Source: Escherichia phage mEp554
Length of the DNA: 53,846 nucleotides
Sequence record: PP180005
Reading direction: 5' to 3' (one strand)
Made by a program: the position numbers and the translations under genes. The notes beneath the pieces are model-generated. The model was not told the DNA's origin. It worked only from the letters and a program-made list of their open reading frames with translations, and did no database searches. How positions within the stretch are numbered: the stretch's first letter is position 1; each line of letters opens with the position of its first letter. This document shows positions 1 through 53,846 of this stretch, piece after piece.

Positions 1-13
1 AGACAGTAACGAT

Positions 14-141
14 TAGTGGTGTTCAATCCCGTTCAGACTCGTTCACGGCTGATAAAAAATATCATTTAAATTCACTAGGTTACATCTAAATCATCCTGTA
101 GTGTGTTTAAATCCGTTCAATGGTGTTAATATCCGTTCAGA
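14..141. repeat. Cluster of short direct repeats upstream of int (possible integrase arm-type sites, or flanking host DNA)
   Basis: GTTCA at 21-25, 31-35 and 41-45 (10-bp phasing). CCGTTCA at 29-35, 113-119 and 133-139. About 22-bp imperfect repeat at 16-37 vs 120-141 (GTGGTGTTCAATCCCGTTCAGA / ATGGTGTTAATATCCGTTCAGA). Confidence 0.4.
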
Positions 142-147
142 TAAAAC

Positions 148-169
148 TGTGTACCAAATCGTGACCAAA
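148..169. repeat. Left copy of terminal 22-bp direct repeat TGTGTACCAAATCGTGACCAAA (candidate att core or arm site)
   Basis: 21/22 identical to 53753-53774. Lies 16 nt upstream of the int start codon. Confidence 0.5.
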
Positions 170-185
170 AAAAAGAGGTATCAGA

Positions 186-1400
186 ATGCTGACGGATACG
201 AAATTACGCGCAATAGCAAACAAGCCATATGACGGCCCGAACGAGATAGCAGATCGCGACGGCTTATCTGCCAGGGTAAGCCCGAAAGGAAAAATAACTT
301 TCCAGTTCCGGTACAGGTTCAACGGTAAGCCAGTGAGGATGAAGATCGGCGATTACGGCAGTATGACATTGAAAGATGCACGCTACGCAGTGGCAGAATA
401 CAAAGAGCTATTAGCGAAGGGGAAGAACCCAACTGTTTCAGTAAAACAAGCGCTAAATATTGAGCGTGGCAAATTAACAATAAGCGCCATTGTGAATGAC
501 TATTTATCCCTGCCGAACGTTATTAAGCTGGTTGCATATAATGACGTCAGGAGCGCGCTTAAGCGCCATGTTGTCGATAAATTCGGTAATTATATTGCCG
601 ATGATGTCAGCACGAAGCAATGGATGGACATATTCGGCGAGATCACTGCGGCGGGACACGCTGTTACGGCTGGCCTGATACTTAAGCGAATGAAGATTGT
701 TGTGAACAGCGCTATCCGGCGCGGGCTAATGACCAGTACAGCGATAAACAATATCAGGGTTATTGATGTAGGCGAAAATTATGCGGTTGGCGAGCGTTAT
801 TTATCATGCGATGAAATAGGTCATTTCTGGCGAACGGTGGATGATTCACAGATCTACCGTCAGAACAAGATAGCATTAAAGCTATTATTGCTCACCGGGT
901 GCAGGGTGGGAGAATTGCAGAAAATGCGGAGGGAACACCTCGACCTGGATAACGGTGTGTGGACCGTTCCGGCAGCGGTGGCAAAAACAAGGAGCGAAAT
1001 CAGGCGGGGATTGTCTGATCTGTCAATAGAAATGCTCAGGGAGGTATTAACCTCCCATGAGTATGATTATGTGTTCCCGCCAGTGATTAACGGCGGCAAC
1101 AGGCCAGTAAACGCATCAGTGATAAAAGTGGCTGCAATCTTCGTGCGTAAAAGGATGGGAGGTAAATCATGGTCCTGTCACGACCTCCGAAGGACGTGCC
1201 GGACGCACCTTTCTGCTATAGGTGTTCCGGTACATATCGCGGAAAAGGTATTAGGCCATTCACTCAGGGGAATACTGGCAGTGTATGACAAATATGATTA
1301 TATTGATGAACAAAAGGAGGCGTTAAATAAATTTGCTGATTACGTCTTATCCCTGGCTGGCGTTAATCCGATCTTATCAAAGAACCGCATCACATCTTGA
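186..1400 (+). CDS. int: Tyrosine integrase, P4-like family
   Basis: 404 aa. N-terminus is typical of P4-type integrases (LTDTKLRA...GLSARVSPKGKITFQFRYRF). C-terminal catalytic signature HDLRRT...LGH...Y. SD AAGAGG upstream. Confidence 0.9.
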   Translation: MLTDTKLRAIANKPYDGPNEIADRDGLSARVSPKGKITFQFRYRFNGKPVRMKIGDYGSMTLKDARYAVAEYKELLAKGKNPTVSVKQALNIERGKLTISAIVNDYLSLPNVIKLVAYNDVRSALKRHVVDKFGNYIADDVSTKQWMDIFGEITAAGHAVTAGLILKRMKIVVNSAIRRGLMTSTAINNIRVIDVGENYAVGERYLSCDEIGHFWRTVDDSQIYRQNKIALKLLLLTGCRVGELQKMRREHLDLDNGVWTVPAAVAKTRSEIRRGLSDLSIEMLREVLTSHEYDYVFPPVINGGNRPVNASVIKVAAIFVRKRMGGKSWSCHDLRRTCRTHLSAIGVPVHIAEKVLGHSLRGILAVYDKYDYIDEQKEALNKFADYVLSLAGVNPILSKNRITS

Positions 1401-1570
1401 TAGCGGTACATGACGCCCCTCCCGGTCCCCAACACATCAACCGGGTCCGGGAATGGAGTTCCGTTTTCCTCCCACTTTTTACGCCATGAATAGAACGTTC
1501 CCCTGCTAATCCCACCAAGCATACGGCAGATGGCAGGGCGACTAAGAAGAATTGTTGCCGTTTTATCCAT
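1340..1570 (-). CDS. AlpA/excisionase-like HTH protein
   Basis: 76 aa. HTH segment ICRMLGGISRGTFYSW resembles the AlpA/Xis (MerR-like) family. Start is coupled to the upstream stop (TAATG). The 3-prime end overlaps the int 3-prime end convergently. Confidence 0.65.
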   Translation of the reverse strand: MDKTATILLSRPAICRMLGGISRGTFYSWRKKWEENGTPFPDPVDVLGTGRGVMYRYQDVMRFFDKIGLTPARDKT

Positions 1571-2232
1571 TATCTTTTCCCCGTGTATTCAACGTGTCCG
1601 ATACATCCATCAATAATAGCTTGCGCCATATTGCGATAATCACGCGTAAATTCACTGTCACGGCTAAAGTCGATCTCGCTTGCCGCGTCATTACCCATAA
1701 CCTTAGTGGCAAGTGCGAACGCTATTCCAGCGAGCGCCTTTTCTTTAGGATCTACATACAGCCTGAAAAAGTATGATGCAAATGATAATGGCTTCTCTTC
1801 GCAATCATCTTCCTTGCTTTCACATATACCCCATTTGTCACCAACATATTTAAATTTAACGACATCGAGAACCCTTCCGCTCGTAAGACCTACACAATCA
1901 AGCCACACACCAACCGGAGGTTTTTCGCCTGCCAACCATTCAGTTTTTTCTTGTTGAGCATCACAATCATGTCGCTCATCTTCGATTAATTCATCAATGA
2001 TTTCACTTTCTTTATTCATACCGTCATCATCCTTATTCGATAAATTAGCGTATTCATCAAATTTCCAGCTTGCAGCCATAACCGAATAAGTGCCGCCAGT
2101 GTCAGCGCGAACACCTAATAAATAGTATGATCCAAAATTATATTCTGTGCGGCATGTTGTTACCTCAAACGATGGGTAACACTCAGGGTTAGTTCGATGG
2201 CTAATCACGCCAATTGCTTTGAGTTTATTCAT
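1570..2232 (-). CDS. Hypothetical protein, acidic central region (220 aa)
   Basis: ORF track. SD GAGGA upstream (rc of tcctc at 2240-2244). No family recognised. Confidence 0.6.
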   Translation of the reverse strand: MNKLKAIGVISHRTNPECYPSFEVTTCRTEYNFGSYYLLGVRADTGGTYSVMAASWKFDEYANLSNKDDDGMNKESEIIDELIEDERHDCDAQQEKTEWLAGEKPPVGVWLDCVGLTSGRVLDVVKFKYVGDKWGICESKEDDCEEKPLSFASYFFRLYVDPKEKALAGIAFALATKVMGNDAASEIDFSRDSEFTRDYRNMAQAIIDGCIGHVEYTGKR

Positions 2233-2246
2233 TTGCTTATCCTCAA

Positions 2247-2423
2247 TTACGCCACAGTTACATTGTCAACTTTGATAAAATATTCAGGGTGGTTTTCTAT
2301 TTCGTGCTTAAAGTGCGCATGACACAATCGCCAATCACGCGCCTGATTGTGAAAATAGTAAACGTATTCGCCATCAATCTTGTATAAAATGCCCGTAGGT
2401 TTAGCCATGTAGTAACGAACCAT
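2247..2423 (-). CDS. Hypothetical small protein (58 aa from the coupled start; ORF extends to 2477)
   Basis: ATG at 2423 overlaps the NinB stop (TAATG) and is preceded by GGGG. Confidence 0.5.
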   Translation of the reverse strand: MVRYYMAKPTGILYKIDGEYVYYFHNQARDWRLCHAHFKHEIENHPEYFIKVDNVTVA

Positions 2424-2854
2424 TATTGCCCCCAGCGTTTTATAAATTCCTCGTTTAACTTCGTATCGCCAGACCACTGAACACCGTGTTCAGCGCCGAA
2501 CGAGTAGATCAGTTCGATTAATTCGCTAAATTCTGCTTTACTCATCCGGCTGGTTGACGTACCAAGCACAACAAAACCTGATTTATCAAGGTTAGGGACA
2601 ACGCCATATTTCTTAAGCCCGGCAGTAAATACCGCTTTCCAGTCTTCAGGGGACAGCTTTTTGCCGTACCAATTAACCTGATCGCTAACGTCTGTCAGCA
2701 GCGCCCAAAGCAACGCGTTTTGACTCAGCGACCGGGTTTTCTCCTGGATGGTAATTACCAGCGGGCTTTTGCTATCTGGCTGGATCTCTCTTATCTGCCT
2801 GACAGCATTTTCTTTCACGGCGTCGTTTACTATCTCAAATCTAATTTGCCTCAT
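2423..2854 (-). CDS. ninB: NinB/Orf-family recombination mediator
   Basis: 143 aa. Collinear with my recollection of lambda NinB (VITIQEKTRSLSQNALLWALLTDVS...VVPNL...GFVVLGTSTSRM...F..L.ELI..FG...GV.WS). Confidence 0.85.
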   Translation of the reverse strand: MRQIRFEIVNDAVKENAVRQIREIQPDSKSPLVITIQEKTRSLSQNALLWALLTDVSDQVNWYGKKLSPEDWKAVFTAGLKKYGVVPNLDKSGFVVLGTSTSRMSKAEFSELIELIYSFGAEHGVQWSGDTKLNEEFIKRWGQ

Positions 2855-3048
2855 GATACACCGTTACTATTTTTCCACTGCGCCCGCGCATACATGATCG
2901 CCCGCAAAGAAATTAGGCGCGAGCTTGTCATAAAAGCGCTTTTTAAGTACCTCATATCAACAACAACAGGCTTATCAGGATCGTCGCTGCGCATGTATTC
3001 CGCAATCGTGCTCAAGTCTTCAACTGTCAATTCCAATTCCCTGTTCAT
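2851..3048 (-). CDS. Hypothetical protein (65 aa from ATG 3048; ORF open to 3126)
   Basis: SD AAGGTGG 5 nt upstream of ATG 3048. Stop overlaps the ninB start. Confidence 0.5.
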   Translation of the reverse strand: MNRELELTVEDLSTIAEYMRSDDPDKPVVVDMRYLKSAFMTSSRLISLRAIMYARAQWKNSNGVS

Positions 3049-3058
3049 GATCGCCACC

Positions 3059-3265
3059 TTACACAATCCGCATTGTGTTTCGTAATTCACCGCGCAACGC
3101 CTGTAAAGCGTAACGAATCGACACAAAAGCCCGGTTAAATTTTACGTGCCTGTATTTGCGCATTAGTGGCGGCGTATAAACCATCGCGCCGCAAGGATCG
3201 CATGGGAATTTAAAGTGAGATTCGTCAATAAACGTTTCAACTGAATAAAAAATTACCCGTCTCAT
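3059..3265 (-). CDS. Hypothetical protein (68 aa)
   Basis: Start overlaps the upstream stop (ATGA at 3262-3265), suggesting translational coupling. Confidence 0.5.
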   Translation of the reverse strand: MRRVIFYSVETFIDESHFKFPCDPCGAMVYTPPLMRKYRHVKFNRAFVSIRYALQALRGELRNTMRIV

Positions 3266-3819
3266 AATTCCAACCCCGTTTCGCCGTTAAGTTTTTCGAT
3301 CTCAAATATTGGTTTATCCGGTAGCAGGCCGTTATTTTTCCGGTATTCGTTCAGGCGTCTGTCAAAGTCAAAAGCCAAATCATTAGCGTGACCGAAGCGC
3401 CCAGGTTTAAACAATGAGTAAAAATTTACCCCGTGTCGGTTAGGGTCAACGCAAAGCGTTTCATCAATAACCATTAAACGCAGAGTACGAGATAGATAAT
3501 TCCACGGAATACCCGTTTCCGCGCTAATGTCGCGCATACGCTTTTTAACGCTGTAGTCACCAAATAACGCAGCGACGCGCTCGCGACGTTCAGCATATAA
3601 CTGTTTAATACGATAACCAAGCAGTCGGCGGCGGCGTCCAAAACATGTATACACGCGCTCGACGATGCCGTTTTTTATTAAGTGTTTAATTGTCTCAGGC
3701 ATGATTCCATCCTTATCATACCCGACCAATAATCCTGTTTTCTGGCGTAACTGGTGCATTGTTGCGATGCCATCAAGTTCAAGGATATTGATAATTTTTG
3801 TTTCAATTTCAGCGCTCAT
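3262..3819 (-). CDS. Hypothetical protein with probable N-terminal winged-helix (185 aa)
   Basis: ORF track. Lies downstream of the DnaB-like gene in the same operon. No confident family assignment. Confidence 0.6.
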   Translation of the reverse strand: MSAEIETKIINILELDGIATMHQLRQKTGLLVGYDKDGIMPETIKHLIKNGIVERVYTCFGRRRRLLGYRIKQLYAERRERVAALFGDYSVKKRMRDISAETGIPWNYLSRTLRLMVIDETLCVDPNRHGVNFYSLFKPGRFGHANDLAFDFDRRLNEYRKNNGLLPDKPIFEIEKLNGETGLEL

Positions 3820-3895
3820 TTTTAGCCTCGTTTAAAACGCGATAACAGCCACCAGAAAGCGGTAAACTTTCCGGCAAGCTGTTTGCTAATATTGA

Positions 3896-5311
3896 TTAAA
3901 AAGATGCGTTATTCTGATTGTTTCGTTGGTTAAAACGGCTTGTGCGATGATTCATTGACTGAATGCACGCTGCGGCTGCGCGCGCCTGGTCGCATGGCAA
4001 GATATTACCGTTGTCATCAAACCGCTGGTAAACAGTTCCAGACTTACCATGACGGTTTTTTGACACAATAATTTCCATATATTCGCGGGCAACAGACTGT
4101 TCATCGTAATATCCATCTCGGTAAACCATGATTATCCTGTCGGCATCTTGCTCAAGGTTGCCCGAATCACGAAGATCAGAATTGTTAGGTCGCTTGTTCG
4201 GTCGTTCCTCAACACGGCGGGACAATTGCGCCAGCGCCAACACTGGTACACGCAATTCTTTAGCCATCATCTTTAACGACCACGACAATTGCCCTACGGC
4301 GAGATCATGACGTTCGGCCTTAGCCAGCTTCATTAACCCGATATAGTCAATCATTACCATACCCAGGTTCGGGTGATCCTGCTTCATCCGTTCCGTTGTT
4401 GCGCGTATTTCCTCAACCGTTAACTGCGACGCGTCAACGATCCACACATCAAGATTAGCAAGTGCGCTCATACCCTGGCCGACATGCGCCCACCCCTCAT
4501 CATCAAGTTTTACAGGATTGCGCAGGCAGTCGGTTGATAAATTACCAGCGCCCGCGATAGCGCGCTCAGTCATCTGATCGAGTGACATTTCAAGCGTGAA
4601 GAACAAAACGCCAACCCGCTGATCCTTGCTGCCAGGGTAAGGTCGCTCAGCGGCAGCGCGGGCAATTGTCAGCGCCAACGCAGATTTACCAGACCCAGGG
4701 CGTCCGGCGAGAAGTACCAAATCAGTAGCGTTAATGCCGCCCAACATTTCGTCGAGTGGTTCTATACCTGTTTTGATGTTGTCAGAGTTGACACCGCATT
4801 CCATGCGCTTGCTTAAAACGTCAGTATATTCCTGTACCGCATCGCGCAACAGAACAGGAATGATCTTGTCTTTCGTTACCTTTAATTTTGAATACCGGGA
4901 ATCAAAATCTTTCATCGTCTCTTTGACGACCTCAAGCGTCCCAGTCTCCAGTTTGTAGCGCATATCGTCGATTAGTTCCAACATCTGCCGCCGCTGGTGC
5001 TCTTCACGTAGTAACTGTGCGTATCCCTTCAGGTTGGCAGCAGACGGGCACGAACGCGCCGTTTGCATTAGCGGTACGAAATTTTCATTACCAATCTCAT
5101 CACCGACCAGCAACGCATCTATGAGATTTCTGTTTCTGGCTTGTGCCCGGATAACTTCAAACGCACGTTTATAGAGCGGGATCGTGAACACTTCAGGATC
5201 AAGTGTGGCGAGAACATCTTGCGCGTTAGGAGTTAGGCCACCTAACAGCAGCCCGCCGATAACTGACGCCTCACGTTCCTGCCGTAGTGAGTTTATTTGC
5301 TCAGTTACCAT
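3896..5311 (-). CDS. dnaB: Replicative DNA helicase, DnaB family
   Basis: 471 aa. Walker A GRPGSGKSALAL, DnaB-type C-terminal motifs (MIDYIGLM, LAQLSR, RDSG..EQDAD) and an N-terminal DnaB-like domain. Confidence 0.9.
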   Translation of the reverse strand: MVTEQINSLRQEREASVIGGLLLGGLTPNAQDVLATLDPEVFTIPLYKRAFEVIRAQARNRNLIDALLVGDEIGNENFVPLMQTARSCPSAANLKGYAQLLREEHQRRQMLELIDDMRYKLETGTLEVVKETMKDFDSRYSKLKVTKDKIIPVLLRDAVQEYTDVLSKRMECGVNSDNIKTGIEPLDEMLGGINATDLVLLAGRPGSGKSALALTIARAAAERPYPGSKDQRVGVLFFTLEMSLDQMTERAIAGAGNLSTDCLRNPVKLDDEGWAHVGQGMSALANLDVWIVDASQLTVEEIRATTERMKQDHPNLGMVMIDYIGLMKLAKAERHDLAVGQLSWSLKMMAKELRVPVLALAQLSRRVEERPNKRPNNSDLRDSGNLEQDADRIIMVYRDGYYDEQSVAREYMEIIVSKNRHGKSGTVYQRFDDNGNILPCDQARAAAACIQSMNHRTSRFNQRNNQNNASF

Positions 5312-5329
5312 TATGTTATTTCCTCCGGT

Positions 5330-6448
5330 TTACAAAATGGAAAATTCAGGGTAATAAACAAAGCGCCCGATCTCACCATGATCCGGGCTGTAAATTATTA
5401 CCGCCGCCAGGCGACGCGACCGCCAGCCGCCATTAGTTGAATAGGCATCTTTACCAGCTAACGTGCCGTGATACTCAACAACGCCCAACGATGATTCAAT
5501 CATCCGTTGATGATGCCAGTGCCCGCAGTGGGCGTAAACCGCCGCAGACTTGCCGAAATCCTCGCGCCAGTCAGCTACGCAAGCAGCCAATAAGTTTTCC
5601 GGCTTTTTGATAGTGTGCCCGTGGTGGTAAGCAAGGAATGTTTTCCCGTACTGCGTGTGGTGGACGATAGTAGGTGACACATCAACCGTCACGCGCGGTT
5701 CATCTTCGTAAAAAGCCGCCAGCGCCGCACGTAGCCAAATCATACCAGACTGGTCATGATTCCCTGATAACACCTGGATTTCCACATCCTTATGATTTAG
5801 CAACATCTTTCCTACAGCCCGCCGGACAGACCGGATCGCCACATAAACAAGTTTTGCGTAGCGCGAATCGCAATCAAGAACGTGATTGCTTGATGGCGTC
5901 ACTGGTAACAATCCGTCAGTGTGAAGCAGGTCGCCCCCGAGAAGAAGAACCGCTTTTTCACTCATAGGGGCAGCGCCAACTGCGTAGTCAAAGAAGTCAT
6001 TTAACACGCGTTCAGCGATCCCAGTGTCGTAGCTCTCGCCGCATTCAGCTTTATGAGCAAGCGCCCCGATGTGCAGGTCAAACACCGGATAAAGTGCCAG
6101 GCTTTTTTGAAAATCAATTTCAGGCACTGGCACGGCCTCCGCGCGTGGTATTTCTTCCGTGAATGCGTCGCGGGCCGCTTCCATTAACTGTTCCATTTCG
6201 TCGCGGTCACGGGCTGTTTTAATCCAGCGCATGATCACATTGCCATCCTTATCGACTAGCAACGACTCGCCATTAACACCAAAACCAGGAGCGCGGCGCG
6301 TTGATAATAAACCGCGTTTTGCCAGTTTTGCTCCCAGGCGTTCGACATTGCGTTTAGACATGCCGTACTTTTCAGCGATCTGTTTGTACGTTAATCCGTT
6401 GTTATATTCAGCGATCAATTGCTCATCACTGATTTTTCTTTGCGACAT
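5330..6448 (-). CDS. HTH domain fused to a calcineurin-like metallophosphoesterase
   Basis: Start at ATG 6448 (SD GGAGGG). N-terminal HTH (LTYKQIAEKYGMSKRNVERL). Phosphoesterase motifs DLHIG, GGDLLHTDG, SGNHDQ, HHGH, GHWHH. Confidence 0.7.
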   Translation of the reverse strand: MSQRKISDEQLIAEYNNGLTYKQIAEKYGMSKRNVERLGAKLAKRGLLSTRRAPGFGVNGESLLVDKDGNVIMRWIKTARDRDEMEQLMEAARDAFTEEIPRAEAVPVPEIDFQKSLALYPVFDLHIGALAHKAECGESYDTGIAERVLNDFFDYAVGAAPMSEKAVLLLGGDLLHTDGLLPVTPSSNHVLDCDSRYAKLVYVAIRSVRRAVGKMLLNHKDVEIQVLSGNHDQSGMIWLRAALAAFYEDEPRVTVDVSPTIVHHTQYGKTFLAYHHGHTIKKPENLLAACVADWREDFGKSAAVYAHCGHWHHQRMIESSLGVVEYHGTLAGKDAYSTNGGWRSRRLAAVIIYSPDHGEIGRFVYYPEFSIL

Positions 6449-6481
6449 AATGTTAATCCCTCCAGTTAACAAAATGTATAC

Positions 6482-7225
6482 CTATTTGCACGCAAAAAGT
6501 TCAGACACCCAAAGTTGACCCTTAGCAGTAAATAGTGATTGTACATAACCAGCATCCGAACATTTTACCACTCCATAGCCTTTGTCTAAAAACCACTGTT
6601 TGAACATGCGCCCGCCGCGCCTAATTCGCGTATCGTACACGTCAACCTGTTCAAGTTTTTTGTTGAGTTGCGTAGCAGTCATACCCAAAGGCTTGGCAAC
6701 CTGTGTAGCGTTGCGATACTGTTTGTTTCTCACAATCGCATCACAGACAGCCGCTTTTGGCGCTAATTCCTTGTTTTCCAGCTCCAGCCGTTCAGCTTCT
6801 TTCTGTGCTAATAGTTTTTGTTCCACCTCATCAGCCCATGCGCGAGCCGCAGCAACCGGGTCAGTGAAATCCGGCAAAGCTGGTTTAAAACCGTAATGTC
6901 CATTTTCACGCAAAGCAGGGAGAACATCCTCGCACACCCAATCCTGGAAGCGCTCAGCCGATTCTATTTTTGATCGCATCACAAGGCGGTAAACATCTGA
7001 TTCATGGATTAGCGTTACGCCTTGCGGGATTGGAGCGAATCCCAAATGTTCCATTTCAGAACATTTTATTTTTATCAATGACTTACAGTGATCTTTGATA
7101 GCTTTTTGTGGCGTAGCGTAACCAAGCGCCCGCGCCACATCCATTGCAACAAAAGCAGGTTTACCATCATAAATTACAGCAGTGATTTTATTGTCATCAA
7201 AATTAAAGCACATCAACTCAGACAT
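6482..7225 (-). CDS. Antirepressor-like protein, Bro-N plus KilAC-type domains
   Basis: Start at ATG 7225 (SD GGAG). Bro-N signature (FVAMDVARALGY...HCKS...SDVYRLVMRSK...AERFQDWVCEDVLPALRENG). C-terminal half is KilAC-like. Confidence 0.75.
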   Translation of the reverse strand: MSELMCFNFDDNKITAVIYDGKPAFVAMDVARALGYATPQKAIKDHCKSLIKIKCSEMEHLGFAPIPQGVTLIHESDVYRLVMRSKIESAERFQDWVCEDVLPALRENGHYGFKPALPDFTDPVAAARAWADEVEQKLLAQKEAERLELENKELAPKAAVCDAIVRNKQYRNATQVAKPLGMTATQLNKKLEQVDVYDTRIRRGGRMFKQWFLDKGYGVVKCSDAGYVQSLFTAKGQLWVSELFACK

Positions 7226-7357
7226 TGTAATTTCTCCGTAAAACGCGCTACAACGCAAAAATCCCACCGCGTAACCCGATTGCACAGGTTGCAGTGTTTT
7301 ATTGCGTCAGAGGCGCTTTCAGATGGCTAATTTTTGATTTACAGACTGATATGAATG

Positions 7358-7459
7358 TTATGGATTGACTAGAAGGAACAAACCGCCGAACAAAGCGACG
7401 TTAACAGCGATTGCAGCAGCGATGGCAAAAGCCAGGGCGAAAACGTGTTTACCGTCCAT
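7358..7459 (-). CDS. 33-aa hydrophobic single-TM micro-ORF (MDGKHVFALAFAIAAAIAVNVALFGGLFLLVNP)
   Basis: Below the ORF-track cutoff. SD GAGAGGA 8 nt upstream. Same strand as flanking genes. Confidence 0.45.
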   Translation of the reverse strand: MDGKHVFALAFAIAAAIAVNVALFGGLFLLVNP

Positions 7460-7593
7460 TTTCAAAATCCTCTCTAAAACGCTCTATAACGAGCTAAATA
7501 GCTAAAGGTATGCAAGTGTAGCACCAAATGCTTTTTAGCTCGCTGGTGAGCTTGTTTGGTTGGTTATTTTTGATTTTTGCGGATCGTGGTTGG

Positions 7594-8595
7594 TCAAAGA
7601 GCGCCTGCGCGTGTATCACGTAGCGTTTTTGGTTTAAGCAGGAAATCAAGTGTCGCAGTGAAGCCATCGCCGAAGTAAAAATCTGAAGCATTGTTTTTGA
7701 ACGTTTCAAAGTAGGCGACAAAGCCGTTAATGCTTTTGTCTTTCAGGTAGTCAGTGAACGCGTAGATCTTGCGTTCAAGATCCCGATCCAGTTCGGCAGG
7801 TGGCAACAGGCCATCAAACGTGCTGTTAAATGCCTCCACTACGTCTGCAGCGTTTGCAGTGGCTGACAGGTTGCGCCATTTTTCAGCATCAGCCAGATAC
7901 CCATCAAATTTAGTTACCCGGCAAATGTTAATAGGCTTAGGTGTTCCGCCACGACTACGCCATTGCGTTAAAGCCCACTCAATCACTAATGTGATCTCAT
8001 CCTCTGTGTACGCTTTACGTGTTTTTGTTTCTGTCAGTAGTTCTATGAATGGCTTTGCATCACGACATTTGCATCCTGCCTTGTCGTTATAGAAGGCCAG
8101 GCAACGCAATGCCGCTTCGTTTACTCCATCCTGATTGACCTGTTTTTCTTCTGGGGGGATACAAGGGGGTATATCTTTAATGTTCTCTTTACTGGTTATA
8201 TATGACTGATTAGGGTGTCTCTCTGACACTACCCCCGGTGTCACTGTGACACTACCCCGGTGTCTCTCTGACACTACCCCCGGTGTCTCTCTGACACTAC
8301 CCAGCAATGATGGTAGGACTATCACATAGAAGTTACTCGTTTGCTCCTTTCCTCCGATTAAGTATCTTGGTTGTTTAATCAATAGACCTTTCTCACAAAG
8401 GGCGTCGACGGCCCTCATTGCCGTACTCTTACTGATCTCGCATTCCTTTGCTATGTGATGATAAGAAGGGTAACACTCGCCGTTATCATTAGCGTTATCA
8501 GCTAACTTCAACAGCACTAGTTTGTGCATTGGGTTGCCGACCTCAGTATGGAAGACTTCTACCATTAGCCGCATACTCATAAGCATTAACCTCAT
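7594..8595 (-). CDS. Replication initiator (N-terminal wHTH, internal iteron-encoded linker, conserved phage C-terminal domain)
   Basis: 333-aa ORF; exact start uncertain (several ATGs at 8565-8595). wHTH KLVLLKLADNANDNGECYPSYHHIAKECEISKSTAMRAVDALCEKGLL. Four iterons lie inside the gene, as in lambda O. Confidence 0.7.
   Translation of the reverse strand: MRLMLMSMRLMVEVFHTEVGNPMHKLVLLKLADNANDNGECYPSYHHIAKECEISKSTAMRAVDALCEKGLLIKQPRYLIGGKEQTSNFYVIVLPSLLGSVRETPGVVSERHRGSVTVTPGVVSERHPNQSYITSKENIKDIPPCIPPEEKQVNQDGVNEAALRCLAFYNDKAGCKCRDAKPFIELLTETKTRKAYTEDEITLVIEWALTQWRSRGGTPKPINICRVTKFDGYLADAEKWRNLSATANAADVVEAFNSTFDGLLPPAELDRDLERKIYAFTDYLKDKSINGFVAYFETFKNNASDFYFGDGFTATLDFLLKPKTLRDTRAGAL
8214..8302. 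repeat. Four contiguous 22-23-bp iterons (GGTGTCTCTCTGACACTACCCCC): candidate origin of replication
   Basis: Copies at 8214-8236, 8237-8258, 8259-8281 and 8282-8302. Each contains the dyad GTGTC-N5-GACAC. An AT-richer stretch lies adjacent (8174-8213). The repeat encodes the peptide TPGVVSERH. Confidence 0.7.
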
Positions 8596-8601
8596 GACGG
8601 A

Positions 8602-8847
8602 CTAAAACATTAACTGATAAACACAGAAGAAACCTGGCAGCTGGCTGATTAGGCCGCTTCTTTTCAGTTGATGCAGTGCAGAGATAGTATCGCGTAACGA
8701 AATTTCGCACATTTCCGCGATCTCTTCCGGCGTTACTTCGCTTTTGCCGTTGCATCCGGCCTTTGTTGCCAGTGCAATTAAGATGAGTTTTTGCACATGA
8801 TCATTGTTATTCAGGCGAATATCAAAAGCCTTGCGAACGTAATACAT
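8602..8847 (-). CDS. Small wHTH protein in the Cro position (81 aa)
   Basis: Start at ATG 8847 (SD GGAGA). First gene divergent from the CI-like repressor. Sequence parallels the N-terminus of the initiator (VQKLILIALATKAGCNGKSEVTPEEIAEMCEISLRDTISALHQLKRSGLI). Confidence 0.6.
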   Translation of the reverse strand: MYYVRKAFDIRLNNNDHVQKLILIALATKAGCNGKSEVTPEEIAEMCEISLRDTISALHQLKRSGLISQLPGFFCVYQLMF

Positions 8848-8955
8848 GTTTCTTTCTCCTATGGTTAGAGTGAACGCGCTGGCGGGTATCAAATTAGCAT
8901 TAGATAGCAGTGACTGACCGCTGAACAGATCCCGCCGTTGCGTGATATTTGTTTT

Positions 8956-8988
8956 TCGCTTCGCAGCGACACCGGATTTTTAAAGAGC
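8956..8988 (-). promoter_or_regulatory. nut-like site in the leftward leader (boxA-like plus hairpin)
   Basis: Minus-strand GCTCTTTAAAAATCCGGT (8971-8988) matches 16/18 of the rightward nut site. It is followed by hairpin TCGCT-GCGA-AGCGA (8956-8969). Confidence 0.45.
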
Positions 8989-9029
8989 TTTTAAGGTATG
9001 TGCCTTTTGTGCTTTCCCTTATCTTTTTC

Positions 9030-9045
9030 CTTGCATCATTGCAAG
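9030..9045. promoter_or_regulatory. Perfect inverted repeat CTTGCA-TCAT-TGCAAG (candidate operator)
   Basis: Lies in the CI/Cro intergenic region. The half-site CTTGCATCA recurs at 9119-9127. Confidence 0.4.
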
Positions 9046-9061
9046 TTCGGCTTTACCTTGT

Positions 9062-9094
9062 CTGTAAGTTTACAGAATGGCGTTAACAGATCAA
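9062..9094 (-). promoter_or_regulatory. Candidate leftward early promoter (-35 TTGATC 9089-9094, 16-nt spacer, -10 TAAACT 9067-9072) overlapped by palindrome CTGTAAGTTTACAG (9062-9075)
   Basis: Hexamers read directly on the minus strand. The 14-bp perfect palindrome covers the -10, as expected for an operator. Confidence 0.45.
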
Positions 9095-9153
9095 GGATTG
9101 AAAATTACATTTTGTGACTTGCATCAAATTTTTTTAGGTTATAGGGTAGCGAC

Positions 9154-9801
9154 ATGAAAACAAAATGGTATGACTTAGCAAAACAACTCATGCGGGCGCA
9201 GGGTATGAGTCAGGATTCATTGGCAGATCTCATGGGGATCACAAAAGGCGGCTTGTCACACTGGCTTAACGGTCGCCGCGAGCCAAATCTTGAAGACATT
9301 GCGCGGATCATGCGGGCGCTTGGGCGTCGGCAGTTCACTGTCACACATGATGGAATGGTCATTGATGATTCTGTTTCTAACACGTTGCCGGGAGCGCCTC
9401 CTCGTGATTTAGGCAGTTACCCGGTTGTTGACTGGAAGGATGTAGCAAACAATATGGAAGACATAAGCAGATCAACATTGCCACACGTTACGACTAGCGT
9501 TATTTGTTCAGATGATAGTTACTGGCTGGTTGCTAAAGGCGAATCAATGAACGCGCCGCAAGGATTGAGTATACCAGCGGGGACGATGATACTTGTCGAT
9601 CCGCACGCGCCAGCTATTGACGGAAAACTGGTTATAGCCCAACTGGAGGAGGGGCAGATACCGACGTTTAAACAGTTGATTATTGATGGAGGCAGAAAAC
9701 TTTTGCGTTCACTGAATCCGTTGTATCCGCCGATCCCTATGAATCCAGAATCTAAAATCATAGGCGTGGTAGTGGATGCGAAGATCGTAAACCTGCCATA
9801 A
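9154..9801 (+). CDS. cI: CI-like repressor, XRE HTH plus S24 (LexA-like) autopeptidase domain
   Basis: 215 aa. HTH MSQDSLADLMGITKGGLSHWLNGRREP. C-terminal S24 signature (VAKGESM...FKQL). Confidence 0.9.
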   Translation: MKTKWYDLAKQLMRAQGMSQDSLADLMGITKGGLSHWLNGRREPNLEDIARIMRALGRRQFTVTHDGMVIDDSVSNTLPGAPPRDLGSYPVVDWKDVANNMEDISRSTLPHVTTSVICSDDSYWLVAKGESMNAPQGLSIPAGTMILVDPHAPAIDGKLVIAQLEEGQIPTFKQLIIDGGRKLLRSLNPLYPPIPMNPESKIIGVVVDAKIVNLP

Positions 9802-9807
9802 AACATT

Positions 9808-9832
9808 AGCCGCCTGGTGGCGGCTTTTCTTT
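9808..9832 (+). terminator. Rho-independent terminator after the repressor gene
   Basis: AGCCGCC-TGGT-GGCGGCT followed by TTTTCTTT. Confidence 0.8.
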
Positions 9833-9912
9833 GCCATAAAAACACCAAAACGTAAACAGAAAACGTTATTTATTATTTAAATATCAATGACATATAAAAT
9901 ATTTTAAAAAAG

Positions 9913-9954
9913 TATACAAAATGGATTGACTAGGTGTTTTACGGGGCGTATATT
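9913..9954 (+). promoter_or_regulatory. Rightward early promoter (-35 TTGACT 9926-9931, 17 nt, -10 TATATT 9949-9954) abutted by the 12-mer TATACAAAATGG (9913-9924)
   Basis: Near-consensus sigma70 hexamers. AT-rich UP-like region upstream. Confidence 0.7.
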
Positions 9955-9995
9955 GCGAGTCAAAGGAGGAAGCAAGGCAGGGAAAGAAGGTTACT

Positions 9996-10033
9996 TGCTC
10001 TTTAACAATCTGGTCAGCCGCTGGAAGTGCGGC
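9996..10033 (+). promoter_or_regulatory. nut site: boxA TGCTCTTTAACAA (9996-10008) plus boxB-like hairpin GCCGC-TGGAAGT-GCGGC (10017-10033)
   Basis: boxA is identical to the E. coli rrn boxA consensus as I recall it. It lies in the leader between the promoter and the N-like gene. Confidence 0.7.
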
Positions 10034-10088
10034 AATTAACGAAGATGATTTTTATTAAGTATCATCAAGGATATAAGGAGATCAGATC

Positions 10089-10379
10089 ATGACAGTTACA
10101 ATCATGTATGGCAAATGTGATAGCAAAATAAACGCCAGGGAACGCAGAAGAATAAAAAGAGAAAACGAAAGAAAATCATCACCTGCAATTAATAAAACGG
10201 ACAATGTGGATAAAGCCATTCGCTTTGCAAACGATGAAAGATGCAAACCCAATGGCATTAAAGAACGTCGCAAAGGAGCAGTAAAATGGTATACGGAAAA
10301 TGAAAGCGGCAACTACTACCACGCAACGCAACCACGCCAACTAGGGGAGAAACCACTGGATAAAGTCCGTTACCATTAA
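10089..10379 (+). CDS. N-like antitermination protein candidate (arginine-rich motif)
   Basis: 96 aa. SD AAGGAG. Residues 14-29 (INARERRRIKRENERK) resemble lambdoid N ARMs. First gene after the nut site. Confidence 0.55.
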   Translation: MTVTIMYGKCDSKINARERRRIKRENERKSSPAINKTDNVDKAIRFANDERCKPNGIKERRKGAVKWYTENESGNYYHATQPRQLGEKPLDKVRYH

Positions 10380-10409
10380 TACATATCGTAAACAATCGGA
10401 GGTGACGTT

Positions 10410-10532
10410 ATGGTTATTAAGGCGCTTCAATTCAAACTTGCGGTAGCGGAAATGCTTCACGATGCCGAAATGTGGAGCGCCGCAAATAAAGCCTTGTACA
10501 TAGTGTTAACAGCTAAGGAGATCAAAGAGTGA
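10410..10532 (+). CDS. 40-aa micro-ORF (MVIKALQFKLAVAEMLHDAEMWSAANKALYIVLTAKEIKE)
   Basis: SD GGAGGTG. Its stop overlaps the GTG start of erf (GTGA). Confidence 0.5.
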   Translation: MVIKALQFKLAVAEMLHDAEMWSAANKALYIVLTAKEIKE

Positions 10533-11170
10533 AAACAGAATTACACAAAAAGCTGTGGACGATTCAACAAACGCTGAACGCACCGAAAAATCAGCGCAAT
10601 AATTTCGGTGGGTACAATTACAGGTCGGCGGAGGATATTTTGGAGGCGGTTAAGCCACTTCTTCAAAATATAACGCTGACTGTTAGCGATGAAATCGTCC
10701 TGATCGGCAATCGCTATTATGTGAAAGCCACTGCAACACTAAGCGACGGAGAAGATGAAATTGCGGTAACTGCTTACGCCAGGGAAGAAGAAAGCAAGAA
10801 GGGAATGGACGCAAGCCAGTTAACTGGCGCGACATCAAGTTATGCGCGTAAATACGCGTTGAACGGCTTGTTCTGCATTGATGACGCAAAAGATCCTGAT
10901 ACTGATGCTTACGCGAAACAGACAAATCAACAGCCGCGACAGCAGAAAAACACGCCGAAACAACAACCACAGCAGCAGAAAGCGCCGCCAAATCCTGATG
11001 AAGTATTAGCACGTTTCTGTGATGCGGCAGCGAAAGCGCCGGACGCTAACAAGTTGCGCGAGATATTCGGGAAGTGCTGGAAGATACTTCCTAAAGATTC
11101 AGAGCAGCAACAGAAAGCTAAAGACGTTTATGATATTCGCTTAAAAGAGCTTAACGGGGAGATCGGTTAA
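10529..11170 (+). CDS. erf: ERF-family single-strand annealing protein
   Basis: 213 aa, GTG start. ERF signature (FGGYNYRSAEDILEAVKPLL...GATSSYARKYALNGLF). Confidence 0.85.
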   Translation: MKTELHKKLWTIQQTLNAPKNQRNNFGGYNYRSAEDILEAVKPLLQNITLTVSDEIVLIGNRYYVKATATLSDGEDEIAVTAYAREEESKKGMDASQLTGATSSYARKYALNGLFCIDDAKDPDTDAYAKQTNQQPRQQKNTPKQQPQQQKAPPNPDEVLARFCDAAAKAPDANKLREIFGKCWKILPKDSEQQQKAKDVYDIRLKELNGEIG

Positions 11171-11637
11171 TGAGCTTAAATTCAATCACGCTGGGCGGTA
11201 ATATCGGAAATGATATGGAAGTTCGCTACACGCAAAACGGTAAAGCTATTGGTAGCTTTCCGTTAGCTGTAACGAATGGCTACGGTGATAATAAGCGGAC
11301 AATGTGGATCACTTGCCTGGTATTTGGCGAGCGTGCGGAAAAATTAGCTCCACATATTCGTAAGGGTGGAAAAATAGTGGTAAGCGGTCGCCTGGATGTT
11401 CGGCAATATGACCGGAACGACGGCACGAAGGGGACGGCGGTAGAAGTGGCGGTCAATGAATTTGAGTTCATGGCTGTTAACCAGCAAGGCCAACAGCAAG
11501 GCCAGCAGCAGGGCCAGCGCCAGCCGCCGCAACAGAATCAAGGCGGCGGCAATCAACCTCCGATGGATTTTGACGATGATATCCCATTTAGTTGCGTGGG
11601 GTTACAATATGGAAAACATAGAATCTACGCGTTGTAA
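11170..11637 (+). CDS. ssb: Single-stranded DNA-binding protein with a 15-aa extension beyond the canonical DDDIPF tip
   Basis: OB-fold N-terminus, Gln/Gly-rich linker, PPMDFDDDIPF, then SCVGLQYGKHRIYAL before the stop. Confidence 0.85.
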   Translation: MSLNSITLGGNIGNDMEVRYTQNGKAIGSFPLAVTNGYGDNKRTMWITCLVFGERAEKLAPHIRKGGKIVVSGRLDVRQYDRNDGTKGTAVEVAVNEFEFMAVNQQGQQQGQQQGQRQPPQQNQGGGNQPPMDFDDDIPFSCVGLQYGKHRIYAL

Positions 11638-12139
11638 ACGGTGTATAAAATGTGGGGCGTTATTGCCCCTTTCTTCTTTCTATAAACATAAATTAATGGC
11701 TGACGGTCACTCAAATAAATGTAAGGAGTGTACGAAGCAAGATGTAAAAGATAATCGCAAGAAAAATATAGAACGCTACAGGGAATACGACAGAGAGCGC
11801 AACCAATCAGGGGATAGGAAAGCGTTAAGACGTCGTTATCGTCAAAGCGATGAAGGTAAGGAGGCGCATAAAAGGGCTTGCGACAAGTGGGTTAAAAATA
11901 ACGAGAAGAAGCGCCACGCCGAAATAATGGTAGGTAACGCTATCCGCGATGGCAAATTAATTAAACAACCTTGCGAAGTATGCGGCAGAGAGGACCGCGT
12001 ACACGCGCACCATTGCGATTATGATAAGCCGCTCGATGTTATGTGGCTTTGCCCGATATGCCATCGAGCGTGGCACAACGAACACGGTGAAGGAGCTAAT
12101 GCACACGACGAGGTATTAAATGGTGAGCGAATATCTTAA
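11609..12139 (+). CDS. HNH endonuclease-like zinc-finger protein
   Basis: Start at ATG 11609. CxxC pairs and the HNH core (VHAHHCDYDKPLDVMWLCPICHRAWH). Confidence 0.75.
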   Translation: MENIESTRCKRCIKCGALLPLSSFYKHKLMADGHSNKCKECTKQDVKDNRKKNIERYREYDRERNQSGDRKALRRRYRQSDEGKEAHKRACDKWVKNNEKKRHAEIMVGNAIRDGKLIKQPCEVCGREDRVHAHHCDYDKPLDVMWLCPICHRAWHNEHGEGANAHDEVLNGERIS

Positions 12140-12401
12140 AGCACCGCCACCGCCGCGAACAAAAGAGCAAGTTCTAAAAGAAGCCCGTGATCAAATCGAT
12201 CGCGGGCTTTTTTTATGCGGCACGGCGGCGGATCGAATGGCGAAAAGATTTAGTGACCTGTACGCAAAACAAATATGGTTCGACAACTGGCAGGCAAGTT
12301 TTTACCCACTGCAAAGAAAACCGGATATGCATTGGCCTGAATATGTCGATCCACGTATGCGCAAATATCGCGGGCGTATGGGCCAGGTTATTAACGATTA
12401 A
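12120..12401 (+). CDS. Hypothetical protein (93 aa)
   Basis: ORF track. Packed on the same strand. Confidence 0.55.
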   Translation: MVSEYLKAPPPPRTKEQVLKEARDQIDRGLFLCGTAADRMAKRFSDLYAKQIWFDNWQASFYPLQRKPDMHWPEYVDPRMRKYRGRMGQVIND

Positions 12402-12415
12402 TGAGGTATTAAATC

Positions 12416-12640
12416 ATGATCGAAGAAAAAGAAATTGATAAAGAAACGCCTGATGGTCGTGATGAGCTTATTTATTTTGATGGCGGCATGTATGAGATCG
12501 ATACGTCGGCTGGCTGGCATGATAAATGGCCTCTGCCTACTCGCAAGGAATTGAGCGATCGTAAATCATTCGGCGAAGATGCAGAACGCCTTGCTAATAA
12601 CAAGTGGCTTAACAAGTTTATTGCGGAGGGCGACAAATGA
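12416..12640 (+). CDS. Hypothetical protein (74 aa)
   Basis: SD GAGGT upstream. Confidence 0.6.
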   Translation: MIEEKEIDKETPDGRDELIYFDGGMYEIDTSAGWHDKWPLPTRKELSDRKSFGEDAERLANNKWLNKFIAEGDK

Positions 12641-12750
12641 ATTTTGCAAAAATTGCCGCACTGATTGCGGCCCTGTCTATCGCCGTGGTGTATCTGAGCG
12701 TATCTCTTTGTATCACGGTAGCGATCATTAAACTTATTACTAACATGTGA
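12637..12750 (+). CDS. 37-aa single-TM micro-ORF (MNFAKIAALIAALSIAVVYLSVSLCITVAIIKLITNM)
   Basis: ATGA overlap with the upstream stop. Hydrophobic core. Confidence 0.5.
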   Translation: MNFAKIAALIAALSIAVVYLSVSLCITVAIIKLITNM

Positions 12751-12758
12751 GGCCAATC

Positions 12759-12878
12759 ATGAAAGTCGGTAAGGATATTGTGACAGTCGCGTTTTGCATT
12801 ATTTGTTTCCTGTTTGTGGTTGTGTTTTGTGGCGCATTTGCCGCGCTGGTTAGCCTTATTTTCAGGGGATTGTTGTGA
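12759..12878 (+). CDS. 39-aa single-TM micro-ORF (MKVGKDIVTVAFCIICFLFVVVFCGAFAALVSLIFRGLL)
   Basis: Stop overlaps the next start (TGATG). Hydrophobic core. Confidence 0.45.
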   Translation: MKVGKDIVTVAFCIICFLFVVVFCGAFAALVSLIFRGLL

Positions 12879-13150
12879 TGAAAACATGGGATGCAAAGGC
12901 TGGTGATCTTGTCGTATTGCCTGAATATCGTGATGACCCTGGCCTGGTTGTACTGAATAAGATGTGTAACGATCTCGAACGTCCATTACTGGTTAAATAC
13001 CTGGACGGAACAATCATAGAGCCGCGTTTCTTTGATGATATTGAACTGAAGGCCCGCAATGTTCGCGTTAAGCCGTTCCGGGCTTATGTTGAAGACCACT
13101 GGCGGAAATTGTTCGCCGGACTGAATGGGATGTACGGCGTATGGCTATAA
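12878..13150 (+). CDS. Hypothetical protein (90 aa)
   Basis: ORF track (GTG 12875 / ATG 12878). Confidence 0.55.
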   Translation: MKTWDAKAGDLVVLPEYRDDPGLVVLNKMCNDLERPLLVKYLDGTIIEPRFFDDIELKARNVRVKPFRAYVEDHWRKLFAGLNGMYGVWL

Positions 13151-13332
13151 AGGAAGTAAAGGTCAAAGACCTGAAAGGCGGTGAGCGATTAAAGGCGTGG
13201 TGGGGTCGTGAGTTTACAGCCGCTGCCTTCATGATCATGCATGGCGGGGAAGTCGTTATATACGATGAAGACCTGAAGGAAGTAGGCAGATGGCATCTTG
13301 AGCAATATATCGAGGTGTTAGATGAAAATTAA
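13141..13332 (+). CDS. Hypothetical protein (63 aa)
   Basis: ORF track. Overlaps its neighbours by a few codons. Confidence 0.5.
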   Translation: MAIKEVKVKDLKGGERLKAWWGREFTAAAFMIMHGGEVVIYDEDLKEVGRWHLEQYIEVLDEN

Positions 13333-13654
13333 ATTCCATAAAGGTTATGATTCGGTCACTAACAAGTTATCGCTATTTATTGAGTTCGAGCGCCGGATCG
13401 TGGTTGTTCCTTATGCGCGTCGCTTTAATGATGCGGCAGGGCGGCGGCAATTCGCATTAGATATGATGTTGCGTGGCTGCGGCCTTATGCGCCCGCTATC
13501 TGATTTAAACCGGATGATGCCTGGATCGTTCGGTCAGATTGATGAAATTGAAATAAGCCAGGACGAGCTAAAACGGGCGCGTGATTTGTTCCTTTCAAGT
13601 GAAGGGAACCCGTTTAATCCAGAGACTGAAATGAAATGGCATCATCCACTATAA
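13322..13654 (+). CDS. Hypothetical protein (110 aa)
   Basis: SD GAGGTG upstream. Confidence 0.6.
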   Translation: MKIKFHKGYDSVTNKLSLFIEFERRIVVVPYARRFNDAAGRRQFALDMMLRGCGLMRPLSDLNRMMPGSFGQIDEIEISQDELKRARDLFLSSEGNPFNPETEMKWHHPL

Positions 13655-13667
13655 AAGGATAAATATC

Positions 13668-14288
13668 ATGAAAGACATCAAAACGGCTTATTCACTAGGC
13701 AGCGATGGCATGTTAATCACTCGCTACACTGAAGATGCAAGTTTTCATGAAGTGGAAACGAAGGACTATCACGAAGTGCTAAAGGATATGGAAGCTGGAG
13801 CGTATGACGCAGATTTGAACCTGGCGTTACAGGTTGCTGATATTGTGATGGAAGCGTCGATGCGCGACTATGTGTCTTTGGATAATGAAGAAAAAACGGC
13901 TGTAGCTCGTTATGTCTTCTGCCTCACTTTTGTGAAACGCATGGAAGAAGAATATGGTCGCGTGCCAGTGCCGGAAGAGCTTGATCCGCTGGCGTTCGGC
14001 AGTGCTGTTATCTTCCCGTTAGACGAAAACCATATGGGTAGCGCTGCACTGTATTCTGTGCGCGGCGTAATGAAGAAAATATTTGAGGCCAAAGCGCTAC
14101 ATAAGTGCATTGATGAAGGGCACAACGAAGAAGACGTAAGAGCGATCATGCCGCTGTTTTATGGCGAAATGGTTGGTATTAACATGCGTGCAAATGATTT
14201 AGGCGTGCAGGCGGCTATATCTATGCTTAATGAAGCACGAAAAATGTCACAGCCAATGCCTGAACCTGAAAAGCGCGTACTTCATTAA
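13668..14288 (+). CDS. Hypothetical protein (206 aa)
   Basis: SD AAGGA upstream. No family recognised. Confidence 0.6.
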   Translation: MKDIKTAYSLGSDGMLITRYTEDASFHEVETKDYHEVLKDMEAGAYDADLNLALQVADIVMEASMRDYVSLDNEEKTAVARYVFCLTFVKRMEEEYGRVPVPEELDPLAFGSAVIFPLDENHMGSAALYSVRGVMKKIFEAKALHKCIDEGHNEEDVRAIMPLFYGEMVGINMRANDLGVQAAISMLNEARKMSQPMPEPEKRVLH

Positions 14289-14291
14289 TAT

Positions 14292-14352
14292 TGTGATTGC
14301 GATCACATAGCTATACATTTTGTACTGTGATCGCGAATCCGTTTTGTAAACT
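14292..14352 (+). promoter_or_regulatory. Composite regulatory region: CRP-type palindrome TGTGATTGCGATCACA (14292-14307), 12-mer variants (14315-14326, 14339-14350), -10 TAAACT (14347-14352)
   Basis: All 10 core positions of TGTGA-N6-TCACA are present. The palindrome centre lies about 60 bp upstream of the predicted start. Confidence 0.55.
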
Positions 14353-14387
14353 GAAAGCAAAAGGTTTACGGTACGGAGGGAAATAAG

Positions 14388-14606
14388 ATGGCCCGCGAAT
14401 TAATGCTTTATTGTGTTGAGGGTGGAGTAGGTCACGATGCCTACGTCGCTGGGAAAGGCTATCCAGCCGATGAAGTGCTTTCTAATATGCACTTCCGGGA
14501 AAATGAAAGCCGGGTGTCTGTGTGGAAACGGTGCGTTGATGGTATTGAGGTTGTAAGCATCGAACGGTATTTAGGCACGTTTGATTACGGTGTTATTGAG
14601 GCTTAA
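14388..14606 (+). CDS. Hypothetical protein (72 aa)
   Basis: SD GGAGGG upstream. Confidence 0.6.
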   Translation: MARELMLYCVEGGVGHDAYVAGKGYPADEVLSNMHFRENESRVSVWKRCVDGIEVVSIERYLGTFDYGVIEA

Positions 14607-14608
14607 TT

Positions 14609-14701
14609 ATGGACGACACATTGTTTTATATGTGCTGTTGCTGGGGTTTTATTGCCTTATGCCTGTTTATCAGGTGGTTTATTGAATACCATATGAGGTG
14701 A
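14609..14701 (+). CDS. 30-aa Cys-rich hydrophobic micro-ORF (MDDTLFYMCCCWGFIALCLFIRWFIEYHMR)
   Basis: Fills the gap between two ORFs on the same strand. No strong SD. Confidence 0.35.
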   Translation: MDDTLFYMCCCWGFIALCLFIRWFIEYHMR

Positions 14702-14704
14702 TAT

Positions 14705-14899
14705 ATGAAAAAGGTTGGCGGTTATACGTTGCCTGATAACGCTAAATTGGCGGGAATTGGTTTTAGCGGCTGTTATTACTACAACAATGTAGGCGATATT
14801 TATTGCGTGCGTTTTGTCGATGGTGTACAGCATTTTCGCAGACTACCAGACATTGAATTGAGTAAACTTATCCGTGAGGTGTCATTACATGCGGTTTAA
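14705..14899 (+). CDS. Hypothetical protein (64 aa), paralogue-like with the next gene
   Basis: SD GAGGTG. Shares the G.FSG.Y.Y motif with the ORF at 14889-15092. Confidence 0.55.
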   Translation: MKKVGGYTLPDNAKLAGIGFSGCYYYNNVGDIYCVRFVDGVQHFRRLPDIELSKLIREVSLHAV

Positions 14900-15092
14900 A
14901 CATTACAGAGAATGGAAGATTCCAGAATCAGCAACAAAGGCAGCGCCCGGAATATTTTCGGGCGTTTATTTTTATATGGAAGGTAAATGGTATTTCGGCA
15001 GCAGGCCGGATCACTATTATCAAGAAGTATGCAAATCTCACACATGGGACATTAAGGAGCGCGTGCAAGGCGGTGTAATAGACGAGGTTTAA
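14889..15092 (+). CDS. Hypothetical protein (67 aa)
   Basis: ATG 14889 with SD GAGGTG. Confidence 0.55.
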   Translation: MRFKHYREWKIPESATKAAPGIFSGVYFYMEGKWYFGSRPDHYYQEVCKSHTWDIKERVQGGVIDEV

Positions 15093-15093
15093 A

Positions 15094-15330
15094 ATGATTA
15101 ATGGTTTTTTAAGCTGGTTAAGAGTGTGGTTTTTTGCCACGCTTTTCGTTTTTTTGGCGTTCAGCGGTGTCATTGTCATATTTACGCTGGCGATGATGTT
15201 CATTACATGGTCAGTACCTGAATTTAACGACTTTGGAGCTATTATTGCCATCGCCCGCGCTTTATTGGCTGGTAGCGCATTTATTGGTTTTTGCTGGACT
15301 GTAGCGCCTGATTGGGGTGATGAATGGTGA
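15094..15330 (+). CDS. Membrane protein, 2-3 predicted TM segments (78 aa)
   Basis: SD GAGGT. Strongly hydrophobic sequence. Confidence 0.6.
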   Translation: MINGFLSWLRVWFFATLFVFLAFSGVIVIFTLAMMFITWSVPEFNDFGAIIAIARALLAGSAFIGFCWTVAPDWGDEW

Positions 15331-15334
15331 TCCT

Positions 15335-15568
15335 ATGGCTTTGTTCAATATGTCAGAACTGCAATTTAATGCCGTAAAAGCTGCCGCCCGCGCAGCGCTT
15401 TCTGCTTGCAAAGCTGAGGTAGAGAAAAACGGCTACAGCGATAAAGCCACGCGGCTGATATTAGATAAGCATTATCGCAAGGTCGCCCCGCTGATCAGCA
15501 TTGAGCGCTTTGTGTGGTTGGTGGGGTATTTAAACAACCGTTGGGGAACGGAACAGGATTATTTCTAA
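15335..15568 (+). CDS. Hypothetical protein (77 aa; ORF open from 15317)
   Basis: ATG 15335 preceded by GGTGA. Confidence 0.5.
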   Translation: MALFNMSELQFNAVKAAARAALSACKAEVEKNGYSDKATRLILDKHYRKVAPLISIERFVWLVGYLNNRWGTEQDYF

Positions 15569-15581
15569 GGGGGGGGGCGTA

Positions 15582-16121
15582 ATGAAAAATGATTACGGCG
15601 GCAGCCATACGCCGAAAGAAATAAAAGACCTATGGCAAACGCCAAAACCAGTTTTTAGAGGAATGGATCGAGAATTCGAATTCGTCGCTGATGTGGCGGC
15701 AAACAAGGCAAACGCGCTAGTTCCGCGATATATAACCGAAGAAATGGACACGTTGCATTATCCGTGGGGAGCGGTGGCAATGCCTGGTGAATATGTCTGG
15801 ATGAATCCGCCATACTCAAACCCTGGTCCATTCGTTGATAAAGCGGCGCTCGAACATCAACTGAATCACATTGGTTGCGTAATGCTGTTGCCCGCTGACA
15901 TTTCTGTTAGCTGGTTCATGAACGGCGCGGAGACGGCAAACGAATGCAGATTAATAACGCGCGGGCGGCTGGCGTTTATCAATGCTGCGACTGGTAAGCC
16001 AGTGAGCGGAAACAATAAAGGGAGCTTGTTTTTGATCTGGCATCCACGATGCAGACATGAATGTATTTTTACACACATAACACGTAAAGAGCTATACGCA
16101 AGAGGTGCAGATAATGACTAG
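15582..16121 (+). CDS. dam: Phage N6-adenine DNA methyltransferase (Dam-like)
   Basis: 179 aa. WQTP...D.AA...N and catalytic NPPY (WMNPPYSNP). Poly-G SD. Confidence 0.85.
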   Translation: MKNDYGGSHTPKEIKDLWQTPKPVFRGMDREFEFVADVAANKANALVPRYITEEMDTLHYPWGAVAMPGEYVWMNPPYSNPGPFVDKAALEHQLNHIGCVMLLPADISVSWFMNGAETANECRLITRGRLAFINAATGKPVSGNNKGSLFLIWHPRCRHECIFTHITRKELYARGADND

Positions 16122-16611
16122 TGCGGCAGATTTACTACGAATCGCAGCGGAAACAATTGAGCAAAGAGGTAAACAAAACGGATACGACAGAAAAGAGGAA
16201 AAATCGGCGCCAAAAATAGCCACTATATATAACGCTAAGAAGGGCGCAAATTTAACCCCGCTTGATGTATGGGATCTGTTGATTTGTCTCAAGGAGGCGC
16301 GTTTAGAGGCCATTTTGGCTAATGGTAGCGATCCTGCTGACACTTTGGTTGACCTAATCAGCTACAACGCACTAAAAGCTGAGCAAATATTGAATGATCG
16401 GGATGAAGAGTTAAAGAAAAATCAGTTCACTGCCGCCAATATTAGCGATGGAATAATAAAAGATGCAGCAATAACAAGCTGTAAGGGCTTACCCCCTTCA
16501 ATGCTTAATCCTCAATGCGGTTGCATTTCAACTCGGCTTGATTTGAGTTTTGACAGATCTGAAGCTATTCGCGATAAGAGGTATGACCCAAATGAAAAAG
16601 GTGACAATTGA
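16114..16611 (+). CDS. Hypothetical protein; N-terminal region resembles the phage DUF6378-type helical domain
   Basis: Start at ATG 16114 (SD GAGGTG). The pattern IEQRGKQNGYD...IATIYNAKKG.NLTPLDVWDLLICLKEAR is recalled, not searched. Confidence 0.45.
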   Translation: MTSAADLLRIAAETIEQRGKQNGYDRKEEKSAPKIATIYNAKKGANLTPLDVWDLLICLKEARLEAILANGSDPADTLVDLISYNALKAEQILNDRDEELKKNQFTAANISDGIIKDAAITSCKGLPPSMLNPQCGCISTRLDLSFDRSEAIRDKRYDPNEKGDN

Positions 16612-17095
16612 CAGGTTATTGGCCTGCGTTTATGTCGCCGTTTTCGTGATCATCAACCTTATTGTTAACCATTGCGGCCCGTGGGTAATTCCGATCACTA
16701 CGGTAGCCGCTGTGTGTGTCAATATGATGATCCGTGACTTCCTGTTATATGACGGCGGCTTGAAATGGTCGGCTACAACATGCGCCGCCGCTGGCGCAAT
16801 CACGGTGCTAATAAATTACGATGCAGGAATGGTAGCAATAGCGTCATTCGTCGCGGTTGTTTCCGGTGCGCTTATATCTGGCGGTGTTTACCGGGTTTTG
16901 CCTGGTGATTTCGATTCGAAACGCTGGCCTGCAAATATAGCTTCAGCCATCGGGGATGCGTTAATTTTCCCGACGCTATCGTTTATGGCGTTTATGCCGG
17001 AAATATCAGCGATGCAATTCATCTCAAAAATGGCAGCGGTGACGGTGATCACTATCATCATGCGCCGCTATTTCACGTTTGAGGGCAAAAAATGA
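16592..17095 (+). CDS. Polytopic membrane protein, possibly VUT/YhhQ (queuosine-precursor transporter) family
   Basis: 167 aa, 4-5 hydrophobic segments. GDALIFP and the overall pattern are reminiscent of DUF165/YhhQ. Assignment is tentative. Confidence 0.4.
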   Translation: MKKVTIDRLLACVYVAVFVIINLIVNHCGPWVIPITTVAAVCVNMMIRDFLLYDGGLKWSATTCAAAGAITVLINYDAGMVAIASFVAVVSGALISGGVYRVLPGDFDSKRWPANIASAIGDALIFPTLSFMAFMPEISAMQFISKMAAVTVITIIMRRYFTFEGKK

Positions 17096-17874
17096 GCAAG
17101 GCTAAACACTGGTTATATAATTGGCTAAGAAACTGGGTTGTGTGGTCGCTGTACGACGGCAGCGGGTACGCCGTTAAAGACTGGGCGGAAGCGGGATATA
17201 AGTGCTATTGCTTCAACTATGACGGCGCAAATCACGGCGATTATGAAGGCGTTAAAATCATTCATCCGAATATTGAATACGTTAACGTATGGATTGACAG
17301 TCACTTCCTGGTGATGTTCTCGCCTGACTTGTCAGTTTACCCAGAGCCTGACATTATCCTGGGCTTCCCGCCGTGCGACGATCTCGCCGTGTCTGGCGCT
17401 CGCTGGTTCGCTGACAAACGAAAAAAAGATCCTGACTTCCAGGTGAAGGCGGCGAATAGCGCAAAACTGGTAGAAAAACTGGCGGATATGCACAACGTGC
17501 CGTGGATGGTGGAAAATCCGGTGGGGGCACTGTCAACGCTATGGCGTAAACCGGATTTTATCTTCAATCCTTGCGCTTACGGTGGCTACCTGCCGGAAGA
17601 TGACAAACATCCTGCTTTCCCGGATGTTTACCCGGCGCGCGACGCGTATACAAAGAAAACTTGTATTTGGTGCGGTAACGGATTTAAGCAGCCGCTTTTC
17701 AGACCTGTAGATCTTAACTCTGGTGATAACCCGGGGTGGGCGAAAACAGGAGGCAGGACGAAACGAACAAAGATGATCCGCTCACTAACGCCGCGCGGCT
17801 TTGCCCGTGCTGTATTCCTGGCTAACGACCGGGCCATCAATCGTACTACGCTTAACCGTGTTTTGCCGGACTGA
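17092..17874 (+). CDS. Minimal C5-cytosine-methyltransferase-like protein
   Basis: 260 aa. Motif I-like SLYDGSGYA, motif IV-like GFPPCDDLAVSG (PC dipeptide), motif VI-like VENPVG, C-terminal TPRGFARAV. ATGA-coupled to the upstream membrane gene. Confidence 0.55.
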   Translation: MSKAKHWLYNWLRNWVVWSLYDGSGYAVKDWAEAGYKCYCFNYDGANHGDYEGVKIIHPNIEYVNVWIDSHFLVMFSPDLSVYPEPDIILGFPPCDDLAVSGARWFADKRKKDPDFQVKAANSAKLVEKLADMHNVPWMVENPVGALSTLWRKPDFIFNPCAYGGYLPEDDKHPAFPDVYPARDAYTKKTCIWCGNGFKQPLFRPVDLNSGDNPGWAKTGGRTKRTKMIRSLTPRGFARAVFLANDRAINRTTLNRVLPD

Positions 17875-17876
17875 AA

Positions 17877-17957
17877 TTTACAAAATGGCGTCATTGCGTG
17901 ATGCGGATCACATAATGGCGCTTTTTGTCTTGTTTGCATGTATCCATTTTGTATACT
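17877..17957 (+). promoter_or_regulatory. Composite regulatory region: TTTACAAAATGG (17877-17888), CRP-type palindrome CGTGATGCGGATCACA (17897-17912), promoter -35 TTGTTT (17930-17935), 16 nt, -10 TATACT (17952-17957) inside CCATTTTGTATA (17944-17955)
   Basis: Read directly from sequence. The palindrome centre lies about 60 bp upstream of the predicted start. Flanking 8-bp inverted repeat TTGTTTGC / GCAAACAA. Confidence 0.55.
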
Positions 17958-18033
17958 TCAAGCAAACAAAATGCTCTTTAAAAATCCGGCAGCGCTGAAA
18001 TGCGTAGAAATCACCTGAAAAGGAGAGAGCATT

Positions 18034-18210
18034 ATGCCTTTTGATAATTACCAATGGCATGACGACTATGAACGAGAGAGCGTTATGCGTGCAATGTGCA
18101 ATGTATGCAGCACGAAGAGAGGAGGCTGTAACGAGTGCAACGAATGCTTAGAACATTGGCTAAGGGCCGGACACGCCGAAAGGCTGAACGAAACAGAGAA
18201 TCAAAAATAA
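18034..18210 (+). CDS. 58-aa Cys-rich micro-ORF (MPFDNYQWHDDYERESVMRAMCNVCSTKRGGCNECNECLEHWLRAGHAERLNETENQK)
   Basis: Strong SD AAGGAGAG. CxxC-N6-CxxCxxC pattern. Below the ORF-track cutoff. Confidence 0.6.
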   Translation: MPFDNYQWHDDYERESVMRAMCNVCSTKRGGCNECNECLEHWLRAGHAERLNETENQK

Positions 18211-18224
18211 TCGGGGTGGTTTTT

Positions 18225-18830
18225 ATGCAAAACCCTAAAAAACCCATAAGACGCCGTTGCAAATGCTGCGGCGTTTTTTTTGAGCCTAAATACCATAATC
18301 AAACGTGGTGCAGTGATGAGTGTCTGGAAGAGCTGAAATTTGATCAGCTATGCCGCGACCGTGAGAAGGCTATGAAGGCTATGGAGCGGAAGAAACGCCG
18401 TGATAGCCAGCGTGAAGAACGCAACCGGAAGCGTAAACAGTTAAATCCGCGTAGTTATTGGATCAAACAAGTTCAAAATGTATTTAACGCCTATATTCGA
18501 GAACGTGACGCGCGCTTGCCGTGTATATCTTGCGGGACTTACTACGGTGAGCAATGCGGGTGGGATGCAGGCCATTACAGGACGGTAGCCGCCGCCGGAC
18601 ACCTTCGCTTCAACGAGGATAATTGCCATAAGCAATGTAGGCACTGCAACCAGACACTAGACGGCAACATCGGAGGGTATCGCCCGGCACTGATTCGAAA
18701 AATTGGCCTCGCCAGGGTGGTAGCTCTGGAGAACAACAACGAAACTCACAAATGGACGATTGCAGAATGTAAGGAGCTAATAAACATCTATCAGGCTAAA
18801 TTGGACGCCTTAAGGAGAAAGGCAGCATGA
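18225..18830 (+). CDS. ninG: NinG/Rap-family recombination endonuclease
   Basis: Start at ATG 18225. NinG pattern (C.CCG..F.P......WCS..C...; FNAYIRERD...CISCG...AGHYR...RFNE.N.HKQC..CN). Confidence 0.85.
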   Translation: MQNPKKPIRRRCKCCGVFFEPKYHNQTWCSDECLEELKFDQLCRDREKAMKAMERKKRRDSQREERNRKRKQLNPRSYWIKQVQNVFNAYIRERDARLPCISCGTYYGEQCGWDAGHYRTVAAAGHLRFNEDNCHKQCRHCNQTLDGNIGGYRPALIRKIGLARVVALENNNETHKWTIAECKELINIYQAKLDALRRKAA

Positions 18831-19234
18831 ACGAATATACATTTAGCCTACCTTACCCGCCATCGAATAATCGCTATTACCGACATTCGCGCGGTTTTCA
18901 CTATATCAGCAAAGTGGGGAAGGAATACAGGGAACAAGTAAGAGACATCATTGAGCTATTAAATTTAAATATTAACCTGCCTTGCCGACTGGCAATTGCA
19001 ATTTACGCCGCGCCGCCGGATAACCGGATCAGAGATCTGGATAATATCCCTAAATGCCTTTTTGATAGCCTTACTTATGCCGGATTCTGGATGGATGACG
19101 GGCAAATTGACTCAATAAAAATTGTCCGCTGCCGGAAGATAAAAGGCGGACGCTTGTTTATTAAGATCCGCGAACGCGGCGACCTACTACCGGATATTGA
19201 CGAATACGCGACTAATATGTGGGGTGAGCAATGA
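18827..19234 (+). CDS. rusA: RusA-family Holliday junction resolvase
   Basis: 135 aa. LPYPPSNNRYY...RDLDN..K...D.L....W.DD.QI signature. Confidence 0.85.
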   Translation: MNEYTFSLPYPPSNNRYYRHSRGFHYISKVGKEYREQVRDIIELLNLNINLPCRLAIAIYAAPPDNRIRDLDNIPKCLFDSLTYAGFWMDDGQIDSIKIVRCRKIKGGRLFIKIRERGDLLPDIDEYATNMWGEQ

Positions 19235-19413
19235 AAAACGAAATTAAAGATCTGCAAATAGATATTCAGCGCGATGAGCATGATTTAGCTACAGTCCGAC
19301 AAATCCAGGCTTTCCACATGAGAGAACTGCTTGCGCTGAAAGAGCTTGAAAGAAAGTTGGTCCAATCAATATCTGATCGTAAACGTCTGGTTGCTCGTTA
19401 CGGGGGCAAATAA
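19231..19413 (+). CDS. Hypothetical coiled-coil protein (60 aa)
   Basis: ATGA coupling at both ends. Confidence 0.55.
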   Translation: MKNEIKDLQIDIQRDEHDLATVRQIQAFHMRELLALKELERKLVQSISDRKRLVARYGGK

Positions 19414-20135
19414 TGAATCTGGAATCAATTCTTAAATTCCACTTCCCAAAATCACCGCGTTTGTCAGATGAAAGCCGGGGCACGTCCCCGGATGCGCTTA
19501 ATACTACTGATGCACTAACTGCCGCAGGTATGGCGCAATCGCGCGTAGAGCTTGGTTATAGCGCTTTTTTGGGGAAGATGGAACTATCACAAGCCGAAAA
19601 GCATAAGGCCGTAGTTTTGCTTATAGAGCGTTTAAGGGCTATGGCAAAAGACTATGAATACGTTATGGAACTGGACGAGGCCAAACGCAATGATCTCATT
19701 ATTCTTGTTGCCGTTTTCGCATTTCGGGATTATTGCCAGAGTGCCGCGACGGAAAAAACTTGTATGGAGTGCGGCGGATATAAATTTACGTTTGACGAAT
19801 ACGGGGAAAAACACCTTTGTAAAAAATGCAAGGGGCATGGGACAGTTCGCAATCATTGTAAACAATGCAAGGGCCGTGGCGAAGTACCGGATAAAGCAGC
19901 CAGCGAAGCGGCGGAAATGCCAGTGTTCAAAACGTGCCAGCGCTGCGGCGGGCGCGGGTACTCGCGTTTCCCTGTAGATCTTGTCCGGCAGGCGGTTAAT
20001 CAGCTTGTTTTTCCGGTAAGCCGATCAACATGGTGGAAGAAATACCGGGCTTTCTATGAAGACGCCATTGCCGAATTGTTCAAAGAAGAGGCGCGGGCTG
20101 ACAACGAAATTAAACGAGTGACGCGGGGTGAATGA
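19413..20135 (+). CDS. Q-like late antiterminator (zinc-ribbon CxxCxGxG repeats)
   Basis: 240 aa. Position after ninG-rusA. Four CxxCxG(x)G motifs (CMECGGYK, CKKCKGHG, CKQCKGRG, CQRCGGRG). Family recalled as the phage-82-type antiterminator. Confidence 0.6.
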   Translation: MNLESILKFHFPKSPRLSDESRGTSPDALNTTDALTAAGMAQSRVELGYSAFLGKMELSQAEKHKAVVLLIERLRAMAKDYEYVMELDEAKRNDLIILVAVFAFRDYCQSAATEKTCMECGGYKFTFDEYGEKHLCKKCKGHGTVRNHCKQCKGRGEVPDKAASEAAEMPVFKTCQRCGGRGYSRFPVDLVRQAVNQLVFPVSRSTWWKKYRAFYEDAIAELFKEEARADNEIKRVTRGE

Positions 20136-20335
20136 TGGATAAGCTGGAAATAAACGATCAGTTTGCTGTTATCTTATTCGAAGATAAAACAGGCGGCGCA
20201 TGGTGTAAGAAAGTCACTGGTGCGGAAGCGCGTTTGGTTTTGGGTATGGCAAGCGCGTTAAACGAAGGCGAATTACCAGCCATACCTATTAAGCCAGTCA
20301 AAATATACAAACGGGGTGACGATGATGAAGCCTAA
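20132..20335 (+). CDS. Hypothetical protein (67 aa)
   Basis: ATGA-coupled to the Q-like gene. Confidence 0.55.
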   Translation: MMDKLEINDQFAVILFEDKTGGAWCKKVTGAEARLVLGMASALNEGELPAIPIKPVKIYKRGDDDEA

Positions 20336-20594
20336 ATTAAAAGAACATCTATTTGCAAAGCTGGTTAATGACCTGACATTATCCGCGCGGTTGTGCCGTG
20401 ATACACAACAATTGAGGGCGTGGATAGCAAGGGATTTAAGAAAATACATTGAGCCAGGCGGACCAGGCGACAAAATGACTATGGACGAGGCCATCAAGCG
20501 CCGTTCGGCTGATTGGTCAGTTAGTAACACAGGATTAACCGGATACATTGAAGGCTATAACGACTGTTTACAGGATCATAGCAATGAAAAGTAA
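20322..20594 (+). CDS. Hypothetical protein (about 90 aa)
   Basis: ATG 20322/20325 after GGGGTGA. Confidence 0.55.
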   Translation: MMKPKLKEHLFAKLVNDLTLSARLCRDTQQLRAWIARDLRKYIEPGGPGDKMTMDEAIKRRSADWSVSNTGLTGYIEGYNDCLQDHSNEK

Positions 20595-20796
20595 CCGCAA
20601 GCGCCTTGTAAGGGCGTATGACAAAGCATTAAAGGCTTTTGATGATCTGCGACACAACAAACGCCAGCGCCGTAAATGGGCGCGTATGCTTGTAAGGGAA
20701 TGGCATAGCGAGGAATATTTCCTTAATGCCAGGCACATGACTCAGGATGTAGCTGACATGTTAGCTGACGAGAACGTTTATTACATGATGTGGTGA
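20584..20796 (+). CDS. Hypothetical basic protein (70 aa)
   Basis: ATG 20584 overlaps the upstream gene end. The ORF track starts at TTG 20548. Confidence 0.45.
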   Translation: MKSNRKRLVRAYDKALKAFDDLRHNKRQRRKWARMLVREWHSEEYFLNARHMTQDVADMLADENVYYMMW

Positions 20797-20800
20797 TAAT

Positions 20801-21166
20801 ATGCAAATAATCATTGATTATCTTTGCCATGCTGTGAATACGCTTTTTGGTTTTTATCAACAACCATTCCTAAAAGAATGGGATGAAATGCTTAACGACA
20901 TTATTGACAAAGGGTTAATAGTTGAAGTCGGCGAGCTAACGATAAAATTCAATTACGAAGGAAAGGAATATGAAATATGGGTAGGGAATAGATGGTACTC
21001 ATACGGTCATATTTATTCAATTGGCGGTATGTACATTAAACGTAGCCAGGAGTTCAGGCCGCGATTCCGCACAATGCGCCGCCTGCGTGACCTGCATATG
21101 AATATATTTGAAAATCAGGAAGCGTGTGAACTATTCAAGATCTACGGGGATAAATCATGGAATTAA
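20801..21166 (+). CDS. Hypothetical protein (121 aa)
   Basis: SD GGTGA. Confidence 0.6.
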   Translation: MQIIIDYLCHAVNTLFGFYQQPFLKEWDEMLNDIIDKGLIVEVGELTIKFNYEGKEYEIWVGNRWYSYGHIYSIGGMYIKRSQEFRPRFRTMRRLRDLHMNIFENQEACELFKIYGDKSWN

Positions 21167-21387
21167 AAATCTGGCAGGCTATCGACGTAGTTGATAATGA
21201 ATTGTCTATGTTCGCCACTAACGGGAAACGCGTTGTGATCGCTACATGGACACGTAACCATGATGATATTGCTTTTCGTCGCGCTGCGGCGGAATTGCTT
21301 TTCTCTGATGGCGGCTACACGATGAACATCGCACAGCTTGCCAGAATGAAAGATGAAAAGCTGGTGGACAGCTACACAACTGCATAA
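21157..21387 (+). CDS. Hypothetical protein (76 aa)
   Basis: SD GGGGA. Confidence 0.55.
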   Translation: MELKIWQAIDVVDNELSMFATNGKRVVIATWTRNHDDIAFRRAAAELLFSDGGYTMNIAQLARMKDEKLVDSYTTA

Positions 21388-21397
21388 CGGGGTGAAT

Positions 21398-21628
21398 ATG
21401 CGTATCTATGAGCACAAGCGGGATAAAACCCGCTTTTTTGTTCGTGCTGGCGTTGCGTACTGGTATCACGAATGCGGATACATTGAGGCACTTGCTTACG
21501 ATCTGGATTTTGAGCAGGAAAAAGAATGGTTCGATTTTAAAATTTACCGTAAGCGCAAACCAACGCGCGACGAGCGACACGCTATCCGTGACTTTTTAAT
21601 CAGTATTGAGCGCTGGGGGACAGATTAA
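21398..21628 (+). CDS. Hypothetical protein (76 aa)
   Basis: ATG 21398 after GGGGTGA. Confidence 0.55.
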   Translation: MRIYEHKRDKTRFFVRAGVAYWYHECGYIEALAYDLDFEQEKEWFDFKIYRKRKPTRDERHAIRDFLISIERWGTD

Positions 21629-21855
21629 TGAAAGTTAAATTTTTGCACGATCACGGTTATCCGTCATTGAAACAGGTTGTTGGTAAGGTGGTTAACGTCG
21701 TTCATAGCGATAATGTCACTTGCATGATTAACGGTGCTGACCTCATTGCCGCTGGCGCTGATGATCATTACATTAATCCGGCATGGTCGTATACGTTCAG
21801 CCTGAGTGACTTCGTTGGCGATAAGGGGCGCGGGCTGGAAGTAGTCGAGGGTTAA
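21628..21855 (+). CDS. Hypothetical protein (75 aa)
   Basis: TAATG coupling. Confidence 0.55.
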   Translation: MKVKFLHDHGYPSLKQVVGKVVNVVHSDNVTCMINGADLIAAGADDHYINPAWSYTFSLSDFVGDKGRGLEVVEG

Positions 21856-21859
21856 CATC

Positions 21860-22108
21860 ATGGACGTTTACGAAGATCTATACCTTCAGACAAATACCAA
21901 CACTTTTTATTTTCTGAATAACGGCGTCGTGTATCGCAGTGACGACGGGGTGATAATGAAAGAGTGGTTATTTAAGCGTGAAGATCTACTCGACGATCTG
22001 GTTTTTGCCGGGGTATTTCGTAAACGTCCGGCTAACCTGGAAGAAGAAATGTTGATAGAGGTATTTCAAAATGAAAATCAGGGTAAGTTATTTCCGGGCG
22101 AAAGATAA
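21860..22108 (+). CDS. Hypothetical protein (82 aa)
   Basis: SD GAGGG. Confidence 0.55.
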   Translation: MDVYEDLYLQTNTNTFYFLNNGVVYRSDDGVIMKEWLFKREDLLDDLVFAGVFRKRPANLEEEMLIEVFQNENQGKLFPGER

Positions 22109-22322
22109 GGCAACAGGAAGGCAGATGGCGATCCTGGTTAACGAGGCGCGTTACATGTTTGTGCTTCAGCCGTGGTGTGTTGTAGACCTTAACGACAATT
22201 GCCGCCGTCACGCCGCGCGGAGTGCTGTAGGAATGAAAGGATGGCAGCCGCGCGACATGGGAAACTATTGTGACTGGAAATTGGTGGCAAAATATACGGT
22301 TGATTATAAAGGGGTTTTCTAA
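22071..22322 (+). CDS. Hypothetical protein (83 aa)
   Basis: ORF track. Overlaps the upstream gene by 38 nt. Confidence 0.45.
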   Translation: MKIRVSYFRAKDKATGRQMAILVNEARYMFVLQPWCVVDLNDNCRRHAARSAVGMKGWQPRDMGNYCDWKLVAKYTVDYKGVF

Positions 22323-22534
22323 TGCAAGTTAAATGCACATGCTCAAGCAATGACAGCGTCTTCACTATTGGGCGTGCTTATGACGTTCATATCGTTTATG
22401 GCAATGCGGTTAGCGACGCTGGAGTTACGCTTGTATTGATTGACAATCATGATAATGTGTGGGGATTTATGCCAAATTACCGGGGCGGTGAGATAACTGG
22501 TGTTCATTTCTCGGCCAGCTTCGAGCGTTATTAA
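22322..22534 (+). CDS. Hypothetical protein (70 aa)
   Basis: TAATG coupling. Confidence 0.55.
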   Translation: MQVKCTCSSNDSVFTIGRAYDVHIVYGNAVSDAGVTLVLIDNHDNVWGFMPNYRGGEITGVHFSASFERY

Positions 22535-22571
22535 TTGCGTCATAATGTTGATTTTAATGAATAAATAAAAA

Positions 22572-22633
22572 TGTGATCTTTATCACAATGTATACAAAAT
22601 GGCATTGTTTCGGCAGTGCCGTTTTGTTATATA
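22572..22633 (+). promoter_or_regulatory. Composite regulatory region: CRP-type palindrome TGTGATCTTTATCACA (22572-22587), 12-mer TATACAAAATGG (22591-22602), promoter -35 TTGTTT (22605-22610), 17 nt, extended -10 TGtTATATA (22625-22633)
   Basis: Perfect TGTGA-N6-TCACA core. Its centre lies about 60 bp upstream of the predicted start. Confidence 0.6.
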
Positions 22634-22666
22634 TAAGTCACTGAAAGACGAATGGAAGGTAAGAAG

Positions 22667-22792
22667 ATGAACGCTAACGCTAAATATCCGGCATGGGTCT
22701 TTGAACTATACGCCCGCTACTTTGAATTGCTGGCACCAGGTGAAGAAGCATTAAGCATTGACGAATACGCTGAGTGTTTAGGGTTCAAATGA
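22667..22792 (+). CDS. 41-aa micro-ORF (MNANAKYPAWVFELYARYFELLAPGEEALSIDEYAECLGFK)
   Basis: SD GGAAGG. First ORF after the promoter. Confidence 0.5.
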   Translation: MNANAKYPAWVFELYARYFELLAPGEEALSIDEYAECLGFK

Positions 22793-22820
22793 GACAAAGA
22801 AGAATAAAACACGGGGCCGG

Positions 22821-23150
22821 ATGGCCCAATCAAACCAGAAGGTTGCAATCATGAAAAGCGATAAGTTCATAGCGTGCTGTTTTGTTGAAGTGCCTAAAGG
22901 TGATGTTTTCTGCAATTATGAATTTAAAGACAGTTTAGGCCGATCTCATGTTGTTGTTGGTAAGCGGGGCGATTGGTTATATATAACAGACGACGACATG
23001 ATTTTTACCAGAAATCAACTATTTCACATCAACTCATTAAATAATTATGCGCCAGTTGCCGCTATATCCATGATGGATCTTAAATCTAATATGTGGCTTG
23101 AAAAGGACACTGTGCATAAAGCGCGTAGCTTACCTAGTGCGGAGTTTTAA
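22821..23150 (+). CDS. Hypothetical protein (109 aa; alternative start ATG 22851)
   Basis: ORF track. Both candidate starts have purine-rich SDs. Confidence 0.55.
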   Translation: MAQSNQKVAIMKSDKFIACCFVEVPKGDVFCNYEFKDSLGRSHVVVGKRGDWLYITDDDMIFTRNQLFHINSLNNYAPVAAISMMDLKSNMWLEKDTVHKARSLPSAEF

Positions 23151-23152
23151 TT

Positions 23153-23407
23153 ATGGTTGTGATCAGACTATGGCGCGGTAATAGCCGATTTGATGGTAAA
23201 TATATCCGCGTAATTGAAGATGTTAATCGTGGTCGGTTTTATGAATTGGTATACAGCGAAAAAAGGGAGAAAGAATATCTGAACGAATCGATCCCTATGT
23301 GGCGTAAAGTGGCTGGCCTTGCCTTAATTCTGCGCCGCGGGTTTTATACAGATCACAACACACTAACAGATGCGGAACTAGTGACAATTCTTTACAAAGG
23401 AGAATAA
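23153..23407 (+). CDS. Hypothetical protein (84 aa)
   Basis: SD GGAG. Confidence 0.55.
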   Translation: MVVIRLWRGNSRFDGKYIRVIEDVNRGRFYELVYSEKREKEYLNESIPMWRKVAGLALILRRGFYTDHNTLTDAELVTILYKGE

Positions 23408-23410
23408 CAA

Positions 23411-23734
23411 ATGTCTAAATTTATCAGCGTTAATGTTTTCCGTGGCAATTTTCCAGAAGATAAAGAAATTGGACAATTCGCAGGTGAACGTGGCGTATGT
23501 TTCCGTGTAGCTACTGAAGACGATGCGCACGTTAAATGCTTTCACGTATCTGAACCGCCTTTTAATGCAGACCATCTTGAAGACCTGAATAGAATTAAAA
23601 GCCTTATTTTTGCCTATCTGGCGTTCCCTGGCATAGCTGATGCTGATGTGGAATTGGTTGGGGCCGAACTGGTGGCAGAATACAAAATGACTGAAGGCGA
23701 AAACGGAGGGGTGGAAATTGAGCGCATCAAATAA
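23411..23734 (+). CDS. Hypothetical protein (107 aa)
   Basis: SD AGGAGA. Confidence 0.6.
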   Translation: MSKFISVNVFRGNFPEDKEIGQFAGERGVCFRVATEDDAHVKCFHVSEPPFNADHLEDLNRIKSLIFAYLAFPGIADADVELVGAELVAEYKMTEGENGGVEIERIK

Positions 23735-23972
23735 ACCTTACAAAATCCGTTGTAAAGGCGAATATCCTGGTTTTACGATTGGTTGCGAATACATGGGCCA
23801 CATTGGGTACGGCCCTTTCGGTGAATTAGGAATGAATACGCTGGACGACGACGGCGACAGCAGGACGCTTGATCTCGATTCTGATGATTTCGAATACATC
23901 CCGCCAGTGACTTGCCGCGTCGTTGATGAGTTCCTGGCTGAACATGAAGACGATGAGGATGATTATGATTGA
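23718..23972 (+). CDS. Hypothetical acidic protein (84 aa, TTG start)
   Basis: Strong SD GGAGGGGTGG before TTG 23718. Confidence 0.5.
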   Translation: MSASNKPYKIRCKGEYPGFTIGCEYMGHIGYGPFGELGMNTLDDDGDSRTLDLDSDDFEYIPPVTCRVVDEFLAEHEDDEDDYD

Positions 23973-24159
23973 ATGCCTTATTGCTGTGACTGTTTTGCTT
24001 TATATCGCTGGCGCGATCTTGATGTCATGTTTTATTAAGGTTAGTGAGGCTGACCGTTGCGGATTTGAGATCCCTTTTTGGCCTGTATTGGTTTTTCTCG
24101 CTTTCTTTGATGCTACGGTAGTGCAGATCAAACAAGCTATTAAGGAGCGCAAAAAATGA
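23965..24159 (+). CDS. Membrane protein, 2 TM (64 aa)
   Basis: ATG 23965 after GAGGATG. Hydrophobic sequence. Confidence 0.55.
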   Translation: MIECLIAVTVLLYIAGAILMSCFIKVSEADRCGFEIPFWPVLVFLAFFDATVVQIKQAIKERKK

Positions 24160-24338
24160 TTGAAGACGGCATCTATGGTGTAAACCAGATGGAAAACGTT
24201 TTTTACATGGTTGACGGCGATACCGTAACAATCAGCGTAGATGGTGGGGAATACGCAGAGCCATTCTTCAAAACAACAAGGGAAGACATTAAGCGAAGCG
24301 TTGATAAAGGCATACTATTTAAGGTTGGCGAGCTATGA
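24156..24338 (+). CDS. Hypothetical protein (60 aa), tandem paralogue of the next ORF
   Basis: SD AGGAG. IEDGIY...VFYMVDGDTVTI. Confidence 0.55.
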   Translation: MIEDGIYGVNQMENVFYMVDGDTVTISVDGGEYAEPFFKTTREDIKRSVDKGILFKVGEL

Positions 24339-24511
24339 ACGAGATCGAAGACGGCATCTATTTGCACATGTTATTTAACATCGCCTATTTGGTTAAAGGT
24401 GATAAGGTGATGATTCAGAATCCAGAAAGTAAATGCTGGGAATCAAGCATGATGGATCGTTGGCACATGCAAATGCTACTTGATAATAACCTGATATACA
24501 GAAAGCAGTAA
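24335..24511 (+). CDS. Hypothetical protein (58 aa), tandem paralogue of the previous ORF
   Basis: ATGA coupling. IEDGIY...IAYLVKGDKVMI. 15-nt identity gaagacggcatctat with the upstream copy. Confidence 0.5.
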   Translation: MNEIEDGIYLHMLFNIAYLVKGDKVMIQNPESKCWESSMMDRWHMQMLLDNNLIYRKQ

Positions 24512-24519
24512 AGCCGTAT

Positions 24520-24561
24520 TTGTGGCTCGAAAACAAACGGATTAAAATATTACCTAACAAT
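24520..24561 (+). promoter_or_regulatory. Candidate late promoter (pR-prime-like): -35 TTGTGG (24520-24525), 17 nt, -10 TAAAAT (24543-24548), -10-like AACAAT at about +1 to +6 (24556-24561)
   Basis: Hexamers read directly. The downstream -10-like element resembles the sigma-dependent pause element of lambdoid late promoters (recalled). Confidence 0.5.
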
Positions 24562-24575
24562 GCGAAACTGTAACT

Positions 24576-24598
24576 ACCCGGCCCCGTGCCGGGTTTTT
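24576..24598 (+). terminator. Rho-independent terminator immediately upstream of the holin (tR-prime-like)
   Basis: ACCCGGC-CCCGT-GCCGGGT followed by TTTT. Confidence 0.75.
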
Positions 24599-24618
24599 GC
24601 TTTGTTGGAGGTAAATCT

Positions 24619-24819
24619 ATGTTCGACAGAATACGGGAGGCGTGTGCGTATGTGACTGGTGCAGTAACCGCTTTTTTCGGTGCTATAACCATCAATGACG
24701 TCGCTGTTTTCGTTGGTATCTTATCAACCATAGGCACATTTGCCGTTAACTATTACTTTAAATCACAGGAGAACAAGCGAGCGCAAGAGGAACACGACGC
24801 GCGAATGGGGAATAAGTAA
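24619..24819 (+). CDS. Holin (class II / pinholin-like, 2 TM)
   Basis: 66 aa from ATG 24619 (SD GGAGG). Two TM segments and a charged C-terminus. Directly precedes a SAR endolysin. Confidence 0.75.
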   Translation: MFDRIREACAYVTGAVTAFFGAITINDVAVFVGILSTIGTFAVNYYFKSQENKRAQEEHDARMGNK

Positions 24820-25311
24820 ATGATTAGCCAATCGCTGAAAAACAAGATTGTTGCTGCGGCGGCTGGTGGTGCAATCGCTATTGCGGCGGTGATGATTAAG
24901 CCATTAGAGGGCGTGGAATACGATCCATATCGTGATGTTGTTGGCGTATGGACTGTTTGCTACGGTAACACCGGAAAAGACATCATGCTTGGGAAGACTT
25001 ACACGCAATCAGAATGCGATGCTTTGCTGAACAAAGATCTACACAAAACCGCAAAAGCGATTGACCCATATATCAAAGTCGAAATATCAGATTTTACCCG
25101 CGCTGCACTTTATTCCTTCGCCTATAACGTAGGCGCAACCAACTTCAAAACATCAACCTTATTAAAGCTACTCAATGACGGCAAGAAATCGGAAGCGTGC
25201 GCACAGCTTAAACGCTGGGTATACGCTGGCGGTAGGAAGTGGCAAGGCCTGGTAAACCGCCGCGATGTTGAATATGCCGTTTGCGAATGGGGGGAAACGT
25301 GGACAAGGTGA
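24820..25311 (+). CDS. SAR endolysin, GH24 lysozyme family
   Basis: 163 aa. N-terminal weakly hydrophobic SAR ([17 protein letters not shown]). Catalytic E-X8-D-X5-T ([16 protein letters not shown]). Confidence 0.9.
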
Positions 25312-25769
25312 AGGCGTTAATTATCGCCGCTGTTGTTTGCATTATTGCCAGCCTTACCGCCGTAACGTGCCATTACCAGAGTGAGGCGACAAGGTTACAG
25401 GAAGAGTTAACGACCACGCAAGGCGCACTGAAAACAGCAAGTAACACTATTCAGCAGATGAAGGAGCGAAACGCCGAACTGTCAAAACTTGATAAGAGGT
25501 ATCACGATGAGATTAAAGCTATCAGATCTGACATTGCCGATCTGCGCACTGGTATTGATAACGGCACTATCAGGCTGCGCGTCAACGCAATACCCGTGCG
25601 AGTGTCCGACCCCGCAGGAACCGCCAGCGCCATTAATGGAGCCTCCTGTAGACTCACTCCCGACGCTGAATCGGCTTATCTATCCCTCAGAGAACAACTA
25701 AAAGAGAAAGACGCGAAGATAACCGCGCTTCAGGGATACATCAAAACGCAGTGCTTACGCAAAGAATAA
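25308..25769 (+). CDS. i-spanin (Rz-like)
   Basis: GTG 25308 overlaps the endolysin stop (the ORF is open from 25281, so the start is uncertain). N-terminal TM then coiled coil. Confidence 0.75.
25507..25701 (+). CDS. o-spanin (Rz1-like lipoprotein) embedded in the +1 frame of Rz
   Basis: ATG 25507 (SD GAGGT). Lipobox LSGC. Pro-rich mature part. Confidence 0.75.
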   Translation: MRLKLSDLTLPICALVLITALSGCASTQYPCECPTPQEPPAPLMEPPVDSLPTLNRLIYPSENN

Positions 25770-26048
25770 CAGTGCGTTGACGTGTCGCCGTTTCTGCCAG
25801 CCAGCCATAACCGGGCCAATCCTTCCCGCGAGCGACGGCAGAATAGTCAAAAACACGTAATGCCGGATCAACAGTCCCATTAACAGGTCAGGCGCTACCT
25901 GGGTAGAAGAAAGCGCCATCCACCAATTTTATAAAATTCTGTAAACGGTACTCACACAGCGCCGTTTTCAGTGTTTTATAGCTGTTTTCACTCCCTGCGG
26001 TGTCCAGTTTTGCGGGGGTTATATTTTTCAGGATAGAGGAATATTCTG

Positions 26049-26606
26049 ATGGCTAAGGCTAAAGGCATTAAGTTGCCTCAATTCAAAGTCCCGCTCTTTG
26101 AGCATACAACTGTTTTCTTTTGCCCGACCCGCGAGATGTTCTATGAGTTTTGCGAAAAGGCAGGGATCCCAATCGAACCTGATTTCGAACTGGCAGGAGG
26201 ATTAACGCTTACTTGCACTGGTGAGAAAGGCGGTAACTTCTACGTGATCGCAGTATTCGACAATGAGTTAGGAACGCTGGTACATGAAGCGGCCCATACT
26301 ACATTTCACGTTTTAAGTGATGTAGGCGTCGTGGCGACCACTGATCCCAGCCATCCGGCAAACGAGACTTATGCTTACATGGTAGGCCGTATCTTTGATG
26401 CTTTCTTCCCCATCCTGGCAGAATCAAATGAAGCACAGGTGGCAGCAATGCAGGCAGAAGAAATAACCGAACGTCTTAGCGCACAAGAGGCAAGGGATAT
26501 TGCTAATGAGGCAAAAGACAAGCAAAAGCCAGCTAAGAAAGGCAAACGTAAGCCTAAAGCAAAAGAGGCGCTTGTGCCGCGTGTTATGAGCTTTAAACGG
26601 GGGTGA
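26049..26606 (+). CDS. HExxH-motif protein (putative small zinc metallopeptidase) with a Lys-rich tail
   Basis: 185 aa. SD GAGGA. LVHEAAHTTFH, then ETYAY 25 residues later. C-terminal KDKQKPAKKGKRKPKAK. Confidence 0.6.
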   Translation: MAKAKGIKLPQFKVPLFEHTTVFFCPTREMFYEFCEKAGIPIEPDFELAGGLTLTCTGEKGGNFYVIAVFDNELGTLVHEAAHTTFHVLSDVGVVATTDPSHPANETYAYMVGRIFDAFFPILAESNEAQVAAMQAEEITERLSAQEARDIANEAKDKQKPAKKGKRKPKAKEALVPRVMSFKRG

Positions 26607-26608
26607 TT

Positions 26609-26704
26609 ATGGGTATCCTTCTGGTATGTGTATTTATTGCTTTAGTTGCGATGGAGGTATTGCTCCCCATTTGGGCGGCGACCTGGATGATGCAAGATGA
26701 TTGA
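26609..26704 (+). CDS. Micro-ORF 1 of 10: MGILLVCVFIALVAMEVLLPIWAATWMMQDD (31 aa, TM)
   Basis: SD GGGGGTGA. Starts 2 nt after the HExxH gene stop. Confidence 0.55.
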   Translation: MGILLVCVFIALVAMEVLLPIWAATWMMQDD

Positions 26705-26771
26705 CCCGCTCATTATCCTTTCTGCCTGCGTCGCTGTATGGCTGGCGATCATGATATTCATTGAAAGCTAA
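26697..26771 (+). CDS. Micro-ORF 2: MIDPLIILSACVAVWLAIMIFIES (24 aa, TM)
   Basis: 8-nt overlap with micro-ORF 1. Weak SD. Confidence 0.45.
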   Translation: MIDPLIILSACVAVWLAIMIFIES

Positions 26772-26781
26772 AGGCGTTCAC

Positions 26782-26856
26782 ATGAATATTTACGATCTAA
26801 TCTGGTGGTTGTTGGTCGCCGTCATTATCTATTTCTGGTGGAAGAATGTTGTATAG
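26782..26856 (+). CDS. Micro-ORF 3: MNIYDLIWWLLVAVIIYFWWKNVV (24 aa, TM)
   Basis: SD AAAGG 7 nt upstream. Confidence 0.5.
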   Translation: MNIYDLIWWLLVAVIIYFWWKNVV

Positions 26857-26864
26857 GTGACGGC

Positions 26865-26963
26865 ATGGATATATTCGAATTACTGGCGATTATGTTCGGA
26901 ATGATGTTAAGCATTGTCGCCATAATTATCATCATCGGCCTTGTTATGGGTAGCATCAAATGA
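26865..26963 (+). CDS. Micro-ORF 4: MDIFELLAIMFGMMLSIVAIIIIIGLVMGSIK (32 aa, TM)
   Basis: SD GGTGA 4 nt upstream. Confidence 0.55.
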   Translation: MDIFELLAIMFGMMLSIVAIIIIIGLVMGSIK

Positions 26964-27040
26964 ACGCATACGAAATGCTATTGCTGGTGGCTGTTATTAC
27001 AGTTATCGCCGTAGATTTTTATCGAGGGTTGAAAAGATGA
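26960..27040 (+). CDS. Micro-ORF 5: MNAYEMLLLVAVITVIAVDFYRGLKR (26 aa, TM)
   Basis: ATGA overlap with micro-ORF 4. Confidence 0.5.
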   Translation: MNAYEMLLLVAVITVIAVDFYRGLKR

Positions 27041-27108
27041 GAGAAGCAGACTTCTTTTGCATGATTATAGTGATCGTCATCGTTGCCGTGCTTTTAAGCG
27101 TTAACTGA
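27037..27108 (+). CDS. Micro-ORF 6: MREADFFCMIIVIVIVAVLLSVN (23 aa, TM)
   Basis: ATGA overlap with micro-ORF 5. GAGGG 8 nt upstream. Confidence 0.5.
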   Translation: MREADFFCMIIVIVIVAVLLSVN

Positions 27109-27125
27109 ATCGCAGGAGGTTAAAA

Positions 27126-27194
27126 ATGAAATTGCTTGATTTCTTTTTCCTGATTGTTGCGATTGTTCTTACCATGACCGCGCTGACTCAATAG
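27126..27194 (+). CDS. Micro-ORF 7: MKLLDFFFLIVAIVLTMTALTQ (22 aa, TM)
   Basis: Consensus SD AGGAGG 6 nt upstream. Confidence 0.6.
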   Translation: MKLLDFFFLIVAIVLTMTALTQ

Positions 27195-27202
27195 GTGAAT
27201 AT

Positions 27203-27277
27203 ATGGAAACTATCGAAGCAGTATTATTCGTGTTCATCGCTGCGGTTGTTATTGTTGGGTTTATTATCAATGTCTGA
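27203..27277 (+). CDS. Micro-ORF 8: METIEAVLFVFIAAVVIVGFIINV (24 aa, TM)
   Basis: SD GGTGA 4 nt upstream. Confidence 0.55.
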   Translation: METIEAVLFVFIAAVVIVGFIINV

Positions 27278-27338
27278 CGTCGATTTCTTAATCATAGCTA
27301 TAAGTTCGCTGTTAGTCGTTATCGTTTTCTTCGCATAA
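27270..27338 (+). CDS. Micro-ORF 9: MSDVDFLIIAISSLLVVIVFFA (22 aa, TM)
   Basis: 8-nt overlap with micro-ORF 8. Confidence 0.45.
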   Translation: MSDVDFLIIAISSLLVVIVFFA

Positions 27339-27348
27339 AGGGTAAGCA

Positions 27349-27432
27349 ATGAAAGAGCTATTCGACTGGTTGGAAGTATTAACATACTGCGCAAGTTTTG
27401 TGGCTTGCGTATATATCATCAACAAATATTAA
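27349..27432 (+). CDS. Micro-ORF 10: MKELFDWLEVLTYCASFVACVYIINKY (27 aa, TM)
   Basis: SD AAGGGTAAG. Ends 10 nt before terS. Confidence 0.5.
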   Translation: MKELFDWLEVLTYCASFVACVYIINKY

Positions 27433-27442
27433 GAGGTGAAAT

Positions 27443-27928
27443 ATGGCCCGCACGAAAAAGGCAAAGGCTGAAGACAAAAAGCCAGCAGCCAAAAAGACGG
27501 GCCGTCCACATGGCTATTCAGAAGAAAAGGCATTGGAGATCTGCGAGCTTGTGTCGGACGGCGAAAGTATTAACAAGATTTCGAAGATGCCTGGTATGCC
27601 TGCACGTTCAACAATCCTCAAGTGGTTCAGAGATGTGCCGGAGTTTTCGGACATGTATATGCGCGCGAAGGAGATCGGATTCGAGGTGTTAGCTGATGAG
27701 ATCATCGACCTTGCTGACGCGCCAGAGAACATCAAAAAGGAAGAACTGAACAGACACCATTTGATGATTGAAACTCGTAAATGGCTATTAGCAAAACTGC
27801 AACCGCGTAAGTATGGCGAGCGCGTCACACAGGAGATCGTCGGCAACAAGGAAGAGGCGCCCGTCCAGGTGGAAGTCACGAAAGAAGAGATCGCCCGCAT
27901 CGTCCAGGAAGTAGAAGACGAGGTGTGA
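27443..27928 (+). CDS. terS: Terminase small subunit
   Basis: 161 aa. SD GAGGTG. HTH region and the RKWLLAKLQPRKYGER motif typical of this small-terminase family. Precedes the large subunit. Confidence 0.8.
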   Translation: MARTKKAKAEDKKPAAKKTGRPHGYSEEKALEICELVSDGESINKISKMPGMPARSTILKWFRDVPEFSDMYMRAKEIGFEVLADEIIDLADAPENIKKEELNRHHLMIETRKWLLAKLQPRKYGERVTQEIVGNKEEAPVQVEVTKEEIARIVQEVEDEV

Positions 27929-27930
27929 TT

Positions 27931-29409
27931 ATGCTGACAATCAGAGAACGAGTCATTCAGTCCAAATGTGAAAACGATGGCCTGTTTTTCAATCGCTACT
28001 TCTATAAGCAAGCGAACGGAACGAAGATGTTAATCTCAGGCCATCATTTAGCCATCCGTGATGCACTGCAACGCGTTGTCAATGGTGAGATAACCCGACT
28101 CATCATCAACATTCCCCCAGGGTACGGTAAGACAATGATCGCTACCATCAATATGATGGCACGGTCCCTCGCAATAAATCCCCGCACAAGATTCCTTCAC
28201 GTTTCCTATTCCAATAACCTTGCGTTACTCAATTCATCGACTGTAAGAAACATGATCTGCACGCCTGAATATCAGGCAATGTGGCCCATGAAGATCCGCA
28301 ATGATGCCAACAGTAAATCTATGTGGTGGACAGAATACGGTGGCGGCGTGTACGCGACCTCATCGCTGGGCCAGGTAACTGGGTTCCGTGCCGGGTATAT
28401 GGAACCAGGATTTAACGGCGCGTTAATCATCGACGACCCATTGAAACCTGCTGACGCTTATTCTGACGTGGTGAGAAAGCAGGTAAACACCAACTATAAC
28501 GACACGCTTGCGTCACGTCTGGCAGTGCAAACGACGCCTGTTATCGTCATTATGCAGCGCATCCACTACGATGATTTGTCCGGCTACCTGTTACGCGGTG
28601 GGAGTGGGGAAAAGTGGTATCACCTGAACCTGCCAGTGAAGATTGACAACAGCGTTGACTATTGGGATTTGTACCCTGAAAACGAGTTCGCCATCCCTAT
28701 TGCTCACAACCTGCCTGATGGCTGGCTGTGGCCCAGGAAGCACAATGACGAACATGAAGCAGGACTGAAAGCACACAGGCGGTCATTTGAGGCCCAGTAC
28801 ATGCAGCGCCCGCGTAAATTCGACGAAGAGGGTGCATTGTGGACTGAAGCCATGATAACCGCAGCGCACCGGATGCAGATAACGCAGGACAAGATTCGCA
28901 CAGTGGTAGCCATCGACCCGGCGACAACATCATCGGAAGAATCGGACGAAACGGGGATCGTTGCATGTTCCGCTTACGGTGGCGGCAAGAATGCTCAGTA
29001 TTCTGTTGATGGTGACTACTCAGGACGCATGTCCCCTAATGCCTGGGCGCAAGCAGCAATGAGCGCATACGACATTCATGAGGCTGACGCGATGGTTATC
29101 GAAACCAACCAGGGCGGTGAAATGGCAGAGGCCACGCTACGCAATGCAGGATTCAAAGGCCGCATTGTTAAGGTACACGCAAGCAAGGGTAAATTCGCCC
29201 GCGCCGAACCAATATCTGCACTGTATGCACAAGGAAGGGTGGCCCACACTGGTGAACTGTACACGCTGGAAAATCAAATGATGGAATACGTGCCAGCTAC
29301 CGCCAAAAAATCCCCTGACCGTATGGACGCAATGGTATGGGGCATTACCGAACTGAGCCAGCCACAGGCGATGGGCCTCATGTTACCGAAGCGCCTGCGC
29401 GGATTTTAA
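27931..29409 (+). CDS. terL: Terminase large subunit
   Basis: ATG 27931 (SD GAGGTG; the ORF track starts at GTG 27925). Walker A-like PPGYGKT, Walker B-like LIIDDP, C-terminal nuclease region. Confidence 0.85.
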   Translation: MLTIRERVIQSKCENDGLFFNRYFYKQANGTKMLISGHHLAIRDALQRVVNGEITRLIINIPPGYGKTMIATINMMARSLAINPRTRFLHVSYSNNLALLNSSTVRNMICTPEYQAMWPMKIRNDANSKSMWWTEYGGGVYATSSLGQVTGFRAGYMEPGFNGALIIDDPLKPADAYSDVVRKQVNTNYNDTLASRLAVQTTPVIVIMQRIHYDDLSGYLLRGGSGEKWYHLNLPVKIDNSVDYWDLYPENEFAIPIAHNLPDGWLWPRKHNDEHEAGLKAHRRSFEAQYMQRPRKFDEEGALWTEAMITAAHRMQITQDKIRTVVAIDPATTSSEESDETGIVACSAYGGGKNAQYSVDGDYSGRMSPNAWAQAAMSAYDIHEADAMVIETNQGGEMAEATLRNAGFKGRIVKVHASKGKFARAEPISALYAQGRVAHTGELYTLENQMMEYVPATAKKSPDRMDAMVWGITELSQPQAMGLMLPKRLRGF

Positions 29410-29487
29410 AATCTGCCTCACAACTACCCACAAGTTTTTCTATTTTTCGCGTAGCAACGCGTAAACATGTATTCAGGAGTAAACATT

Positions 29488-30858
29488 ATGCCATCCAATT
29501 TAGAATTGGCGGTTAATGCTGCCTTGTCTCAACGCCAGGCGGCCTACGCCCGCTATGCCGCAGCACACCCATTCACTATGGGTATAGATGCCAAACGGGA
29601 TGCAGCGTGGAGTGAATACGGATTCAAAGAAGAAATAACCTATGACGATCTATACAAGCTGTATCGTCGCGGTGGTATCGCTCATGGTGCTGTAGAGAAG
29701 ATTGTTACTACTTGCTGGCGCACTATGCCAACGATGATCGAGGGAACCGAAGACGAGAAAGCCGAAAAGGAAACACCCTGGGAAAGAGAAATCAAGAAAC
29801 AATTCGACAACAGATTTTGGCGCACCATTGCCGAATGTGACCGCCGCCGCCTCATCGGTCGTTATGCTGGCCTGTTGATTCATGTCAGAGATAACCAGCC
29901 GTGGGATAAGCCAGTAACAAAAGGCGTAGGCATTGCCAAATTTACCCCGGTATGGGCTGGTGCTCTGACGCCGAAGGACTTCGAAGAAAACCCGGACAAT
30001 GAAAACTATGGCCTGCCGACGTGGTGGGAGTACAAGGAACGCATTAACAGTAAGACCATAGCAAGAAGGATCCACCCTGACCGCATATTCATCTTCGGTG
30101 ACTATTCTGATGATGCAATAGCCTTCCTTGAGCCGTCATATAACGCCTTTGTCTCGCTTGAGAAGGTGGAAGGGGGTAGCGGTGAATCATTCCTGAAAAA
30201 CGCTGCCCGCCAGTTAGCTATCTCGTTCGACAAGGATATTGACTTCCGGTCACTGGCAGCCACATACGGATGCGACGTCACAGAGCTTCGAGAAAAATTC
30301 AACGAGGCAGCGGATGAAATGAATAAGGGTAACGACGTGATGATGGCATTACAAGGGGCCACAGTTAGCCCGCTGGTGACTGCCGTATCTGACCCGTCAG
30401 CAACCTATGATGTCAACCTGCAAACCGCCGCCGCTGGTATTGATATTCCGACTCGCATCCTGGTTGGGAACCAGCAAGGCGAACGCGCATCAACCGAAGA
30501 TCTCCGCTACTTCAACAGCCGCTGTATGACTCGCAGGGAGGAAATCGGCGGTGAACTTGAGGAACTATTCCGCAAGATGGCAGATCTTCGCCTTATCAGC
30601 ATACCAGTTGACGTATCAGTTATATGGGACGACCTGAACGCCATGACTAAAGCCGAACTACTGGAAGCGGCATACAAAATGGCGCAAATCAATCAGGCTT
30701 GTTTGGCTACTGGTGAAGAAATATTTAGCGGTGACGAGATTCGCGAGGCTGCCGGATACGATGGCCCCGCTAGTGTAGTAGAAACGGAAGAGGGTGACGA
30801 TGATGAAGGTGAAGAAGATAATCAGGCGAATACCTCCAGCCGCGATAATGCCATCTAA
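29488..30858 (+). CDS. Portal protein
   Basis: ATG 29488 (SD AGGAG). About 456 aa with an acidic C-terminus, immediately after terL. Confidence 0.8.
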   Translation: MPSNLELAVNAALSQRQAAYARYAAAHPFTMGIDAKRDAAWSEYGFKEEITYDDLYKLYRRGGIAHGAVEKIVTTCWRTMPTMIEGTEDEKAEKETPWEREIKKQFDNRFWRTIAECDRRRLIGRYAGLLIHVRDNQPWDKPVTKGVGIAKFTPVWAGALTPKDFEENPDNENYGLPTWWEYKERINSKTIARRIHPDRIFIFGDYSDDAIAFLEPSYNAFVSLEKVEGGSGESFLKNAARQLAISFDKDIDFRSLAATYGCDVTELREKFNEAADEMNKGNDVMMALQGATVSPLVTAVSDPSATYDVNLQTAAAGIDIPTRILVGNQQGERASTEDLRYFNSRCMTRREEIGGELEELFRKMADLRLISIPVDVSVIWDDLNAMTKAELLEAAYKMAQINQACLATGEEIFSGDEIREAAGYDGPASVVETEEGDDDEGEEDNQANTSSRDNAI

Positions 30859-31744
30859 CACCGAAGACCCGACCATGACAGGTAAGTTACGGTCGGGAGC
30901 TATCAAGCGTTTTAAAGCCTGCCTGAAGAAAGTTGCGGATCCGTATATTGCCATACTGGACCGTATGCAATATAGCCTTGCTGTTAATAAGAAATACACT
31001 TTTCAGATCTACATCGACGAATTACATGATTTGCTGGAAGACGCCAGCGACATGATTGATGAAATATTCGAGTTAACAGACCCGGAGAACTTCTGGTTCT
31101 GGCAGGAATACGTAAAGGTGGCATATCAGCGCGGCACTTCACAGGAATATGCCAACCTCGCTAACCAGTCGGTCACATATTCCAGGGCTTACCCTGAAGT
31201 GTCGGCGGTATTAACCAGTCAGACCTATCGCACGCGCCTTGCCCTGGTCCGTACCCGTGTATTTGAAGAGATGCGCGGGCTTACCGCACAGATCAAGAAG
31301 GATATGGCCCGCCGATTAACCGAAGGCATGGCCCGTGGCTTAAACCCACTCGAAATAGCGCGCACATTGCAGCAGGAAACGCAATTGCCGCTATACAGGT
31401 GCAAACGTATTGCCCGTACTGAAATATGCACAGCGTTGCGCACAGCGCGTATGGATGAGGCAGAGGCCGCATCTGATGAGCTTAACTTGCGCACTATGCA
31501 AATGCATATTTCGGCATTGTCACCGACTACCAGGCTATCACACGCACAGCGACACGGGAAAACATACACCATAGAAGAGCAGCGCGAATGGTGGAGCAGA
31601 TCACCTAATTCAATTAACTGCAAATGTAGCACAATTACCGTGCTGGTGGATGAATCTGGTAACATATTAAACAAAAGAATCCTTGAGCGAGCGCAAGAGA
31701 ATTACAAAGTTGCGCACGCTAAATATGGCGAAGATTGGGAGTAA
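30800..31744 (+). CDS. Head morphogenesis protein (SPP1 gp7 / Mu F-like)
   Basis: Position after the portal. Start uncertain (ATG 30800/30803/30848). Confidence 0.6.
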   Translation: MMKVKKIIRRIPPAAIMPSNTEDPTMTGKLRSGAIKRFKACLKKVADPYIAILDRMQYSLAVNKKYTFQIYIDELHDLLEDASDMIDEIFELTDPENFWFWQEYVKVAYQRGTSQEYANLANQSVTYSRAYPEVSAVLTSQTYRTRLALVRTRVFEEMRGLTAQIKKDMARRLTEGMARGLNPLEIARTLQQETQLPLYRCKRIARTEICTALRTARMDEAEAASDELNLRTMQMHISALSPTTRLSHAQRHGKTYTIEEQREWWSRSPNSINCKCSTITVLVDESGNILNKRILERAQENYKVAHAKYGEDWE

Positions 31745-31749
31745 AAACC

Positions 31750-33018
31750 GTGAATAAAGAACTGATTCAGGTTAATACCAAATTAACCGCTAATACCATC
31801 CGCCGGGAAACATATAACGGGCGCGAACACATTGTTGTCCCGTCGTATACGTTGCCCTTCAATATCGTTATGAATCGTGAATATTACCCGGAAGCTGAAA
31901 TCATTGCTAATTATCAATCTCTGGAAGGTACGCTCGCACCGCTGGGCCATCCTACGGTTAACGGTGAATTCGTTTCCGCATTTAGCCCGGAAGGTCTGAA
32001 TATTGGCTTTTGTGGAGCATGGAACAGAAATGTTGAATTACGCGGCAATCGTGTTTATGTGGAAAAATGGGTGGATGTTGAAACCGCCAGCCATTCAGAA
32101 CAGGGCCGCGAATTATTAAGCCGACTTGAAGCACTGGAAAAAGGCGAAAGCAAAGATCCGATCTGGTCATCTGTTGCCGTATATCGTCAGCGTATGCCAG
32201 CTACTGAAGAGATGAAAGCGCAGGGCGCTGACAGCGTTGTCAAAATCATGTCAATTGACCATGACGCCATCTTACTGCATGAACCGCCAGCCGCATCGCC
32301 AGAACAGGGCGTTGGCCTGATGGTTAACACTGACCAGGCGAAGCCGTTAATGGCGGTGGCAATGAAAGAAAACAGCTATCGCACGCTTGAAAGACAATTG
32401 GAAGAAGCGGCGCGTAAACTGTTCCCCGATGCAGATTATGTCTATGTCGTGGACTTCACTGATAAAGAAGTGACGATTGCTACTAATGCCGAAAGTGCTC
32501 AAGTTTGCACGTATGAAAAACAGGCTGATAAAATAATTCTCAATAATGGCGAGCTTGCAACCAATGAGGAAAGTAAATCCTGGTTCGCTCAGTTCGCTGA
32601 ACACCTATCCAATCTTTTCTCACTAAGTGAAAAAATTAAGGCCAATAAATCGGAGGACGATCCCATGCCTTTGACCAAAGAAGAACGCGCCGAACTGGTG
32701 AAAGAAATTAACGAAAGCATCACCGCAAATATGGCTAATGCAATCGCTGAAGCGCTTAAACCAGTACAGGCAAGCGTTGAAGAATTACAGACCAATCAGA
32801 AAGCGATTAAAGAAGAGATCGCAGCAAACGCAAATAAAGAAGTAGCAGAAAAACGCGCCGCAGTAGCAAAAGTGCACGGCGAAATTGTTGCTAACGCATT
32901 AAACGGTGAGGCGTTAGAAGCAATGTTTAAATCCCTGGGCAAAGCCGCGCCGATGGCAACCAACGCAGCAAGCGAAGGTAAAAAAGGCGAAGTTCCAGAC
33001 TTTAACACTTATTTCTAA
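31750..33018 (+). CDS. Scaffold / prohead-core protein (possibly DUF2213-type protease-scaffold)
   Basis: GTG 31750 (SD GGAG). N-terminal globular region with GTLAPLGHP. C-terminal long Ala/Glu/Lys helical region. Confidence 0.55.
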   Translation: MNKELIQVNTKLTANTIRRETYNGREHIVVPSYTLPFNIVMNREYYPEAEIIANYQSLEGTLAPLGHPTVNGEFVSAFSPEGLNIGFCGAWNRNVELRGNRVYVEKWVDVETASHSEQGRELLSRLEALEKGESKDPIWSSVAVYRQRMPATEEMKAQGADSVVKIMSIDHDAILLHEPPAASPEQGVGLMVNTDQAKPLMAVAMKENSYRTLERQLEEAARKLFPDADYVYVVDFTDKEVTIATNAESAQVCTYEKQADKIILNNGELATNEESKSWFAQFAEHLSNLFSLSEKIKANKSEDDPMPLTKEERAELVKEINESITANMANAIAEALKPVQASVEELQTNQKAIKEEIAANANKEVAEKRAAVAKVHGEIVANALNGEALEAMFKSLGKAAPMATNAASEGKKGEVPDFNTYF

Positions 33019-33034
33019 TTAAAAGGGGATCACA

Positions 33035-33406
33035 ATGTTTCGTTTTCGTCGTGTAAATATTGATGGTAAATCCATCACTGAAACCCGCCTCGCTGGTGCT
33101 GAATTAAAACCTGGTGAACTGGTTAAACTGGAAGGCGGTAAATTTGTTAAAGCGACCACAGCAGAAGGCCGCTTGTATATCGTTAACCCTGCTTTCCATG
33201 AAGGCAAAACCATCGCCGATGCCATCGCAACGAATGAAACCGTTGTTGCTGACTACTTTGAAACAGGCCGCGAATTCGCAATGCGTGTTGCACTTGGCAC
33301 TTACACCAAAGATCAGGCCATCCAGGTAAACGAAGTTACTGTCGCGTACTGCCAGGAAGACGTGAAACTGGAAGCTGAAGACTTCATCCGCGTTCGCGTA
33401 GCTTAA
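33035..33406 (+). CDS. Head-associated protein (decoration-like, by position)
   Basis: 123 aa. SD GGGGA. Lies between the scaffold and major capsid genes. Confidence 0.45.
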   Translation: MFRFRRVNIDGKSITETRLAGAELKPGELVKLEGGKFVKATTAEGRLYIVNPAFHEGKTIADAIATNETVVADYFETGREFAMRVALGTYTKDQAIQVNEVTVAYCQEDVKLEAEDFIRVRVA

Positions 33407-33423
33407 TTTAAAAGGGGAAAAAC

Positions 33424-34476
33424 ATGTACTTTACTAAAGAAAACCTCGCTACCAACGCCCGTATGCAGGGCCATTGGAACGAACTGTGGGCGCAACGTAA
33501 TATCTTCAACGCTCAACATGACGCCATGATTGCTGCAAATAAGGCAAACATGACCGCTGAAATGTTGGCCTGCAACGCTGTTGGTGGCTTCGCTCAAGAG
33601 TTCTGGAAAGAAATTGATAACCAGATCATCGAACTGAACACCGAGGAAATCGGTATCGAAATCGTCAACGACCTGATGGGTGTGCAAACCGTACTGCCTA
33701 TCGGTAAAACGCTGAAAATGTACAGCGTATCCGGTGACATCAACGATGAGGTCGTAATGTCTATGGATGGCCAGGCACCGCACGGCTTTGATCACACCGA
33801 ATACGGCAGCGATGGCGACCCGATCCCGATGTTCACCGCTGGCTACGGTGTCAACTGGCGTTTAGCTCATGGCTTAAACACTGTAGGTATTGACCTAGCC
33901 CTGGACAGCCAGCGCCTGAAACTGAAAAAATTCAACAAACGCCGCGTTAAATTCTACCTTGAAGGTAACGAAAACATCGTTGTTGATGGTCATAAAGCTA
34001 TGGGTATTAAAAAACACAAAAACACCCAGCAACTGACTCTGACCGCTGACCTGACAACTGCAAAATTTGACGCACTGATCGACTTCTTCACCATTGGTGA
34101 ATTTGGTGTTCTGGCCCGCAATAACTTCGTTGCTAAATATGATGTGATGTGGGTATCACCTGAAATCATGGCTAACCTGGCCCGCCCGCACATCGTTAAC
34201 GGTGCTGTCGTTGGCAGTGTACTTAATACGGTTATGCCGTTCGCCCCTGTTGGTGAAATCCGTCAGACCTTTGCACTGAAAGGCAACGAAATCATTGCTT
34301 ATCAGCGCCGCCGTGATGTCATCACCCCGCTGATCGGTATGACTACTGGCGTAGTGCCTGTTCCGCGCACCATGCCTACCGATAACTACAATTTCAAAAT
34401 CATGTCTGCCGAAGGTTTACAAATCACCTGCGACATGCTGGGGCGTTCCGGTGTCGTTTACGGTAAAAAATCTTAA
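33424..34476 (+). CDS. Major capsid protein
   Basis: 350 aa. SD GGGGA. Position in the head module, followed by a strong terminator. Confidence 0.75.
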   Translation: MYFTKENLATNARMQGHWNELWAQRNIFNAQHDAMIAANKANMTAEMLACNAVGGFAQEFWKEIDNQIIELNTEEIGIEIVNDLMGVQTVLPIGKTLKMYSVSGDINDEVVMSMDGQAPHGFDHTEYGSDGDPIPMFTAGYGVNWRLAHGLNTVGIDLALDSQRLKLKKFNKRRVKFYLEGNENIVVDGHKAMGIKKHKNTQQLTLTADLTTAKFDALIDFFTIGEFGVLARNNFVAKYDVMWVSPEIMANLARPHIVNGAVVGSVLNTVMPFAPVGEIRQTFALKGNEIIAYQRRRDVITPLIGMTTGVVPVPRTMPTDNYNFKIMSAEGLQITCDMLGRSGVVYGKKS

Positions 34477-34495
34477 TTATAACGTTTCCTGTAAC

Positions 34496-34524
34496 TCCCC
34501 GGCATCACGCCGGGGATTTTTTTT
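34496..34524 (+). terminator. Rho-independent terminator after the major capsid gene
   Basis: TCCCCGGC-ATCAC-GCCGGGGA followed by T8. Confidence 0.85.
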
Positions 34525-34542
34525 GTATGTGGAGAAAACAAA

Positions 34543-34929
34543 ATGGTCACTACAGAACAGGCGCGGGAATATCTTGAAAGCCAGGGTATTGACCTGCCAG
34601 ACGTTATCTTATCTTTGCTGGTGGAGCAGGCAAACAGCGTTAACGAATGCCTTGATGCCAACTATCCGGCCTCCACTGCAACATTGATTCAACTTTACCT
34701 GATTGGCCTGTTAGGACTCACCCAGGCTAATAAATACGTTTCCTCGCATACTGGTACGAACGGCGCAAGCCAGTCATATCGCTATGTTGATTTTAATAAA
34801 AAATGGAAGGCGGCCTATTCGTTGCTTTATTCCCTGGACAAACATCACTGTACAGCAGAACTAATTCCACCAGATCCAGAAAACACAGCACACGCCGGGT
34901 TATGGATAGGTAAAAGCGGGAGGATGTAA
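34543..34929 (+). CDS. Head-tail connector protein candidate (128 aa)
   Basis: SD GGAGA. Position in the module. Confidence 0.5.
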   Translation: MVTTEQAREYLESQGIDLPDVILSLLVEQANSVNECLDANYPASTATLIQLYLIGLLGLTQANKYVSSHTGTNGASQSYRYVDFNKKWKAAYSLLYSLDKHHCTAELIPPDPENTAHAGLWIGKSGRM

Positions 34930-34931
34930 CA

Positions 34932-35117
34932 ATGTGGAATGACCTGACATTACCGGATCCGTTATTACCGAAACTGTTTACCCGTGTATGGGTGAAAACA
35001 GACACAGGGCGACAGGTGGCGGCCTACCTCAATGACGCTGGCGAATGGGTAATTCTCTGCCCGCGCGTGGCGAAAACCCATCCGAAAATTGTTAAATGGA
35101 GTTACGGCTATGAGTAA
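34932..35117 (+). CDS. Hypothetical protein (61 aa)
   Basis: SD GGGAGGA. Confidence 0.55.
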   Translation: MWNDLTLPDPLLPKLFTRVWVKTDTGRQVAAYLNDAGEWVILCPRVAKTHPKIVKWSYGYE

Positions 35118-35478
35118 GATTGCCAGATTCAGCTACAAGGCGTTAGCCACCATTTACCCCGTAACGCGTGACGACTGGACAAACTCCGACGTATACGGTA
35201 CGCCATACCTGGTAGATTGTGCATGGGAGCGTACTGACGGAACCGCAACAGACGCAAACGGGAATGAGGTTAGCAACACGATAACCGTATATACCGAACT
35301 GCTTTACAAGATGCAGCCAGTACAGCGCCCGGAAAAAGGATGGATGATTGCTACTGGCGACACCACTGCTATTGCTGACCCGCTGGCGGCTGGGGCCAAT
35401 TTTATAACCGGGATCGTTGAATGGGACATGAGTATGTTTAACGACACGCCGGATTATAAGATCGTCACAGGAGGTTAA
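35110..35478 (+). CDS. Head-tail adaptor candidate (122 aa)
   Basis: ATG 35110 (SD GGAG). Position in the module. Confidence 0.5.
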   Translation: MSKIARFSYKALATIYPVTRDDWTNSDVYGTPYLVDCAWERTDGTATDANGNEVSNTITVYTELLYKMQPVQRPEKGWMIATGDTTAIADPLAAGANFITGIVEWDMSMFNDTPDYKIVTGG

Positions 35479-35480
35479 TT

Positions 35481-35954
35481 ATGCCACTGAAAGGCGTCAG
35501 ACGCGTCCGTATGAAAATGACGGAAGAAATCAGGAATATAGCAGACAAAAAGACTTATGAAGTGCTGTGGATTGTTGGAAACGTTGCGTCCGGCCTTGCA
35601 TCTGGAATGACGCCAGTTGATACGGGTTTTTTGATTAACAGCATGTACCAGACTGTCGAGAAAAACGGCAACGGCCTTTGCCTAAGGGTTGGATATACCG
35701 CCCGCTATGCTGAATGGGTGCATGACATGCCTGGGACATTAATGGGGCAGCCTCGCGAGCATTTTGGTAAAACCAACAACCTTTCTGATTTCGGCCCGAA
35801 ACAGGTAGTTGAGTTCGGCGGAGGTACTGGGAAAGGTTATTACTGGGATCCTAACGCTGAACCGGAATTTTTGCGCAAGGCGTTCGAGGAACCAGACAAT
35901 TTCAATGAAATCTGGAACACGATAAAACTTGGGTACTGGACGAAACAATCATGA
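35481..35954 (+). CDS. HK97 gp10-like head-tail joining protein
   Basis: 157 aa. SD AGGAGG. Pattern TPVDTGFLINS...YA.WVH recalled for the gp10 family. Confidence 0.55.
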   Translation: MPLKGVRRVRMKMTEEIRNIADKKTYEVLWIVGNVASGLASGMTPVDTGFLINSMYQTVEKNGNGLCLRVGYTARYAEWVHDMPGTLMGQPREHFGKTNNLSDFGPKQVVEFGGGTGKGYYWDPNAEPEFLRKAFEEPDNFNEIWNTIKLGYWTKQS

Positions 35955-36337
35955 AACGCAGCGAAGTATATGACGAAATAAGGGATTGGATTAAGTCCCA
36001 CGGGTACGACGAAGGTTATATTTTGCAGGCCCGTTTCTGGAATGAGCGATCCAATTCTAATAAAGACAGATACATTGTCGTACAGCAAAACGGCGGCGCG
36101 GCGGGAGAAGAGGCAATAACCCGCGACTATTTCCGCATCCTGGTAATTTCAGCGCGTAATGACGCAAATATTAGTGAAGTGGAAGACCTCGCCGATGCAA
36201 TACGGCAAAGTATGATAACCGAATATAAAACTGATAAAATTACACACATGAAGCCAATTGGCGCTATTCCTGCAATGCAGACGAGAGAAGGGCGCTTTAT
36301 TTTCACCGTAGCTTTCCAAACCATCATATCTAGATAA
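35951..36337 (+). CDS. Tail completion / terminator-like protein (128 aa)
   Basis: ATGA coupling. Position before the tail tube gene. Confidence 0.5.
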   Translation: MKRSEVYDEIRDWIKSHGYDEGYILQARFWNERSNSNKDRYIVVQQNGGAAGEEAITRDYFRILVISARNDANISEVEDLADAIRQSMITEYKTDKITHMKPIGAIPAMQTREGRFIFTVAFQTIISR

Positions 36338-36350
36338 GAGGTAACTAAAC

Positions 36351-36827
36351 ATGTCTCAGACTTGTGAAAAAGGTTCGTTCTTAGGCCGTGACGTTGCCGT
36401 ATTTTACGCTATCGCCTGCCCTAATGCGAAACCTAATGATGAAGCCTATAAAGCGTTAGGCATGATGCGTGGCAAATCTCTTTCCGTAGAATGGGAAACC
36501 GCAGACGCCACCGCTGATAAATCAGCAGACTACACCAAAGAATCATTGGTGACTTACAAATCTGTTGCATTCTCCGGCGACGGCGTATCCCGCACCGAAG
36601 AGATCCACAACCAGAAAGCACTTAAACGCCACGTTATTAACCCTGGCGAAACAACTGGTGCGCAGCCTTACGTTTGGTTGAAACTCGTTTCCCCGCTTGA
36701 TGTAACAGAGGGTCCGTTCCTTTGCACTTCCTTTAAGGAAGAAGATCCGCACGACGATGTGTCCACCTGGTCAATTGAGTGCGAAAGCGCTGGCAAGGTC
36801 ACAGTAGGTGACGTTCCGTCATTGTAA
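36351..36827 (+). CDS. Major tail tube protein
   Basis: 158 aa. SD GAGGT. Position, followed by a terminator. Confidence 0.65.
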   Translation: MSQTCEKGSFLGRDVAVFYAIACPNAKPNDEAYKALGMMRGKSLSVEWETADATADKSADYTKESLVTYKSVAFSGDGVSRTEEIHNQKALKRHVINPGETTGAQPYVWLKLVSPLDVTEGPFLCTSFKEEDPHDDVSTWSIECESAGKVTVGDVPSL

Positions 36828-36844
36828 CAGTAAATATTGACATC

Positions 36845-36869
36845 GGGGCCGCTTGGCCCCTTTATTTTT
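36845..36869 (+). terminator. Rho-independent terminator after the tail tube gene
   Basis: GGGGCC-GCTT-GGCCCC followed by TTTATTTTT. Confidence 0.8.
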
Positions 36870-36881
36870 AAGGTGACAACT

Positions 36882-37562
36882 ATGATTCACGTTCGAACAG
36901 GACAGTTTGCGGTTGTGGTTGATGGCAGACGTTACGAATTTAATCCCTGCTTTGCTGCAATGGCTAAGATCGGCAGTGACAGGGAACTGGTCGAATATTT
37001 CGCAACGGTTCACGGCGGCAGATACCCACGACGTTTGCCAATGGATACAGACCTCCGCAATCGCATTCTGGCGCGTTGTTATGGTGGACTGGTGCAAACG
37101 TCCATCCACATATTGAAATGTTGCTCAGAATGCGAAATAGGCCAGTTATTGGGCGAATGTAGCTTTACTCCTTCGGGTAAGTTGAGACTGAAACCTGGAT
37201 TGATGCCCACCAGCGACGTTATCACACTTGCGCAGCACTGCATGTTTCACGGTTTAATTGGTGACGGTCCAGAAGAAGACACGGGCGAAAACCAGGATGG
37301 CGAGTACAAGCCCACATTCGACATCCTTGAGTATGTTTATTCTGCCGTTGCTCACCTGGGATTGTCTGAGTCTGAAGCGTGGGGCATGACAATGACCGGA
37401 TACAGGGCCGCAGTACGCGCTAAAACGCCGCCAGACGAAAGAAACGAGAAACGTAAGCCAAACGTTCAGATAAATAAACGTGATTATGATGAGCAAATGG
37501 AGGCCGCTAAGAGGGTGCTGGAATTGATGAAAAAACGCGAGCAAGAAAAAGCCCGGAATTAA
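36882..37562 (+). CDS. Tail assembly chaperone (single 226-aa ORF; no separate G/GT pair seen)
   Basis: ATG 36882 (SD GGTGA). Lies between the tube and tape measure genes. SESEAWGMTMTGYRA motif is typical of tail assembly chaperones (recalled). Confidence 0.55.
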   Translation: MIHVRTGQFAVVVDGRRYEFNPCFAAMAKIGSDRELVEYFATVHGGRYPRRLPMDTDLRNRILARCYGGLVQTSIHILKCCSECEIGQLLGECSFTPSGKLRLKPGLMPTSDVITLAQHCMFHGLIGDGPEEDTGENQDGEYKPTFDILEYVYSAVAHLGLSESEAWGMTMTGYRAAVRAKTPPDERNEKRKPNVQINKRDYDEQMEAAKRVLELMKKREQEKARN

Positions 37563-37568
37563 CCGGGC
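37551..37568. terminator. Bidirectional hairpin terminator
   Basis: GCCCGG-AATTAA-CCGGGC with T-rich runs on both sides. Separates convergent genes. Confidence 0.65.
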
Positions 37569-37576
37569 CTTTATCT

Positions 37577-37891
37577 TTACTTGTATGCTGCGAATCGGCA
37601 TCTTGCTTCATCCAGGTCATGAACATCGTACACGTTATCGTAAATGTAAGTTGCTACCTGTGCTTTCTGTACGTCAGTTGCGTTCGGGAACTCCATGCTT
37701 ACGAAAGTCACTGCATCAACGTAGTGTTTGAACATCTTTTTGTTAACGCACAGTGCGTAAATCAATACGGCAGGCCAGCAAATCAGCGCGCCAAAGAATG
37801 CCATGAGCATATTCAGATGTTTTTTCTGAGCTACAACCATAGTTGCGACGAATCCGATGAAGCAAATTACCAGTTCCATGATGCACCCCAT
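37577..37891 (-). CDS. Moron membrane protein, 2 TM plus soluble C-terminal domain (100-104 aa)
   Basis: ORF track. Alternative start ATG 37879 (SD GGGGTG). Confidence 0.6.
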   Translation of the reverse strand: MGCIMELVICFIGFVATMVVAQKKHLNMLMAFFGALICWPAVLIYALCVNKKMFKHYVDAVTFVSMEFPNATDVQKAQVATYIYDNVYDVHDLDEARCRFAAYK

Positions 37892-37998
37892 TAATTACGT
37901 TTATCTTCGGTTGTCATTGCCAGCACTAGCACAGCCATCACATTAAATGCTAACCATGCTGTAATATATACATCTATAACCGTTTTGATTGTGTCCAT
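37891..37998 (-). CDS. 35-aa TM micro-ORF (MDTIKTVIDVYITAWLAFNVMAVLVLAMTTEDKRN)
   Basis: TAATG coupling to the downstream gene. Confidence 0.45.
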   Translation of the reverse strand: MDTIKTVIDVYITAWLAFNVMAVLVLAMTTEDKRN

Positions 37999-38011
37999 TT
38001 ACCCGCCACGC

Positions 38012-38098
38012 TTATTTCTTGTTTTTAAGTGCTTTCAACATTTTTTCGATGAAATCGGCATAACGCTCATGCTCGTTTGGTCGGTAGTAGTTTTTCAT
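38012..38098 (-). CDS. 28-aa micro-ORF (MKNYYRPNEHERYADFIEKMLKALKNKK)
   Basis: SD GAGGA 6 nt upstream. Confidence 0.4.
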   Translation of the reverse strand: MKNYYRPNEHERYADFIEKMLKALKNKK

Positions 38099-38176
38099 TT
38101 TCTTATCCTCTTTTGCTTCCTCCGGTTAATCCGGCCTTCTAAATCCCTTTACTCTATCCCTTTCCTTTAGCCTCTT

Positions 38177-38236
38177 TATACAAAATGTATTCGTTGAAGT
38201 GAAGCCATTTTGTATAAAATAGAGATCAGGATCACA
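38177..38236. promoter_or_regulatory. Divergent regulatory region: inverted pair TATACAAAATGT (38177-38188) / CCATTTTGTATA (38205-38216), -10-like TATAAA (38213-38218), degenerate palindrome AGAGATCAGGATCACA (38221-38236)
   Basis: Read directly. Lies between the minus-strand moron cassette and the tape measure gene. Confidence 0.5.
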
Positions 38237-38255
38237 CTTTTTACGAGGTTAAATC

Positions 38256-40604
38256 ATGGCTACCAGTTTAGGTACAATTTATTACGAAGTTGATGCAAAA
38301 ACTGGTCAACTTCTAGTCGCTCAGAGACAGGCGGACCAGGCTTTTGACAGTATCGAGCGTGGCGCAAAACGCGCTGACCGCCAGGTGAACACGCTTAAGA
38401 CTTCAATCAAAGCACTATCCAGGGTCATTCATCTGTTACTTGCTGCGGAGGCTGTGCGCCAGTTTATTGACATGGCGGAGCAAGCAAAAATGCTTCGCGT
38501 AAAAATCAAATTGCTTACAGGTGAAGCGGAGGCAACGGAACGCGTTTTCAACAGACTGAAAGAAATATCAAAAGAAACAGGGCAAAGCCTCAAGGATACT
38601 GGCGACCTGTGGCAAGGGCTTGCTATATCGCTAAAAAACACATCCGCTACTGAAGGCCAGGTCCTCAACCTGGTTAGCACGCTGCAAAAACTCGGCAACC
38701 TGGGCGGCGTGTCTGCGGAACAACTATCAAACTCCATGCGCCAGTTCCGCCAGGCTATTGATGCTGGCGTGTTGCAGGCTGAAGAATTTAACTCAATCCG
38801 TGACAACACCCCAACAATCATACAGGAAATGGCACGCCAAATGGGGTTGTCTATGGGGCAGTTCCGCGCTGAAATGCTGGACGGCAAGATCACGGCTGAA
38901 AGGATGCTCAACGCGATCCAGGCCGCCACGCAGGAAACGAACGAGAAGTTCGCACAGTTGCCGCGCACATCCGGCATGGCCTTCAACGAGCTTAAAGTTG
39001 AGGTTATGGGACTTGTCGAACAGCTAGACGATCTTTTCGGCATATCAGATGGCGTTGTGTCGGCAATAGACTTAATCACTGGTGGCGTTGAGGGATTAGG
39101 TAAAGGCGCAAAATTCGCCGCAACATGTTTCAATACACTAAAAACGGCTGGCAGCGAATTTATCGACATGTTTGATGATGTTGCTGTTAAGGCTGGCGAG
39201 GTGGCGGAAGAGATTATCAGGATGGTAACGCCAATCAAGGCGCTAATGGATGGCTACAAATGGATGAAGGAAATCATTGACAAGCGCAAGGAAGAGCTAA
39301 ATAGCAACAACGAGAAGAAATTTGGCCCTACAGTTGGTAAGGTCATGACGTTTGCAAACGACATTAAAAACGCAACTGCCGCCTATGATGAGTTCATGGA
39401 GAAACAGGGTGAGGCTGACGATGGTAAGATCACGGGATTCGATCAGCCAGTTGGTAAACCGAAAAAAGGTAAAAAGGGCAAAAAAGACAAGAAATCTGAA
39501 GCTGATCGGCTTGGTGATGAAGGTATAAAAGTCTCTGACCAGTACAACAAAGACGCCGCCGCTATGCGTAAAGCACTGGAGAACGGCAAGGCCATTGACG
39601 CCGCATTTGCCCAGGGAAAAATAACCCTCCTTGAGTACAAGGCCGCGCAGAAAGGTATAGGCAAGGAACTGAAGGACGAATTGGCGCAAATCCCTGTTGA
39701 TGAGCTACGCGACAAATGGGACCACATAGTTAGCCCAATGGACCAGCTTAAGGGCGAAATTGACCCAATCAAACAGGCGCAAAATGAATGGGCCGTAAGA
39801 AAGCAAATGCTATTGGACCTGGGCGCTACAGAGGCGCAACAGAGACAGGCGCAATTGGAATACGAACAACAGATCCGGGATCTGAAGTGGGAGCAATGGC
39901 AGGCGCAAAGCGAAACAAACGGACTGATCGGCGCTTGCGTCAGCGGCCTGAAAGGTGGCATGGGCAATGCCCTTACAGGACTGTTAAACGGTACTCAATC
40001 ATTAAGCGAGGTTTTTGCCAACCTGGGAAGTAGCATACTTAACACCGTTGGCAACAAACTATCAGAAATTGCCGCTAACTGGATAGCAGATCAGTTAATG
40101 ATGGAAACACAAAGCAAGGCCACGCAAGCAAGTACCACGGCAGGCGCGGTAGCGGCACAAGGCCAGATTGCAGCGGCGGCGGCCCCGGCAGCGGCGGCTA
40201 CGGCTGCGTCAACTGGTGGTAGCTGGGCGGCGGCTGGTGCTGCGGCGCTTTCTGCGATCATGTCGCTGGCAACGTCAATCTTTGGTGGCGGGCGTTATAA
40301 TGGTGGTTCTGTTAATGGTGGTAGCCTGTATCGAGTAGGGGAACACGGAATACCTGAGCTATTCCAGACGAGCAACGGGCGTCAGTATATGATTCCTGGC
40401 GAAAATGGTAGGGTAATTCCTGGCCGCGATCTCTTCAATGGTGGCGGCATCAATATGCCTGTGCAAATCACAGTTCAGACCACAAACGGATTTAGCGACG
40501 AAGATAGCCGCAGACTTGAGCAGACGATGGAGCGCGTAGCAATGAAAATGATGGCAAGGGAATCGCAACGACCGGGAGGAATGTTGCAACCGCGCCGCAA
40601 ATAA
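38256..40604 (+). CDS. Tail tape measure protein
   Basis: 782 aa, helical and Ala-rich with a Gly/Ala-rich hydrophobic segment near the C-terminus. Position in the tail module. Confidence 0.85.
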   Translation: MATSLGTIYYEVDAKTGQLLVAQRQADQAFDSIERGAKRADRQVNTLKTSIKALSRVIHLLLAAEAVRQFIDMAEQAKMLRVKIKLLTGEAEATERVFNRLKEISKETGQSLKDTGDLWQGLAISLKNTSATEGQVLNLVSTLQKLGNLGGVSAEQLSNSMRQFRQAIDAGVLQAEEFNSIRDNTPTIIQEMARQMGLSMGQFRAEMLDGKITAERMLNAIQAATQETNEKFAQLPRTSGMAFNELKVEVMGLVEQLDDLFGISDGVVSAIDLITGGVEGLGKGAKFAATCFNTLKTAGSEFIDMFDDVAVKAGEVAEEIIRMVTPIKALMDGYKWMKEIIDKRKEELNSNNEKKFGPTVGKVMTFANDIKNATAAYDEFMEKQGEADDGKITGFDQPVGKPKKGKKGKKDKKSEADRLGDEGIKVSDQYNKDAAAMRKALENGKAIDAAFAQGKITLLEYKAAQKGIGKELKDELAQIPVDELRDKWDHIVSPMDQLKGEIDPIKQAQNEWAVRKQMLLDLGATEAQQRQAQLEYEQQIRDLKWEQWQAQSETNGLIGACVSGLKGGMGNALTGLLNGTQSLSEVFANLGSSILNTVGNKLSEIAANWIADQLMMETQSKATQASTTAGAVAAQGQIAAAAAPAAAATAASTGGSWAAAGAAALSAIMSLATSIFGGGRYNGGSVNGGSLYRVGEHGIPELFQTSNGRQYMIPGENGRVIPGRDLFNGGGINMPVQITVQTTNGFSDEDSRRLEQTMERVAMKMMARESQRPGGMLQPRRK

Positions 40605-40608
40605 ACAA

Positions 40609-40638
40609 AACCCCGGTACAATGCCGGGGTTATCTTTT
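40609..40638. terminator. Bidirectional rho-independent terminator
   Basis: AACCCCGG-TACAATG-CCGGGGTT with T-rich flanks on both strands. Confidence 0.8.
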
Positions 40639-40813
40639 AGTTATTCTCAAATCTTGTATATCCTCTCTCAATTTTCCCTCCGTGTACACTTCTGGCAAAT
40701 ACCGCGTCAGTATACCTGAAAAATGGACATGTATATGTATCCCCTTTGCTATCCATATATTTTAGCACCCATGCCATACGTTTTACATTGCTTTTATTTG
40801 CCGGGTTTTTCAT
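40637..40813 (-). CDS. 58-aa micro-ORF (MKNPANKSNVKRMAWVLKYMDSKGDTYTCPFFRYTDAVFARSVHGGKIERGYTRFENN)
   Basis: Consensus SD GGAGG. Last gene of the moron operon. Confidence 0.55.
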   Translation of the reverse strand: MKNPANKSNVKRMAWVLKYMDSKGDTYTCPFFRYTDAVFARSVHGGKIERGYTRFENN

Positions 40814-40831
40814 TTTATTTTCCTCCGCAAA

Positions 40832-40924
40832 TCACAACCTGCCGTTTCTTGCTATGTAGCTGCGAGCAAACATCACCTGCCAGATGTTCCAGATCTCCCG
40901 CCACGTAAATTCATCATCTTCCAT
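40832..40924 (-). CDS. 30-aa micro-ORF (MEDDEFTWREIWNIWQVMFARSYIARNGRL)
   Basis: Overlaps the upstream ORF end by 11 nt. Weak evidence. Confidence 0.3.
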   Translation of the reverse strand: MEDDEFTWREIWNIWQVMFARSYIARNGRL

Positions 40925-41063
40925 ATCTCACACCATCGCGCTTGTATGGTTCGCCATCAGCAAACGGGATTAACTCATCGTTTGCCACCATTCGATTGAA
41001 CCAGTCTTTCAGAGCAACCAGGGAGAACCGGATCCCGTAACTGTGCAATTCGCGCCACCTCAT
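40914..41063 (-). CDS. 49-aa micro-ORF (MRWRELHSYGIRFSLVALKDWFNRMVANDELIPFADGEPYKRDGVRYGR)
   Basis: ATGA overlap with the stop of the 84-aa gene. Confidence 0.45.
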   Translation of the reverse strand: MRWRELHSYGIRFSLVALKDWFNRMVANDELIPFADGEPYKRDGVRYGR

Positions 41064-41314
41064 TTATGTGCCCCTTTCACTCCACAATGTCGGTTGTATT
41101 CAAGGTGGTCAATAATTAGCCAAACCTTCAAATCTTCACTGAACAGCCGCCAATCAGGGTTTATGTCCATCTTGTAACCGTAACCATCGCGTAACTTTTT
41201 GGGGTAAACCTCTTTTTTAAGAAAAGCATCAAGTAATTGTTTTCCTTTCTTGATGATCCGTTCTTGGGCGTTTTTCTGTGCTTTCAGGTTTTTGCCAATC
41301 ATTACCAATTTCAT
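41060..41314 (-). CDS. 84-aa protein, possibly a RelE/YoeB-superfamily toxin fold
   Basis: ORF track. Loose resemblance to YoeB/RelE (RIIKKGKQLLDAFLKK ... WRLFSEDLKVWLIIDHLEYNRH). Not verified. Confidence 0.6.
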   Translation of the reverse strand: MKLVMIGKNLKAQKNAQERIIKKGKQLLDAFLKKEVYPKKLRDGYGYKMDINPDWRLFSEDLKVWLIIDHLEYNRHCGVKGAHK

Positions 41315-41334
41315 AACTCACCCCACGCAATCAA

Positions 41335-41490
41335 TCAGTTGACCACTTTCAGGAAGAAATCACGGTATTCATCTTCTTTTGCATTCATCATGAATTGACC
41401 GTATTTGAACGCATCATCAAAACCCTTCACAATCGCAACTTCCACCTGTTCGAATGCTTTGTTTAGCATTACCACTACATAGCGTTCCAT
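41335..41490 (-). CDS. 51-aa protein (MERYVVVMLNKAFEQVEVAIVKGFDDAFKYGQFMMNAKEDEYRDFFLKVVN), first gene of the moron operon
   Basis: ATG 41490 with SD AAGGGGG. The ORF-track version (to 41661) lacks an SD. Confidence 0.5.
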   Translation of the reverse strand: MERYVVVMLNKAFEQVEVAIVKGFDDAFKYGQFMMNAKEDEYRDFFLKVVN

Positions 41491-41561
41491 ATTGGCCCCC
41501 TTTGTTGGTACTGCTTTCTCTTCTTGCTTTCTGTATACATCTTGTTGCGTCCTGTGTGAAG

Positions 41562-41584
41562 CCATTTCGTAAACTGGGTATAAT
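41562..41584 (+). promoter_or_regulatory. Candidate promoter for the distal tail genes: 12-mer variant CCATTTCGTAAA (41562-41573) with -10 options TAAACT (41570-41575) or TATAAT (41579-41584)
   Basis: Read directly. GTGAAGCCATTT is shared with the tape-measure upstream region. Confidence 0.45.
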
Positions 41585-41659
41585 TCTTGTGACGAAGTTC
41601 TCATTTTTCGCGTAGAAGCGCGTAAAGATGTATGCAATATGTAACTTATAGGGGGAATC

Positions 41660-42013
41660 ATGCCGGAAGTTTTCAGATGGACGCCGCAAAGAAGCTACAG
41701 CGTGACCAGGGAACCAAATGTGTCGGTCGTTAAACTTGGTGATGGTTATGAACAGCGCCAGGCGAAAGGGATTAACACGTTGCTTGATAGCTACACCCTG
41801 GTTTTTAAAGGCAGTAGCGCAGGATGCGGTGATAGTGGGAACGTGGCGATCCAGGCAGAAGCATTCTTGAGGGCGCGCGGCGCTGTCGAGGCTTTTTACT
41901 GGTCGCCGTCTATGGATGGTGTGCAAAGGCTTTTTGTTTGCCGTAGCTGGAGTATGACAAAGGACGGGCCTGTATACACGCTAAACGCAACATTTGAGCA
42001 AGTTGTTGGCTAG
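41660..42013 (+). CDS. Minor tail protein M (lambda gpM-like)
   Basis: 117 aa. FRW.P......P.V..V.LGDGY.QR ... ends FEQVV, as I recall for lambda M. Confidence 0.8.
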   Translation: MPEVFRWTPQRSYSVTREPNVSVVKLGDGYEQRQAKGINTLLDSYTLVFKGSSAGCGDSGNVAIQAEAFLRARGAVEAFYWSPSMDGVQRLFVCRSWSMTKDGPVYTLNATFEQVVG

Positions 42014-42024
42014 TGGGGGTTAAT

Positions 42025-42210
42025 ATGTACGGGACTTGTGTAGTTGACAAAACTGACGCATTTACATTATTTGACGACTATGAGATCAACGACCTTACTG
42101 TAAAGGCTGACAATGGCGATACATGGTATCTTCATGATGTTGGTGACGGGTATGTGGGATGCAGATCCAGGGAAGGCAAGGAGGTTTTATTTTTGGTTGA
42201 TGGCGTGTAA
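42025..42210 (+). CDS. Hypothetical protein (61 aa)
   Basis: ATG 42025 after GGGGG. Confidence 0.5.
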   Translation: MYGTCVVDKTDAFTLFDDYEINDLTVKADNGDTWYLHDVGDGYVGCRSREGKEVLFLVDGV

Positions 42211-42214
42211 TAAC

Positions 42215-42240
42215 AACCCCGCTTCGTGCGGGGTTTTCTT
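42215..42240 (+). terminator. Rho-independent terminator (one of two near-identical copies)
   Basis: AACCCCGC-TTCGT-GCGGGGTT followed by TTCTT. Near-duplicate at 50718-50745. Confidence 0.8.
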
Positions 42241-42241
42241 G

Positions 42242-42379
42242 TTAGTAGTGAATATACAGCAAACTCATTGGGTGAGCGTGCGCCATATTATTGGCTATCG
42301 CCGCCCAGTCCCAATCTGCAGCATGAGCGCCAAATACTATCAGTCCCATTATTATTAGCGCCAAAACTTCTATTTTCAT
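42242..42379 (-). CDS. 45-aa secreted micro-protein (signal peptide MKIEVLALIIMGLIVFGAHA, then ADWDWAAIANNMAHAHPMSLLYIHY)
   Basis: SD GGTGA. AxA cleavage motif. Confidence 0.5.
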   Translation of the reverse strand: MKIEVLALIIMGLIVFGAHAADWDWAAIANNMAHAHPMSLLYIHY

Positions 42380-42389
42380 AATCTGTCAC

Positions 42390-42638
42390 CTATAAGTTAT
42401 CACGCAGATAATTAACGCCCTTATCAGTGACGAATGAATGATTAACCTGGTTTTCATCCGTCATAATGATGAATAACTTTTCTTGTAGGTACTTAGCTTT
42501 CGGGTACAACGTTAAACAAACCTGATACAAAATCCCGCGCTCAATCAGCAAATCAATAAATTCGTGTTCATGATAACCGATGATGCGGGCGGCCTGTTTC
42601 AACGTGTACACATAATCACCGTGATTGCGCCGCCCCAT
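42390..42638 (-). CDS. 82-aa KilAC-like DNA-binding domain protein
   Basis: ORF track. YTLKQAARIIG...F..LL.ERGILY...P...Y...LF...T.KG..YL pattern recalled for KilAC. Confidence 0.5.
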   Translation of the reverse strand: MGRRNHGDYVYTLKQAARIIGYHEHEFIDLLIERGILYQVCLTLYPKAKYLQEKLFIIMTDENQVNHSFVTDKGVNYLRDNL

Positions 42639-42647
42639 GCTGCCGCC

Positions 42648-42998
42648 TTATTTATCGAATGCGCTCAGGTTATCGATGCAGAAGTCTTTCGCAGCTTTTT
42701 CGTATTCGCGTTTTGCTTGCGGATTGTCTGCCGGGAAACCTTTTGCGTGTATTTCACCAGGGCAAGCCTGATCCATAGAATCTGCAAAGTTAACATTGGC
42801 GTTGAAGTTAATATCTTTCGGGTTCATCTCTTCCACCTTATCCGGCACTTGTACAGGAATAACATAATAATCACGAGCATTAGACCAACAGCGGAGCAAT
42901 TCGCAACCTTCATTGCGCGCTGATTCGAATGTGTCAAATAGTCCCATGCTTTCCCATTCACATTTATCAGTCCACACGTCTAATCTGTATTTTTTCAT
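42648..42998 (-). CDS. Hypothetical moron protein (116 aa)
   Basis: ORF track. Confidence 0.55.
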   Translation of the reverse strand: MKKYRLDVWTDKCEWESMGLFDTFESARNEGCELLRCWSNARDYYVIPVQVPDKVEEMNPKDINFNANVNFADSMDQACPGEIHAKGFPADNPQAKREYEKAAKDFCIDNLSAFDK

Positions 42999-43170
42999 TT
43001 TTTGCTACAACCTCCCATTTGACAGGTTCGATCCTGTACCCCAAAACGCGTTCGTCTTCAGCGAGTAAGAGCGCGTCGGTAAGTGCCTCGCCTTCATCTT
43101 TATACAGGGCCACAGTCATTTTCCTGCCATCCGCAAGGAACACCGTCAACCTCCACACCTTATCATCCAT
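42967..43170 (-). CDS. Hypothetical moron protein (67 aa from ATG 43170)
   Basis: SD GGAGGTG 5 nt upstream of ATG 43170. The ORF track extends to 43245. Confidence 0.5.
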   Translation of the reverse strand: MDDKVWRLTVFLADGRKMTVALYKDEGEALTDALLLAEDERVLGYRIEPVKWEVVAKNEKIQIRRVD

Positions 43171-43184
43171 TTCACACCTCCGCG

Positions 43185-43286
43185 CCATTTTGTTAATCAT
43201 GCTTCCTTTTGAGTACAATATACATACTGTAAAAAACGCGATCAACCGTTTTGGTATGATTTAGCGTGATGGCGATCACAAAATGA
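43185..43286. promoter_or_regulatory. Divergent regulatory region: CCATTTTGTTAA (43185-43196); minus-strand promoter (-10 TATATT 43217-43222, -35 TTGATC 43240-43245); CRP-type palindrome CGTGATGGCGATCACA (43265-43280) merging into ATCACAAAATGA
   Basis: Near-consensus hexamers with a 17-nt spacer on the minus strand. The palindrome centre lies about 61-62 bp upstream of that promoter's predicted start. Confidence 0.55.
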
Positions 43287-43298
43287 CAAGGTGATAAA

Positions 43299-44003
43299 AT
43301 GCGCAACATACCTACAGAGATGATTATTGATTCCGTCGATGCCGGAGTCGGCGCTGTAATTGACTTGTTTGAATTAGACCTCACGCCCCTGGGTGGCGAG
43401 GTTATCCGCTTCCATTCCGGCGCTAATGGCTATTACGGCCCGGTTATCTGGAAGGGCTTGGCTTACAACAGCTACCCGATCGAGGCTACTGGCTTCGAAA
43501 TGAAAAACGAAGGTGTTTACTCACGCCCACAAATGGTAGTGGCAAACATTGGCGGCCTAATCACTGGGATGAATAACGATTTTAACGACCTGCGAGGAAT
43601 GAAGGTTACGCGCCGCCAGGTGGAAGTAAAATACCTGGACGCCGTCAACTTCCCCAATGGCAACCCGGATGCAGATCCATCTATTGAGGCTGTATCTTTT
43701 TACGTCGTTGAGGCGATGAGCGAAGAAACAGCCGACCAGGTGCAATATGAACTGTCAACGCCAATTGACGCTGACAAGGCGGTTATTCCAGGGCGCACAA
43801 TCCTCGCTGACGTTTGCCAATGGCAATACCGTGGCGACGGTTGCGGATACAGTGGCGGCCCTGTAGCTACTGAAAAAGACGAATCGACCAGCGATCCTAA
43901 GCTGGATAAGTGCAGCCACCGCCTGAGCGGTTGCCGTTTGCGTTTTCCGCGCCCGAACCCGTTACCAATTTCATGTTTCCCTGGATCAAGCAAGGTCGGT
44001 TAA
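43299..44003 (+). CDS. Minor tail protein L (lambda gpL-like)
   Basis: 234 aa. Collinear with my recollection of lambda L (RF....N......W.G..Y...PI...GFE...G...RP.....N ... C.W.YRGD.CGYSG ... DKCS..LSGC..RF). Confidence 0.85.
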   Translation: MRNIPTEMIIDSVDAGVGAVIDLFELDLTPLGGEVIRFHSGANGYYGPVIWKGLAYNSYPIEATGFEMKNEGVYSRPQMVVANIGGLITGMNNDFNDLRGMKVTRRQVEVKYLDAVNFPNGNPDADPSIEAVSFYVVEAMSEETADQVQYELSTPIDADKAVIPGRTILADVCQWQYRGDGCGYSGGPVATEKDESTSDPKLDKCSHRLSGCRLRFPRPNPLPISCFPGSSKVG

Positions 44004-44005
44004 TT

Positions 44006-44737
44006 ATGGCACTTGAAGATAAAATGATTCGCTATGCGGCAGCCCACCAGGAAGAGGAAGTGTGCGGGCTGGTGATAGATAACGATTATTTTTACCCGTG
44101 CGCTAACGTGTCTGAAACGCCTCACAACAGCTTTAAAATCTCGCCTGACGATTATATCAAAGCTGACGAATTAGGCGTTATAACCGCCGTTTTTCACTCC
44201 CATACTGACAATTCGTTGATATTGTCAGCGCTGGATCGACAACAGCAGGTTATTTCCGGCATGCCGTGGTATTTGTGTTCCGGCGGCAGGGTAAGAAAAT
44301 TCCGCCCGGTGGCGCACCTGTTAGGACGTAAATTTGAACACGGGAAAGCAGATTGTTACTCGCTTTTCCGTGACGCATATCATCTTTGCGGCGTGGATCT
44401 GCCGGACTTTGAGCGCCACGATGGGTGGTGGCTGCGTGGGGAAAACCTGTACATAAAGAACCTGCCATTGCACGGGTTTTTCATGGTTGACGCTCAAAGC
44501 ATTCAGCCCGGTGATGTGATTATCCGTCAGCCATTTAAAGGCGCTGACCCATGCCACGCGATGATTTACCTGGGCGATAACACTGTTTTGCATCATGACA
44601 ATGCCGGACTGTTAAGCCGCCGCGAGCAAATGCGGCCCGCGTATGTTCGACAGACCAATTCAATATGGAGATCTGACAAATGCTCAAATTTAGATTTACG
44701 GGCAATCTTCGAAGATATTACGGCAAGGTGTGTTTGA
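44006..44737 (+). CDS. Tail assembly protein K (MPN/JAMM plus NlpC/P60 domains)
   Basis: ATG 44006. EVCG...FHSHT (JAMM-like), then GKADCYSL...H (NlpC/P60-like). Confidence 0.8.
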   Translation: MALEDKMIRYAAAHQEEEVCGLVIDNDYFYPCANVSETPHNSFKISPDDYIKADELGVITAVFHSHTDNSLILSALDRQQQVISGMPWYLCSGGRVRKFRPVAHLLGRKFEHGKADCYSLFRDAYHLCGVDLPDFERHDGWWLRGENLYIKNLPLHGFFMVDAQSIQPGDVIIRQPFKGADPCHAMIYLGDNTVLHHDNAGLLSRREQMRPAYVRQTNSIWRSDKCSNLDLRAIFEDITARCV

Positions 44738-45210
44738 ACGTTGATACACCAGCCCAGGGACTTGGCTTGCTGGTTGCGCAGAATCATGAGTTCAAAAAGG
44801 CGTTTTTAAGCACCCCGTTGCGTTTACGAATTGCCGGGAAAGATTATGACGAAAAGACCGCGCCCGCAGCGGTTAATAGTAAATATCCAGATGGTACTAC
44901 CGTCATTGTTGCGCCAGTGGTGGAAGGTGGTATTGCAGGGATTGGCGTTGTAGGCTGGATTTTGATCGGTGTTTCGGTTGTTAGCGTTGCGTTCTCGATC
45001 TTCATGTCTCGCAATATGAAGATAAAAACATCAGCAGAAAGCGCACAAGATAACACCATATCTAACAACACATACACCAGCGTTGAAAACAAGGTTGGCC
45101 AGGGTAGACCAGTGCCGATCCTGTTGGGTGAAATGAAAATAGGTTCAAACGTCGGATCGTTAGGCATAGACACAAGTAACAACAAAGACGCCTTAGACGT
45201 TGTAAGTTAA
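44680..45210 (+). CDS. Tail assembly protein I (lambda gpI-like)
   Basis: 176 aa. SD GGAGA. Internal hydrophobic segment. Position between K and J. Confidence 0.7.
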   Translation: MLKFRFTGNLRRYYGKVCLNVDTPAQGLGLLVAQNHEFKKAFLSTPLRLRIAGKDYDEKTAPAAVNSKYPDGTTVIVAPVVEGGIAGIGVVGWILIGVSVVSVAFSIFMSRNMKIKTSAESAQDNTISNNTYTSVENKVGQGRPVPILLGEMKIGSNVGSLGIDTSNNKDALDVVS

Positions 45211-45224
45211 CAGGAGAAAAGGCC

Positions 45225-48200
45225 ATGAGTAGCGGCGGCGGCAAAGCCAAAACACCAACATTATTAAACGATAACCTGTATCATAAACAGTTTTATCGTG
45301 TTTTAGACATTCTCAGCGAGGGGCCGATATACGGACCTGTAAACCAGAAAGCGCCATTAAACAGCGTAATGCTTAATGACACGCCTATCACTGACGCCAA
45401 CGGTAATACATCAGTCCCCGGCGTTAGCGTGGCGTGGCGCAATGGTACTGCTGACCAGTCACCAATCAACGGCTTCAACGCCATTGAATCAACCGTTATT
45501 GTCAACGCAAAAGTAACTCACGATACGCCAATAATCAGGACCGTTTCAGATCCAAACGTTAACCGCGTAAGGCTGAATCTTGGCGTTGATTCTCTGGTTC
45601 AGTCAGATGATAAGGGCAATCAATACAATACATCAGTTACGTTGATGGTTGACGTTAAGCCTTCATCTTCAACAACGTGGTCACTGGTTAAGGATATTCA
45701 CATTGGCCCGGGTAAGCAAAGCGGCGAGTACCTCGAAGCGCACATCATCAAAGCACCGGATGAAAAACCGTTTGACATTCGCGTTCGTCGCGTAACGCCG
45801 GACAGCACTGGCGATCTACTTCACAATGATACCAGGTGGAGCAGTTACAGCGAGATAATCGACGATAATTTGTCTTATCCTCATACCGCTGTAGCAGGCG
45901 CGGTAATTGACCACGATCAGTATACTGACACGCCGACACGTACTTATCACATGCGCGGCCTTATTGTTGACGTGCCTGATAACTACGACCCGGAAACGCG
46001 CACGTACTCAGGTTTATGGCTTGGTGGCTTTAAAAAGGCGTACACCAACAACCCTGCGTGGCTTTTCCGGTATCTGGTTAAAAATGAACGCTTCGGGCTT
46101 GCCCGCCACGCTGGTTACATCGACGTTGATGACGGCGCACTGTATACGCTTTCTCAATACTGCGACCAGTTGGTAAACGACGGTTACGGCGGCCTTGAAC
46201 CACGCATGACGCTTAACGCTTACATCACGGAGCAAATGAGCGCCCGCGACTTGCTGGATAACATTGCAGGCATGTTCCGTGGTATCGCATTATGGGACGG
46301 GCAGCGCCTTACGGTGATGATTGATGCACCGCAGGATCCAATTGCCACCATCACAAATGCAAACGTTGTTGATGGTGCGTTTACTCGTTCAAGTATCGCC
46401 CGCGCAGAATCTTACAACGCCGTGATTGTGTCATGGACTGACCCGGAAAACGGTTGGGAACAATCAAAAGAATACGTGGCAGATGATGAACTGATCGCCC
46501 GCGATGGTTACAACGAAACCACGTTGGAGGCTTTCGGTTGCACGTCACGCGGGCAGGCGTACCGCGCTGGCAAATGGCTGATAGAAACAGCAAAACGCGA
46601 ACCCTCAAAATTCACGTTTAAAATGGCCCGTGACGCAATTCACTTCACACCAGGGGATATTATCGAGATACTCGACAATAACCGCGCAGGCGCTCGTTTA
46701 GGCGGTCGCATAGTGGCGAATAATGGGAAAGTTATAACTGTAGACAAAGTTGATTCTGACCTGGTGGCGGCTGGTGACACTATCAGCTTACTGGACAGCG
46801 ACGGCAAGTTTAAAAAACATCAGATCACTGGGGTTAACGGAAACAATATTACCCTTGCGTCAGCGCCCGCATGGATTCGTAACGGAACCGTGTTTGCTGT
46901 ATCGACTGAATCTGCAAAACCCGTTCTGTGTCGAATTACCAGCGTAGCGGAAACCGAAAACAACAGCGTGTACACCATCGAGGCTGCACAGCACGATCCG
47001 CATAAACAGGCTGTAGTTGATGAAGGCGCAATCTTCGAGGTAAACAACGACACGCTTAATCACTTCCGCGTGCCGAACATTGAAAATCTGAAGGTGTTAA
47101 ACGTTGGTTCTGAGACAGTACAATGCCGCGCAACATGGGAAACACAGACGACAACGCATCGCCTGACCTTTGAAATACGCGTATATAACACCGAAGGCCG
47201 CATTGTGGCAACTTATGAAACCACGAATTACCGCTATGATTTTTATGGCCTCGACGCTGGCAGCTACACTATTGGTATTCGCGGGCGTAATGACACTGGC
47301 ATGAAGGGTGCGGAAAGTATTGTGGACCTGGTTATTGGTGCGCCAGCGGCCCCGATTGGAGTCAATTGGGTTCCTGGTGTCTTCCAGGCAACGGTATATC
47401 CGATCAGCAAAACAACCCTGACCACTGACACGGCATATGATTTCTACTACTCAGGTGAAAATCAGATCACTGACCCGTCAAAAGTAACCACGCTGGCACA
47501 GTTTACCGGGCGCGGCTACCAATGGACTTTTGGAGGCATGAACACGGGACACACCTATTACGTTTATGTGCGCACGCGTAATGCCTTTGGTGTGTCAGAC
47601 TTCGTTGAGGTATCAGGTAAACCAACTGAAAACTTCGATGAAATCAGCGACTACGTGATGAAGGATGTCATGGAGTCAGAACAGTTCAAAGATATGATTG
47701 GCGACATTAAAGATCTTGGCGACCGCGCTGATCTTATCGAAAGCGCTACAAATGACCTGAAAAACGCTACTGACAACCTCAAAACTGCAACTGATAACCT
47801 GACAAACATCACTGACGATTTGAGGGTTGAAACTGACAACCTGACAAACATCACTGACGAATTGAGGACTGATACGGACGGCCTAATCACAGAAACAGGG
47901 GCCATAAAAGCTGACACAGACACACTGAAAAAAGAAACGGAAGATCTCTATAAAAAGGTTGAGGAAAACGCCGACGATATTGGACAGCATGAGGCAAGAA
48001 TAGATTCTCTTGAGGTATCTAGCGAAAAAGTTGGCAGTGAACTGGCGCAAGCAAAAGCAAGCCTGCAAAACGCGTCATTGGCGCTTATCAACAACTCCCT
48101 TGCTCAGACCAACACGCGGGTTACTCTCACTGCACAGTACAAGAAAGGCAGGACAGAGACGAAGGCTGAAATTGACCGCATCGACAACGTTATTGCTGAA

Positions 48201-50711
48201 GAGAAAAAGGCTACAGCGGAATCACTGGAAACCATCACAGCAGAAATGAACACGATGGATTCTAATCTTAAGGGTCAGATCTCCAACGTGGAACGCGCAG
48301 TGGCTGACGAATCAAGCGCCCGCGCTGAAGCAATCAACGGCGTTAACGCATCAATAAGCAATCTCGACAAGAAAACCGACGCCAGCGTCAATAGACTTGA
48401 TCAGGCCATCGCAGACGAAACGAACGCCCGCACACAGGCAGTCAGTGACGTTAACGCGAGTGTCTCATCGCTAGACAAGAAAACTGACGCCAGCGTGAAA
48501 CGCCTGGATCAAGCAATAGCAGACGAAACCAGCGCAAGAACTGAAGCCATCAGCGGTGTGAATGCGTCAATTTCCACGCTTGATAGCAAGGTAACAAGCA
48601 ATGTAACGCGCATAGATAAATCTATCGCCGACGAAACGAAGGCCCGCACTGACGCAATCAGCGGGGTCAAAGCAAGTATTGACACACTTGAAGGTAACAC
48701 CAATTCAGAAGTTAAACGCCTTGATCAGTCGATTGCCGACGAGGCCAGCGCCCGCGCCCAGGCTGTGAGCGATGTTAAAGCATCAATAAGCAACCTTGAA
48801 AGCAAAACTGACGCCAGCGTTTCACGTCTCGACAAGGCAATTGCAGACGAAACACAGGCAAGAAGCGCTGCAATAACAGATGTTAAGGCTGATTTGACAA
48901 CGCTTGAAAACAGCACAAACGCCAGCGTTAAACGTTTGGATCAGGCTATTGCAGACGAATCAAGCGCCCGCGCTGAAGCAATCTCAGGCATTAACGCGGA
49001 GATCGGCAGCATTGAAAATAGCGTTGACAAAAACAGCGATGATATAAATCAGACAAAAGCAAGCCTGCAAAACGCATCTATTGCTCTGATTAACAACTCA
49101 ATCGCTCAAACCAACACGCGTGTTACGCTTACGGCCCAATACAAGAAAGGACGCAAAGAAACCAACGCGCAAATTGACCGTATTGACAATGTTATCGCAG
49201 AAGAGAAAAAGGCTACAGCCGAATCAATTGGCGTGGTAAAAGCATCGATCACGGATCTTGATAAGAAAACCGATGCCAGCGTTTCGCGTCTCGATAAAGC
49301 AATTGCAGACGAAACCAACGCACGCAGCCAGGCGGTGAGCGACGTTAACGCAAGCATTTCAGCGCTCGACAAGAAAACCGATGCCAGCGTTAAGCGTCTG
49401 GATCAAGCTATTGCAAATGAAACCAGCGCACGCAGCGAGGCAATCAGCGGCGTGAATGCAAGCATTAACACCCTTGAAAGCAACACCGAATCCGAAGTTA
49501 GCAGACTGGACCAGGCAATTGCTGACGAGGCCAGCGCCAGAGCGCAAGCCATCAGTGGTGTGAATGCGTCAATTTCAACCCTTGATGGCAAGGTTACAAG
49601 CAACGTGACCCGCATCGACAAAGCCATTGCAGACGAAACGAAGGCACGCACAGACGCAATCAGTAGCCTCAATTCATCGCTTACCAGTACGATTAACTCG
49701 AAGGTGTCTGAGGTATCAACGGCGCTTTCTACACATGAAGCATCAAGCGCGGAAAAATTCGGCCAGATCTCAGCGTCTTTCGAATCTGTAAACTCAAGTA
49801 TTACAGAATGGTCGCAGGCTATGGCAACGGCTGACGAGGCATTGTCAACCAAAATTGATCAGTTAACAGTAACCGTTAACGGTAACAAAACGGCGATCGA
49901 GACGACATCGAACGCGCTAACCGATTTCAAGGGTAACGTTGATGCGTCGTATTCCATCAAGCTGGCAACCGATAACAACGGCATGAAGTACGCTACAGGT
50001 ATGTCGCTTGGCCTGACTGGTAACGGTACAAACTTTCAATCGCAGTGTATTTTCCTTGTTGACCGCTTCGTGTTAATGACAGCAGCAAACGGCACATATA
50101 CAACGCCTTTCTATATGTCTAATGGTGCAATGTATGTGAAAGAAGCGTTTATTAAAAACGCATCAATAGGAGAAGCCAAAATTGCAAACGCTGCAATCAC
50201 ATCAGCCAAAATCGCACAGCAAATACAGTCAACAGAATTTGTTAAAAACTCAAAAGGCTGGATGATTAACAAAGATGGGTGGGCTGAGTTCAATAGCGTT
50301 ACGGTGAGGGGTACTGTGTATGCTACGGACGGTAAGTTCGCCGGTTCACTTGAGGCGAAAACCTTTATCGGTGATGTTGCAAATATGTATACAGGAGGTG
50401 ACGTTAGCAGGTTAAATGATGGCGTACTGGAAAAAACAATTACATACAACGATACATCTAACGCAGCGTACAGACGACACATCTGCGTTATGGCAAACGT
50501 TAAAGGTTTTGGTGGCTGTACAATAACTATCGGAAGTTCAGAAAAATCCCTTTCTATGAGTGGAGACGAACGCCTTGTCATGCATTCAGCGGCAATAACT
50601 ACCAGTGGCGTTACAGTTAAAATTAAGGTATCCGCTCAAAATGGTAGGGGTGCATATATAAATTCGCCGACCGTCATTGTGTCGCGCGGTTCTGGTTCAT
50701 TCTCAGGATAA
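45225..50711 (+). CDS. Central tail fiber / host specificity protein J with a greatly expanded coiled-coil repeat region
   Basis: 1828 aa. The N-terminal about 800 aa are collinear with lambda J up to the FN3 domain. The C-terminal part (MKYATGMSLGL...FLVDRFVL) is also J-like. About 770 aa of repeats lie between. Confidence 0.85.
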   Translation: MSSGGGKAKTPTLLNDNLYHKQFYRVLDILSEGPIYGPVNQKAPLNSVMLNDTPITDANGNTSVPGVSVAWRNGTADQSPINGFNAIESTVIVNAKVTHDTPIIRTVSDPNVNRVRLNLGVDSLVQSDDKGNQYNTSVTLMVDVKPSSSTTWSLVKDIHIGPGKQSGEYLEAHIIKAPDEKPFDIRVRRVTPDSTGDLLHNDTRWSSYSEIIDDNLSYPHTAVAGAVIDHDQYTDTPTRTYHMRGLIVDVPDNYDPETRTYSGLWLGGFKKAYTNNPAWLFRYLVKNERFGLARHAGYIDVDDGALYTLSQYCDQLVNDGYGGLEPRMTLNAYITEQMSARDLLDNIAGMFRGIALWDGQRLTVMIDAPQDPIATITNANVVDGAFTRSSIARAESYNAVIVSWTDPENGWEQSKEYVADDELIARDGYNETTLEAFGCTSRGQAYRAGKWLIETAKREPSKFTFKMARDAIHFTPGDIIEILDNNRAGARLGGRIVANNGKVITVDKVDSDLVAAGDTISLLDSDGKFKKHQITGVNGNNITLASAPAWIRNGTVFAVSTESAKPVLCRITSVAETENNSVYTIEAAQHDPHKQAVVDEGAIFEVNNDTLNHFRVPNIENLKVLNVGSETVQCRATWETQTTTHRLTFEIRVYNTEGRIVATYETTNYRYDFYGLDAGSYTIGIRGRNDTGMKGAESIVDLVIGAPAAPIGVNWVPGVFQATVYPISKTTLTTDTAYDFYYSGENQITDPSKVTTLAQFTGRGYQWTFGGMNTGHTYYVYVRTRNAFGVSDFVEVSGKPTENFDEISDYVMKDVMESEQFKDMIGDIKDLGDRADLIESATNDLKNATDNLKTATDNLTNITDDLRVETDNLTNITDELRTDTDGLITETGAIKADTDTLKKETEDLYKKVEENADDIGQHEARIDSLEVSSEKVGSELAQAKASLQNASLALINNSLAQTNTRVTLTAQYKKGRTETKAEIDRIDNVIAEEKKATAESLETITAEMNTMDSNLKGQISNVERAVADESSARAEAINGVNASISNLDKKTDASVNRLDQAIADETNARTQAVSDVNASVSSLDKKTDASVKRLDQAIADETSARTEAISGVNASISTLDSKVTSNVTRIDKSIADETKARTDAISGVKASIDTLEGNTNSEVKRLDQSIADEASARAQAVSDVKASISNLESKTDASVSRLDKAIADETQARSAAITDVKADLTTLENSTNASVKRLDQAIADESSARAEAISGINAEIGSIENSVDKNSDDINQTKASLQNASIALINNSIAQTNTRVTLTAQYKKGRKETNAQIDRIDNVIAEEKKATAESIGVVKASITDLDKKTDASVSRLDKAIADETNARSQAVSDVNASISALDKKTDASVKRLDQAIANETSARSEAISGVNASINTLESNTESEVSRLDQAIADEASARAQAISGVNASISTLDGKVTSNVTRIDKAIADETKARTDAISSLNSSLTSTINSKVSEVSTALSTHEASSAEKFGQISASFESVNSSITEWSQAMATADEALSTKIDQLTVTVNGNKTAIETTSNALTDFKGNVDASYSIKLATDNNGMKYATGMSLGLTGNGTNFQSQCIFLVDRFVLMTAANGTYTTPFYMSNGAMYVKEAFIKNASIGEAKIANAAITSAKIAQQIQSTEFVKNSKGWMINKDGWAEFNSVTVRGTVYATDGKFAGSLEAKTFIGDVANMYTGGDVSRLNDGVLEKTITYNDTSNAAYRRHICVMANVKGFGGCTITIGSSEKSLSMSGDERLVMHSAAITTSGVTVKIKVSAQNGRGAYINSPTVIVSRGSGSFSG
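48288..49712 (+). repeat. Eleven copies of a 108-bp (36-aa) tandem repeat in two blocks (48288-49034; 49227-49712) within a roughly 1-kb segmental duplication
   Basis: Unit V.RLDQAIADE..AR..A.S.VNASIS.LD.KTDAS. A duplicated 174-bp segment at 48054-48227 and 49056-49229 (KASLQNAS.ALINNS.AQTNTRVTLTAQYKKGR...). Confidence 0.85.
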
Positions 50712-50717
50712 AAAAAC

Positions 50718-50745
50718 AACCCCGCTTCGCGCGGGGTTTTCTTTT
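50718..50745 (+). terminator. Rho-independent terminator after J (near-duplicate of 42215-42240)
   Basis: AACCCCGC-TTCGC-GCGGGGTT followed by TTCTTTT. Confidence 0.8.
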
Positions 50746-50992
50746 AGTAGTTGGCTACACAGTTCGACGGGCTACCGATGCGGCGCATATTGTGATCGAG
50801 TTCATGACACCATTGCCCAGTATACGGCAGTTTTTCAGTGTCATAGACAAGATGACCACTACCATCATAAACAATATCATGTGGAATTACTCCGCTATTT
50901 GGCAGGTTGTGCAATGCGGCCTCTTTGTCAACAGCACAGCCAGTAAGAGCAACAGCCGCAGCGAACAAAACCACTTTGAACACGTTTTTCAT
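50744..50992 (-). CDS. Moron lipoprotein (82 aa); superinfection-exclusion (Cor/Llp-like) role suggested only by position
   Basis: Signal peptide with lipobox LTGC. Lies between J and the tail fiber gene on the opposite strand. Confidence 0.7.
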   Translation of the reverse strand: MKNVFKVVLFAAAVALTGCAVDKEAALHNLPNSGVIPHDIVYDGSGHLVYDTEKLPYTGQWCHELDHNMRRIGSPSNCVANY

Positions 50993-51087
50993 TTTTGAAT
51001 CCTCATTCTTGTTGGTTCATCCGGTTTATCCGGTGGCTTAAATATCCGACAAAACCACATTTCGTATATTGATATAAATCAACAAAT

Positions 51088-51136
51088 ACATTTTGTGTAA
51101 GCAGAAAATGCAACAAAGATCACAAAATGGTAGAAT
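51088..51136 (+). promoter_or_regulatory. Tail-fiber promoter region: inverted pair ACATTTTGTGTA (51088-51099) / ATCACAAAATGG (51119-51130) with extended -10 TGgTAGAAT (51128-51136)
   Basis: Read directly, 34 nt upstream of the tail fiber start. Confidence 0.5.
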
Positions 51137-51169
51137 TATTCCGTTAATTAACATAATGGAGTCATTGCA

Positions 51170-53695
51170 ATGATTTATACGACTGGAACAATTGCCATCA
51201 ACGGCAATACTGTTACAGGCACGGGAACAAACTTTTCCGCGCCGCTTTCTCTCATTCGTGTAGGTTGCACGCTCATTGCCATCGGCAACCAGGTGCAGAT
51301 CTTTACAGTTACAGAAATTAAAAACGGTACTGAACTGTCAGTAACGCCAGCGGCTAACCCTGCGATCCCTGCCGGAACAAAATTTAGTATTCTGCTATCT
51401 GACTCGATCTCAGTTGATGGGCTTGCTCAGGATGTAGCCGAAACTCTGCGTTACTACCAGGGCAAGGAAACAGAGATTGCAACAGCCGTTGAATGGTGGA
51501 ACGAGTTCGGCGGTGATGGTCAGATGGAACAACTTCTTGCCGACATTCGCGCAGAAACAGCGCAATCAACCGCCAATGCTCAAAAAACAGAATCAGACAA
51601 AAACGCGGCAGCAGCATCAAAAACGGCAGCAGCAAACTCAGCCACAGCAGCAAAAGCGTCACAGGATGCAGCAAAAGCCAGCGAAACGTCAGCAAGCAAC
51701 AGCAAAACGGCGGCGGCTACCAGCGAAACCAATGCGGCAAAATCAGCAGCCGATGCGCTTAACTATCGCAACCAGGCGCAGGGCATTGTGGGGACTGATA
51801 TAGGTTTGGGTGCAAATCGCCGCGACTGGCCTGACTGTAACGATCCGACAGGATATATAGGTTTTTGCCGTGCCGAAGCGTCAACAGCAAAAAACTTTCC
51901 GTCGATTGCATCAGGAGAGCTTTACCTTGTTGGTTGGTTGGCGCGCGGTGACGGTGCAACTATTAACGGCTGTTTCGTTGGTACTGTTACCCGTTCACTG
52001 TATACCTACAGCTATAACAACGCAGACAAATCAGTTGCGTGGACGCGTCACGCAAGAAAAGACGAAGTAGATCGCTTTTCTCAAATAGGTAGCGACCAGA
52101 CCCGTATTTACGCTGGCAACGGTAAAACATATTTAGAAATTGGCAACGATCGTGCATGGGGTGTTTATAATGGCGAGACTGGTCAATGGAAACCGTTAGA
52201 TCTTGCGCAAGGCGGTACATCTGGACGTAATTCAGGACAGGCGCGTACAAACCTTGAGGTTATGCACGAGAAAAAATCAGCTCTCAATTCCACTAATATT
52301 AATACGCTCACTGGTGAGTATTCTGGTTTTTATTACCAGGCATCAAATGTAGGCGCTACGGCAGAGTTAGGTTATCCAGTAGCAGGCGCGGGAGCATTAC
52401 TTGTTATAAAAAACGGCGCAAATAGTGCATCAGGATGTACGCAGCTCTATTTCCCTTACAATGCTGTAAATGGCGCATTTTATATGCGCCAATATATCCT
52501 TCAATCTTCCTCTGCTGGCTGGGAGTGGACTTCATGGAAAAAATTTCAGTCACTTGATTTTGCTGATAGCCCACAATTTGCCAATCTCAATCTTGTAATT
52601 TCTTCGGATAATGAAACCACTAACGGAGGTATACTGCAAAGCATACTCAACGGTACAACAGGAGCGCAAAGAGCCAGAACGCGCATTTACACCGAGTTTA
52701 GGGGTGATGGTAAGGCGTGGGCAACAACTCATCTACAGAGTGGCAGCAGTAATAAATATGCAGGATTGAGCGAAGACGGAGATTTTGCTTTAAGTACAGG
52801 TGATTTTGTCGCCAGAAGTGCACGATTATCATCAAACGTAAGCAATCCATTAACTTTGACGAGCGCACACCCAACAATTAAATTTGATGAGACTGACAGA
52901 CCTGAAGGGTCGCCGGACTACGCTTTTATCTGTGATGGTGGGAACTGGCGTATTGAAAGAGATCATTGGGATACATCAAAAGCCAAAGATTGCATCTCAT
53001 ATAGTTACAGCACACAAGAAATCAAAGTACCAAATCTGTCGACTCAAAATATTGCCATTCATGGAGGCAAAAGTTCCGGCGCTGGTACACTCCGGATTGA
53101 AAGTCAAAAAAGTTCAGACGAAGGGATGTATATTCGGGCATGGGGTAACGGTACGGATCGCTTGTCTGTTCTGGAGGTATCACTAGACTCAGGATTCCTA
53201 TTCTATGCCCAAAAAGTCGCTGACGGAAGCAAGGTACTAAGGGTTAACGGTTCAGTAACATGCACAACAGTTAACCAGACTTCAGATCGCGACCTAAAAG
53301 ACAACATTCAGGTTATAGGTGACGCTACTGAAGCAATCCGTAAAATGAACGGGTACACTTATACCCTTAAGGAAAACGGCCTGCCTTACGCTGGCGTTAT
53401 CGCTCAGGAGGTCATGGAGGCGCTGCCGGAAGCTGTTGGATCGTTCACCCATTACGGTGAAGAATTGCAGGGACCGACCGTTGACGGACGCGAGCTACGC
53501 GAAGAAACGCGTTATCTCAATGTTGACTACGCCGCAGTGACTGGTTTACTTGTCCAGGTGGCACGCGAAACAGATAACCGCGTAACCGAACTGGAAGAGG
53601 AAAACGCCATCCTACGCGCTAACATTGCTGAAATGGATGAGCGTATCGCAAAACTTGAAGCGCTTGTCAGTAAGTTGACAGAAGGCGAAAAATAA
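51170..53695 (+). CDS. Tail fiber with a C-terminal intramolecular chaperone (peptidase S74) domain
   Basis: 841 aa. Ala/Ser/Thr-rich coiled N-terminal shaft. C-terminal SDRDLKDNI...GYTYTLKENG...AGVIAQEV signature from nt 53282. Confidence 0.8.
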   Translation: MIYTTGTIAINGNTVTGTGTNFSAPLSLIRVGCTLIAIGNQVQIFTVTEIKNGTELSVTPAANPAIPAGTKFSILLSDSISVDGLAQDVAETLRYYQGKETEIATAVEWWNEFGGDGQMEQLLADIRAETAQSTANAQKTESDKNAAAASKTAAANSATAAKASQDAAKASETSASNSKTAAATSETNAAKSAADALNYRNQAQGIVGTDIGLGANRRDWPDCNDPTGYIGFCRAEASTAKNFPSIASGELYLVGWLARGDGATINGCFVGTVTRSLYTYSYNNADKSVAWTRHARKDEVDRFSQIGSDQTRIYAGNGKTYLEIGNDRAWGVYNGETGQWKPLDLAQGGTSGRNSGQARTNLEVMHEKKSALNSTNINTLTGEYSGFYYQASNVGATAELGYPVAGAGALLVIKNGANSASGCTQLYFPYNAVNGAFYMRQYILQSSSAGWEWTSWKKFQSLDFADSPQFANLNLVISSDNETTNGGILQSILNGTTGAQRARTRIYTEFRGDGKAWATTHLQSGSSNKYAGLSEDGDFALSTGDFVARSARLSSNVSNPLTLTSAHPTIKFDETDRPEGSPDYAFICDGGNWRIERDHWDTSKAKDCISYSYSTQEIKVPNLSTQNIAIHGGKSSGAGTLRIESQKSSDEGMYIRAWGNGTDRLSVLEVSLDSGFLFYAQKVADGSKVLRVNGSVTCTTVNQTSDRDLKDNIQVIGDATEAIRKMNGYTYTLKENGLPYAGVIAQEVMEALPEAVGSFTHYGEELQGPTVDGRELREETRYLNVDYAAVTGLLVQVARETDNRVTELEEENAILRANIAEMDERIAKLEALVSKLTEGEK

Positions 53696-53724
53696 GAGGT
53701 GATGTGCGAAGAACATCGCCGCGC

Positions 53725-53752
53725 GAAACGAGGCTAACGCCTCGTTTCTTTT
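53725..53752 (+). terminator. Rho-independent terminator after the tail fiber gene
   Basis: GAAACGAGG-CTAACG-CCTCGTTTC followed by TTTTT. Confidence 0.8.
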
Positions 53753-53774
53753 TGTGTACCAAATAGTGACCAAA
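53753..53774. repeat. Right copy of terminal 22-bp direct repeat TGTGTACCAAATAGTGACCAAA
   Basis: 21/22 identical to 148-169. Confidence 0.5.
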
Positions 53775-53846
53775 TATCCAAAACCAAAAACAAAAGCGCT
53801 GTAACATACTGTTTTATAAATGATTACTAACAGCGCTAACCATTCC

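Follow-up and report, generated by a model that had tools for sequence, protein, structure and literature searches.

The region of Escherichia phage mEp554 between positions 8,956 and 10,379 is very probably an N-type module for early processive antitermination, carried by a temperate mEpimmI (mEp021-like) coliphage, a reading to which we assign a probability of about 0.93. Our analysis covered a stretch of 53,846 nucleotides (record PP180005), referred to here as the window. The system itself is already published. PMC11893012, citing Valencia-Toxqui 2023, presents Gp17 as an experimentally shown lambda-N-like early antiterminator of phage mEp021 that acts at three sites: nutR1 precedes gp17, nutR2 follows the cytosine methyltransferase gene, and nutL adjoins the repressor gene. 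The experiments on mEp021 date from 2023 and a survey across 48 genomes from 2025; the functional claim for Gp17 is that of the 2023 experiments as described by the same group in 2025 (PMC11893012). Nus dependence is reported there for the mEpimmI phages and also for the mEp collection. The initial annotation, made from the letters alone, had recognized a nut site in each early leader, together with an arginine-rich protein resembling N. It was correct, and all of the sequences it listed are present where it placed them, but the finding is not new.

Judged by its sequence, mEp554 is a temperate coliphage of the mEp021 (mEpimmI) group. Over 81-87% of its first 25 kb, it shares approximately 91% identity with mEp044, mEp515, and mEp021, and the region itself is 93-96% identical to that of mEp013, mEp021, and mEp044. 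Since identity to mEp021 is only about 91% for the genome as a whole, we regard mEp554 as a different species-level member of the group. The gene order of mEp021, the synteny that marks mEpimmI phages, is kept. Replication genes, an HTH gene, nutL, cI, a terminator, a promoter, nutR1, and gp17 are followed by a kil-like ORF, erf, ssb and, farther along, the cytosine methyltransferase gene, a terminator, nutR2, ninF, ninG, rusA, and Q. All three nut sites of mEp554 occupy the positions published for mEp021, and the entire nutL and nutR2 sites, as well as the boxB of nutR1, are base-for-base the same in the two phages. Two differences stand out in the rightward leader. mEp021 has an insert of approximately 215 nt, "gp16", between the promoter and nutR1 that mEp554 lacks, and the nutR1 boxA is the rrn consensus TGCTCTTTAACAAT in mEp554 compared to CGCTCATTAACAAT in mEp021.

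The gp17 homologue (10089-10379, plus strand) encodes a 96-residue protein containing KINARERRRIKRENERK. It is 97.9% identical to mEp021 Gp17, which bears out the proposal of an arginine-rich N-like protein behind the rightward site. Its arginine-rich motif (ARM) spans residues 15-29 and includes R17, R19, R20, R21, and R24. Four of these (R17, R19, R20, and R24) are the fully conserved arginines of published Gp17 (PMC11893012), and all four are present in mEp554. This small, basic ARM protein is the product of the first ORF after the candidate promoter at 9926-9954 and nutR1, next to the immunity region. At the other end of the protein, the family alignment reveals a conserved block at residues 67-96, WYxENESGNYxHATQPRQLGExPLDKVRYH.

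Profile comparisons of the protein with known N proteins gave mixed results. PHROG family 271 matches P22 gp24 (E = 7e-40), lambda N (9e-24), and, over its full length, the mEp554 protein (7e-11). In a profile-profile comparison with an N family, the kind of check suggested by the initial annotation, hhalign aligned the protein with the P22 gp24 family (84% probability, E = 7e-6), but over residues 2-56 only. The N-terminus of gp24 resembles that of Gp17 directly, in the pattern MTV-I-YGK...NA..RR.ERR (BLASTP, 15/36). The N-terminal half of Gp17 thus appears, from these comparisons, to be remotely homologous to P22 N. The C-terminal 40 residues have no P22 N counterpart, the hhalign alignment ending at residue 56, and we detected no central or C-terminal regions homologous to the NusA- or RNA-polymerase-binding regions of lambda or P22 N, nor any counterpart of the conserved C-terminal block. 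The Pfam N_peptide model (PF25694) scores the protein at 16.5 bits, under its gathering cut-off of 27.9, and the N36 model (PF11438) does not match it. BLASTP of the protein against lambda N found nothing; the two proteins fall in the same PHROG family with no detectable pairwise similarity. A search of PDB chains with the Gp17 family profile returned nothing at E values up to 10. Scanning 1.8 billion representative proteins with HMMER gave five matches, none a recognizable classical N: two Gp17 members, a distant 115-residue relative (P0049), and two proteins of 1,084 and 3,778 residues. In 50,697 phage records, tblastn with Gp17 found matches in mEpimmI phages only.

The rightward site, nutR1, lies on the plus strand at 9996-10033. 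It consists of the boxA-spacer TGCTCTTTAACAAT at 9996-10009, 7 nt (CTGGTCA), and the boxB hairpin GCCGC-UGGAAGU-GCGGC at 10017-10033. The initial annotation had described its boxA as identical to that of E. coli rrn, and the comparison upheld this: all 14 bases match the rrnG boxA-spacer, CACugcucuuuaacaauuua, published as an oligonucleotide (PMC2724277, Table 1). The gp17 start codon is 55 nt downstream of the site.

Its leftward counterpart, nutL (8956-8989, minus strand), falls within the leftward leader, ahead of the first gene of the replication operon. The boxA, AGCTCTTTAAAAA at 8989-8977, is followed by the spacer TCCGGTG and the boxB UCGCU-GCGA-AGCGA at 8969-8956. Both the hairpin and the 16/18 agreement of the minus-strand string GCTCTTTAAAAATCCGGT (8988-8971) with the rightward string, as first noted, were confirmed. 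This placement had been considered unusual. However, nutL of mEp021 also precedes the first leftward gene. The site is nearly invariant among 45 related loci, and its loop variants in relatives, GUGA and GCAA, keep the GNRA form.

The pair of sites first described is genuine, but a third had been missed. nutR2 (17972-18005, plus strand) has the boxA TGCTCTTTAAAAA at 17972-17984, the spacer TCCGGCA, and the boxB GCGC-UGAAAU-GCGU at 17992-18005, and it stands ahead of ninF, ninG, rusA, and Q. Its sequence is the same as that found downstream of the cytosine methyltransferase gene in mEp021. Across relatives, the outer stem pair covaries (G.U, A-U, C-G).

The three sites share one layout on the transcribed strand of both early operons: a boxA of the form CGCTCTT(T)A, a short spacer, and a boxB. 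The core GCTCTTTAA occurs three times in mEp554 compared to 0.44 expected, a count reached in 2 of 100 shuffles, and every copy lies on the transcribed strand of an early operon with a short hairpin 11-12 nt later. In the 53.8 kb there are exactly three such boxA-plus-hairpin composites, each oriented with transcription. The hairpins by themselves are unremarkable: boxB-like hairpins number 12 against 9.4 expected, no excess over chance, and in single-sequence folding the nut hairpins are the minimum-energy structures with unexceptional z-scores of -0.5 to -2.0. Because neither the hairpins nor their folding energies stand out, the signal lies in the boxA-plus-hairpin composite and in its conservation. 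An Rfam scan of positions 8800-10200 with E values up to 10 gave chance-level matches only, with no nut or antiterminator family among them.

Hairpin conservation in related phages, another check raised by the initial annotation, was observed: the hairpins persist in about 50 loci, with stem changes that compensate each other. In its common form, boxB has a stem of 4-5 bp, a U, a GNRA tetraloop, and then U or A. The loops observed are GAAA, GCGA, GUGA, and GCAA, all of the GNRA type; the exception is mEp554 nutR1, whose pentaloop GGAAG between two U residues departs from the U-GNRA-U/A plan. It had been proposed that both mEp554 loops contain GAAG. In nutL, this string is present only across the boundary of loop and stem, the loop itself being GCGA, and the shared feature is instead U-GNRA-U/A. 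When all three site types were aligned with MAFFT, the extra loop base put the 3' arm of nutR1 out of register, and we therefore counted covariation on the tetraloop-type sites only. The stem takes 12 distinct variants from 50 loci with 100% of cells paired, and three of its four pairs show compensatory changes on both sides. None of 500 shuffles reached the observed percentage of paired cells, number of double-change cells, or covariation score, while 26 of 500 reached the observed number of pairs with a double change. Sliding the register of the alignment reduced pairing to 10-52%. Since the stem covaries and the loops stay GNRA, we conclude that the boxB hairpin is under selection.

These data bear on a very unlikely alternative, that the consensus boxA recruits NusB/NusE and other host factors in rrn-type antitermination, with the hairpins and the 96-residue protein irrelevant. 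It would account for the 14/14 match to rrnG, the consensus boxA UGCUCUUUA with spacer ACAAU at nutR1, and the consensus CUUUA at all three nut sites. However, most relatives, mEp021 included, combine a non-consensus nutR1 boxA (CGCTCATTAACAAT) with the same boxB, and the covarying stems and constant GNRA loops would be unexplained. The CAC found upstream in rrn is also missing, with ACT preceding the mEp554 boxA, and the literature credits antitermination to Gp17 (PMC11893012). The resemblance to E. coli rrn lies in the boxA-spacer, UGCUCUUUAACAAU, identical over 14 nt to mEp554 nutR1. The rrn boxB precedes boxA and is reported to be dispensable for antitermination, and no phage protein takes part there; mEp554 instead has a covarying hairpin after boxA and encodes a dedicated ARM protein alongside it.

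Other genes and signals surround the module. A CI-like repressor gene (9154-9801, plus strand; Pfam HTH_3 and Peptidase_S24), listed as cI repressor in the records of mEp013 and mEp021, lies between two divergent early control regions. Behind it, a pattern scan located an intrinsic terminator at 9808-9825 (plus strand), AGCCGCC-UGGU-GGCGGCU followed by UUUUCUUU. It folds at -14.4 kcal/mol (z = -2.7), and the mEp021 and mEp013 annotations also give a terminator here. The candidate rightward early promoter, TTGACT-17-TATATT at 9926-9954 (plus strand), is assigned by its consensus match only; it is the best sigma-70 match (10/12) in positions 7000-20000, is conserved in relatives, and precedes the nutR1 boxA by approximately 40 nt. 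On the leftward side, no sigma-70 match of at least 9/12 was found; the best candidate by eye, TTGATC-16-TAAACT at 9094-9067 (minus strand), scores 8/12, under the scan threshold. No convincing operator repeats common to both early control regions emerged from a search for them. A strong terminator-like hairpin with U5 at 17886-17926 (plus strand; -24 kcal/mol, z = -5.4) lies between the cytosine methyltransferase gene and nutR2 and corresponds to TERM_4 of the mEp021 record. A possible promoter, TTGTTT-16-TATACT at 17930-17957, separates this hairpin from nutR2. Farther downstream, a Q-type late antiterminator gene (19413-20135, plus strand; Pfam PF03589 Antiterm, E = 8.5e-31) is a likely target of N-mode read-through. 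Its presence beside an N-like system had been listed as unusual, but such a gene is standard.

Still less probable is a role other than antitermination for the 96-residue ARM protein, either in exclusion or termination in the manner of Nun or in translational regulation through RNA binding. In favor of such a role, HK022 Nun sits in the N position and uses its ARM on boxB, and the C-terminal block of Gp17 is unrelated to the P22 N C-terminus. Because nutR1 is only 55 nt upstream of the start codon, translational autoregulation of gp17 is conceivable. Against this, gp17 lies behind the repressor-gene terminator with its own early promoter and so is not obviously expressed from the prophage, the nut sites are in three early leaders of the phage itself, and antitermination is what the literature reports (PMC11893012). 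A functionless chance resemblance of boxA-like strings and short hairpins is scarcely credible: short GC hairpins with GNRA-like loops do occur at chance frequency with unremarkable fold z-scores, but three correctly oriented composites in early leaders, where 0.44 boxA cores are expected, conservation with compensatory stem changes, and identity to published functional sites (PMC11893012) are hard to reconcile with it. We also considered an HK022 put-RNA and set the idea aside because each site has one short hairpin only, preceded by boxA.

Among known systems, the module is close to that of P22. The P22 nutR (CGCTCTTTACCAATCTGAA-CCGCCGACAACGCGG) and nutL (GCGCUGACAAAGCGC) resemble the mEp554 sites, the consensus boxA CGCTCTTTA is found in both phages, and the P22 nutR spacer CAATCTG is common to mEp554 nutR1. 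Both have boxB elements with a 5-bp GC stem and a purine-rich loop, with a non-Watson-Crick closing pair at nutR, and in both the antiterminator gene is the first after the early promoter, beside the immunity region. P22, too, has two unlike boxB stems, so the differing stems of mEp554, initially thought peculiar, are not. There are differences as well. P22 loops are GACAA pentaloops, whereas mEp554 nutR2 and nutL carry GNRA tetraloops with U on one side and U/A on the other; gp24 and Gp17 are unrelated in their C-terminal halves; and P22 has two nut sites, with nutR after cro, whereas mEp554 has three, none after a cro-like gene. With lambda, the module shares the logic of an ARM with boxA and boxB, the Q-type late antiterminator downstream and, per the literature, Nus dependence (PMC11893012). 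The lambda nutL boxA-spacer cgcucuuaaaaauuaa resembles GCUCUUUAAAAAUCCGG of mEp554 nutL and nutR2. However, lambda has no counterpart of the extra U in its boxA and carries two nut sites, with pentaloops (GAAAA and GAAGA) that a U-A pair closes.

We propose the following course of events for the Gp17 module. In the absence of the CI-like repressor, transcription would start from the rightward promoter at about 9926-9954 and from a leftward promoter within 9040-9100. The nascent RNAs would soon carry nut sites, nutR1 (9996-10033) on the rightward and nutL (8989-8956) on the leftward transcript. Gp17, the first rightward gene product, would bind the boxB hairpin through its N-terminal ARM, boxA would be occupied by host NusB/NusE, and NusA and NusG would enter the complex as well. 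Traveling with RNA polymerase, this complex would allow read-through of terminators rightward, and leftward into the replication genes. Candidate rightward terminators for such override are at 11654-11669, 14942-14966, 15120-15146, and 17886-17926. Just past the strong terminator, nutR2 may load or re-load the complex before transcription reaches ninF, ninG, rusA, and the Q-type gene. We infer the pairing of the protein with its RNA elements, the exact promoters, and the terminators overridden, and take antitermination activity of Gp17 at the three nut sites and the Nus dependence of the group from the literature (PMC11893012).

The sub-lineage to which mEp554 belongs, without the gp16 insert and with an rrn-identical boxA-spacer, raises a further, rather doubtful idea about nutR1. 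Here, a Nus complex might assemble partly independently of Gp17 and give basal, rrn-like read-through of Rho-dependent terminators; or the odd UGGAAGU loop might be bound in another mode or with another affinity, autoregulating gp17.

As a discovery the finding carries little weight, since mEp554 is another member of a described group; its practical value is for annotation. Gp17 homologues are labeled "hypothetical protein" in five of six matching phage records, with MagusPhagus bearing an N-like label. The E. coli prophage matches listed are likewise "hypothetical protein", and the region occurs in 35 of 5,426 complete genomes. The published function of Gp17 is absent from the GenBank/RefSeq annotations of the homologues so labeled. 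Beyond annotation, the comparison connects the Gp17 N-terminal half with the P22 N family, and covariation now backs a concise formula for its boxB (stem, U, GNRA, U/A). The nutR1 boxA also displays a natural polymorphism, rrn consensus versus CGCTCATT, linked to the leader insertion. Either reading of nutR1, if true, would provide a natural series of boxA/boxB variants relating N-type to rrn-type antitermination.

The initial annotation had proposed a nut site in each early leader, and on reading 8000-11000 we found its strings and coordinates to be correct. On the rightward side, the boxA-spacer TGCTCTTTAACAAT (9996-10009) is followed, after the 7 nt CTGGTCA, by the hairpin GCCGC-TGGAAGT-GCGGC (10017-10033). 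Its proposed identity to the rrn boxA holds at 14/14 positions against the rrnG boxA-spacer CACugcucuuuaacaauuua (published oligonucleotide, PMC2724277 Table 1). On the minus strand, GCTCTTTAAAAATCCGGT (8988-8971), which matches the rightward string at 16/18 bases, precedes the hairpin TCGCT-GCGA-AGCGA (8969-8956). The ORF at 10089-10379 encodes 96 amino acids, MTVTIMYGKCDSKINARERRRIKRENERK... Additionally, the window contains three copies of the 9-mer GCTCTTTAA, against 0.44 expected, and the third (17973-17981, +), absent from the initial annotation, belongs to a third site, TGCTCTTTAAAAATCCGG-CA-GCGC-TGAAAT-GCGT (17972-18005, +).

This system is already known: it has been described in the literature for a phage of 94-98% identity, and a survey covers the whole group. 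Across 8500-10600 the window shares 93-96% identity with Escherichia phages mEp013, mEp021, mEp044 and mEp010, the first 25 kb are ~91% identical to mEp044, mEp515 and mEp021 across 81-87% of their length, and the 96-aa protein has 97.9% identity to Gp17, the product of mEp021_17. PMC11893012 (Front Microbiol 2025) terms the mEpimmI phages "Nus-dependent non-lambdoid" and, citing Valencia-Toxqui et al. 2023, credits Gp17 with early antitermination in mEp021 and names its three targets: nutR1, 5' of gp17; nutR2, 3' of a cytosine methyltransferase gene; and nutL, adjoining the repressor gene. It also reports full conservation of Gp17 residues R17, R19, R20 and R24 and, with the same citation, experimental demonstration of terminators t1, t2 and t5. 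The functional evidence, taken from this later paper, is second-hand. The region is carried as a prophage by 35 of 5,426 complete E. coli genomes. Gp17 homologues are annotated "hypothetical protein" in the mEp records and the E. coli prophage matches listed; MagusPhagus carries the sole N-like label among the phage records compared.

With the window's + strand in the orientation of the mEp021 record, sequence comparison identifies the rightward site as nutR1 and the leftward site as nutL. The latter is the same in both phages; at nutR1 the boxB is shared and the boxA differs (TGCTCTTTAACAAT in the window versus CGCTCATTAACAAT in mEp021). The third site lies ~100 nt past the methyltransferase gene homologue (17092-17874) and equals the mEp021 sequence at the same position, nutR2.

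To compare the sites, we used 43 loci with 10-kb flanks from a protein scan of IMG/VR, plus four contigs from a protein collection with more distant homologues (67-71% identity; one at 70%, L044, was found by the IMG/VR scan). At nutR1, nutR2 and nutL alike, the boxA core is conserved together with the spacer AAUC(C/U)GG. Judged from these alignments, the boxB elements share one plan, a 4-5 bp stem, U, a GNRA tetraloop, and U or A. At nutR2 the hairpin reads (G/A/C)CGC-U-GAAA-U-GCG(U/U/G), its outer pair covarying as G.U, A-U and C-G. At nutL it is UCGC-U-GCGA-A-GCGA, with natural loop variants GUGA and GCAA, the second with a U.U closing pair. Divergent relatives have UGCAC-U-GAAA-U-GUGCA, GCAC-U-GAAA-A-GUGC, UCGC-U-GAAA-U-GCGA or GCUAC-U-GAAA-U-GUAGC at nutR1. 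The exception is nutR1 of the window and its close relatives, where a nearly invariant pentaloop, GGAAG, places five bases between two U residues. Without a boxA beside them, hairpins of this type are about as common as chance predicts (12 against 9.4 expected). Given these loops and frequencies, GAAG is not the common feature of both loops that had been suggested. Nor are the differing stems unusual, since the two P22 boxB stems differ as well; P22 nutR (CGCTCTTTACCAATCTGAA-CCGCCGACAACGCGG) and the P22 nutL boxB (GCGCUGACAAAGCGC) both resemble the window sites.

The hairpins are conserved in related phages, with stem and loops kept and compensatory changes in the stem. Among 12 distinct tetraloop-type sites, standard pairs fill 48/48 stem cells, and 3/4 pairs have changed on both sides. 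In none of 500 shuffles did the percentage of paired cells, the count of double-change cells or the covariation score reach the value observed; 26/500 did so for how many pairs carry a double change. Pairing falls to 10-52% when the register is slid. Fold z-scores of the sites range from -0.5 to -2.0, so thermodynamics alone is unconvincing.

The rrn-identical boxA could point to rrn-like antitermination that needs no phage protein. This reading is disfavoured by the covarying boxB and by the nutR1 boxA itself, which is non-consensus in most relatives. In 34/45 loci, of the mEp021 type, a ~215-nt hairpin-rich insert (annotated gp16, 37 aa) separates the early promoter from nutR1; the window lacks it (9955-9995 versus 4456-4710 in L001, an insert-carrying locus). 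The insert junction lies at the opening bases of boxA, whose variant tracks insert state: all 11 insert-less loci have TGCTCTTTAA[C/T]AAT, while the 34 others have CGCTCATTAA[C/A]AAT (31), CATTCTTTAACAAT (two) or CGCTCTTTAACAAT (one). The exact rrn-identical 14-mer is present at 9/45 loci. Immediately past the early promoter and ahead of the insert, insert-carrying relatives contain a degenerate boxA-like string, GGCACTTTAAAAA(A)TCAGG (L049, 9715-9735; L001, 4498-4518), which may be a remnant or an extra boxA.

Profile-profile comparison links the N-terminal half of the 96-aa protein to P22-type N. PHROG 271 ("anti-termination protein N-like") matches the window protein over its full length (7e-11), P22 gp24 (7e-40) and lambda N (9e-24). 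Profiles of 11 Gp17-family sequences and 15 P22-type N proteins align over residues 2-56 (84% probability, E 7e-6), and BLASTP aligns the N-terminus with that of P22 gp24 (MTV-I-YGK...NA..RR, 15/36, E 0.009 in a single comparison). On Pfam PF25694, the P22-type N peptide, the window protein scores 16.5 bits, below the 27.9 cut-off, and lambda N itself merely 14.9. BLASTP did not match lambda N to the window protein, a PDB sequence search with the Gp17 family profile gave no match, and an exhaustive HMMER search across 1.8 billion proteins found no recognisable classical N. Neither P22 nor lambda N has an equivalent of the C-terminal block, WYxENESGNYxHATQPRQLGExPLDKVRYH (residues 67-96; 10286-10379). 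This block hardly varies down to 61% overall identity, can still be recognised in a distant 115-aa relative (P0049), and is a candidate RNA-polymerase-contacting region. From the profile evidence for and against, and the published account, we conclude that Gp17 acts like N, with an RNA-binding half remotely related to the P22 type and an effector half of its own.

The surrounding genes (Pfam and PHROG matches; terminators by scan and folding) are consistent with an N-type circuit. A CI-like repressor gene (9154-9801) is followed by a terminator (9808-9825) and by the region's top sigma-70 match, the candidate early promoter TTGACT-17-TATATT (9926-9954, +), next to nutR1. The position of gp17 behind its own early promoter, and the antitermination reported in the literature (PMC11893012), speak against Gp17 being Nun-like or acting purely in translation. 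Chance resemblance of the nut-like sequences is excluded by their conservation and covariation.

The rightward operon continues from gp17 through a Kil-like 40-aa ORF directly 3' (10410-10532, +; PF06301 21.4 bits, cut-off 27.6; PHROG 2055 E 0.001), Erf, SSB, several terminator-like hairpins, nutR2, NinG and RusA to a Q-type antiterminator (PF03589, E 8.5e-31), the Q-like factor already noted. The leftward operon encodes an HTH protein of 81 aa, an O-like initiator whose gene contains 23-nt iterons, and DnaB. Its first gene, for the 81-aa protein (8602-8847, -), is an HTH_36/O-like N-terminal-domain paralogue rather than a recognisable Cro, and the interval from the divergent promoters to nutL holds no Cro-like ORF of at least 20 aa; the 81-aa gene is missing from some relatives (L049, L050). 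Within the O-like gene (7594-8595, -), GGTGTCTCTCTGACACTACCCCC recurs in tandem 3.9 times as a 23-nt unit (8214-8302), probably forming origin iterons by analogy with lambda O.

We infer the binding partners, promoters and overridden terminators as follows. Early transcripts would gain nut RNA, the Gp17 arginine-rich motif would bind boxB, and NusB/NusE would occupy boxA, with NusA and NusG joining. Polymerase would then pass terminators rightward into the recombination and nin/Q genes and leftward into the replication genes. A very stable hairpin with U5 (17886-17926, +; -24 kcal/mol, z -5.4) lies 46 nt 5' of the nutR2 boxA and corresponds to TERM_4 in the mEp021 record, which has no U-run there. 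Between it and nutR2 is a weak promoter-like sequence, TTGTTT-16-TATACT (17930-17957). Downstream, a terminator-like hairpin with U8 (18248-18281, +) inside the NinG frame (...RRCKCCGVFF...) may be one terminator for nutR2-modified polymerase to pass. Given its placement between these hairpins, nutR2 probably re-loads the complex ahead of Q or serves transcripts from the weak local promoter.

Taken together, the original observation is confirmed and its N/nut interpretation supported. What remains is of mild interest: an rrn-identical nutR1 boxA limited to loci without the gp16 insert, a nutR1 pentaloop set against tetraloops at the other sites, a Gp17 C-terminal half unrelated to known N proteins, and a protein still called "hypothetical" in most phage records and in the E. 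coli prophage matches listed.

Follow-up and report, generated by a model that had tools for sequence, protein, structure and literature searches.

The window analyzed here is the whole 53,846-nt stretch of DNA from Escherichia phage mEp554, a temperate coliphage of the mEpimmI group, which also includes mEp021 and mEp010. It encodes a lambda-CI-like repressor with two recognizable domains, Pfam HTH_3 (4e-13) for DNA binding and Peptidase_S24 (1e-18) for peptidase activity and dimerization. The lambda repressor structure 3bdn matches residues 15-208 (E=1e-18), and a repressor of CI/LexA architecture is encoded in the same phage as the sites described below. Expression of Rep021 confers immunity, and in the description of the mEpimmI group the operators are unknown (PMC11893012). 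No Cro was identified in the window; the product of the first leftward gene, which occupies the 'Cro position', resembles the winged-helix domain of a replication initiator.

A repeated word in non-coding DNA

The 12-mer CCATTTTGTATA has four exact copies in the window against 0.01 expected, and none of 100 shuffles reached four. The initial annotation had likewise called the four exact copies non-random. When up to two mismatches are allowed, 23 copies are found in the whole window (6.9 ± 2.3 expected), 13 of which are non-coding although non-coding DNA makes up roughly 9% of the window. With at most one mismatch, seven of eight are non-coding. The degenerate form CC[AG]TTYYGTAWA has nine matches, all outside genes, and the broader family pattern T[AT]TACA-N4-G[GT] has 21 (8.2 in shuffles), 13 of them non-coding. 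Comparable copy numbers within genes were not found by the full scan, as the gene-internal counts (about ten, with about six expected in the 91% coding share) are near chance once normalized for length.

The initial annotation described every copy as intergenic, which holds for the copies that it listed but not for the full scan, where about ten lie in genes. Its match counts are correct for the copies at 17877 and 38177 (11/12), for those at 41562, 43185, 14339 and 51088 (10/12) and for 14315-26 (9/12). The copies at 43275-86 and 9107-18, also given as 9/12, match at 8/12, and that at 51119-30, given as 10/12, matches at 9/12. Several copies had been overlooked (Table 1).

Nine of the ten PWM matches scoring at least 19 are non-coding, and the tenth lies across the 18-bp gap between genes at 5328. 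Of the weaker matches, which were left out of PWM building, seven of 13 are non-coding (about one expected). In total, about 24 candidate sites were counted, spread across 46 kb in about 12 loci, and about half of them are weak. They are present at all five junctions between divergent genes, and only those at 5328, 6465 and 10377 lie at intra-operon junctions. The ten strongest are split evenly between the strands, five plus and five minus.

Table 1. The repressor gene, copies of the 12-mer and putative operators in the window
Position	Strand	Feature	Sequence	Remarks
5328..5344	+	Single site, leftward operon	GTTTACA AAA TGGAAAA	18-bp gap upstream of helicase gene; 12-mer copy at 5329 (-), 11/12, initially overlooked
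6465..6481	+	Single site, gene junction, leftward operon	GTTAACA AAA TGTATAC	PWM 16.2; right half 7/7
9068..9084	+	Putative PL operator	GTTTACA GAA TGGCGTT	Starts 86 bp upstream of repressor ATG; 12-mer copy at 9069 (-), 10/12, initially overlooked
9103..9119	+	Putative second operator, PL/PRM region	AATTACA TTT TGTGACT	Starts 51 bp upstream of repressor ATG
9154..9801	+	Gene for lambda-CI-like (Rep021-type) repressor		Candidate site-binding protein
9912..9928	+	Putative PR distal operator	GTATACA AAA TGGATTG	Exact 12-mer at 9913-9924 (-)
9937..9953	+	Putative PR proximal operator, weaker	TTTTACG GGG CGTATAT	Overlaps -10 (TATATT, 9949-9954)
10377..10393	-	Weak candidate	GTTTACG ATA TGTATTA	Just after N-like gene; PWM 13.7
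14311..14327		Site of pair upstream of gene 14388	CTATACA TTT TGTACTG	
14335..14351	-	Site of pair upstream of gene 14388	GTTTACA AAA CGGATTC	
17876..17892	+	Site directly after methyltransferase stop codon	ATTTACA AAA TGGCGTC	
17940..17956	-	Best dyad among strong sites	GTATACA AAA TGGATAC	Exact 12-mer at 17944-17955 (+)
22568..22633	+	Putative promoter/operator cassette, head of long rightward (late) operon		CRP-like site 22572-22587; -35 TTGTTT 22605-22610; extended -10 TGtTATATA, hexamer 22628-22633
22590..22606		Operator in this cassette		Exact 12-mer at 22591 (-)
22615..22631	-	Weaker second site in this cassette		
30671	-	12-mer copy, 11/12, initially overlooked		Within portal gene
38176..38217		Inverted operator pair, gap between leftward accessory cassette and tape-measure gene		
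38176..38192		Site of this pair	TTATACA AAA TGTATTC	
38201..38217	-	Site of this pair	TTATACA AAA TGGCTTC	Exact 12-mer at 38205 (+)
41533..41574		Same cassette, gap between leftward ParE-like toxin cassette and minor tail gene (41660)		
41533..41549		Site of this cassette	GTATACA TCT TGTTGCG	
41558..41574	-	Site of this cassette	GTTTACG AAA TGGCTTC	
43181..43259		Three-site cluster, gap between leftward cassette and tail L-J operon		
43181..43197	-	Site of this cluster		
43218..43234		Site of this cluster	ATATACA TAC TGTAAAA	
43243..43259	-	Site of this cluster, weak		
51053..51163		Four weaker sites upstream of tail-fibre gene (51170)		51053 (-), 51084 (-), 51118 (+), 51147 (+); 12-mer copy at 51057 (+), 10/12, initially overlooked
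		About nine more 12-mer copies, 10/12, initially overlooked		Within genes

The 17-bp site and its conservation

The 12-mer is positions 2-13 of a putative 17-bp site, GTATACA-AAA-TGGnTnn, with the core TACA-N3-TG(T/G). The binding unit first proposed, the 12-mer itself, is thus replaced by a longer one that contains it. The 17-bp unit is an imperfect pseudo-dyad with one strong and one weaker half: half-site agreement is 5-7 of 7 positions on the left and 1-7 of 7 on the right (mean about 3.7, with about 1.75 by chance). A perfect TACA-N3-TGTA is found at 38176, 14311 and 43218, and TGG in most strong sites. Positions 1, 6, 7 and 11 vary and the remainder are fixed in every context compared. 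The constraint pattern is identical beside a -10, beside a -35, after a stop codon and in a 5' UTR, which argues for a single mode of recognition. However, the right half is weak, and the TGG that is invariant here is TGT in related phages, so a dimer on a true dyad is a proposal only.

Copies are found at the same positions in about 45 relatives in the cI region and about 31 in the tail region. Apart from two matches, they are absent from 49 lambdoid phages (about 880 kb) that have only tail genes in common with the window. In INPHARED and IMG/VR both the word and the paired pattern are restricted to mEpimmI phages, and the pair at 38.2k is present in 43 IMG/VR contigs, each belonging to an mEpimmI phage. 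No heteroimmune relatives with the same cassettes were found, every IMG/VR contig with the paired pattern being of one immunity group. Since all relatives share one immunity type, covariation of site and repressor within the group is uninformative.

Sites beside the repressor gene

At the early promoters adjoining the repressor gene, the sites overlap the predicted -10 and -35 sequences of PL and PR. The site at 9068 covers the predicted PL -10 (TAAACT on the minus strand, 9067-9072) and is kept in 26 unique relatives, in which the spacer toward the -35 varies. Around the second site, ACrTTTTGTGACTTGCATCAAA is invariant in relatives. PR is predicted as TTGACT-17-TATATT. Its distal site overlaps the -35 (TTGACT, 9926-9931) by 3 bp and is centered at about -41; 35 unique relatives all have AAAAAGTATACAAAATG and TTGACT unchanged. 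The proximal site contains a perfect small dyad, TACG-N3-CGTA, and in relatives its left half reads TATCACA, TATCACG or TTATACG, all half-site types of the homologous phages described below.

The arrangement at PR weighs against repression, because this is the promoter most needing it and the strong site lies at an activator-type position (about -41), only the weak site covering the -10. Lambda CI at OR2 occupies an activator-type position relative to PRM. The same arrangement would suit sites bound by another protein, such as an unrecognized Cro-type lytic regulator, a Q-like protein or a host factor, with the repressor using other operators. A second binder is to be anticipated anyway, because Cro-type proteins as a rule use the same operators as CI; the window phage has no identified Cro, and it encodes a Q-family antiterminator (19413-20135). 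However, the PL and PR regions have no other repeated or dyad element in common except boxA, and the type of site tracks the repressor DNA-binding domain across phage groups. The sites also lie at early as well as late promoters, unlike a Q-binding element. By eye, the consensus sequences of IHF, LexA, DnaA, TyrR and OmpR are unconvincing matches to the word, with only a partial OmpR overlap. A different binder therefore seems to us quite improbable, and we retain the repressor as the candidate.

Sites in the early and late operons

The pair upstream of gene 14388 is accompanied by a predicted -10 (TAAACT, 14347-14352) and by a perfect CRP core at 14292-14307, centered at about -59.5. The pair is kept in 33 unique relatives. 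Further downstream, the site at 17876 overlaps the 5' arm of terminator t4, whose hairpin (17887-17922, -24 kcal/mol) is followed by a T run. The site at 17940 covers a -10 (TATACT) and is invariant across 20 unique relatives. The nutR2 boxA (GCTCTTTAAAAA, from 17973) follows about 17 bp downstream of it; nutR2 has been described previously (PMC11893012). The initial annotation paired the copies at 17877 and 17944. They are indeed paired, but the pair flanks an intrinsic terminator just upstream of nutR2.

Among relatives the cassette at 22.6k is present, absent or shifted, as a mosaic joint, and the variable positions of its motif are those in CCATTyyGTAwA. The site at 5328 is at the same place in nearly all relatives, and that at 10377 is only partly conserved.

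Tail-region cassettes

Both copies at 38.2k are almost invariant in 18 unique relatives, and each strong half is the -10 of one outward predicted promoter. The 41.5k locus reads CCATTTTGTAAA in most relatives. At 43.2k, the predicted promoters are TTGATC-17-TATATT leftward and an extended -10, TGgTATGAT, rightward. The four sites at 51053..51163 have PWM scores of 11-15, are all non-coding and form conserved blocks in relatives. We interpret three of the four tail-region promoter regions as pairs of divergent promoters.

Every tail-region cassette adjoins a reverse-oriented accessory cassette. The accessory cassettes do not have the same gene content in the window and in mEp021, and their other ends are bounded by near-identical terminators. 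These features, and the position of the 22.6k cassette at a junction where the gene content of relatives differs, could be explained if the repeats were mainly recombination or mosaic-boundary sequences, short homologies for cassette exchange with a secondary role or none in regulation. However, the copies at PL, PR and nutR2 lie in collinear regions that are well conserved across all relatives. Neither the fixed -35/-10 register nor the 25-bp pairing is needed for recombination, and 12-17 bp is short for homologous exchange. We consider recombination a very improbable main function. For the repressor, these loci pose a different difficulty: sites on the reverse-oriented accessory promoters (lipoprotein, toxin-antitoxin) would silence genes of a kind often expected to be expressed in lysogens.

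Promoter geometry

The centers of paired sites are 25 bp apart at PR, 22.6k, 38.2k, 41.5k and 43.2k (between the 43218-43234 and 43243-43259 sites), and 24 bp apart at 14.3k. When the loci are aligned on predicted start sites, one site lies at -49..-38 and the other at -20..-9. At PL and PR, at two internal early promoters, at the late promoter and in the four tail-region promoter regions, paired sites flank the -35 and overlie the -10. Most of what had been noted about placement stands: forward copies overlap a -10, for which the strong half GTATAC(T) doubles, a -35-like hexamer starts 1-2 nt after reverse copies, and the copies mark the heads of transcription units. The inverted pairs are also real, and can be described more exactly as two adjacent putative operators with a fixed spacing.

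CRP-type palindromes had been reported beside three loci. They occur beside six, and one is a terminator stem. CRP-like cores with at most one mismatch number eight in the window (1.7 expected), six of which are beside cassettes. They are centered at -59.5 to -62.5, or at -70.5, from predicted start sites; half of the relatives have a degenerate right half at 22.6k. Class I CRP-dependent promoters have TGTGA-N6-TCACA centered near -61.5 or -71.5. We rejected these palindromes as a third kind of operator because their TGT and ACA, being on the outside, reverse the arrangement of the operator core.

Alternatively, the word could be an intrinsic part of sigma-70 promoters with no dedicated protein, acting as a -10 with a conserved spacer upstream in one direction and as an A-rich proximal UP subsite just before the -35 in the other; the palindromic cassette would then be a compact bidirectional promoter duplicated around the genome. 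TATACT and TAAACT, both good -10 hexamers, follow CCATTTTG in five copies, and TTGACT, TTGTTT, TTCACT and TTCACA start 1-2 nt after the reverse copy. The reverse copy itself, ACAAAATGG, agrees at 7/9 with the published proximal UP consensus AAAAAARNR. Since the word thus resembles a -10 and a UP subsite, part of the conservation could reflect promoter function, and this counts against the repressor. With CRP-like sites near -60, the reverse copy would lie exactly where the alpha C-terminal domain is placed, and the 22.6k cassette behaves like a mobile module.

However, the CCATT and GG/CC ends are conserved and have no known sigma-70 use. A T at -7 is absent in several exact copies (TATACA, TATAAA). 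In an extended -10 the TG occupies -15/-14, one base upstream of the hexamer. Here it abuts TATAxx directly, so this reading of the 12-mer was rejected; true TGn spacing is found only in one-base-longer variants at 22.6k and 43.2k. Copies also occur where no promoter is expected, at 17877, 5328, 6465 and, in relatives, in the 5' UTR of a minor tail gene. The word is confined to one phage group, and the homologous sequence in other phages is the operator triplet of related repressors. We thus think a purely intrinsic promoter element unlikely. The word probably looks like a promoter element because the strong half of the putative operator doubles as a -10, whereas its weak half shares bases with the -35 of the promoter facing the other way.

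Other readings of the word were also rejected. As a -35 (TTGTAT) it fits 43185 alone, and at 17944 the -10 would then land on boxA. Sigma-32, sigma-S, sigma-28 and sigma-54 were unconvincing when their consensus sequences were compared by eye. An RNA-level element was rejected because copies occur in both orientations, mostly upstream of predicted start sites.

Operators of homologous repressors

Over residues 1-60, the repressor shares 43-52% identity with CI of Proteus Pm34-like phages, L247 and the Stx1/VT2-Sakai phage. Common to these proteins are an N-terminal arm, MK(T/M)(K/E)WY(D/E)LA, and a helix, (T/S)(K/Q)G..(S/G)HW. In the homologous phages there are exactly three GTATACA-N3-xGTAT or TATTACA-N3-TGT sites, positioned at -85, -51 and -24 relative to the cI ATG. 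Judging from position and annotation, these 17-mers form the classical three operators between cro and cI. Outside this triplet, scans of ±10 kb at 22 loci gave only three isolated matches. In the Stx1 phage record, equivalent 17-mers are annotated as putative operators at OR and OL, with OL1 and OL2 25 bp apart. VT2-Sakai has been treated as having six 17-bp operators (PMC10742460).

The first two sites upstream of the repressor gene in the window agree within 1 bp with the first two operators (-85, -51) of the homologues, that at 9103 being at the position of the second operator in Pm34-like phages and L247. As a control, repressors with lambda-type N-terminal domains that turned up in this search are flanked by TATCACCGC..GTGATA instead. 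The type of site follows the repressor DNA-binding domain, with MKxKWY...HW repressors flanked by TACA-N3-TGT-type triplets. At three IMG/VR loci with 36%-identical repressors an exact-word repeat search found nothing, but the GTATACA triplet was seen on direct reading of the intergenic region. No relative was found when GTDB genome contigs were scanned with the repressor alignment. The 933W repressor was considered as the closest characterized relative and rejected, as the protein is different and its operator is a 15-bp dyad with another half-site (PMC3317979).

A model for repressor binding

Two readings had been left open in the initial annotation, a promoter element and a binding site for some regulator, with the CI-like repressor named as one possibility. 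The evidence favors the repressor. On sequence grounds, the 12-mer is probably the strong half of a 17-bp site for the lambda-CI-like repressor, usually paired and placed on nearly every promoter of the phage. Dimers of the repressor would bind the 17-bp operator, and GTATACAAAATGGATAC and the 38176-38217 cassette are proposed targets. The strong outer halves of inverted operators overlap putative -10 hexamers (G-TATACT or G-TAAACT), and the weak inner halves, together with the 8-bp gap, would hold the -35 hexamers. With the -10 and -35 within the operator pair, two bound dimers would occlude the promoter and, in the symmetric cassette, both divergent promoters. We infer that binding is cooperative and that its effect is repression.

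Such cassettes would act at PL/PRM, PR, upstream of gene 14388, at nutR2 and at the head of the long late operon. In the tail cluster they would also act at the four points where rightward transcription is interrupted by a reverse-oriented accessory cassette that ends in a bidirectional terminator. In this way one repressor would keep essentially all transcription units of the prophage silent.

A more speculative extension, which we consider possible but doubtful, is that a lambda-CI-type repressor came to silence the whole genome by means of a portable, roughly 70-bp cassette, in which a CRP site near -60 accompanies a pair of inverted operators, spaced 25 bp apart, around two back-to-back promoters. 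Each reverse accessory block would then be an insertion unit composed of a bidirectional terminator, leftward cargo and the cassette. The cassette would restart the interrupted tail operon, with transcription both ways under immunity and catabolite control, and would serve as the joint for exchange of such units among phages.

Comparison with known systems

At lambda OR and OL, CI binds 17-bp pseudo-dyads whose neighbors are 23-24 bp apart, with pairwise cooperativity. The window resembles this system in the architecture and homology of the repressor, in 17-bp sites with a strong and a weaker half, here with centers 25 bp apart, and in the overlap of sites with the -10 and -35 of divergent promoters adjoining the repressor gene. 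However, the site sequence is unrelated to TATCACCGCCAGTGGTA, and lambda has six sites at two loci where the window has about 24 candidates at about 12 loci that include late and tail-region promoters. The repressor gene is also co-directional with PR, with a terminator between them, and no Cro was identified.

VT2-Sakai/Stx1 and Pm34-like phages are closer, as they share the homologous repressor N-terminal domain and the core and length of the site (TAC(A/G)-N3-(T/C)GT cores in 17-mers), and the 25-bp distance between OL1 and OL2 of the Stx1 phage is that of the window pairs. There, however, the sites are limited to three at OR and three at OL, whereas the mEpimmI site has a fixed AAA center, TGG for TGT and a 46-kb spread.

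Sites distributed across a genome, at promoters and short gene gaps, are known from the stoperators of cluster A mycobacteriophages, which are bound by L5 gp71-type repressors (PMC9283540). In both systems one immunity repressor with many scattered sites would silence the prophage globally. The stoperator repressor is monomeric, carries two DNA-binding domains and lacks an S24 domain, and its sites are strictly asymmetric 13-mers, oriented with transcription, that block elongation (PMC9283540). In contrast, the repressor in the window is of the CI/S24 type and the site is partly dyad-symmetric. There is no orientation rule, with both orientations found in the rightward region, mostly as inverted pairs, and nearly all sites overlap promoter hexamers.

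Phages of the mEpimmI group are reported to be as common as lambdoid phages among human gut isolates and form a single immunity type (PMC11893012). This type, which had no defined operator, gains a 17-bp candidate and about a dozen loci. What is new here is the spread of operator-type sites beyond the two promoters beside the repressor gene. If the model is correct, a CI-type repressor would control essentially all units, including the internal promoters of the tail cluster and those of the accessory cassettes. A coliphage would then have an equivalent of mycobacteriophage global silencing, assembled from other components. This would aid the prediction of immunity and superinfection behavior and the design of virulent derivatives, and would help explain how inserted genes are tolerated within essential operons.

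Distribution of the repeated word

The word CCATTTTGTATA occurs in four exact copies in the window, at 9913 (-), 17944 (+), 22591 (-) and 38205 (+), where 0.01 are expected; allowing two or fewer mismatches raises the count to 23, with 6.9 expected. The initial annotation had reported these four copies, and the positions it listed are correct; most of its match counts are also right, with three overstated by one (51119, 9/12; 43275, 8/12; 9107, 8/12). Several further copies were absent from its list (see table), along with about nine 10/12 copies within genes. Its statement that every copy is intergenic is correct for the copies it listed but does not extend to a full scan. With a conservative gene model in which coding sequence makes up 91% of the window, the non-coding 9% accounts for 13 of these 23, and for 7 of the 8 copies with at most one mismatch; the copy at 30671 and the nine or so 10/12 copies lie in genes. 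Comparable copy numbers in coding DNA, which the annotation had named as evidence against a regulatory role, were not seen once the counts are normalised for length; the number of within-gene copies is close to chance. All nine matches to the degenerate word CC[AG]TTYYGTAWA are non-coding, and sites occur at all five divergent-gene junctions. The antisense-strand match in the portal gene (30670-30686; 11/12, PWM score 13.6) is probably a chance occurrence.

Selected features of the mEp554 genome
Feature	Coordinates	Strand	Remark
Integrase	186-1400	+	
Leftward replication operon	1340-8892	-	
Repressor	9154-9801	+	followed by bidirectional terminator
Rightward genes	from about 9930	+	
Q-family antiterminator	19413-20135		
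Lysis, head, tail genes	downstream of Q		
Additional copy	5329	-	11/12
Additional copy	9069	-	10/12
Additional copy	30671	-	11/12; portal gene
Additional copy	51057	+	10/12
CRP-core palindromes	9113-9128, 14292-14307, 17897-17912, 22572-22587, 41588-41603, 43265-43280		
Weaker CRP-core palindromes	38221-38236, 51109-51124		
Accessory blocks	37577-38101, 41060-41490, 42390-42998, 50744-50992	-	
Near-identical strong bidirectional terminators	40609-40631, 42215-42235, 50718-50738		AACCCCG...CGGGGTT

A candidate 17-bp operator

Judged by sequence, TATACAAAATGG corresponds to positions 2-13 of a 17-bp site, GTATACA-AAA-TGGnTnn, whose left half is strong and right half weaker; a perfect TACA-N3-TGTA is present at 38176, 14311 and 43218. 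Among the further, weaker matches to a PWM trained on ten sites, 7/13 are non-coding (about one expected). We propose that the site is probably the target of the phage's CI-like repressor. The operators of the mEpimmI group are stated to be unknown in PMC11893012, a paper that defines the group's repressor (Rep021), an N-like protein (Gp17) and three nut sites without mentioning CCATTTTGTATA.

The decisive lead to the operator reading is the set of three direct GTATACA repeats in the cro-cI intergenic region of three IMG/VR phages, whose repressor is 36% identical overall to that of the window and has the same first ten residues. A wider repressor search yielded about 55 relatives. The number of sites is exactly three in those that carry the MK(T/M)(K/E)WY...(S/T)(K/Q)G..(S/G)HW domain, and these lie at -85, -51 and -24 relative to the cI ATG; beyond this triplet, the 10 kb on either side of MK(T/M)(K/E)WY-type loci hold almost no copies (three isolated matches in 22 loci). 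The sites between cro and cI are GTATACAtaaAGTAT, GTATACAcatTGTCT and GTATACAtatCGTAT in the Proteus Pm34-like type and TATTACAtatTGTAT, TATTACAtcaTGTGC and TATCACAtacTGTAA in the L247 type. The window's sites 9068 and 9103 begin 86 and 51 bp before the repressor ATG, which places them no more than 1 bp from where the related phages have their first and second operators. As a positive control, lambda-type N-terminal-domain relatives from the same search carry TATCACCGC..GTGATA instead.

A cI of the VT2-Sakai type is encoded by the Stx1-converting phage AP005153. In the AP005153 record the equivalent 17-mers are marked as putative operators, three at OR (AAATACAataTGTACTT, AAATACAcatTGTGCAT, CAGTACAgagCGTAATA) and three at OL (TAGTACGataTGTACTT, CAATACAattTGTTCTA, TACAACGCTTTGTATTT), with an OL1-OL2 spacing of 25 bp. 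VT2-Sakai itself is treated in the literature as having six 17-bp operators (PMC10742460). Residues 1-60 of the window repressor are 43-52% identical to the Pm34-like, L247-type and Stx1/VT2-Sakai-type proteins.

Promoter geometry

When eleven predicted promoters are aligned on the -10, one copy lies at -20 to -9, its GTATA(C/A) starting the -10 hexamer, and an inverted copy, at -49 to -38, precedes a -35-like hexamer by 1-2 nt. This palindromic arrangement allows a single 42-bp unit to serve a pair of divergent promoters, as predicted at the loci near 38.2, 41.5 and 43.2 kb. Centre-to-centre spacing is 25 bp at these three loci, at 22.6 kb and at PR, the predicted early rightward promoter, and 24 bp at 14.3 kb. 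At PR the strong site (9912-9928) overlaps the predicted -35, and a weaker site (9937-9953, TACG-GGG-CGTA) lies over the predicted -10; the left half of the latter is TATCACA in relatives, a half-site type also found in L247.

The strong half of the distal PR site is also a good leftward -10 (TATACT, minus strand), pointing towards the bidirectional terminator (9808-9825) at a distance of about 100 nt. The interval 9808-9925 could give a short leftward RNA; this stretch holds the conserved blocks CCAAAACGTAAAC and TTTAAATATCAAT.

The 17877/17944 pair flanks a predicted terminator, t4, and the 17944 copy is about 17 bp upstream of the boxA of nutR2, an antitermination site. The t4 element is a long hairpin (17887-17922, predicted fold -24 kcal/mol) followed by a T run, with compensatory changes in relatives seen by eye. 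Since an A tract flanks it on one side and a T tract on the other, it could terminate in both directions.

Conservation and lineage restriction

The window is a complete temperate coliphage genome, about 90% identical to mEp010, mEp013, mEp044, mEp515, mEp021 and MagusPhagus, the mEpimmI group described in PMC11893012. BLAST matches of the cassette are limited to these six named phages, and the paired pattern in IMG/VR is found in 43 contigs, all of this group. At the repressor locus copies occupy the same relative positions in 44 IMG/VR relatives; an inverted pair, often two exact copies, precedes the tape-measure gene in all 31 relatives at the tail locus. Forty-nine lambdoid phages sharing only the minor tail gene with the window (about 880 kb) gave 2 matches at one or fewer mismatches. 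Alignments of relatives at PR and at PL, the predicted early leftward promoter, are footprint patterns: among 35 unique PR sequences AAAAAGTATACAAAATG and TTGACT are invariant and the spacer varies, and at PL CCATTnTG-TAAACT is fixed and the remaining spacer varies. The variable positions of the 12-mer (1, 6, 7 and 11) are identical in every context. A pure sigma-70 cassette, a -10 plus an UP-like element, would fit the hexamer geometry; however, copies at non-promoter places, the restriction to one lineage and the operator homology do not fit it, and we consider it unlikely.

The cassette at 22535-22651, upstream of 22652, heads a long operon reaching 37.5 kb. Some relatives have it and some lack it, in others it sits about 290 bp farther upstream, and the genes that follow it differ; it marks a mosaic joint. 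This would suit a word that represents recombination joints only, but the fixed register with promoter hexamers does not, which leaves that explanation very improbable.

Several other repeats and genes were noted. Three to four tandem iterons (GGTGTCTCTCTGACACTACCCC) at 8214-8300, inside the replication initiator gene (7594-8595), are probably the replication origin. The host-specificity J gene has multiple internal direct repeats at 48300-49700 (for example four copies of ATTGCAGACGAA), in agreement with the repeat region reported in the J protein (PMC11893012). The first gene of the leftward operon, 8602-8892 (-), is at the expected Cro position and matches, in PHROGs, N-terminal winged-helix domains of O-like/DnaD-like replication initiators; it has no Cro match there, and no Cro-like gene was recognised in the window.

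Accessory blocks and CRP-like palindromes

The tail cluster is broken four times by reverse-oriented accessory blocks, each consisting of a strong bidirectional terminator at its end, leftward cargo and a predicted bidirectional promoter/operator cassette. Among their contents are a lipoprotein, a short fragment of a KilAC domain and a ParE-like toxin preceded by an ORF of 51 aa, and the same AAAATGAAAAAC begins several of the genes. At each of the three near-identical terminators a tail transcription unit ends on one side and an accessory block on the other.

CRP-core palindromes (TGTGA-N6-TCACA, one or fewer mismatches) number 8 in the window against 1.7 expected. Six of the eight adjoin operator cassettes, and their centres lie at -59.5 to -62.5 (one at about -70.5) relative to predicted start sites. 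This suggests that many phage promoters may be under class I CRP control. The palindrome at 22572 closely matches the extended CRP consensus, with a right half that is degenerate in about half of relatives, and that at 17897 doubles as the stem of t4.

Proposed mechanism

The candidate sites show most features of a CI-type-repressor operator and would work like those of lambda; their dyad symmetry is only partial. Their genome-wide spread resembles that of the stoperators of cluster A mycobacteriophages, but the monomeric two-domain repressor, strict site asymmetry and orientation rule of that system do not apply here (PMC9283540). Binding by another protein is a minor prospect, as nothing indicates one. 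A Cro-type protein is quite possibly a co-user of the same sites, although the first leftward gene looks like a replication-initiator winged-helix domain. Some points weigh against the repressor model: about -41, where the strong PR site has its centre, is a position of the activator type, the right half-sites match poorly, and accessory-gene promoters would be silenced too.

We infer repressor binding, its cooperativity, the start sites and the sign of regulation. In its C-terminal domain the repressor is homologous to lambda CI. Repressor dimers would bind paired operators, probably cooperatively, and would thereby block access to the -10 and -35 of all phage promoters in the lysogen.

Follow-up and report, generated by a model that had tools for sequence, protein, structure and literature searches.

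Conserved CRP-type palindromes upstream of predicted promoters in an mEpimmI coliphage suggest a link between phage transcription and host carbon supply

The window considered here, i.e. the whole stretch of 53,846 nucleotides of Escherichia phage mEp554 (sequence record PP180005), represents a temperate coliphage of about 54 kb belonging to the mEpimmI (mEp021) group, with mEp010 and mEp021 being about 91% identical to it. It contains four palindromes which resemble binding sites of the enterobacterial cAMP-CRP complex, and this raises the question of which factor reads them and for which phage genes. A sequence-only reading had proposed catabolite control of several phage operons through these sites, or a phage regulator of CRP-like specificity. 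The four 16-mers are found at exactly the positions given there, namely box 1 (TGTGATTGCGATCACA, 14292-14307), box 2 (CGTGATGCGGATCACA, 17897-17912), box 3 (TGTGATCTTTATCACA, 22572-22587) and box 4 (CGTGATGGCGATCACA, 43265-43280), and all of them are intergenic, residing in ORF-free gaps at 14289-14387, 17875-18033, 22535-22667 and in the divergent gap 43167-43298, respectively. No published mention of these CRP-type sites, and no EMSA, footprint or ChIP result for mEpimmI phages, was found in the searchable literature; the mEpimmI genome paper is silent on CRP.

The occurrence of these boxes exceeds chance expectation. The pattern YGTGA-N6-TCACA yields six strand matches in the window, corresponding to four sites, while dinucleotide shuffles predict 0.22 and none of 100 shuffles reached six matches; GTGAT-N4-ATCAC gives four matches where 0.03 are expected by chance. 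The claimed fit to the CRP consensus and the enrichment (four sites versus 0.03-0.22 expected) are thus borne out. Two boxes match all ten positions of the core TGTGA-N6-TCACA and the other two match nine, with the critical bases G5, G7, C16 and C18 of CRP sites present in each, as is likewise the case at lacP1 and other class I CRP promoters. When the window was scored with a matrix of 22 E. coli CRP sites backed by EMSA (PredCRP Table S1), the four boxes took ranks one, two, three and five at about 17-20 bits. Box 3 is the best site of the window (19.7-20.5 bits), and boxes 1, 4 and 2 reach 18.2-18.6, 16.9-17.5 and 16.8-17.0 bits, compared with 18.4 bits for the lac site and a training-site median of 16.3 bits. 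The boxes therefore score like genuine E. coli CRP sites, in agreement with the suggested CRP-like specificity, and they are nearer to consensus than most chromosomal CRP sites. The matrix scan against shuffles, which had been put forward as a check, returned six window sites of at least 15 bits versus 0.27; related loci contain approximately one such site per 10 kb, and none occurs in 467 kb of lambda-like phage DNA used as a control.

Each box is accompanied by a predicted promoter. All four -10 elements named by the sequence-only reading are present, and with transcript starts placed 7 nt after each -10, the centres of boxes 1 to 4 are predicted at -59.5, -59.5, -60.5 and -62.5, which reproduces the claimed distances of 59.5-62.5 bp; as the -10 hexamers were picked by eye, these positions may be off by 1-3 bp. 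On the plus strand, P1 (14312-14352) has TAAACT at 14347-14352 as its -10, preceded by a weak -35 and the A/T-rich element TATACATTTTGTA. P2 (within 17930-18006) consists of TTGTTT, a 16-bp spacer and TATACT at 17952-17957, followed by the nutR2 site, while P3 (22591-22633) combines the element TATACAAAATGGC with the -35 TTGTTT (22605-22610), a 17-bp spacer and the extended -10 TG-T-TATATA (22625-22633). Box 4 is associated with PmC on the minus strand (43217-43258), in which the element CATACCAAAACGG precedes the -35 TTGATC (43245..43240), separated by 17 bp from the -10 TATATT (43222..43217).

The same geometry extends to three further matrix sites. The box AGAGATCAGGATCACA at 38221-38236 (16.3-17.1 bits), whose right half reads GATCACA in every one of 34 distinct sequences, is centred at a predicted -60.5 relative to the minus-strand promoter PmA (38175-38216; element TATACAAAATGGC, -35 TTCACT at 38203..38198, 17-bp spacer, -10 TATAAA at 38180..38175). 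A weaker box, TGTGACGAAGTTCTCA at 41588-41603 (13.0-13.2 bits), shows a TGAGA-N6-TCACA pattern that is largely conserved in 39 distinct sequences and is displaced outwards by about one helical turn compared with the other boxes, at a predicted -70.5 relative to PmB, also on the minus strand (41532-41573; element TTTACGAAATGGC, -35 TTCACA at 41560..41555, 17-bp spacer, -10 TATACA at 41537..41532). A possible further box, TGTGACTTGCATCAAA at 9113-9128 (15.9-16.1 bits), is located 60.5 bp upstream of a predicted leftward early promoter (TTGATC, 16-bp spacer, TAAACT at 9072..9067) that reads into nutL. This box is conserved, as is its entire region, and has CTTGCATCA, a different word repeated in the immunity region, in common with a palindrome at 9031-9046; it may be a repressor operator instead of a CRP box. 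At the early promoter PR (9926-9954), no GTGA-N6-TCAC-type sequence was found in the window or its relatives, and an assignment of the boxes as operators of the immunity repressor or Cro was rejected because PR lacks such a box. The element TATACAAAATGG, as in P3, occurs at 9913-9924 directly upstream of the -35 of PR.

In general, each module opens with a CRP box, which is followed by about 13 bp of A/T-rich sequence (TATACAAAATGGC or a variant of it) and then by the -35 hexamer, 16-17 bp of spacer and the -10, with a T-tract and TG directly upstream of the latter. Among 63 distinct module sequences, 62 have a gap of 34 bp between the box and TTTTG in the -10 region, and this gap is kept although the intervening sequence diverges; since the modules are paralogous, this common spacing does not represent seven independent observations. 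P1-P3 have good -10 regions and weak -35 hexamers and were missed by a simple two-hexamer promoter scan; a promoter scan found PmC with 9/12 matches, and the -35 hexamers of PmA-PmC match at four to five of six positions. Known class I CRP positions are -61.5 and -71.5, and CRP motifs cluster genome-wide at -61.5 (PMC4132738, PMC5957442), while the spacing requirement is relaxed by an extended -10 or by an UP element adjoining the CRP site (PMC4132738). Compared with lacP1, where CRP is centred at -61.5, the phage boxes are predicted to lie about 60 bp and in one case about 70 bp upstream; the six predicted centres (-59.5, -59.5, -60.5, -60.5, -62.5 and -70.5, relative to inferred starts) fall mostly at -59.5 to -60.5, and -59.5 is two bases away from the optimum. 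As in class I CRP promoters, a weak -35 in the predicted core is combined with an A/T-rich stretch between box and -35 that would offer a docking place to the alpha C-terminal domain. Unlike their chromosomal counterparts, the predicted promoters are phage-borne and exist in five to seven paralogous copies.

The gene blocks behind these promoters include several accessory cassettes. P1 is followed by two small ORFs (14388-14606 and 14705-14899) and, behind them, a strong terminator (14942-14966), a unit that corresponds to gp26-gp27-TERM_3 of mEp021. P3 heads a small-ORF block (22668-24511) upstream of the lysis genes. PmA precedes a minus-strand cassette at 37891..37254, PmB a ParE-like toxin cassette spanning 40637-41491 and PmC a cassette from about 43166 to 42390 that includes a KilAC-domain protein; these three minus-strand cassettes (37254-37891, 40637-41491 and 42390-43166) are inserted between plus-strand tail genes and flanked by terminators. 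Phage morons are accessory genes equipped with a separate promoter and terminator, and some of them are governed by host regulators, such as stx1 by Fur. The P1 unit and the three minus-strand cassettes likewise possess a predicted promoter of their own, few ORFs and a terminator, P1, PmA, PmB and PmC each heading one to three terminator-bounded small ORFs, and three of these units run antisense within the tail gene cluster. Unlike usual morons, a single host regulator is predicted for all cassettes, and its predicted targets also comprise two promoters lying within the early rightward transcription unit.

One of the latter, P2, is embedded in a more complex arrangement. Box 2 forms the tip of a 49-nt inverted repeat (17880-17928, plus strand) with an A-tract before and a T-tract after it, which constitutes a predicted bidirectional intrinsic terminator. 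Its RNA hairpin has a 21-bp stem (-24 kcal/mol, z = -5.4) followed by UUUUUGU and overlaps TERM_4 as annotated in the mEp021 record MH706966, where the palindrome of this same DNA is taken as a terminator only; t4 is listed as predicted only (PMC11893012). Further downstream, nutR2 (17972-18006, plus strand) begins with boxA TGCTCTTTAAAAA at 17972, about +9 of P2, and 36 distinct sequences hardly differ in the stretch that extends from the -10 of P2 to the end of nutR2. Downstream of nutR2 lie ninF-like, ninG, rusA and Q genes, with Q matching PF03589. In mEp021, Gp17 takes part in a lambda-type N/nut antitermination system with nutR1, nutR2 and nutL, and nutR2 was placed downstream of the cytosine methyltransferase gene (PMC11893012). 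Here nutR2 is closely similar to nutL, as both contain boxA GCTCTTTAAAAA followed by a hairpin. In contrast to the published scheme, a predicted CRP-box promoter is situated directly upstream of nutR2, behind the terminator hairpin. It would make a third promoter-nut pair, which is absent from the published description, and would supply a reason for the extra nut site.

Conservation was assessed in about 45 related phage contigs, with the number of loci differing per site and the loci being drawn from many metagenomes and isolates. The arms of boxes 2 and 4 are intact in 45/45 loci and their centres vary, the central four bases being the variable part of box 2. For box 1, 28 of 47 related loci have an intact GTGA-N6-TCAC pattern, and for box 3 it is 12 of 29; at box 3, the left half TGTGATCT is nearly invariant among relatives and TCACA is found in the right half of only about 40%, most others having TCGCA or CCGCA. 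Boxes 1 and 3 are thus degraded in many relatives and hence not essential. Loss of box 1 and decay of the P1 -10 to TAAGCC occur mostly in the same relatives. Across boxes 2, 3, 4, 38221 and 41588, the ten core positions are 0.87-1.00 identical and the central six positions 0.74-0.79, and such conserved arms around a variable centre resemble the footprint typical of a dimeric DNA-binding protein. At boxes 2, 4 and 9113 the resolution of this footprint is limited, because the surrounding regions are conserved overall (0.93-0.94).

Could the palindromes act as nucleic-acid structures, i.e. RNA hairpins, terminators or cruciforms, instead of protein sites? The stable, tract-flanked hairpin at box 2 and its annotation as TERM_4 point in this direction, and the conservation of box 2 could in part reflect the hairpin it caps. 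For the family as a whole, however, a structural role is very improbable. Folding energies for the RNAs of boxes 1, 3, 4 and 38221 amount to -4 to -5 kcal/mol (z -1.3 to +0.1), which is no better than shuffles, and no U-tract or T-run follows the stem at any of them; the features of an intrinsic terminator are found at box 2 only. As the same 16-mer type recurs without hairpin or T-tract, a terminator role cannot explain the family. Moreover, the arm sequence is conserved beyond mere pairing ability: in 36 distinct sequences the first base of box 2 is T or C and the final A never compensates, and boxes 38221 and 41588 are not self-complementary, though their half-sites are conserved nonetheless. 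A rather different view takes the boxes as inherited components of a promoter cassette that was spread by duplication and recombination at mosaic junctions, with little or no present effect, so that their conservation would mirror recent common ancestry. This is compatible with the clear paralogy of the modules and their placement at the edges of variable gene blocks, with an upstream flank of box 3 that is wholly different from relative to relative, with E. coli prophage matches, some of which start just before the box 2 module, and with the decay of boxes 1 and 3. It is rendered unlikely by arms conserved above and centres below their surroundings, by a spacing that outlasts the divergence of the sequence between, and by the integrity of boxes 2 and 4 in every one of the 45 loci, whatever metagenome or isolate they derive from.

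Another alternative to CRP is a phage-encoded protein that reads GTGA-N6-TCAC and controls the promoter family, possibly an unrecognised activator or repressor of middle or accessory genes, for which the CRP resemblance would be convergent or coincidental. The exact-spacing module is confined to the group, with about 90 IMG/VR matches in mEpimmI-type contigs and only four in unrelated ones; phage repressors with ATCAC-type half-sites as targets are known, e.g. from lambda operators, and a regulator could hide among the many small early proteins of this phage that have no recognisable family. However, no candidate protein and no CRP or FNR homologue was found in the window, and the immunity repressor and the Cro-like protein are unlikely binders, since PR has no box. 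The conserved G5, G7, C16 and C18 and the TGTGA/TCACA arms with a free centre exactly match the preference of CRP, as do scores equal to those of genuine CRP sites. In addition, every host cell contains CRP, which would be expected on near-consensus sites whatever else binds there. We accordingly assign a dedicated phage regulator a low probability.

On balance, we favour, with moderate confidence, the reading that the palindromes are high-affinity sites of host cAMP-CRP at class I activating positions upstream of a sigma-70 promoter family. Every element of the sequence-only interpretation that could be checked was borne out, and the comparison with relatives strengthened it. Since conserved, near-perfect CRP-type sites precede several predicted internal and accessory promoters by about 60 bp, part of the phage's gene expression is probably tied to host carbon supply via CRP. 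When glucose is scarce, cAMP-CRP would occupy the boxes and recruit polymerase to intrinsically poor promoters, such as P1-P3 with their weak -35 hexamers. P1, PmA, PmB and PmC would then drive expression of the accessory cassettes, likely from the prophage too, and P3 that of the small ORFs ahead of the lysis genes. Transcripts from P2, predicted to start about 9 nt before nutR2, could resist termination with the N-like Gp17 and thus reach ninG-rusA-Q.

A more far-reaching and rather doubtful possibility is that catabolite status acts as a global gate on mEpimmI phages through direct cAMP-CRP control, comprising the leftward early promoter that feeds nutL as well as the Cro-like and replication genes, the nutR2-coupled promoter feeding Q, and every accessory cassette. 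If so, the carbon status of the host would set both prophage cargo expression and lytic progress, the third nut site of the group would be explained, and there would be a direct mechanism for the long-standing finding that lysogeny is altered by cya and crp mutations.

The best-supported reading of the palindromes, drawn from sequence, is that they constitute CRP-type boxes in a class I arrangement, in which CRP activates from about -61.5, and that they would serve five to seven promoters. The sequence-only reading had described four 16-mers at 14292-14307, 17897-17912, 22572-22587 and 43265-43280 (sites 1 to 4), all of which were recovered exactly at these coordinates, each within one of the few real inter-ORF gaps and hence intergenic as proposed, together with every -10 hexamer it had named. 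The excess over chance that it had claimed is likewise borne out: YGTGA-N6-TCACA yields six strand matches, equal to the four sites, versus 0.22 in dinucleotide-preserving shuffles, none of 100 of which reached six, and GTGAT-N4-ATCAC is matched four times versus 0.03 expected. For the weight-matrix scan it had suggested, a symmetrised CRP matrix was derived from the PredCRP supplement (PMC5772556), using 22 of its 23 listed E. coli CRP sites. Six positions in the window score at least 15 bits, versus 0.27 in shuffles, and the four reported sites account for four of the five best scores (16.8-19.7 bits), to be read against 18.4 bits for the lac site and a training-site median of 16.3. Throughout the mEpimmI loci, sites of at least 15 bits occur about once per 10 kb, versus none in 467 kb of lambda-like phage DNA serving as control.

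The window represents a temperate mEpimmI-group coliphage in complete or almost complete form, with ~91% identity to mEp010 (PP180001), mEp021 (MH706966) and mEp515 over the 6 kb tested, and the prophage is present in 35 of 5,426 complete E. coli genomes. This group accounts for about half of the phages in a human-faecal collection of Nus-dependent coliphages, and its genome paper, which reports antitermination by Gp17 at nutR1, nutR2 and nutL, contains no mention of CRP, palindromes or promoters (PMC11893012). According to annotated relatives, the gene order proceeds from the integrase via a leftward operon with replication genes to the repressor gene, continues with a rightward early operon (the N-like Gp17, erf, ssb, many small ORFs, dam, dcm, ninG, rusA and Q) and ends with lysis, head and tail genes, the last of which harbour three minus-strand accessory cassettes. 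Near-identical minus-strand stretches, CATTTTGT(A/T)AAC(C/T)GGAGG..AACATG, at 5339 and 6476 adjoin the starts of the helicase gene and of its upstream gene, and resemble U-rich regions of translation initiation more than promoters. Furthermore, a minus-strand lipoprotein gene (50744-50992), whose product has an LTGC lipobox in its signal peptide, is probably of the superinfection-exclusion Lpp type described for the group. Upstream of it lies a degenerate half-site, TGCAACAAAGATCACA (51107-51122, 7.8 bits), and no clear -10 was found at the expected distance from this half-site in the region 50744-51122.

Sites 1 to 3 share an identical layout, in which the 16-mer is followed after 34 bp by TTTTG and then by a -10 (TAAACT, TATACT or T-TATATA), giving the predicted plus-strand promoters P1, P2 and P3. 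In general, a common order of box, A/T-rich element, -35, spacer of 16-17 bp and -10, the latter preceded by a T-tract and TG, is found at sites 1 to 4 as well as at further promoters of the window. The A/T-rich element between box and -35 reads TATACATTTTGTA at P1 and TATACAAAATGGC at both P3 and PmA, a predicted minus-strand promoter with a box at 38221, while TTTACGAAATGGC and CATACCAAAACGG occupy this place at the minus-strand promoters PmB (box at 41588) and PmC (site 4), respectively. At the predicted rightward early promoter PR (9926-9954, TTGACT-17-TATATT), TATACAAAATGG adjoins the -35 and an A/T tract takes the position held by the box at the other promoters. This element of 12-13 bp, TATACAAAATGG(C), is located immediately 5' of the -35 at 9913-9924, 22591-22603, 38204-38216, 41561-41573 and 43246-43258; shared by PR and several of the promoters with a CRP box, it is reminiscent of a proximal UP-element subsite. 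For the related 8-mer CRTTTTGK, the window contains 31 copies where 14.7 would be expected.

If transcription is taken to start 7 nt past each -10, the box centres are predicted at -59.5 for P1 and P2, -60.5 for P3 and -62.5 for PmC. CRP activates from -61.5, -71.5, -82.5 and -92.5, and the spacing requirement is relaxed by an UP element adjoining the CRP site or by an extended -10 (PMC4132738); in the genome as a whole, CRP motifs concentrate at -41.5, -61.5 and -93.5 (PMC5957442). Repression of plus-strand tail-gene promoters by the boxes was considered for CCGTTTTGGTATGAT beside site 4 and its counterparts at 38205 and 41560, and was rejected because these motifs can be re-read as the reverse complement of the minus-strand A/T-rich element, the same element being in the same place at P3 and PR; a plus-strand role for them is possible. 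Within P3, the conserved TGGCATTGTTTCGGCA (22600-22615) displays the GG-N10-GC spacing of sigma-54 promoters, which most likely arises incidentally from the inverted repeat AAATGGCA...TGCCGTTT flanking the -35.

Additional CRP-type sites emerged beyond the original four. The box at 38221-38236 (16-17 bits) lies 60.5 bp upstream of the minus-strand promoter heading the cassette 37891..37254. For the box at 41588-41603 (13 bits), the distance to the downstream promoter, which belongs to a ParE-like toxin cassette, is 70.5 bp and thus exceeds that of the other boxes by about one helical turn. Moreover, TGTGACTTGCATCAAA at 9113-9128 (16 bits) precedes the predicted leftward early promoter PL (TTGATC-16-TAAACT, minus strand, region 9067-9128) by 60.5 bp; this promoter reads into nutL. 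Since TGTGACTTGCATCAAA has CTTGCATCA in common with the palindrome CTTGCATCATTGCAAG (9031-9046), it may instead be a repressor operator. It further overlaps the position at which transcription from the repressor gene's own promoter (TTAACA-17-TACATT, 9083-9111) is predicted to begin.

Conservation was assessed in ~45 related IMG/VR contigs and three GenBank phages. At sites 2 and 4, 45 of 45 loci keep GTGA and TCAC around central bases that are free to vary; for sites 2, 3 and 4 and the boxes at 38221 and 41588, identity reaches 0.87-1.00 over the ten core positions and 0.74-0.79 over the central six, the latter at or below the regional mean. Conserved arms around a variable centre are the pattern expected of a dimeric protein that would read two half-sites. 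Of 63 distinct module sequences, 62 have 34 bp between box and TTTTG and one has 33 bp, a common geometry that partly reflects descent rather than independent selection, as the modules are paralogues; at site 2 the intervening sequence varies. Site 1 is less constrained (intact in 28 of 47 loci), and relatives in which it lacks a critical G or C mostly carry a changed -10 as well (TAAACT to TAAGCC), which suggests that box and promoter form one working unit, an argument weakened by shared ancestry. The site 3 module, found in 29 loci, retains its left half-site, with the right TCACA kept in only 12. Its right half reads TCGCA or CCGCA in about half of the relatives (L001, L005, L006, L010 and others), TCGCA being the half-site typical of Sxy-dependent CRP-S sites.

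The genes downstream differ among the promoters. P1 leads into two small ORFs of no assigned function followed by a strong terminator, a classic accessory cassette. P2 precedes a ninF-like ORF and a weak terminator, past which lie ninG, rusA and Q (PF03589). P3 heads ~1.9 kb of small ORFs, beyond which a candidate late promoter and a terminator precede the holin gene. PmA, PmB and PmC are predicted to drive antisense cassettes in the tail region, one with a KilAC-domain protein and one with a ParE-like toxin. The latter gene (PF24732, 41060-41491, minus strand) is accompanied by a small upstream ORF, for which 41491 is the likely true start, and the pair is probably a toxin-antitoxin cassette lying antisense between the tape-measure and minor tail genes. 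The candidate Q-dependent late promoter, TTGGCA-16-GATAAT (region 24460-24602), is situated just before the holin gene, with a strong terminator (24576-24602) ~90 nt past the promoter and likewise ahead of that gene, an arrangement likened to lambda PR'-tR'. The Q gene itself (19413-20135) lies 4.3 kb upstream, with small ORFs in between. Given this better candidate, a reading of site 3 as the Q-dependent late promoter was set aside.

Site 2 deserves separate consideration, as its palindrome caps a 49-nt inverted repeat (17880-17928) that folds as RNA with -24 kcal/mol (z = -5.4) and is preceded by an A-tract and followed by a T-tract. This hairpin corresponds to TERM_4 of the mEp021 record and to t4 of the genome paper, where it is predicted only (PMC11893012). 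It is directly followed by P2 and then by nutR2, whose boxA, a close match to nutL, lies ~9 nt past the predicted P2 start. With nut sites at ~+35 (PR), +9 (P2) and +73 (PL), all three are located shortly downstream of a predicted promoter, the pairs being PR-nutR1 (9926-10035), P2-nutR2 (17952-18006) and PL-nutL (8950-9072). The arrangement points to three promoter-nut pairs instead of two operons plus a spare nut site. Hence, nutR2 would serve transcripts initiated at P2, which would account for the phage's third nut site.

Regarding the factor that reads the boxes, a purely structural role as RNA hairpin or terminator fails at every site but site 2, the only one to fold better than shuffles. 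The immunity repressor and Cro are unlikely binders because PR lacks such a box and the word repeated in the immunity region is a different one. A phage regulator of an unrecognised family sharing the specificity of CRP would fit both the confinement of the exact module to the mEpimmI group and the many small phage proteins without a recognisable family, but is rather improbable. A phage-encoded CRP-like protein was rejected: tblastn with an E. coli CRP query returned only chance matches (E at least 3.6), and no new regulator emerged when 26 different proteins from the neighbourhood were scanned against Pfam and PHROGs. Outside the group, the exact-spacing module has only four unrelated matches in IMG/VR, a result of no help in choosing between host and phage factor.

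While the CRP box is a well-known kind of element, its occurrence in mEpimmI and its links to nutR2 and accessory cassettes appear unreported in the literature searched, which yielded nothing relevant on CRP sites in temperate phages or morons. The modules constitute compact, portable, predicted CRP-dependent promoters of ~75 bp with a defined architecture. Should the CRP prediction fail, the boxes would mark a phage regulator mimicking CRP specificity, the more surprising outcome. The mEpimmI coliphages are common in the human gut, and the promoters of the group have so far been undescribed. If host CRP indeed acts here, one regulator sensing sugar supply would switch on most of the prophage accessory genes and also drive an internal promoter leading to the late-gene activator Q, the unusual third nut site of the group would be explained, and prophage behaviour in the gut would be tied to diet-dependent cAMP levels.

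Follow-up and report, generated by a model that had tools for sequence, protein, structure and literature searches.

A four-gene block of the temperate coliphage mEp554 with a short YhhQ/VUT-type membrane protein is probably a mosaic of independent auxiliary genes

The temperate coliphage mEp554 carries four consecutive, overlapping ORFs at positions 15582-17874 of the window (the whole stretch of 53,846 nt analyzed here, sequence record PP180005). They encode a Dam methyltransferase, a DUF6378 protein, a membrane protein and a short C5-methyltransferase (MTase)-fold enzyme (Table 1). It was concluded that this block is probably a lineage-specific mosaic of independent auxiliary genes of known kinds and not a single or new modification pathway. 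As judged by profile comparison, the membrane protein is a short member of the Vut_1/COG1738 (YhhQ) superfamily and falls in the phage 'VUT family protein' clade. The 7-deazaguanine link is real for this clade: outside the mEp554 lineage, the short transporter is nearly always found beside a DpdA-like gene.

Results

Gene block and junctions

mEp554 belongs to the mEpimmI group (mEp021-type) and shows 93% nt identity to mEp010 and mEp021. The block lies in the delayed-early (nin-type) operon, 5' of NinG, RusA and Q. The position of the hairpin 5' of the block agrees with the predicted terminator TERM_3 (t3) annotated in mEp021 (MH706966.1). In the mEpimmI paper, t3 and t4 appear as predicted terminators, and nutR2 lies immediately 3' of the cytosine methyltransferase gene. 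Phage mEp021 has the same four genes (mEp021_30 to mEp021_33 in MH706966.1, ~93% nucleotide identity), annotated as a putative N6-adenine MTase, a hypothetical protein, a putative membrane protein (6 TM) and a putative cytosine MTase. The membrane protein carries no family name in that record and the mEpimmI paper is silent on it. Among 5426 complete E. coli genomes, 35 have the block.

Table 1. Features of the mEp554 gene block (positions in the window)
Feature	Position	Strand	Basis
Terminator-like hairpin, 5' of the block	14942..14966	+	11-bp stem, then a T run
Phage Dam-type N6-adenine DNA methyltransferase, 179 aa	15582..16121	+	PF05869, TIGR01712, phrog_111
DUF6378 protein, 165 aa	16114..16611	+	PF19905
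Predicted short Vut_1/COG1738 (YhhQ) superfamily membrane protein, 167 aa, ~6 TM	16592..17095	+	Profile methods
Short C5-cytosine DNA methyltransferase-fold enzyme, 260 aa	17092..17874	+	phrog_757, model fold

An earlier note on this DNA had proposed four consecutive, translationally overlapped genes, and all four ORFs were indeed found on the plus strand. The overlap is 8 nt between the Dam and DUF6378 genes (ATGACTAG), 20 nt between the DUF6378 and membrane protein genes, and an ATGA (17092-17095) between the membrane protein and MTase genes. Other 4-nt start/stop overlaps occur in the same operon (NinG-RusA, RusA and the next gene, Q and the gene 3' of Q). Since overlapping junctions are common in this operon, the ATGA coupling is no evidence of shared function. 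For the DUF6378 gene we preferred the start ATG 16114 over GTG 16105, with AGGTG as the ribosome-binding site; the same start is annotated in mEp021 and RefSeq. The membrane protein start (ATG 16592, with AAGAGG 10 nt 5') is the same in RefSeq, and mEp021 has ATG 16583.

Dam and DUF6378 proteins

The first gene product matches PF05869 (E 1.6e-51, 174.7 bits, cut-off 28.1), TIGR01712 (140.5 bits, cut-off 97.05) and phrog_111. Its catalytic (D/N)PPY motif is NPPY, found as WMNPPYS in the translation, and it is under purifying selection (dN/dS = 0.056). With both family models above their cut-offs, the earlier reading as an NPPY Dam-type methyltransferase holds.

The DUF6378-type N-terminus claimed for the second product was borne out by PF19905 (32.1 bits against a gathering threshold of 27.1, residues 10-93). 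In the alignment the N-domain (~residues 1-95) is invariant and helical, and the C-terminal tail is variable, indel-rich and probably disordered; the tail has a dN/dS of 0.317, the N-domain one of 0.113. The AF2 model is poor (pLDDT 54). A Foldseek search with it gave generic helical bundles only (E of at least 0.1) and no significant match, and a profile search of the PDB found no match. Dhillonvirus, 9NA and other phages have the domain by itself.

A short YhhQ/VUT homolog

In searches of Pfam and NCBIfam, PF02592 and TIGR00697/NF008406 included, nothing matched the membrane protein at E≤0.1; it does match phrog_4899 (E 1e-46). A shallow profile of 7 sequences scored only 0.6% against E. coli YhhQ by hhalign. 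The link became visible only after an exhaustive representative search, which found 257 representative relatives. PF02592 (Vut_1) is matched by 77 of 80 tested relatives (best E 2.5e-15). The deeper profile reached E. coli YhhQ with 28 bits in hmmsearch and with 92.8% in hhalign (E 3.9e-7, 140 columns), and the six-helix core aligned end to end. Six hydrophobic segments are seen in the mEp554 protein, and the mEp021 record gives 6 TM by both TMHMM and Phobius. The earlier note had called the protein VUT/YhhQ-like and had asked whether it would fall in an unrelated family. Profile methods place it with Vut_1/YhhQ, as the 77 of 80 relatives and the hhalign result indicate; no library HMM makes this call directly.

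Of 18 family-conserved positions the mEp554 protein keeps 15, among them the four that are invariant (G29, D122, F131 and K146), and three nearly invariant positions are changed (S123A, A130S and G149A). N22, G29, R48, D122, F131 and K146 are common to the mEp554 protein and E. coli YhhQ. The phage protein (167 aa, compared to 221 aa for YhhQ) is without the N-terminal extension, two loop insertions and C-terminal tail of YhhQ. Unlike E. coli YhhQ, it is encoded by a phage in an early lytic operon and stays below every library threshold. Its dN/dS of 0.028 is the lowest in the region, and none of the 40 sequences compared has a disrupted frame; this strong purifying selection indicates that the transporter is functional. 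A pseudogene-like relic was rejected on the same value. Synonymous divergence of the gene is unusually low.

Transporter clade and DpdA

A DpdA-like transglycosylase gene is present in 73 of 80 IMG/VR loci of the short transporter and lies directly upstream in 56. The pair is also found in isolated phages: PEAT2 (Pectobacterium), AB3P2 (Acinetobacter), and Sadiya and Lg3 (Escherichia). Their DpdA plus 'VUT family protein' modules belong to the same short clade as the mEp554 protein (28-37% identity) and have a nin-like setting as in mEp554, with RusA and NinB as neighbors. In these phages DpdA adjoins the transporter, whereas mEp554 has none anywhere in its sequence. A relative of the transporter with 35% identity (P0136) has a DpdA-like gene next downstream. 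The link is not universal, since the closest relative outside the lineage (48% identity, in a Succinivibrio MAG) and another relative (P0138, locus L170) have no visible DpdA. A profile scan of genome contigs with a 5-sequence alignment found one Succinivibrio MAG locus only.

The DpdA-like neighbor family was named from its match to phrog_887 'queuine tRNA-ribosyltransferase' (E 3.6e-66), from GenBank annotations of homologs and from its motifs. We take the DxGxF and SADS motifs to be TGT-like. Searches of PDB, Pfam and NCBIfam with this family gave no match. An HMM built from 59 DpdA-like neighbors was run against all mEp554 ORFs of at least 30 aa in the whole sequence, with a best E of 2.2 (hmmsearch). 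No TGT, QueC, QueD, QueE or FolE domain is among the Pfam matches of 39 early-region ORFs, and no match to phrog_887 was found among the unassigned mEp554 ORFs. The caution voiced earlier over missing DpdA/TGT and preQ0-synthesis genes was thus justified by these HMM and Pfam searches. The preQ0-synthesis genes are optional in known DpdA-only phages.

In phage CAjan the yhhQ gene lies within a 7-deazaguanine cluster with its own preQ0 synthesis, in contrast to mEp554 without DpdA; the preQ0 modification of CAjan stayed intact after yhhQ deletion. Phage YhhQ homologs were found to be uncorrelated with any deazaguanine group, and phages without DpdA might boost host Q-tRNA (Hutinet et al., 2019).

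The 260-aa C5-MTase-fold enzyme

The 260-aa protein has no Pfam match at E≤0.1, PF00145 included, and a precomputed PF00145 match is found in 2 of 120 of the homologs listed. It matches phrog_757 'DNA methyltransferase' (E 4e-87), a very large family of more than 7000 clusters, and its predicted model has a C5-MTase fold. Motifs I (YDGSG), IV (FPPC, Cys95) and VI (ENP, Glu141) are present; G23, S24, P94, C95, E141 and N142 are invariant in 36 family sequences. The earlier description as C5-methyltransferase-like was therefore right on the phrog_757 match, the model fold and motifs I, IV and VI. The gene is under purifying selection (dN/dS = 0.104). We found no biochemical characterization of the short phrog_757 family in the literature. 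SAM-dependent methylation by this enzyme is an assumption here: it has no PF00145 match and its motif X is not assignable.

DNMT3B, M.HaeIII and CmoX can be aligned with the enzyme over motifs I to IV. Identity to the DNMT3A/DNMT3B catalytic domain, M.HhaI and M.HaeIII is only 12-18%. With a total length of 227-260 aa the phrog_757 MTases are shorter than every solved C5-MTase among the matches listed, and the target-recognition region is very small. Unlike in DNMT3A/3B, M.HhaI and M.HaeIII, a single invariant C-terminal block (IRSLTPRGFAxAVFxAN) appears to stand in place of motifs IX and X; it agrees about equally well with the motif IX consensus and with motif X of the DNMT3 type. No alignment of this block to solved MTases was obtained by hhalign, hmmsearch or a C-terminal profile search of the PDB, and no residue equivalent to HhaI N304 or CmoX R350 could be aligned by sequence methods. 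R230 and R235 are invariant in the family. CmoX (Synechococcus phage S-B43, PDB 8YF3) likewise comes from a phage and has a C5-MTase fold whose catalytic loop contains PPC. It has SPPC (S95-P-P-C98) where the mEp554 enzyme has FPPC (AFPPC in the family), and structurally it is no closer to the mEp554 enzyme than the SAM-dependent enzymes are. An IMG/VR scan with SpCmoX for a deeper profile gave relatives at 86-97% identity only.

Are the four genes a unit?

All 38 close IMG/VR loci keep the four genes in this order, with DUF6378 detected in 37 of them; the order recurs in a relative at 52-67% identity (L084). None of the 42 more distant MTase loci (56-63% identity) has a transporter, DpdA, Dam or DUF6378 within 5 kb, and the conserved neighbors there are unrelated. 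The phrog_757 MTase is absent from 78 of 80 loci of the transporter clade. One locus (L036) has DpdA, transporter and phrog_757 MTase in a single nin-like region, which indicates that these genes belong to a shared, shuffling pool.

The earlier note had suggested that the transporter is coupled with the MTase-fold enzyme. This was not supported: no DpdA or preQ0 genes were found, the 42 distant MTase loci are all without a transporter, and overlaps are common. Its wider idea of a base-modification pathway survives in part, in the 7-deazaguanine/DpdA link of the transporter clade (73/80 loci), and is not supported for functional coupling of transporter and MTase.

We also asked whether DUF6378 or Dam regularly accompanies the transporter or the MTase, and rejected this idea; neither occurs in the 42 distant MTase loci, and DUF6378 is found in only one of the 80 DpdA/transporter loci.

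Discussion

If the block is a mosaic as we think probable, Dam and the short DNMT3-like C5-MTase would methylate replicating phage DNA (m6A and m5C) for anti-restriction or self-marking. Fold and catalytic motifs were observed for this step, and activity and target motifs are presumed. The membrane protein would work as a minimal importer of the YhhQ type that takes up 7-deazaguanine bases (preQ0/preQ1-like), with homology and purifying selection observed and the substrate presumed. Its clade would normally feed the adjacent DpdA, which swaps guanine in DNA for deazaguanine. In the mEp554 lineage the DpdA slot appears to be taken by Dam and DUF6378, and the transporter would thus most likely supply the host Tgt/queuosine-tRNA pathway or the DpdA of another resident prophage. 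The DUF6378 product would be a small helical protein of the kind found alone in many other phages. E. coli has its own YhhQ and makes preQ0 de novo, which speaks against the importer step; despite this host supply, the transporter is the most strongly conserved gene of the block.

It is also conceivable, if unlikely, that the transporter homolog has been re-purposed for another substrate or as a membrane effector (acting in superinfection exclusion or modifying lysis timing or physiology) with no part in deazaguanine transport. The missing DpdA partner, the three changes at nearly invariant positions, the divergence that keeps the protein out of any library HMM and the low synonymous divergence would fit such a role. 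The 15 of 18 conserved positions that are kept, with G29, D122, F131 and K146 among them, and the end-to-end match of the six-helix core to E. coli YhhQ argue against it, and according to PMC11130926 queuosine precursors are the only characterized COG1738 substrates. The same missing partner could mean that the gene is decaying after the loss of the rest of a DpdA-YhhQ module, an explanation that is hardly credible for a gene with the lowest dN/dS in the region and an intact frame in 40 of 40 sequences.

The 260-aa enzyme might be a CmoX-like C5-carboxymethyltransferase that uses carboxy-SAM from host CmoA and makes 5-carboxymethylcytosine. E. coli CmoA gave Cx-SAM to CmoX in vivo, so a coliphage would need no cmoA of its own, and the PPC loop followed by x-x-[FL]-[SA]-V-[AS]-G aligns in both enzymes. 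CmoX is recognized by SPPC together with Arg350 of motif X, the residue that binds the carboxymethyl group (R350); the mEp554 enzyme has FPPC and no residue alignable to Arg350. DNMT3B, DNMT3A and other SAM-dependent enzymes score equally well or better, and no CmoA-like or CmoY-like (amide ligase) gene was found in the mEp554 sequence. DNMT3A, which uses SAM, likewise has Arg at the position in motif X. We regard this activity as quite improbable. Slightly less credible still is a direct route in which the transporter imports a precursor and the MTase-fold enzyme, possibly with DUF6378, places it on DNA with no need for DpdA, so that a hypermodified base would take the place of m5C. The ATGA junction, co-inheritance of transporter and MTase in all 38 close loci and in L084, and strong conservation of the transporter without its usual partner would agree with it, and C5-MTase folds can move non-methyl groups, as in CmoX. 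Against it, the MTase family is overwhelmingly without any transporter, the great majority of the transporter clade has DpdA and not this MTase, and overlapping junctions are common along the operon. C5-MTases attack cytosine C6 and take the transferred group from a SAM-type cofactor, and we know of no chemistry by which a C5-MTase would use an imported deazapurine base. More broadly, mEpimmI DNA might be modified without DpdA or plain SAM methylation, either by an orphan importer that feeds an unrecognized deazaguanine-placing enzyme of phage or host or by a phrog_757 enzyme with another cofactor (host carboxy-SAM); this we consider distinctly unlikely.

The block as a whole is ordinary, and records of mEp021-type phages and E. 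coli genomes already contain it with part of its annotation. The name 'hypothetical membrane protein' can now give way to predicted minimal YhhQ/VUT-type transporter. The transporter clade is a near-obligate neighbor of phage DpdA, and the two genes may serve as a marker for deazaguanine-modifying temperate phages. If phrog_757 enzymes do use another cofactor, many coliphage 'Dcm-like' genes would be misannotated. The mEpimmI phages can be cultivated on K-12; they lack DpdA and have kept the transporter under very strong purifying selection. They are therefore a convenient system in which to ask whether such a transporter boosts tRNA queuosine or serves DNA modification in trans.

Organization of the four-gene block

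Four plus-strand ORFs, overlapping head to tail, make up the block at 15582-17874, as the earlier note had described. The start of gene 2 was reset to ATG 16114 based on an AGGTG ribosome-binding site and the agreement of both public annotations; the start of gene 3 was left at ATG 16592. The overlapping junctions are nothing special in the window, since 4-nt overlaps are also found at NinG/RusA, RusA/next gene and Q/downstream gene.

Coordinates of the block and of other features in the window and in related loci (L numbers)
Feature	Position	Strand	Remark
Gene 1, Dam	15582-16121	+	
Junction gene 1/gene 2			8-nt overlap
Gene 2, DUF6378 protein	16114-16611	+	
Gene 2 tail	16399-16611	+	
Junction gene 2/gene 3			20-nt overlap
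Gene 3, transporter	16592-17095	+	167 aa
Low-dS segment of gene 3	16613-17091	+	
Junction gene 3/gene 4	17092-17095	+	ATGA overlap
Gene 4, C5-MTase-like	17092-17874	+	260 aa
ORF beside integrase	1570-2232	-	220 aa
NinB to replication initiator set	2423-8595	-	
L059, DpdA-like gene	4243-4983		
L059, transporter	5001-5453		
L170, transporter relative	5001-5495		
L036, DpdA-like gene to MTase	4258-6686		

The 2.3-kb block shows 93% nucleotide identity over its full length to Escherichia phages mEp010, mEp021 and mEp515, and is also found in prophages of 35 of 5426 complete E. coli genomes. Phages of this type are Nus-dependent temperate 'mEpimmI' phages; the sole remark on the block in the paper describing them is a 'putative cytosine methyltransferase' with nutR2 directly downstream of its gene (PMC11893012). 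Small early genes lie on one side of the block and NinG, RusA and Q on the other; it is therefore part of the delayed-early, nin-type section of the right operon. The minus-strand set, oriented opposite to this operon, encodes NinB, a MarR-like protein, DnaB helicase, a phrog_704 'DNA repair exonuclease', an anti-repressor (Bro-N/ANT) and the replication initiator, an arrangement different from that of lambda. For the ORF beside the integrase, neither Pfam nor PHROG gave any match; it is possibly an accessory gene expressed during lysogeny (moron).

Dam and the DUF6378 protein

Gene 1, previously read as an NPPY Dam-type methyltransferase, is assigned unambiguously by sequence to phage Dam (PF05869, E 1.6e-51; TIGR01712 score above cut-off; NPPY motif). 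The DUF6378-type N-terminus proposed for gene 2 passed the gathering threshold. This domain (residues 1-95) is nearly invariant within the lineage, while the last 70 residues differ in both sequence and length and are absent from a 51%-identity relative (dN/dS 0.113 in the domain vs 0.317 in the tail). The tail, which the L084 relative lacks, is hypervariable, with indels and at least two sequence types, and its final 20 nt coincide with the start of the transporter gene. Structure prediction of the DUF6378 protein gave a poor model with no meaningful fold match. Elsewhere (Dhillonvirus, 9NA and many other phages) the domain is a stand-alone protein of ~90 aa.

The membrane protein is a member of the YhhQ superfamily

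The gene 3 protein has six hydrophobic segments and matched nothing in Pfam or NCBIfam. A word-indexed search retrieved no more than 12 clusters, almost all of its own phage group; an exhaustive HMMER search with a seven-sequence profile found 257 representative relatives, mostly of 150-180 aa. Vut_1 (PF02592) was matched by 77 of 80 aligned relatives (best E 2.5e-15). E. coli YhhQ scored 28 bits against the 80-sequence profile, and the hhalign alignment of the two (92.8% probability, E 3.9e-7) spans helices 1 to 6 in 140 columns. Of 18 positions that are invariant or almost so in the alignment of relatives, the window protein retains 15. Gene 3 therefore encodes a minimal member of the YhhQ/COG1738 superfamily, and the VUT/YhhQ guess made earlier was correct. 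Characterised members are described as importers of queuosine precursors (PMC11130926; Hutinet et al.).

The reading frame is intact in all 40 lineage sequences, and dN/dS is the lowest of the region (0.028; Dam 0.056, NinG 0.072, MTase 0.104, Q 0.12). Such strong purifying selection points to a transporter that is clearly functional despite the missing DpdA. Its dS in the mEpimmI group (0.277) is about half that of the flanking genes (0.46-0.76), possibly due to a recent sweep, segment recombination or an extra DNA/RNA constraint.

Transporter relatives are usually linked to DpdA

In an IMG/VR scan at least 542 confirmed stretches encode transporter relatives. The neighbours in 80 of these loci (31-37% identity; L004-L083) were clustered into families. 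A family of ~245 aa is present in 73 loci, directly upstream of the transporter with overlapping or abutting ORFs in 56; at least three of the seven loci lacking it end at a contig edge. This family has no sequence match in Pfam, NCBIfam or PDB, and it matches phrog_887 'queuine tRNA-ribosyltransferase' with E 3.6e-66, the annotation also carried by its homologues in BTP1, SfI, HK106, AB3P2 and Vibrio phages. It is predicted to be a DNA 7-deazaguanine transglycosylase of the DpdA type. A DpdA-like gene with a short VUT/YhhQ-like gene immediately after it, usually overlapping, is a very common compact two-gene module in environmental temperate-phage contigs (for example L059). The neighbourhoods also contain RusA, NinB, DUF1376, a Cas4-type exonuclease and a PAPS-reductase-like protein, a nin region of the same kind as that in the window. 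P0136 (35% identity), among the closest relatives outside the lineage, is followed by a DpdA-like gene.

In the isolated phages PEAT2, AB3P2, Sadiya, Lg3 and ECO111 5-P a 'VUT family protein' and a DpdA-like gene also lie side by side, whereas the window transporter stands without any DpdA. An HMM of 59 DpdA-like neighbours, run with all filters off on all window ORFs of at least 30 aa, scored no better than E 2.2. No TGT, QueC, QueD, QueE or FolE turned up when the early-region ORFs were scanned against Pfam and PHROG; these scans recovered the integrase, NinB, DnaB, replication initiator, anti-repressor, repressor, ERF, lysis and terminase genes. The caution voiced earlier about missing DpdA/TGT-like and preQ0-synthesis genes was justified. 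A second context with no DpdA-like gene within 5 kb is L170, a 128,650-bp Logan contig of a large phage, in which a transporter relative (34% identity) lies between DNA ligase and a lysozyme-like gene, with RNA ligase, SIR2 and endonuclease VII genes in the surroundings.

The short C5-MTase and its association with the transporter

Gene 4 belongs to phrog_757, a very large phage family of more than 7698 clusters; most members have 227-260 aa, and the name 'DNA cytosine methyltransferase' is frequent among them. A 36-sequence profile found only weak PDB matches, but each of the 13 is a C5-MTase and the alignments run through motifs I to IV. AlphaFold predicts the structure with confidence (pLDDT 87). 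The C5-MTase-like motifs I, IV and VI noted earlier are invariant in the 36 sequences as the glycine loop, the Pro-Cys nucleophile (C95) and Glu-Asn, and there is very little room for target recognition, also as noted. An invariant C-terminal block, GGKSxRTKxIRSLTPRGFAxAVFxAN, may represent either motif IX or motif X of the DNMT3 type. The catalytic loop (FPPC) aligns with that of CmoX, a phage DNA cytosine C5-carboxymethyltransferase, but the enzyme is no closer to CmoX than to SAM-dependent enzymes, the diagnostic Arg of CmoX has no mapped counterpart, and cmoA and cmoY were not found by Pfam scan of the early-region ORFs; a CmoX-like carboxymethyltransferase is a rival reading of low probability.

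The transporter is present in all 38 IMG/VR loci whose MTase is at least 83% identical (mEpimmI group). In the 42 loci with an MTase of 56-63% identity, the 5 kb around the gene contain neither the transporter nor DpdA, Dam or DUF6378; these loci carry their own conserved neighbours, unrelated to the block. In these loci (L124-L165; other phage groups, 40-52 kb contigs) a 128-aa protein lies directly downstream of the short C5-MTase in 29 and a ~526-aa protein three genes downstream in 30. A phrog_757 MTase is nearby in only two of the 80 transporter loci. In L084, a relative at 52-67% identity, the gene order is likewise Dam, DUF6378, transporter, MTase, NinG, RusA, Q. It is therefore only in the lineage of the window that the four genes stay together; each exists independently elsewhere, the pattern expected of a mosaic of shuffled nin-region genes. 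L036 has, in a row, genes for a DpdA-like protein and the short transporter, then two small ORFs and a phrog_757 MTase of 208 aa, possibly an ancestral type of the window's transporter-MTase pair.

The four-gene observation is correct and its novelty modest. The base-modification pathway suggested earlier is unsupported: DpdA was not found in the window and the distant MTases all occur without the transporter. On the best reading, the block comprises two independent DNA methyltransferases, a small protein and an orphan functional YhhQ-type importer. In this lineage the usual DpdA partner would have been replaced, and the most plausible role of the importer is in host queuosine-tRNA metabolism or in feeding a DpdA provided in trans, a possibility suggested for DpdA-less phages (Hutinet et al.).
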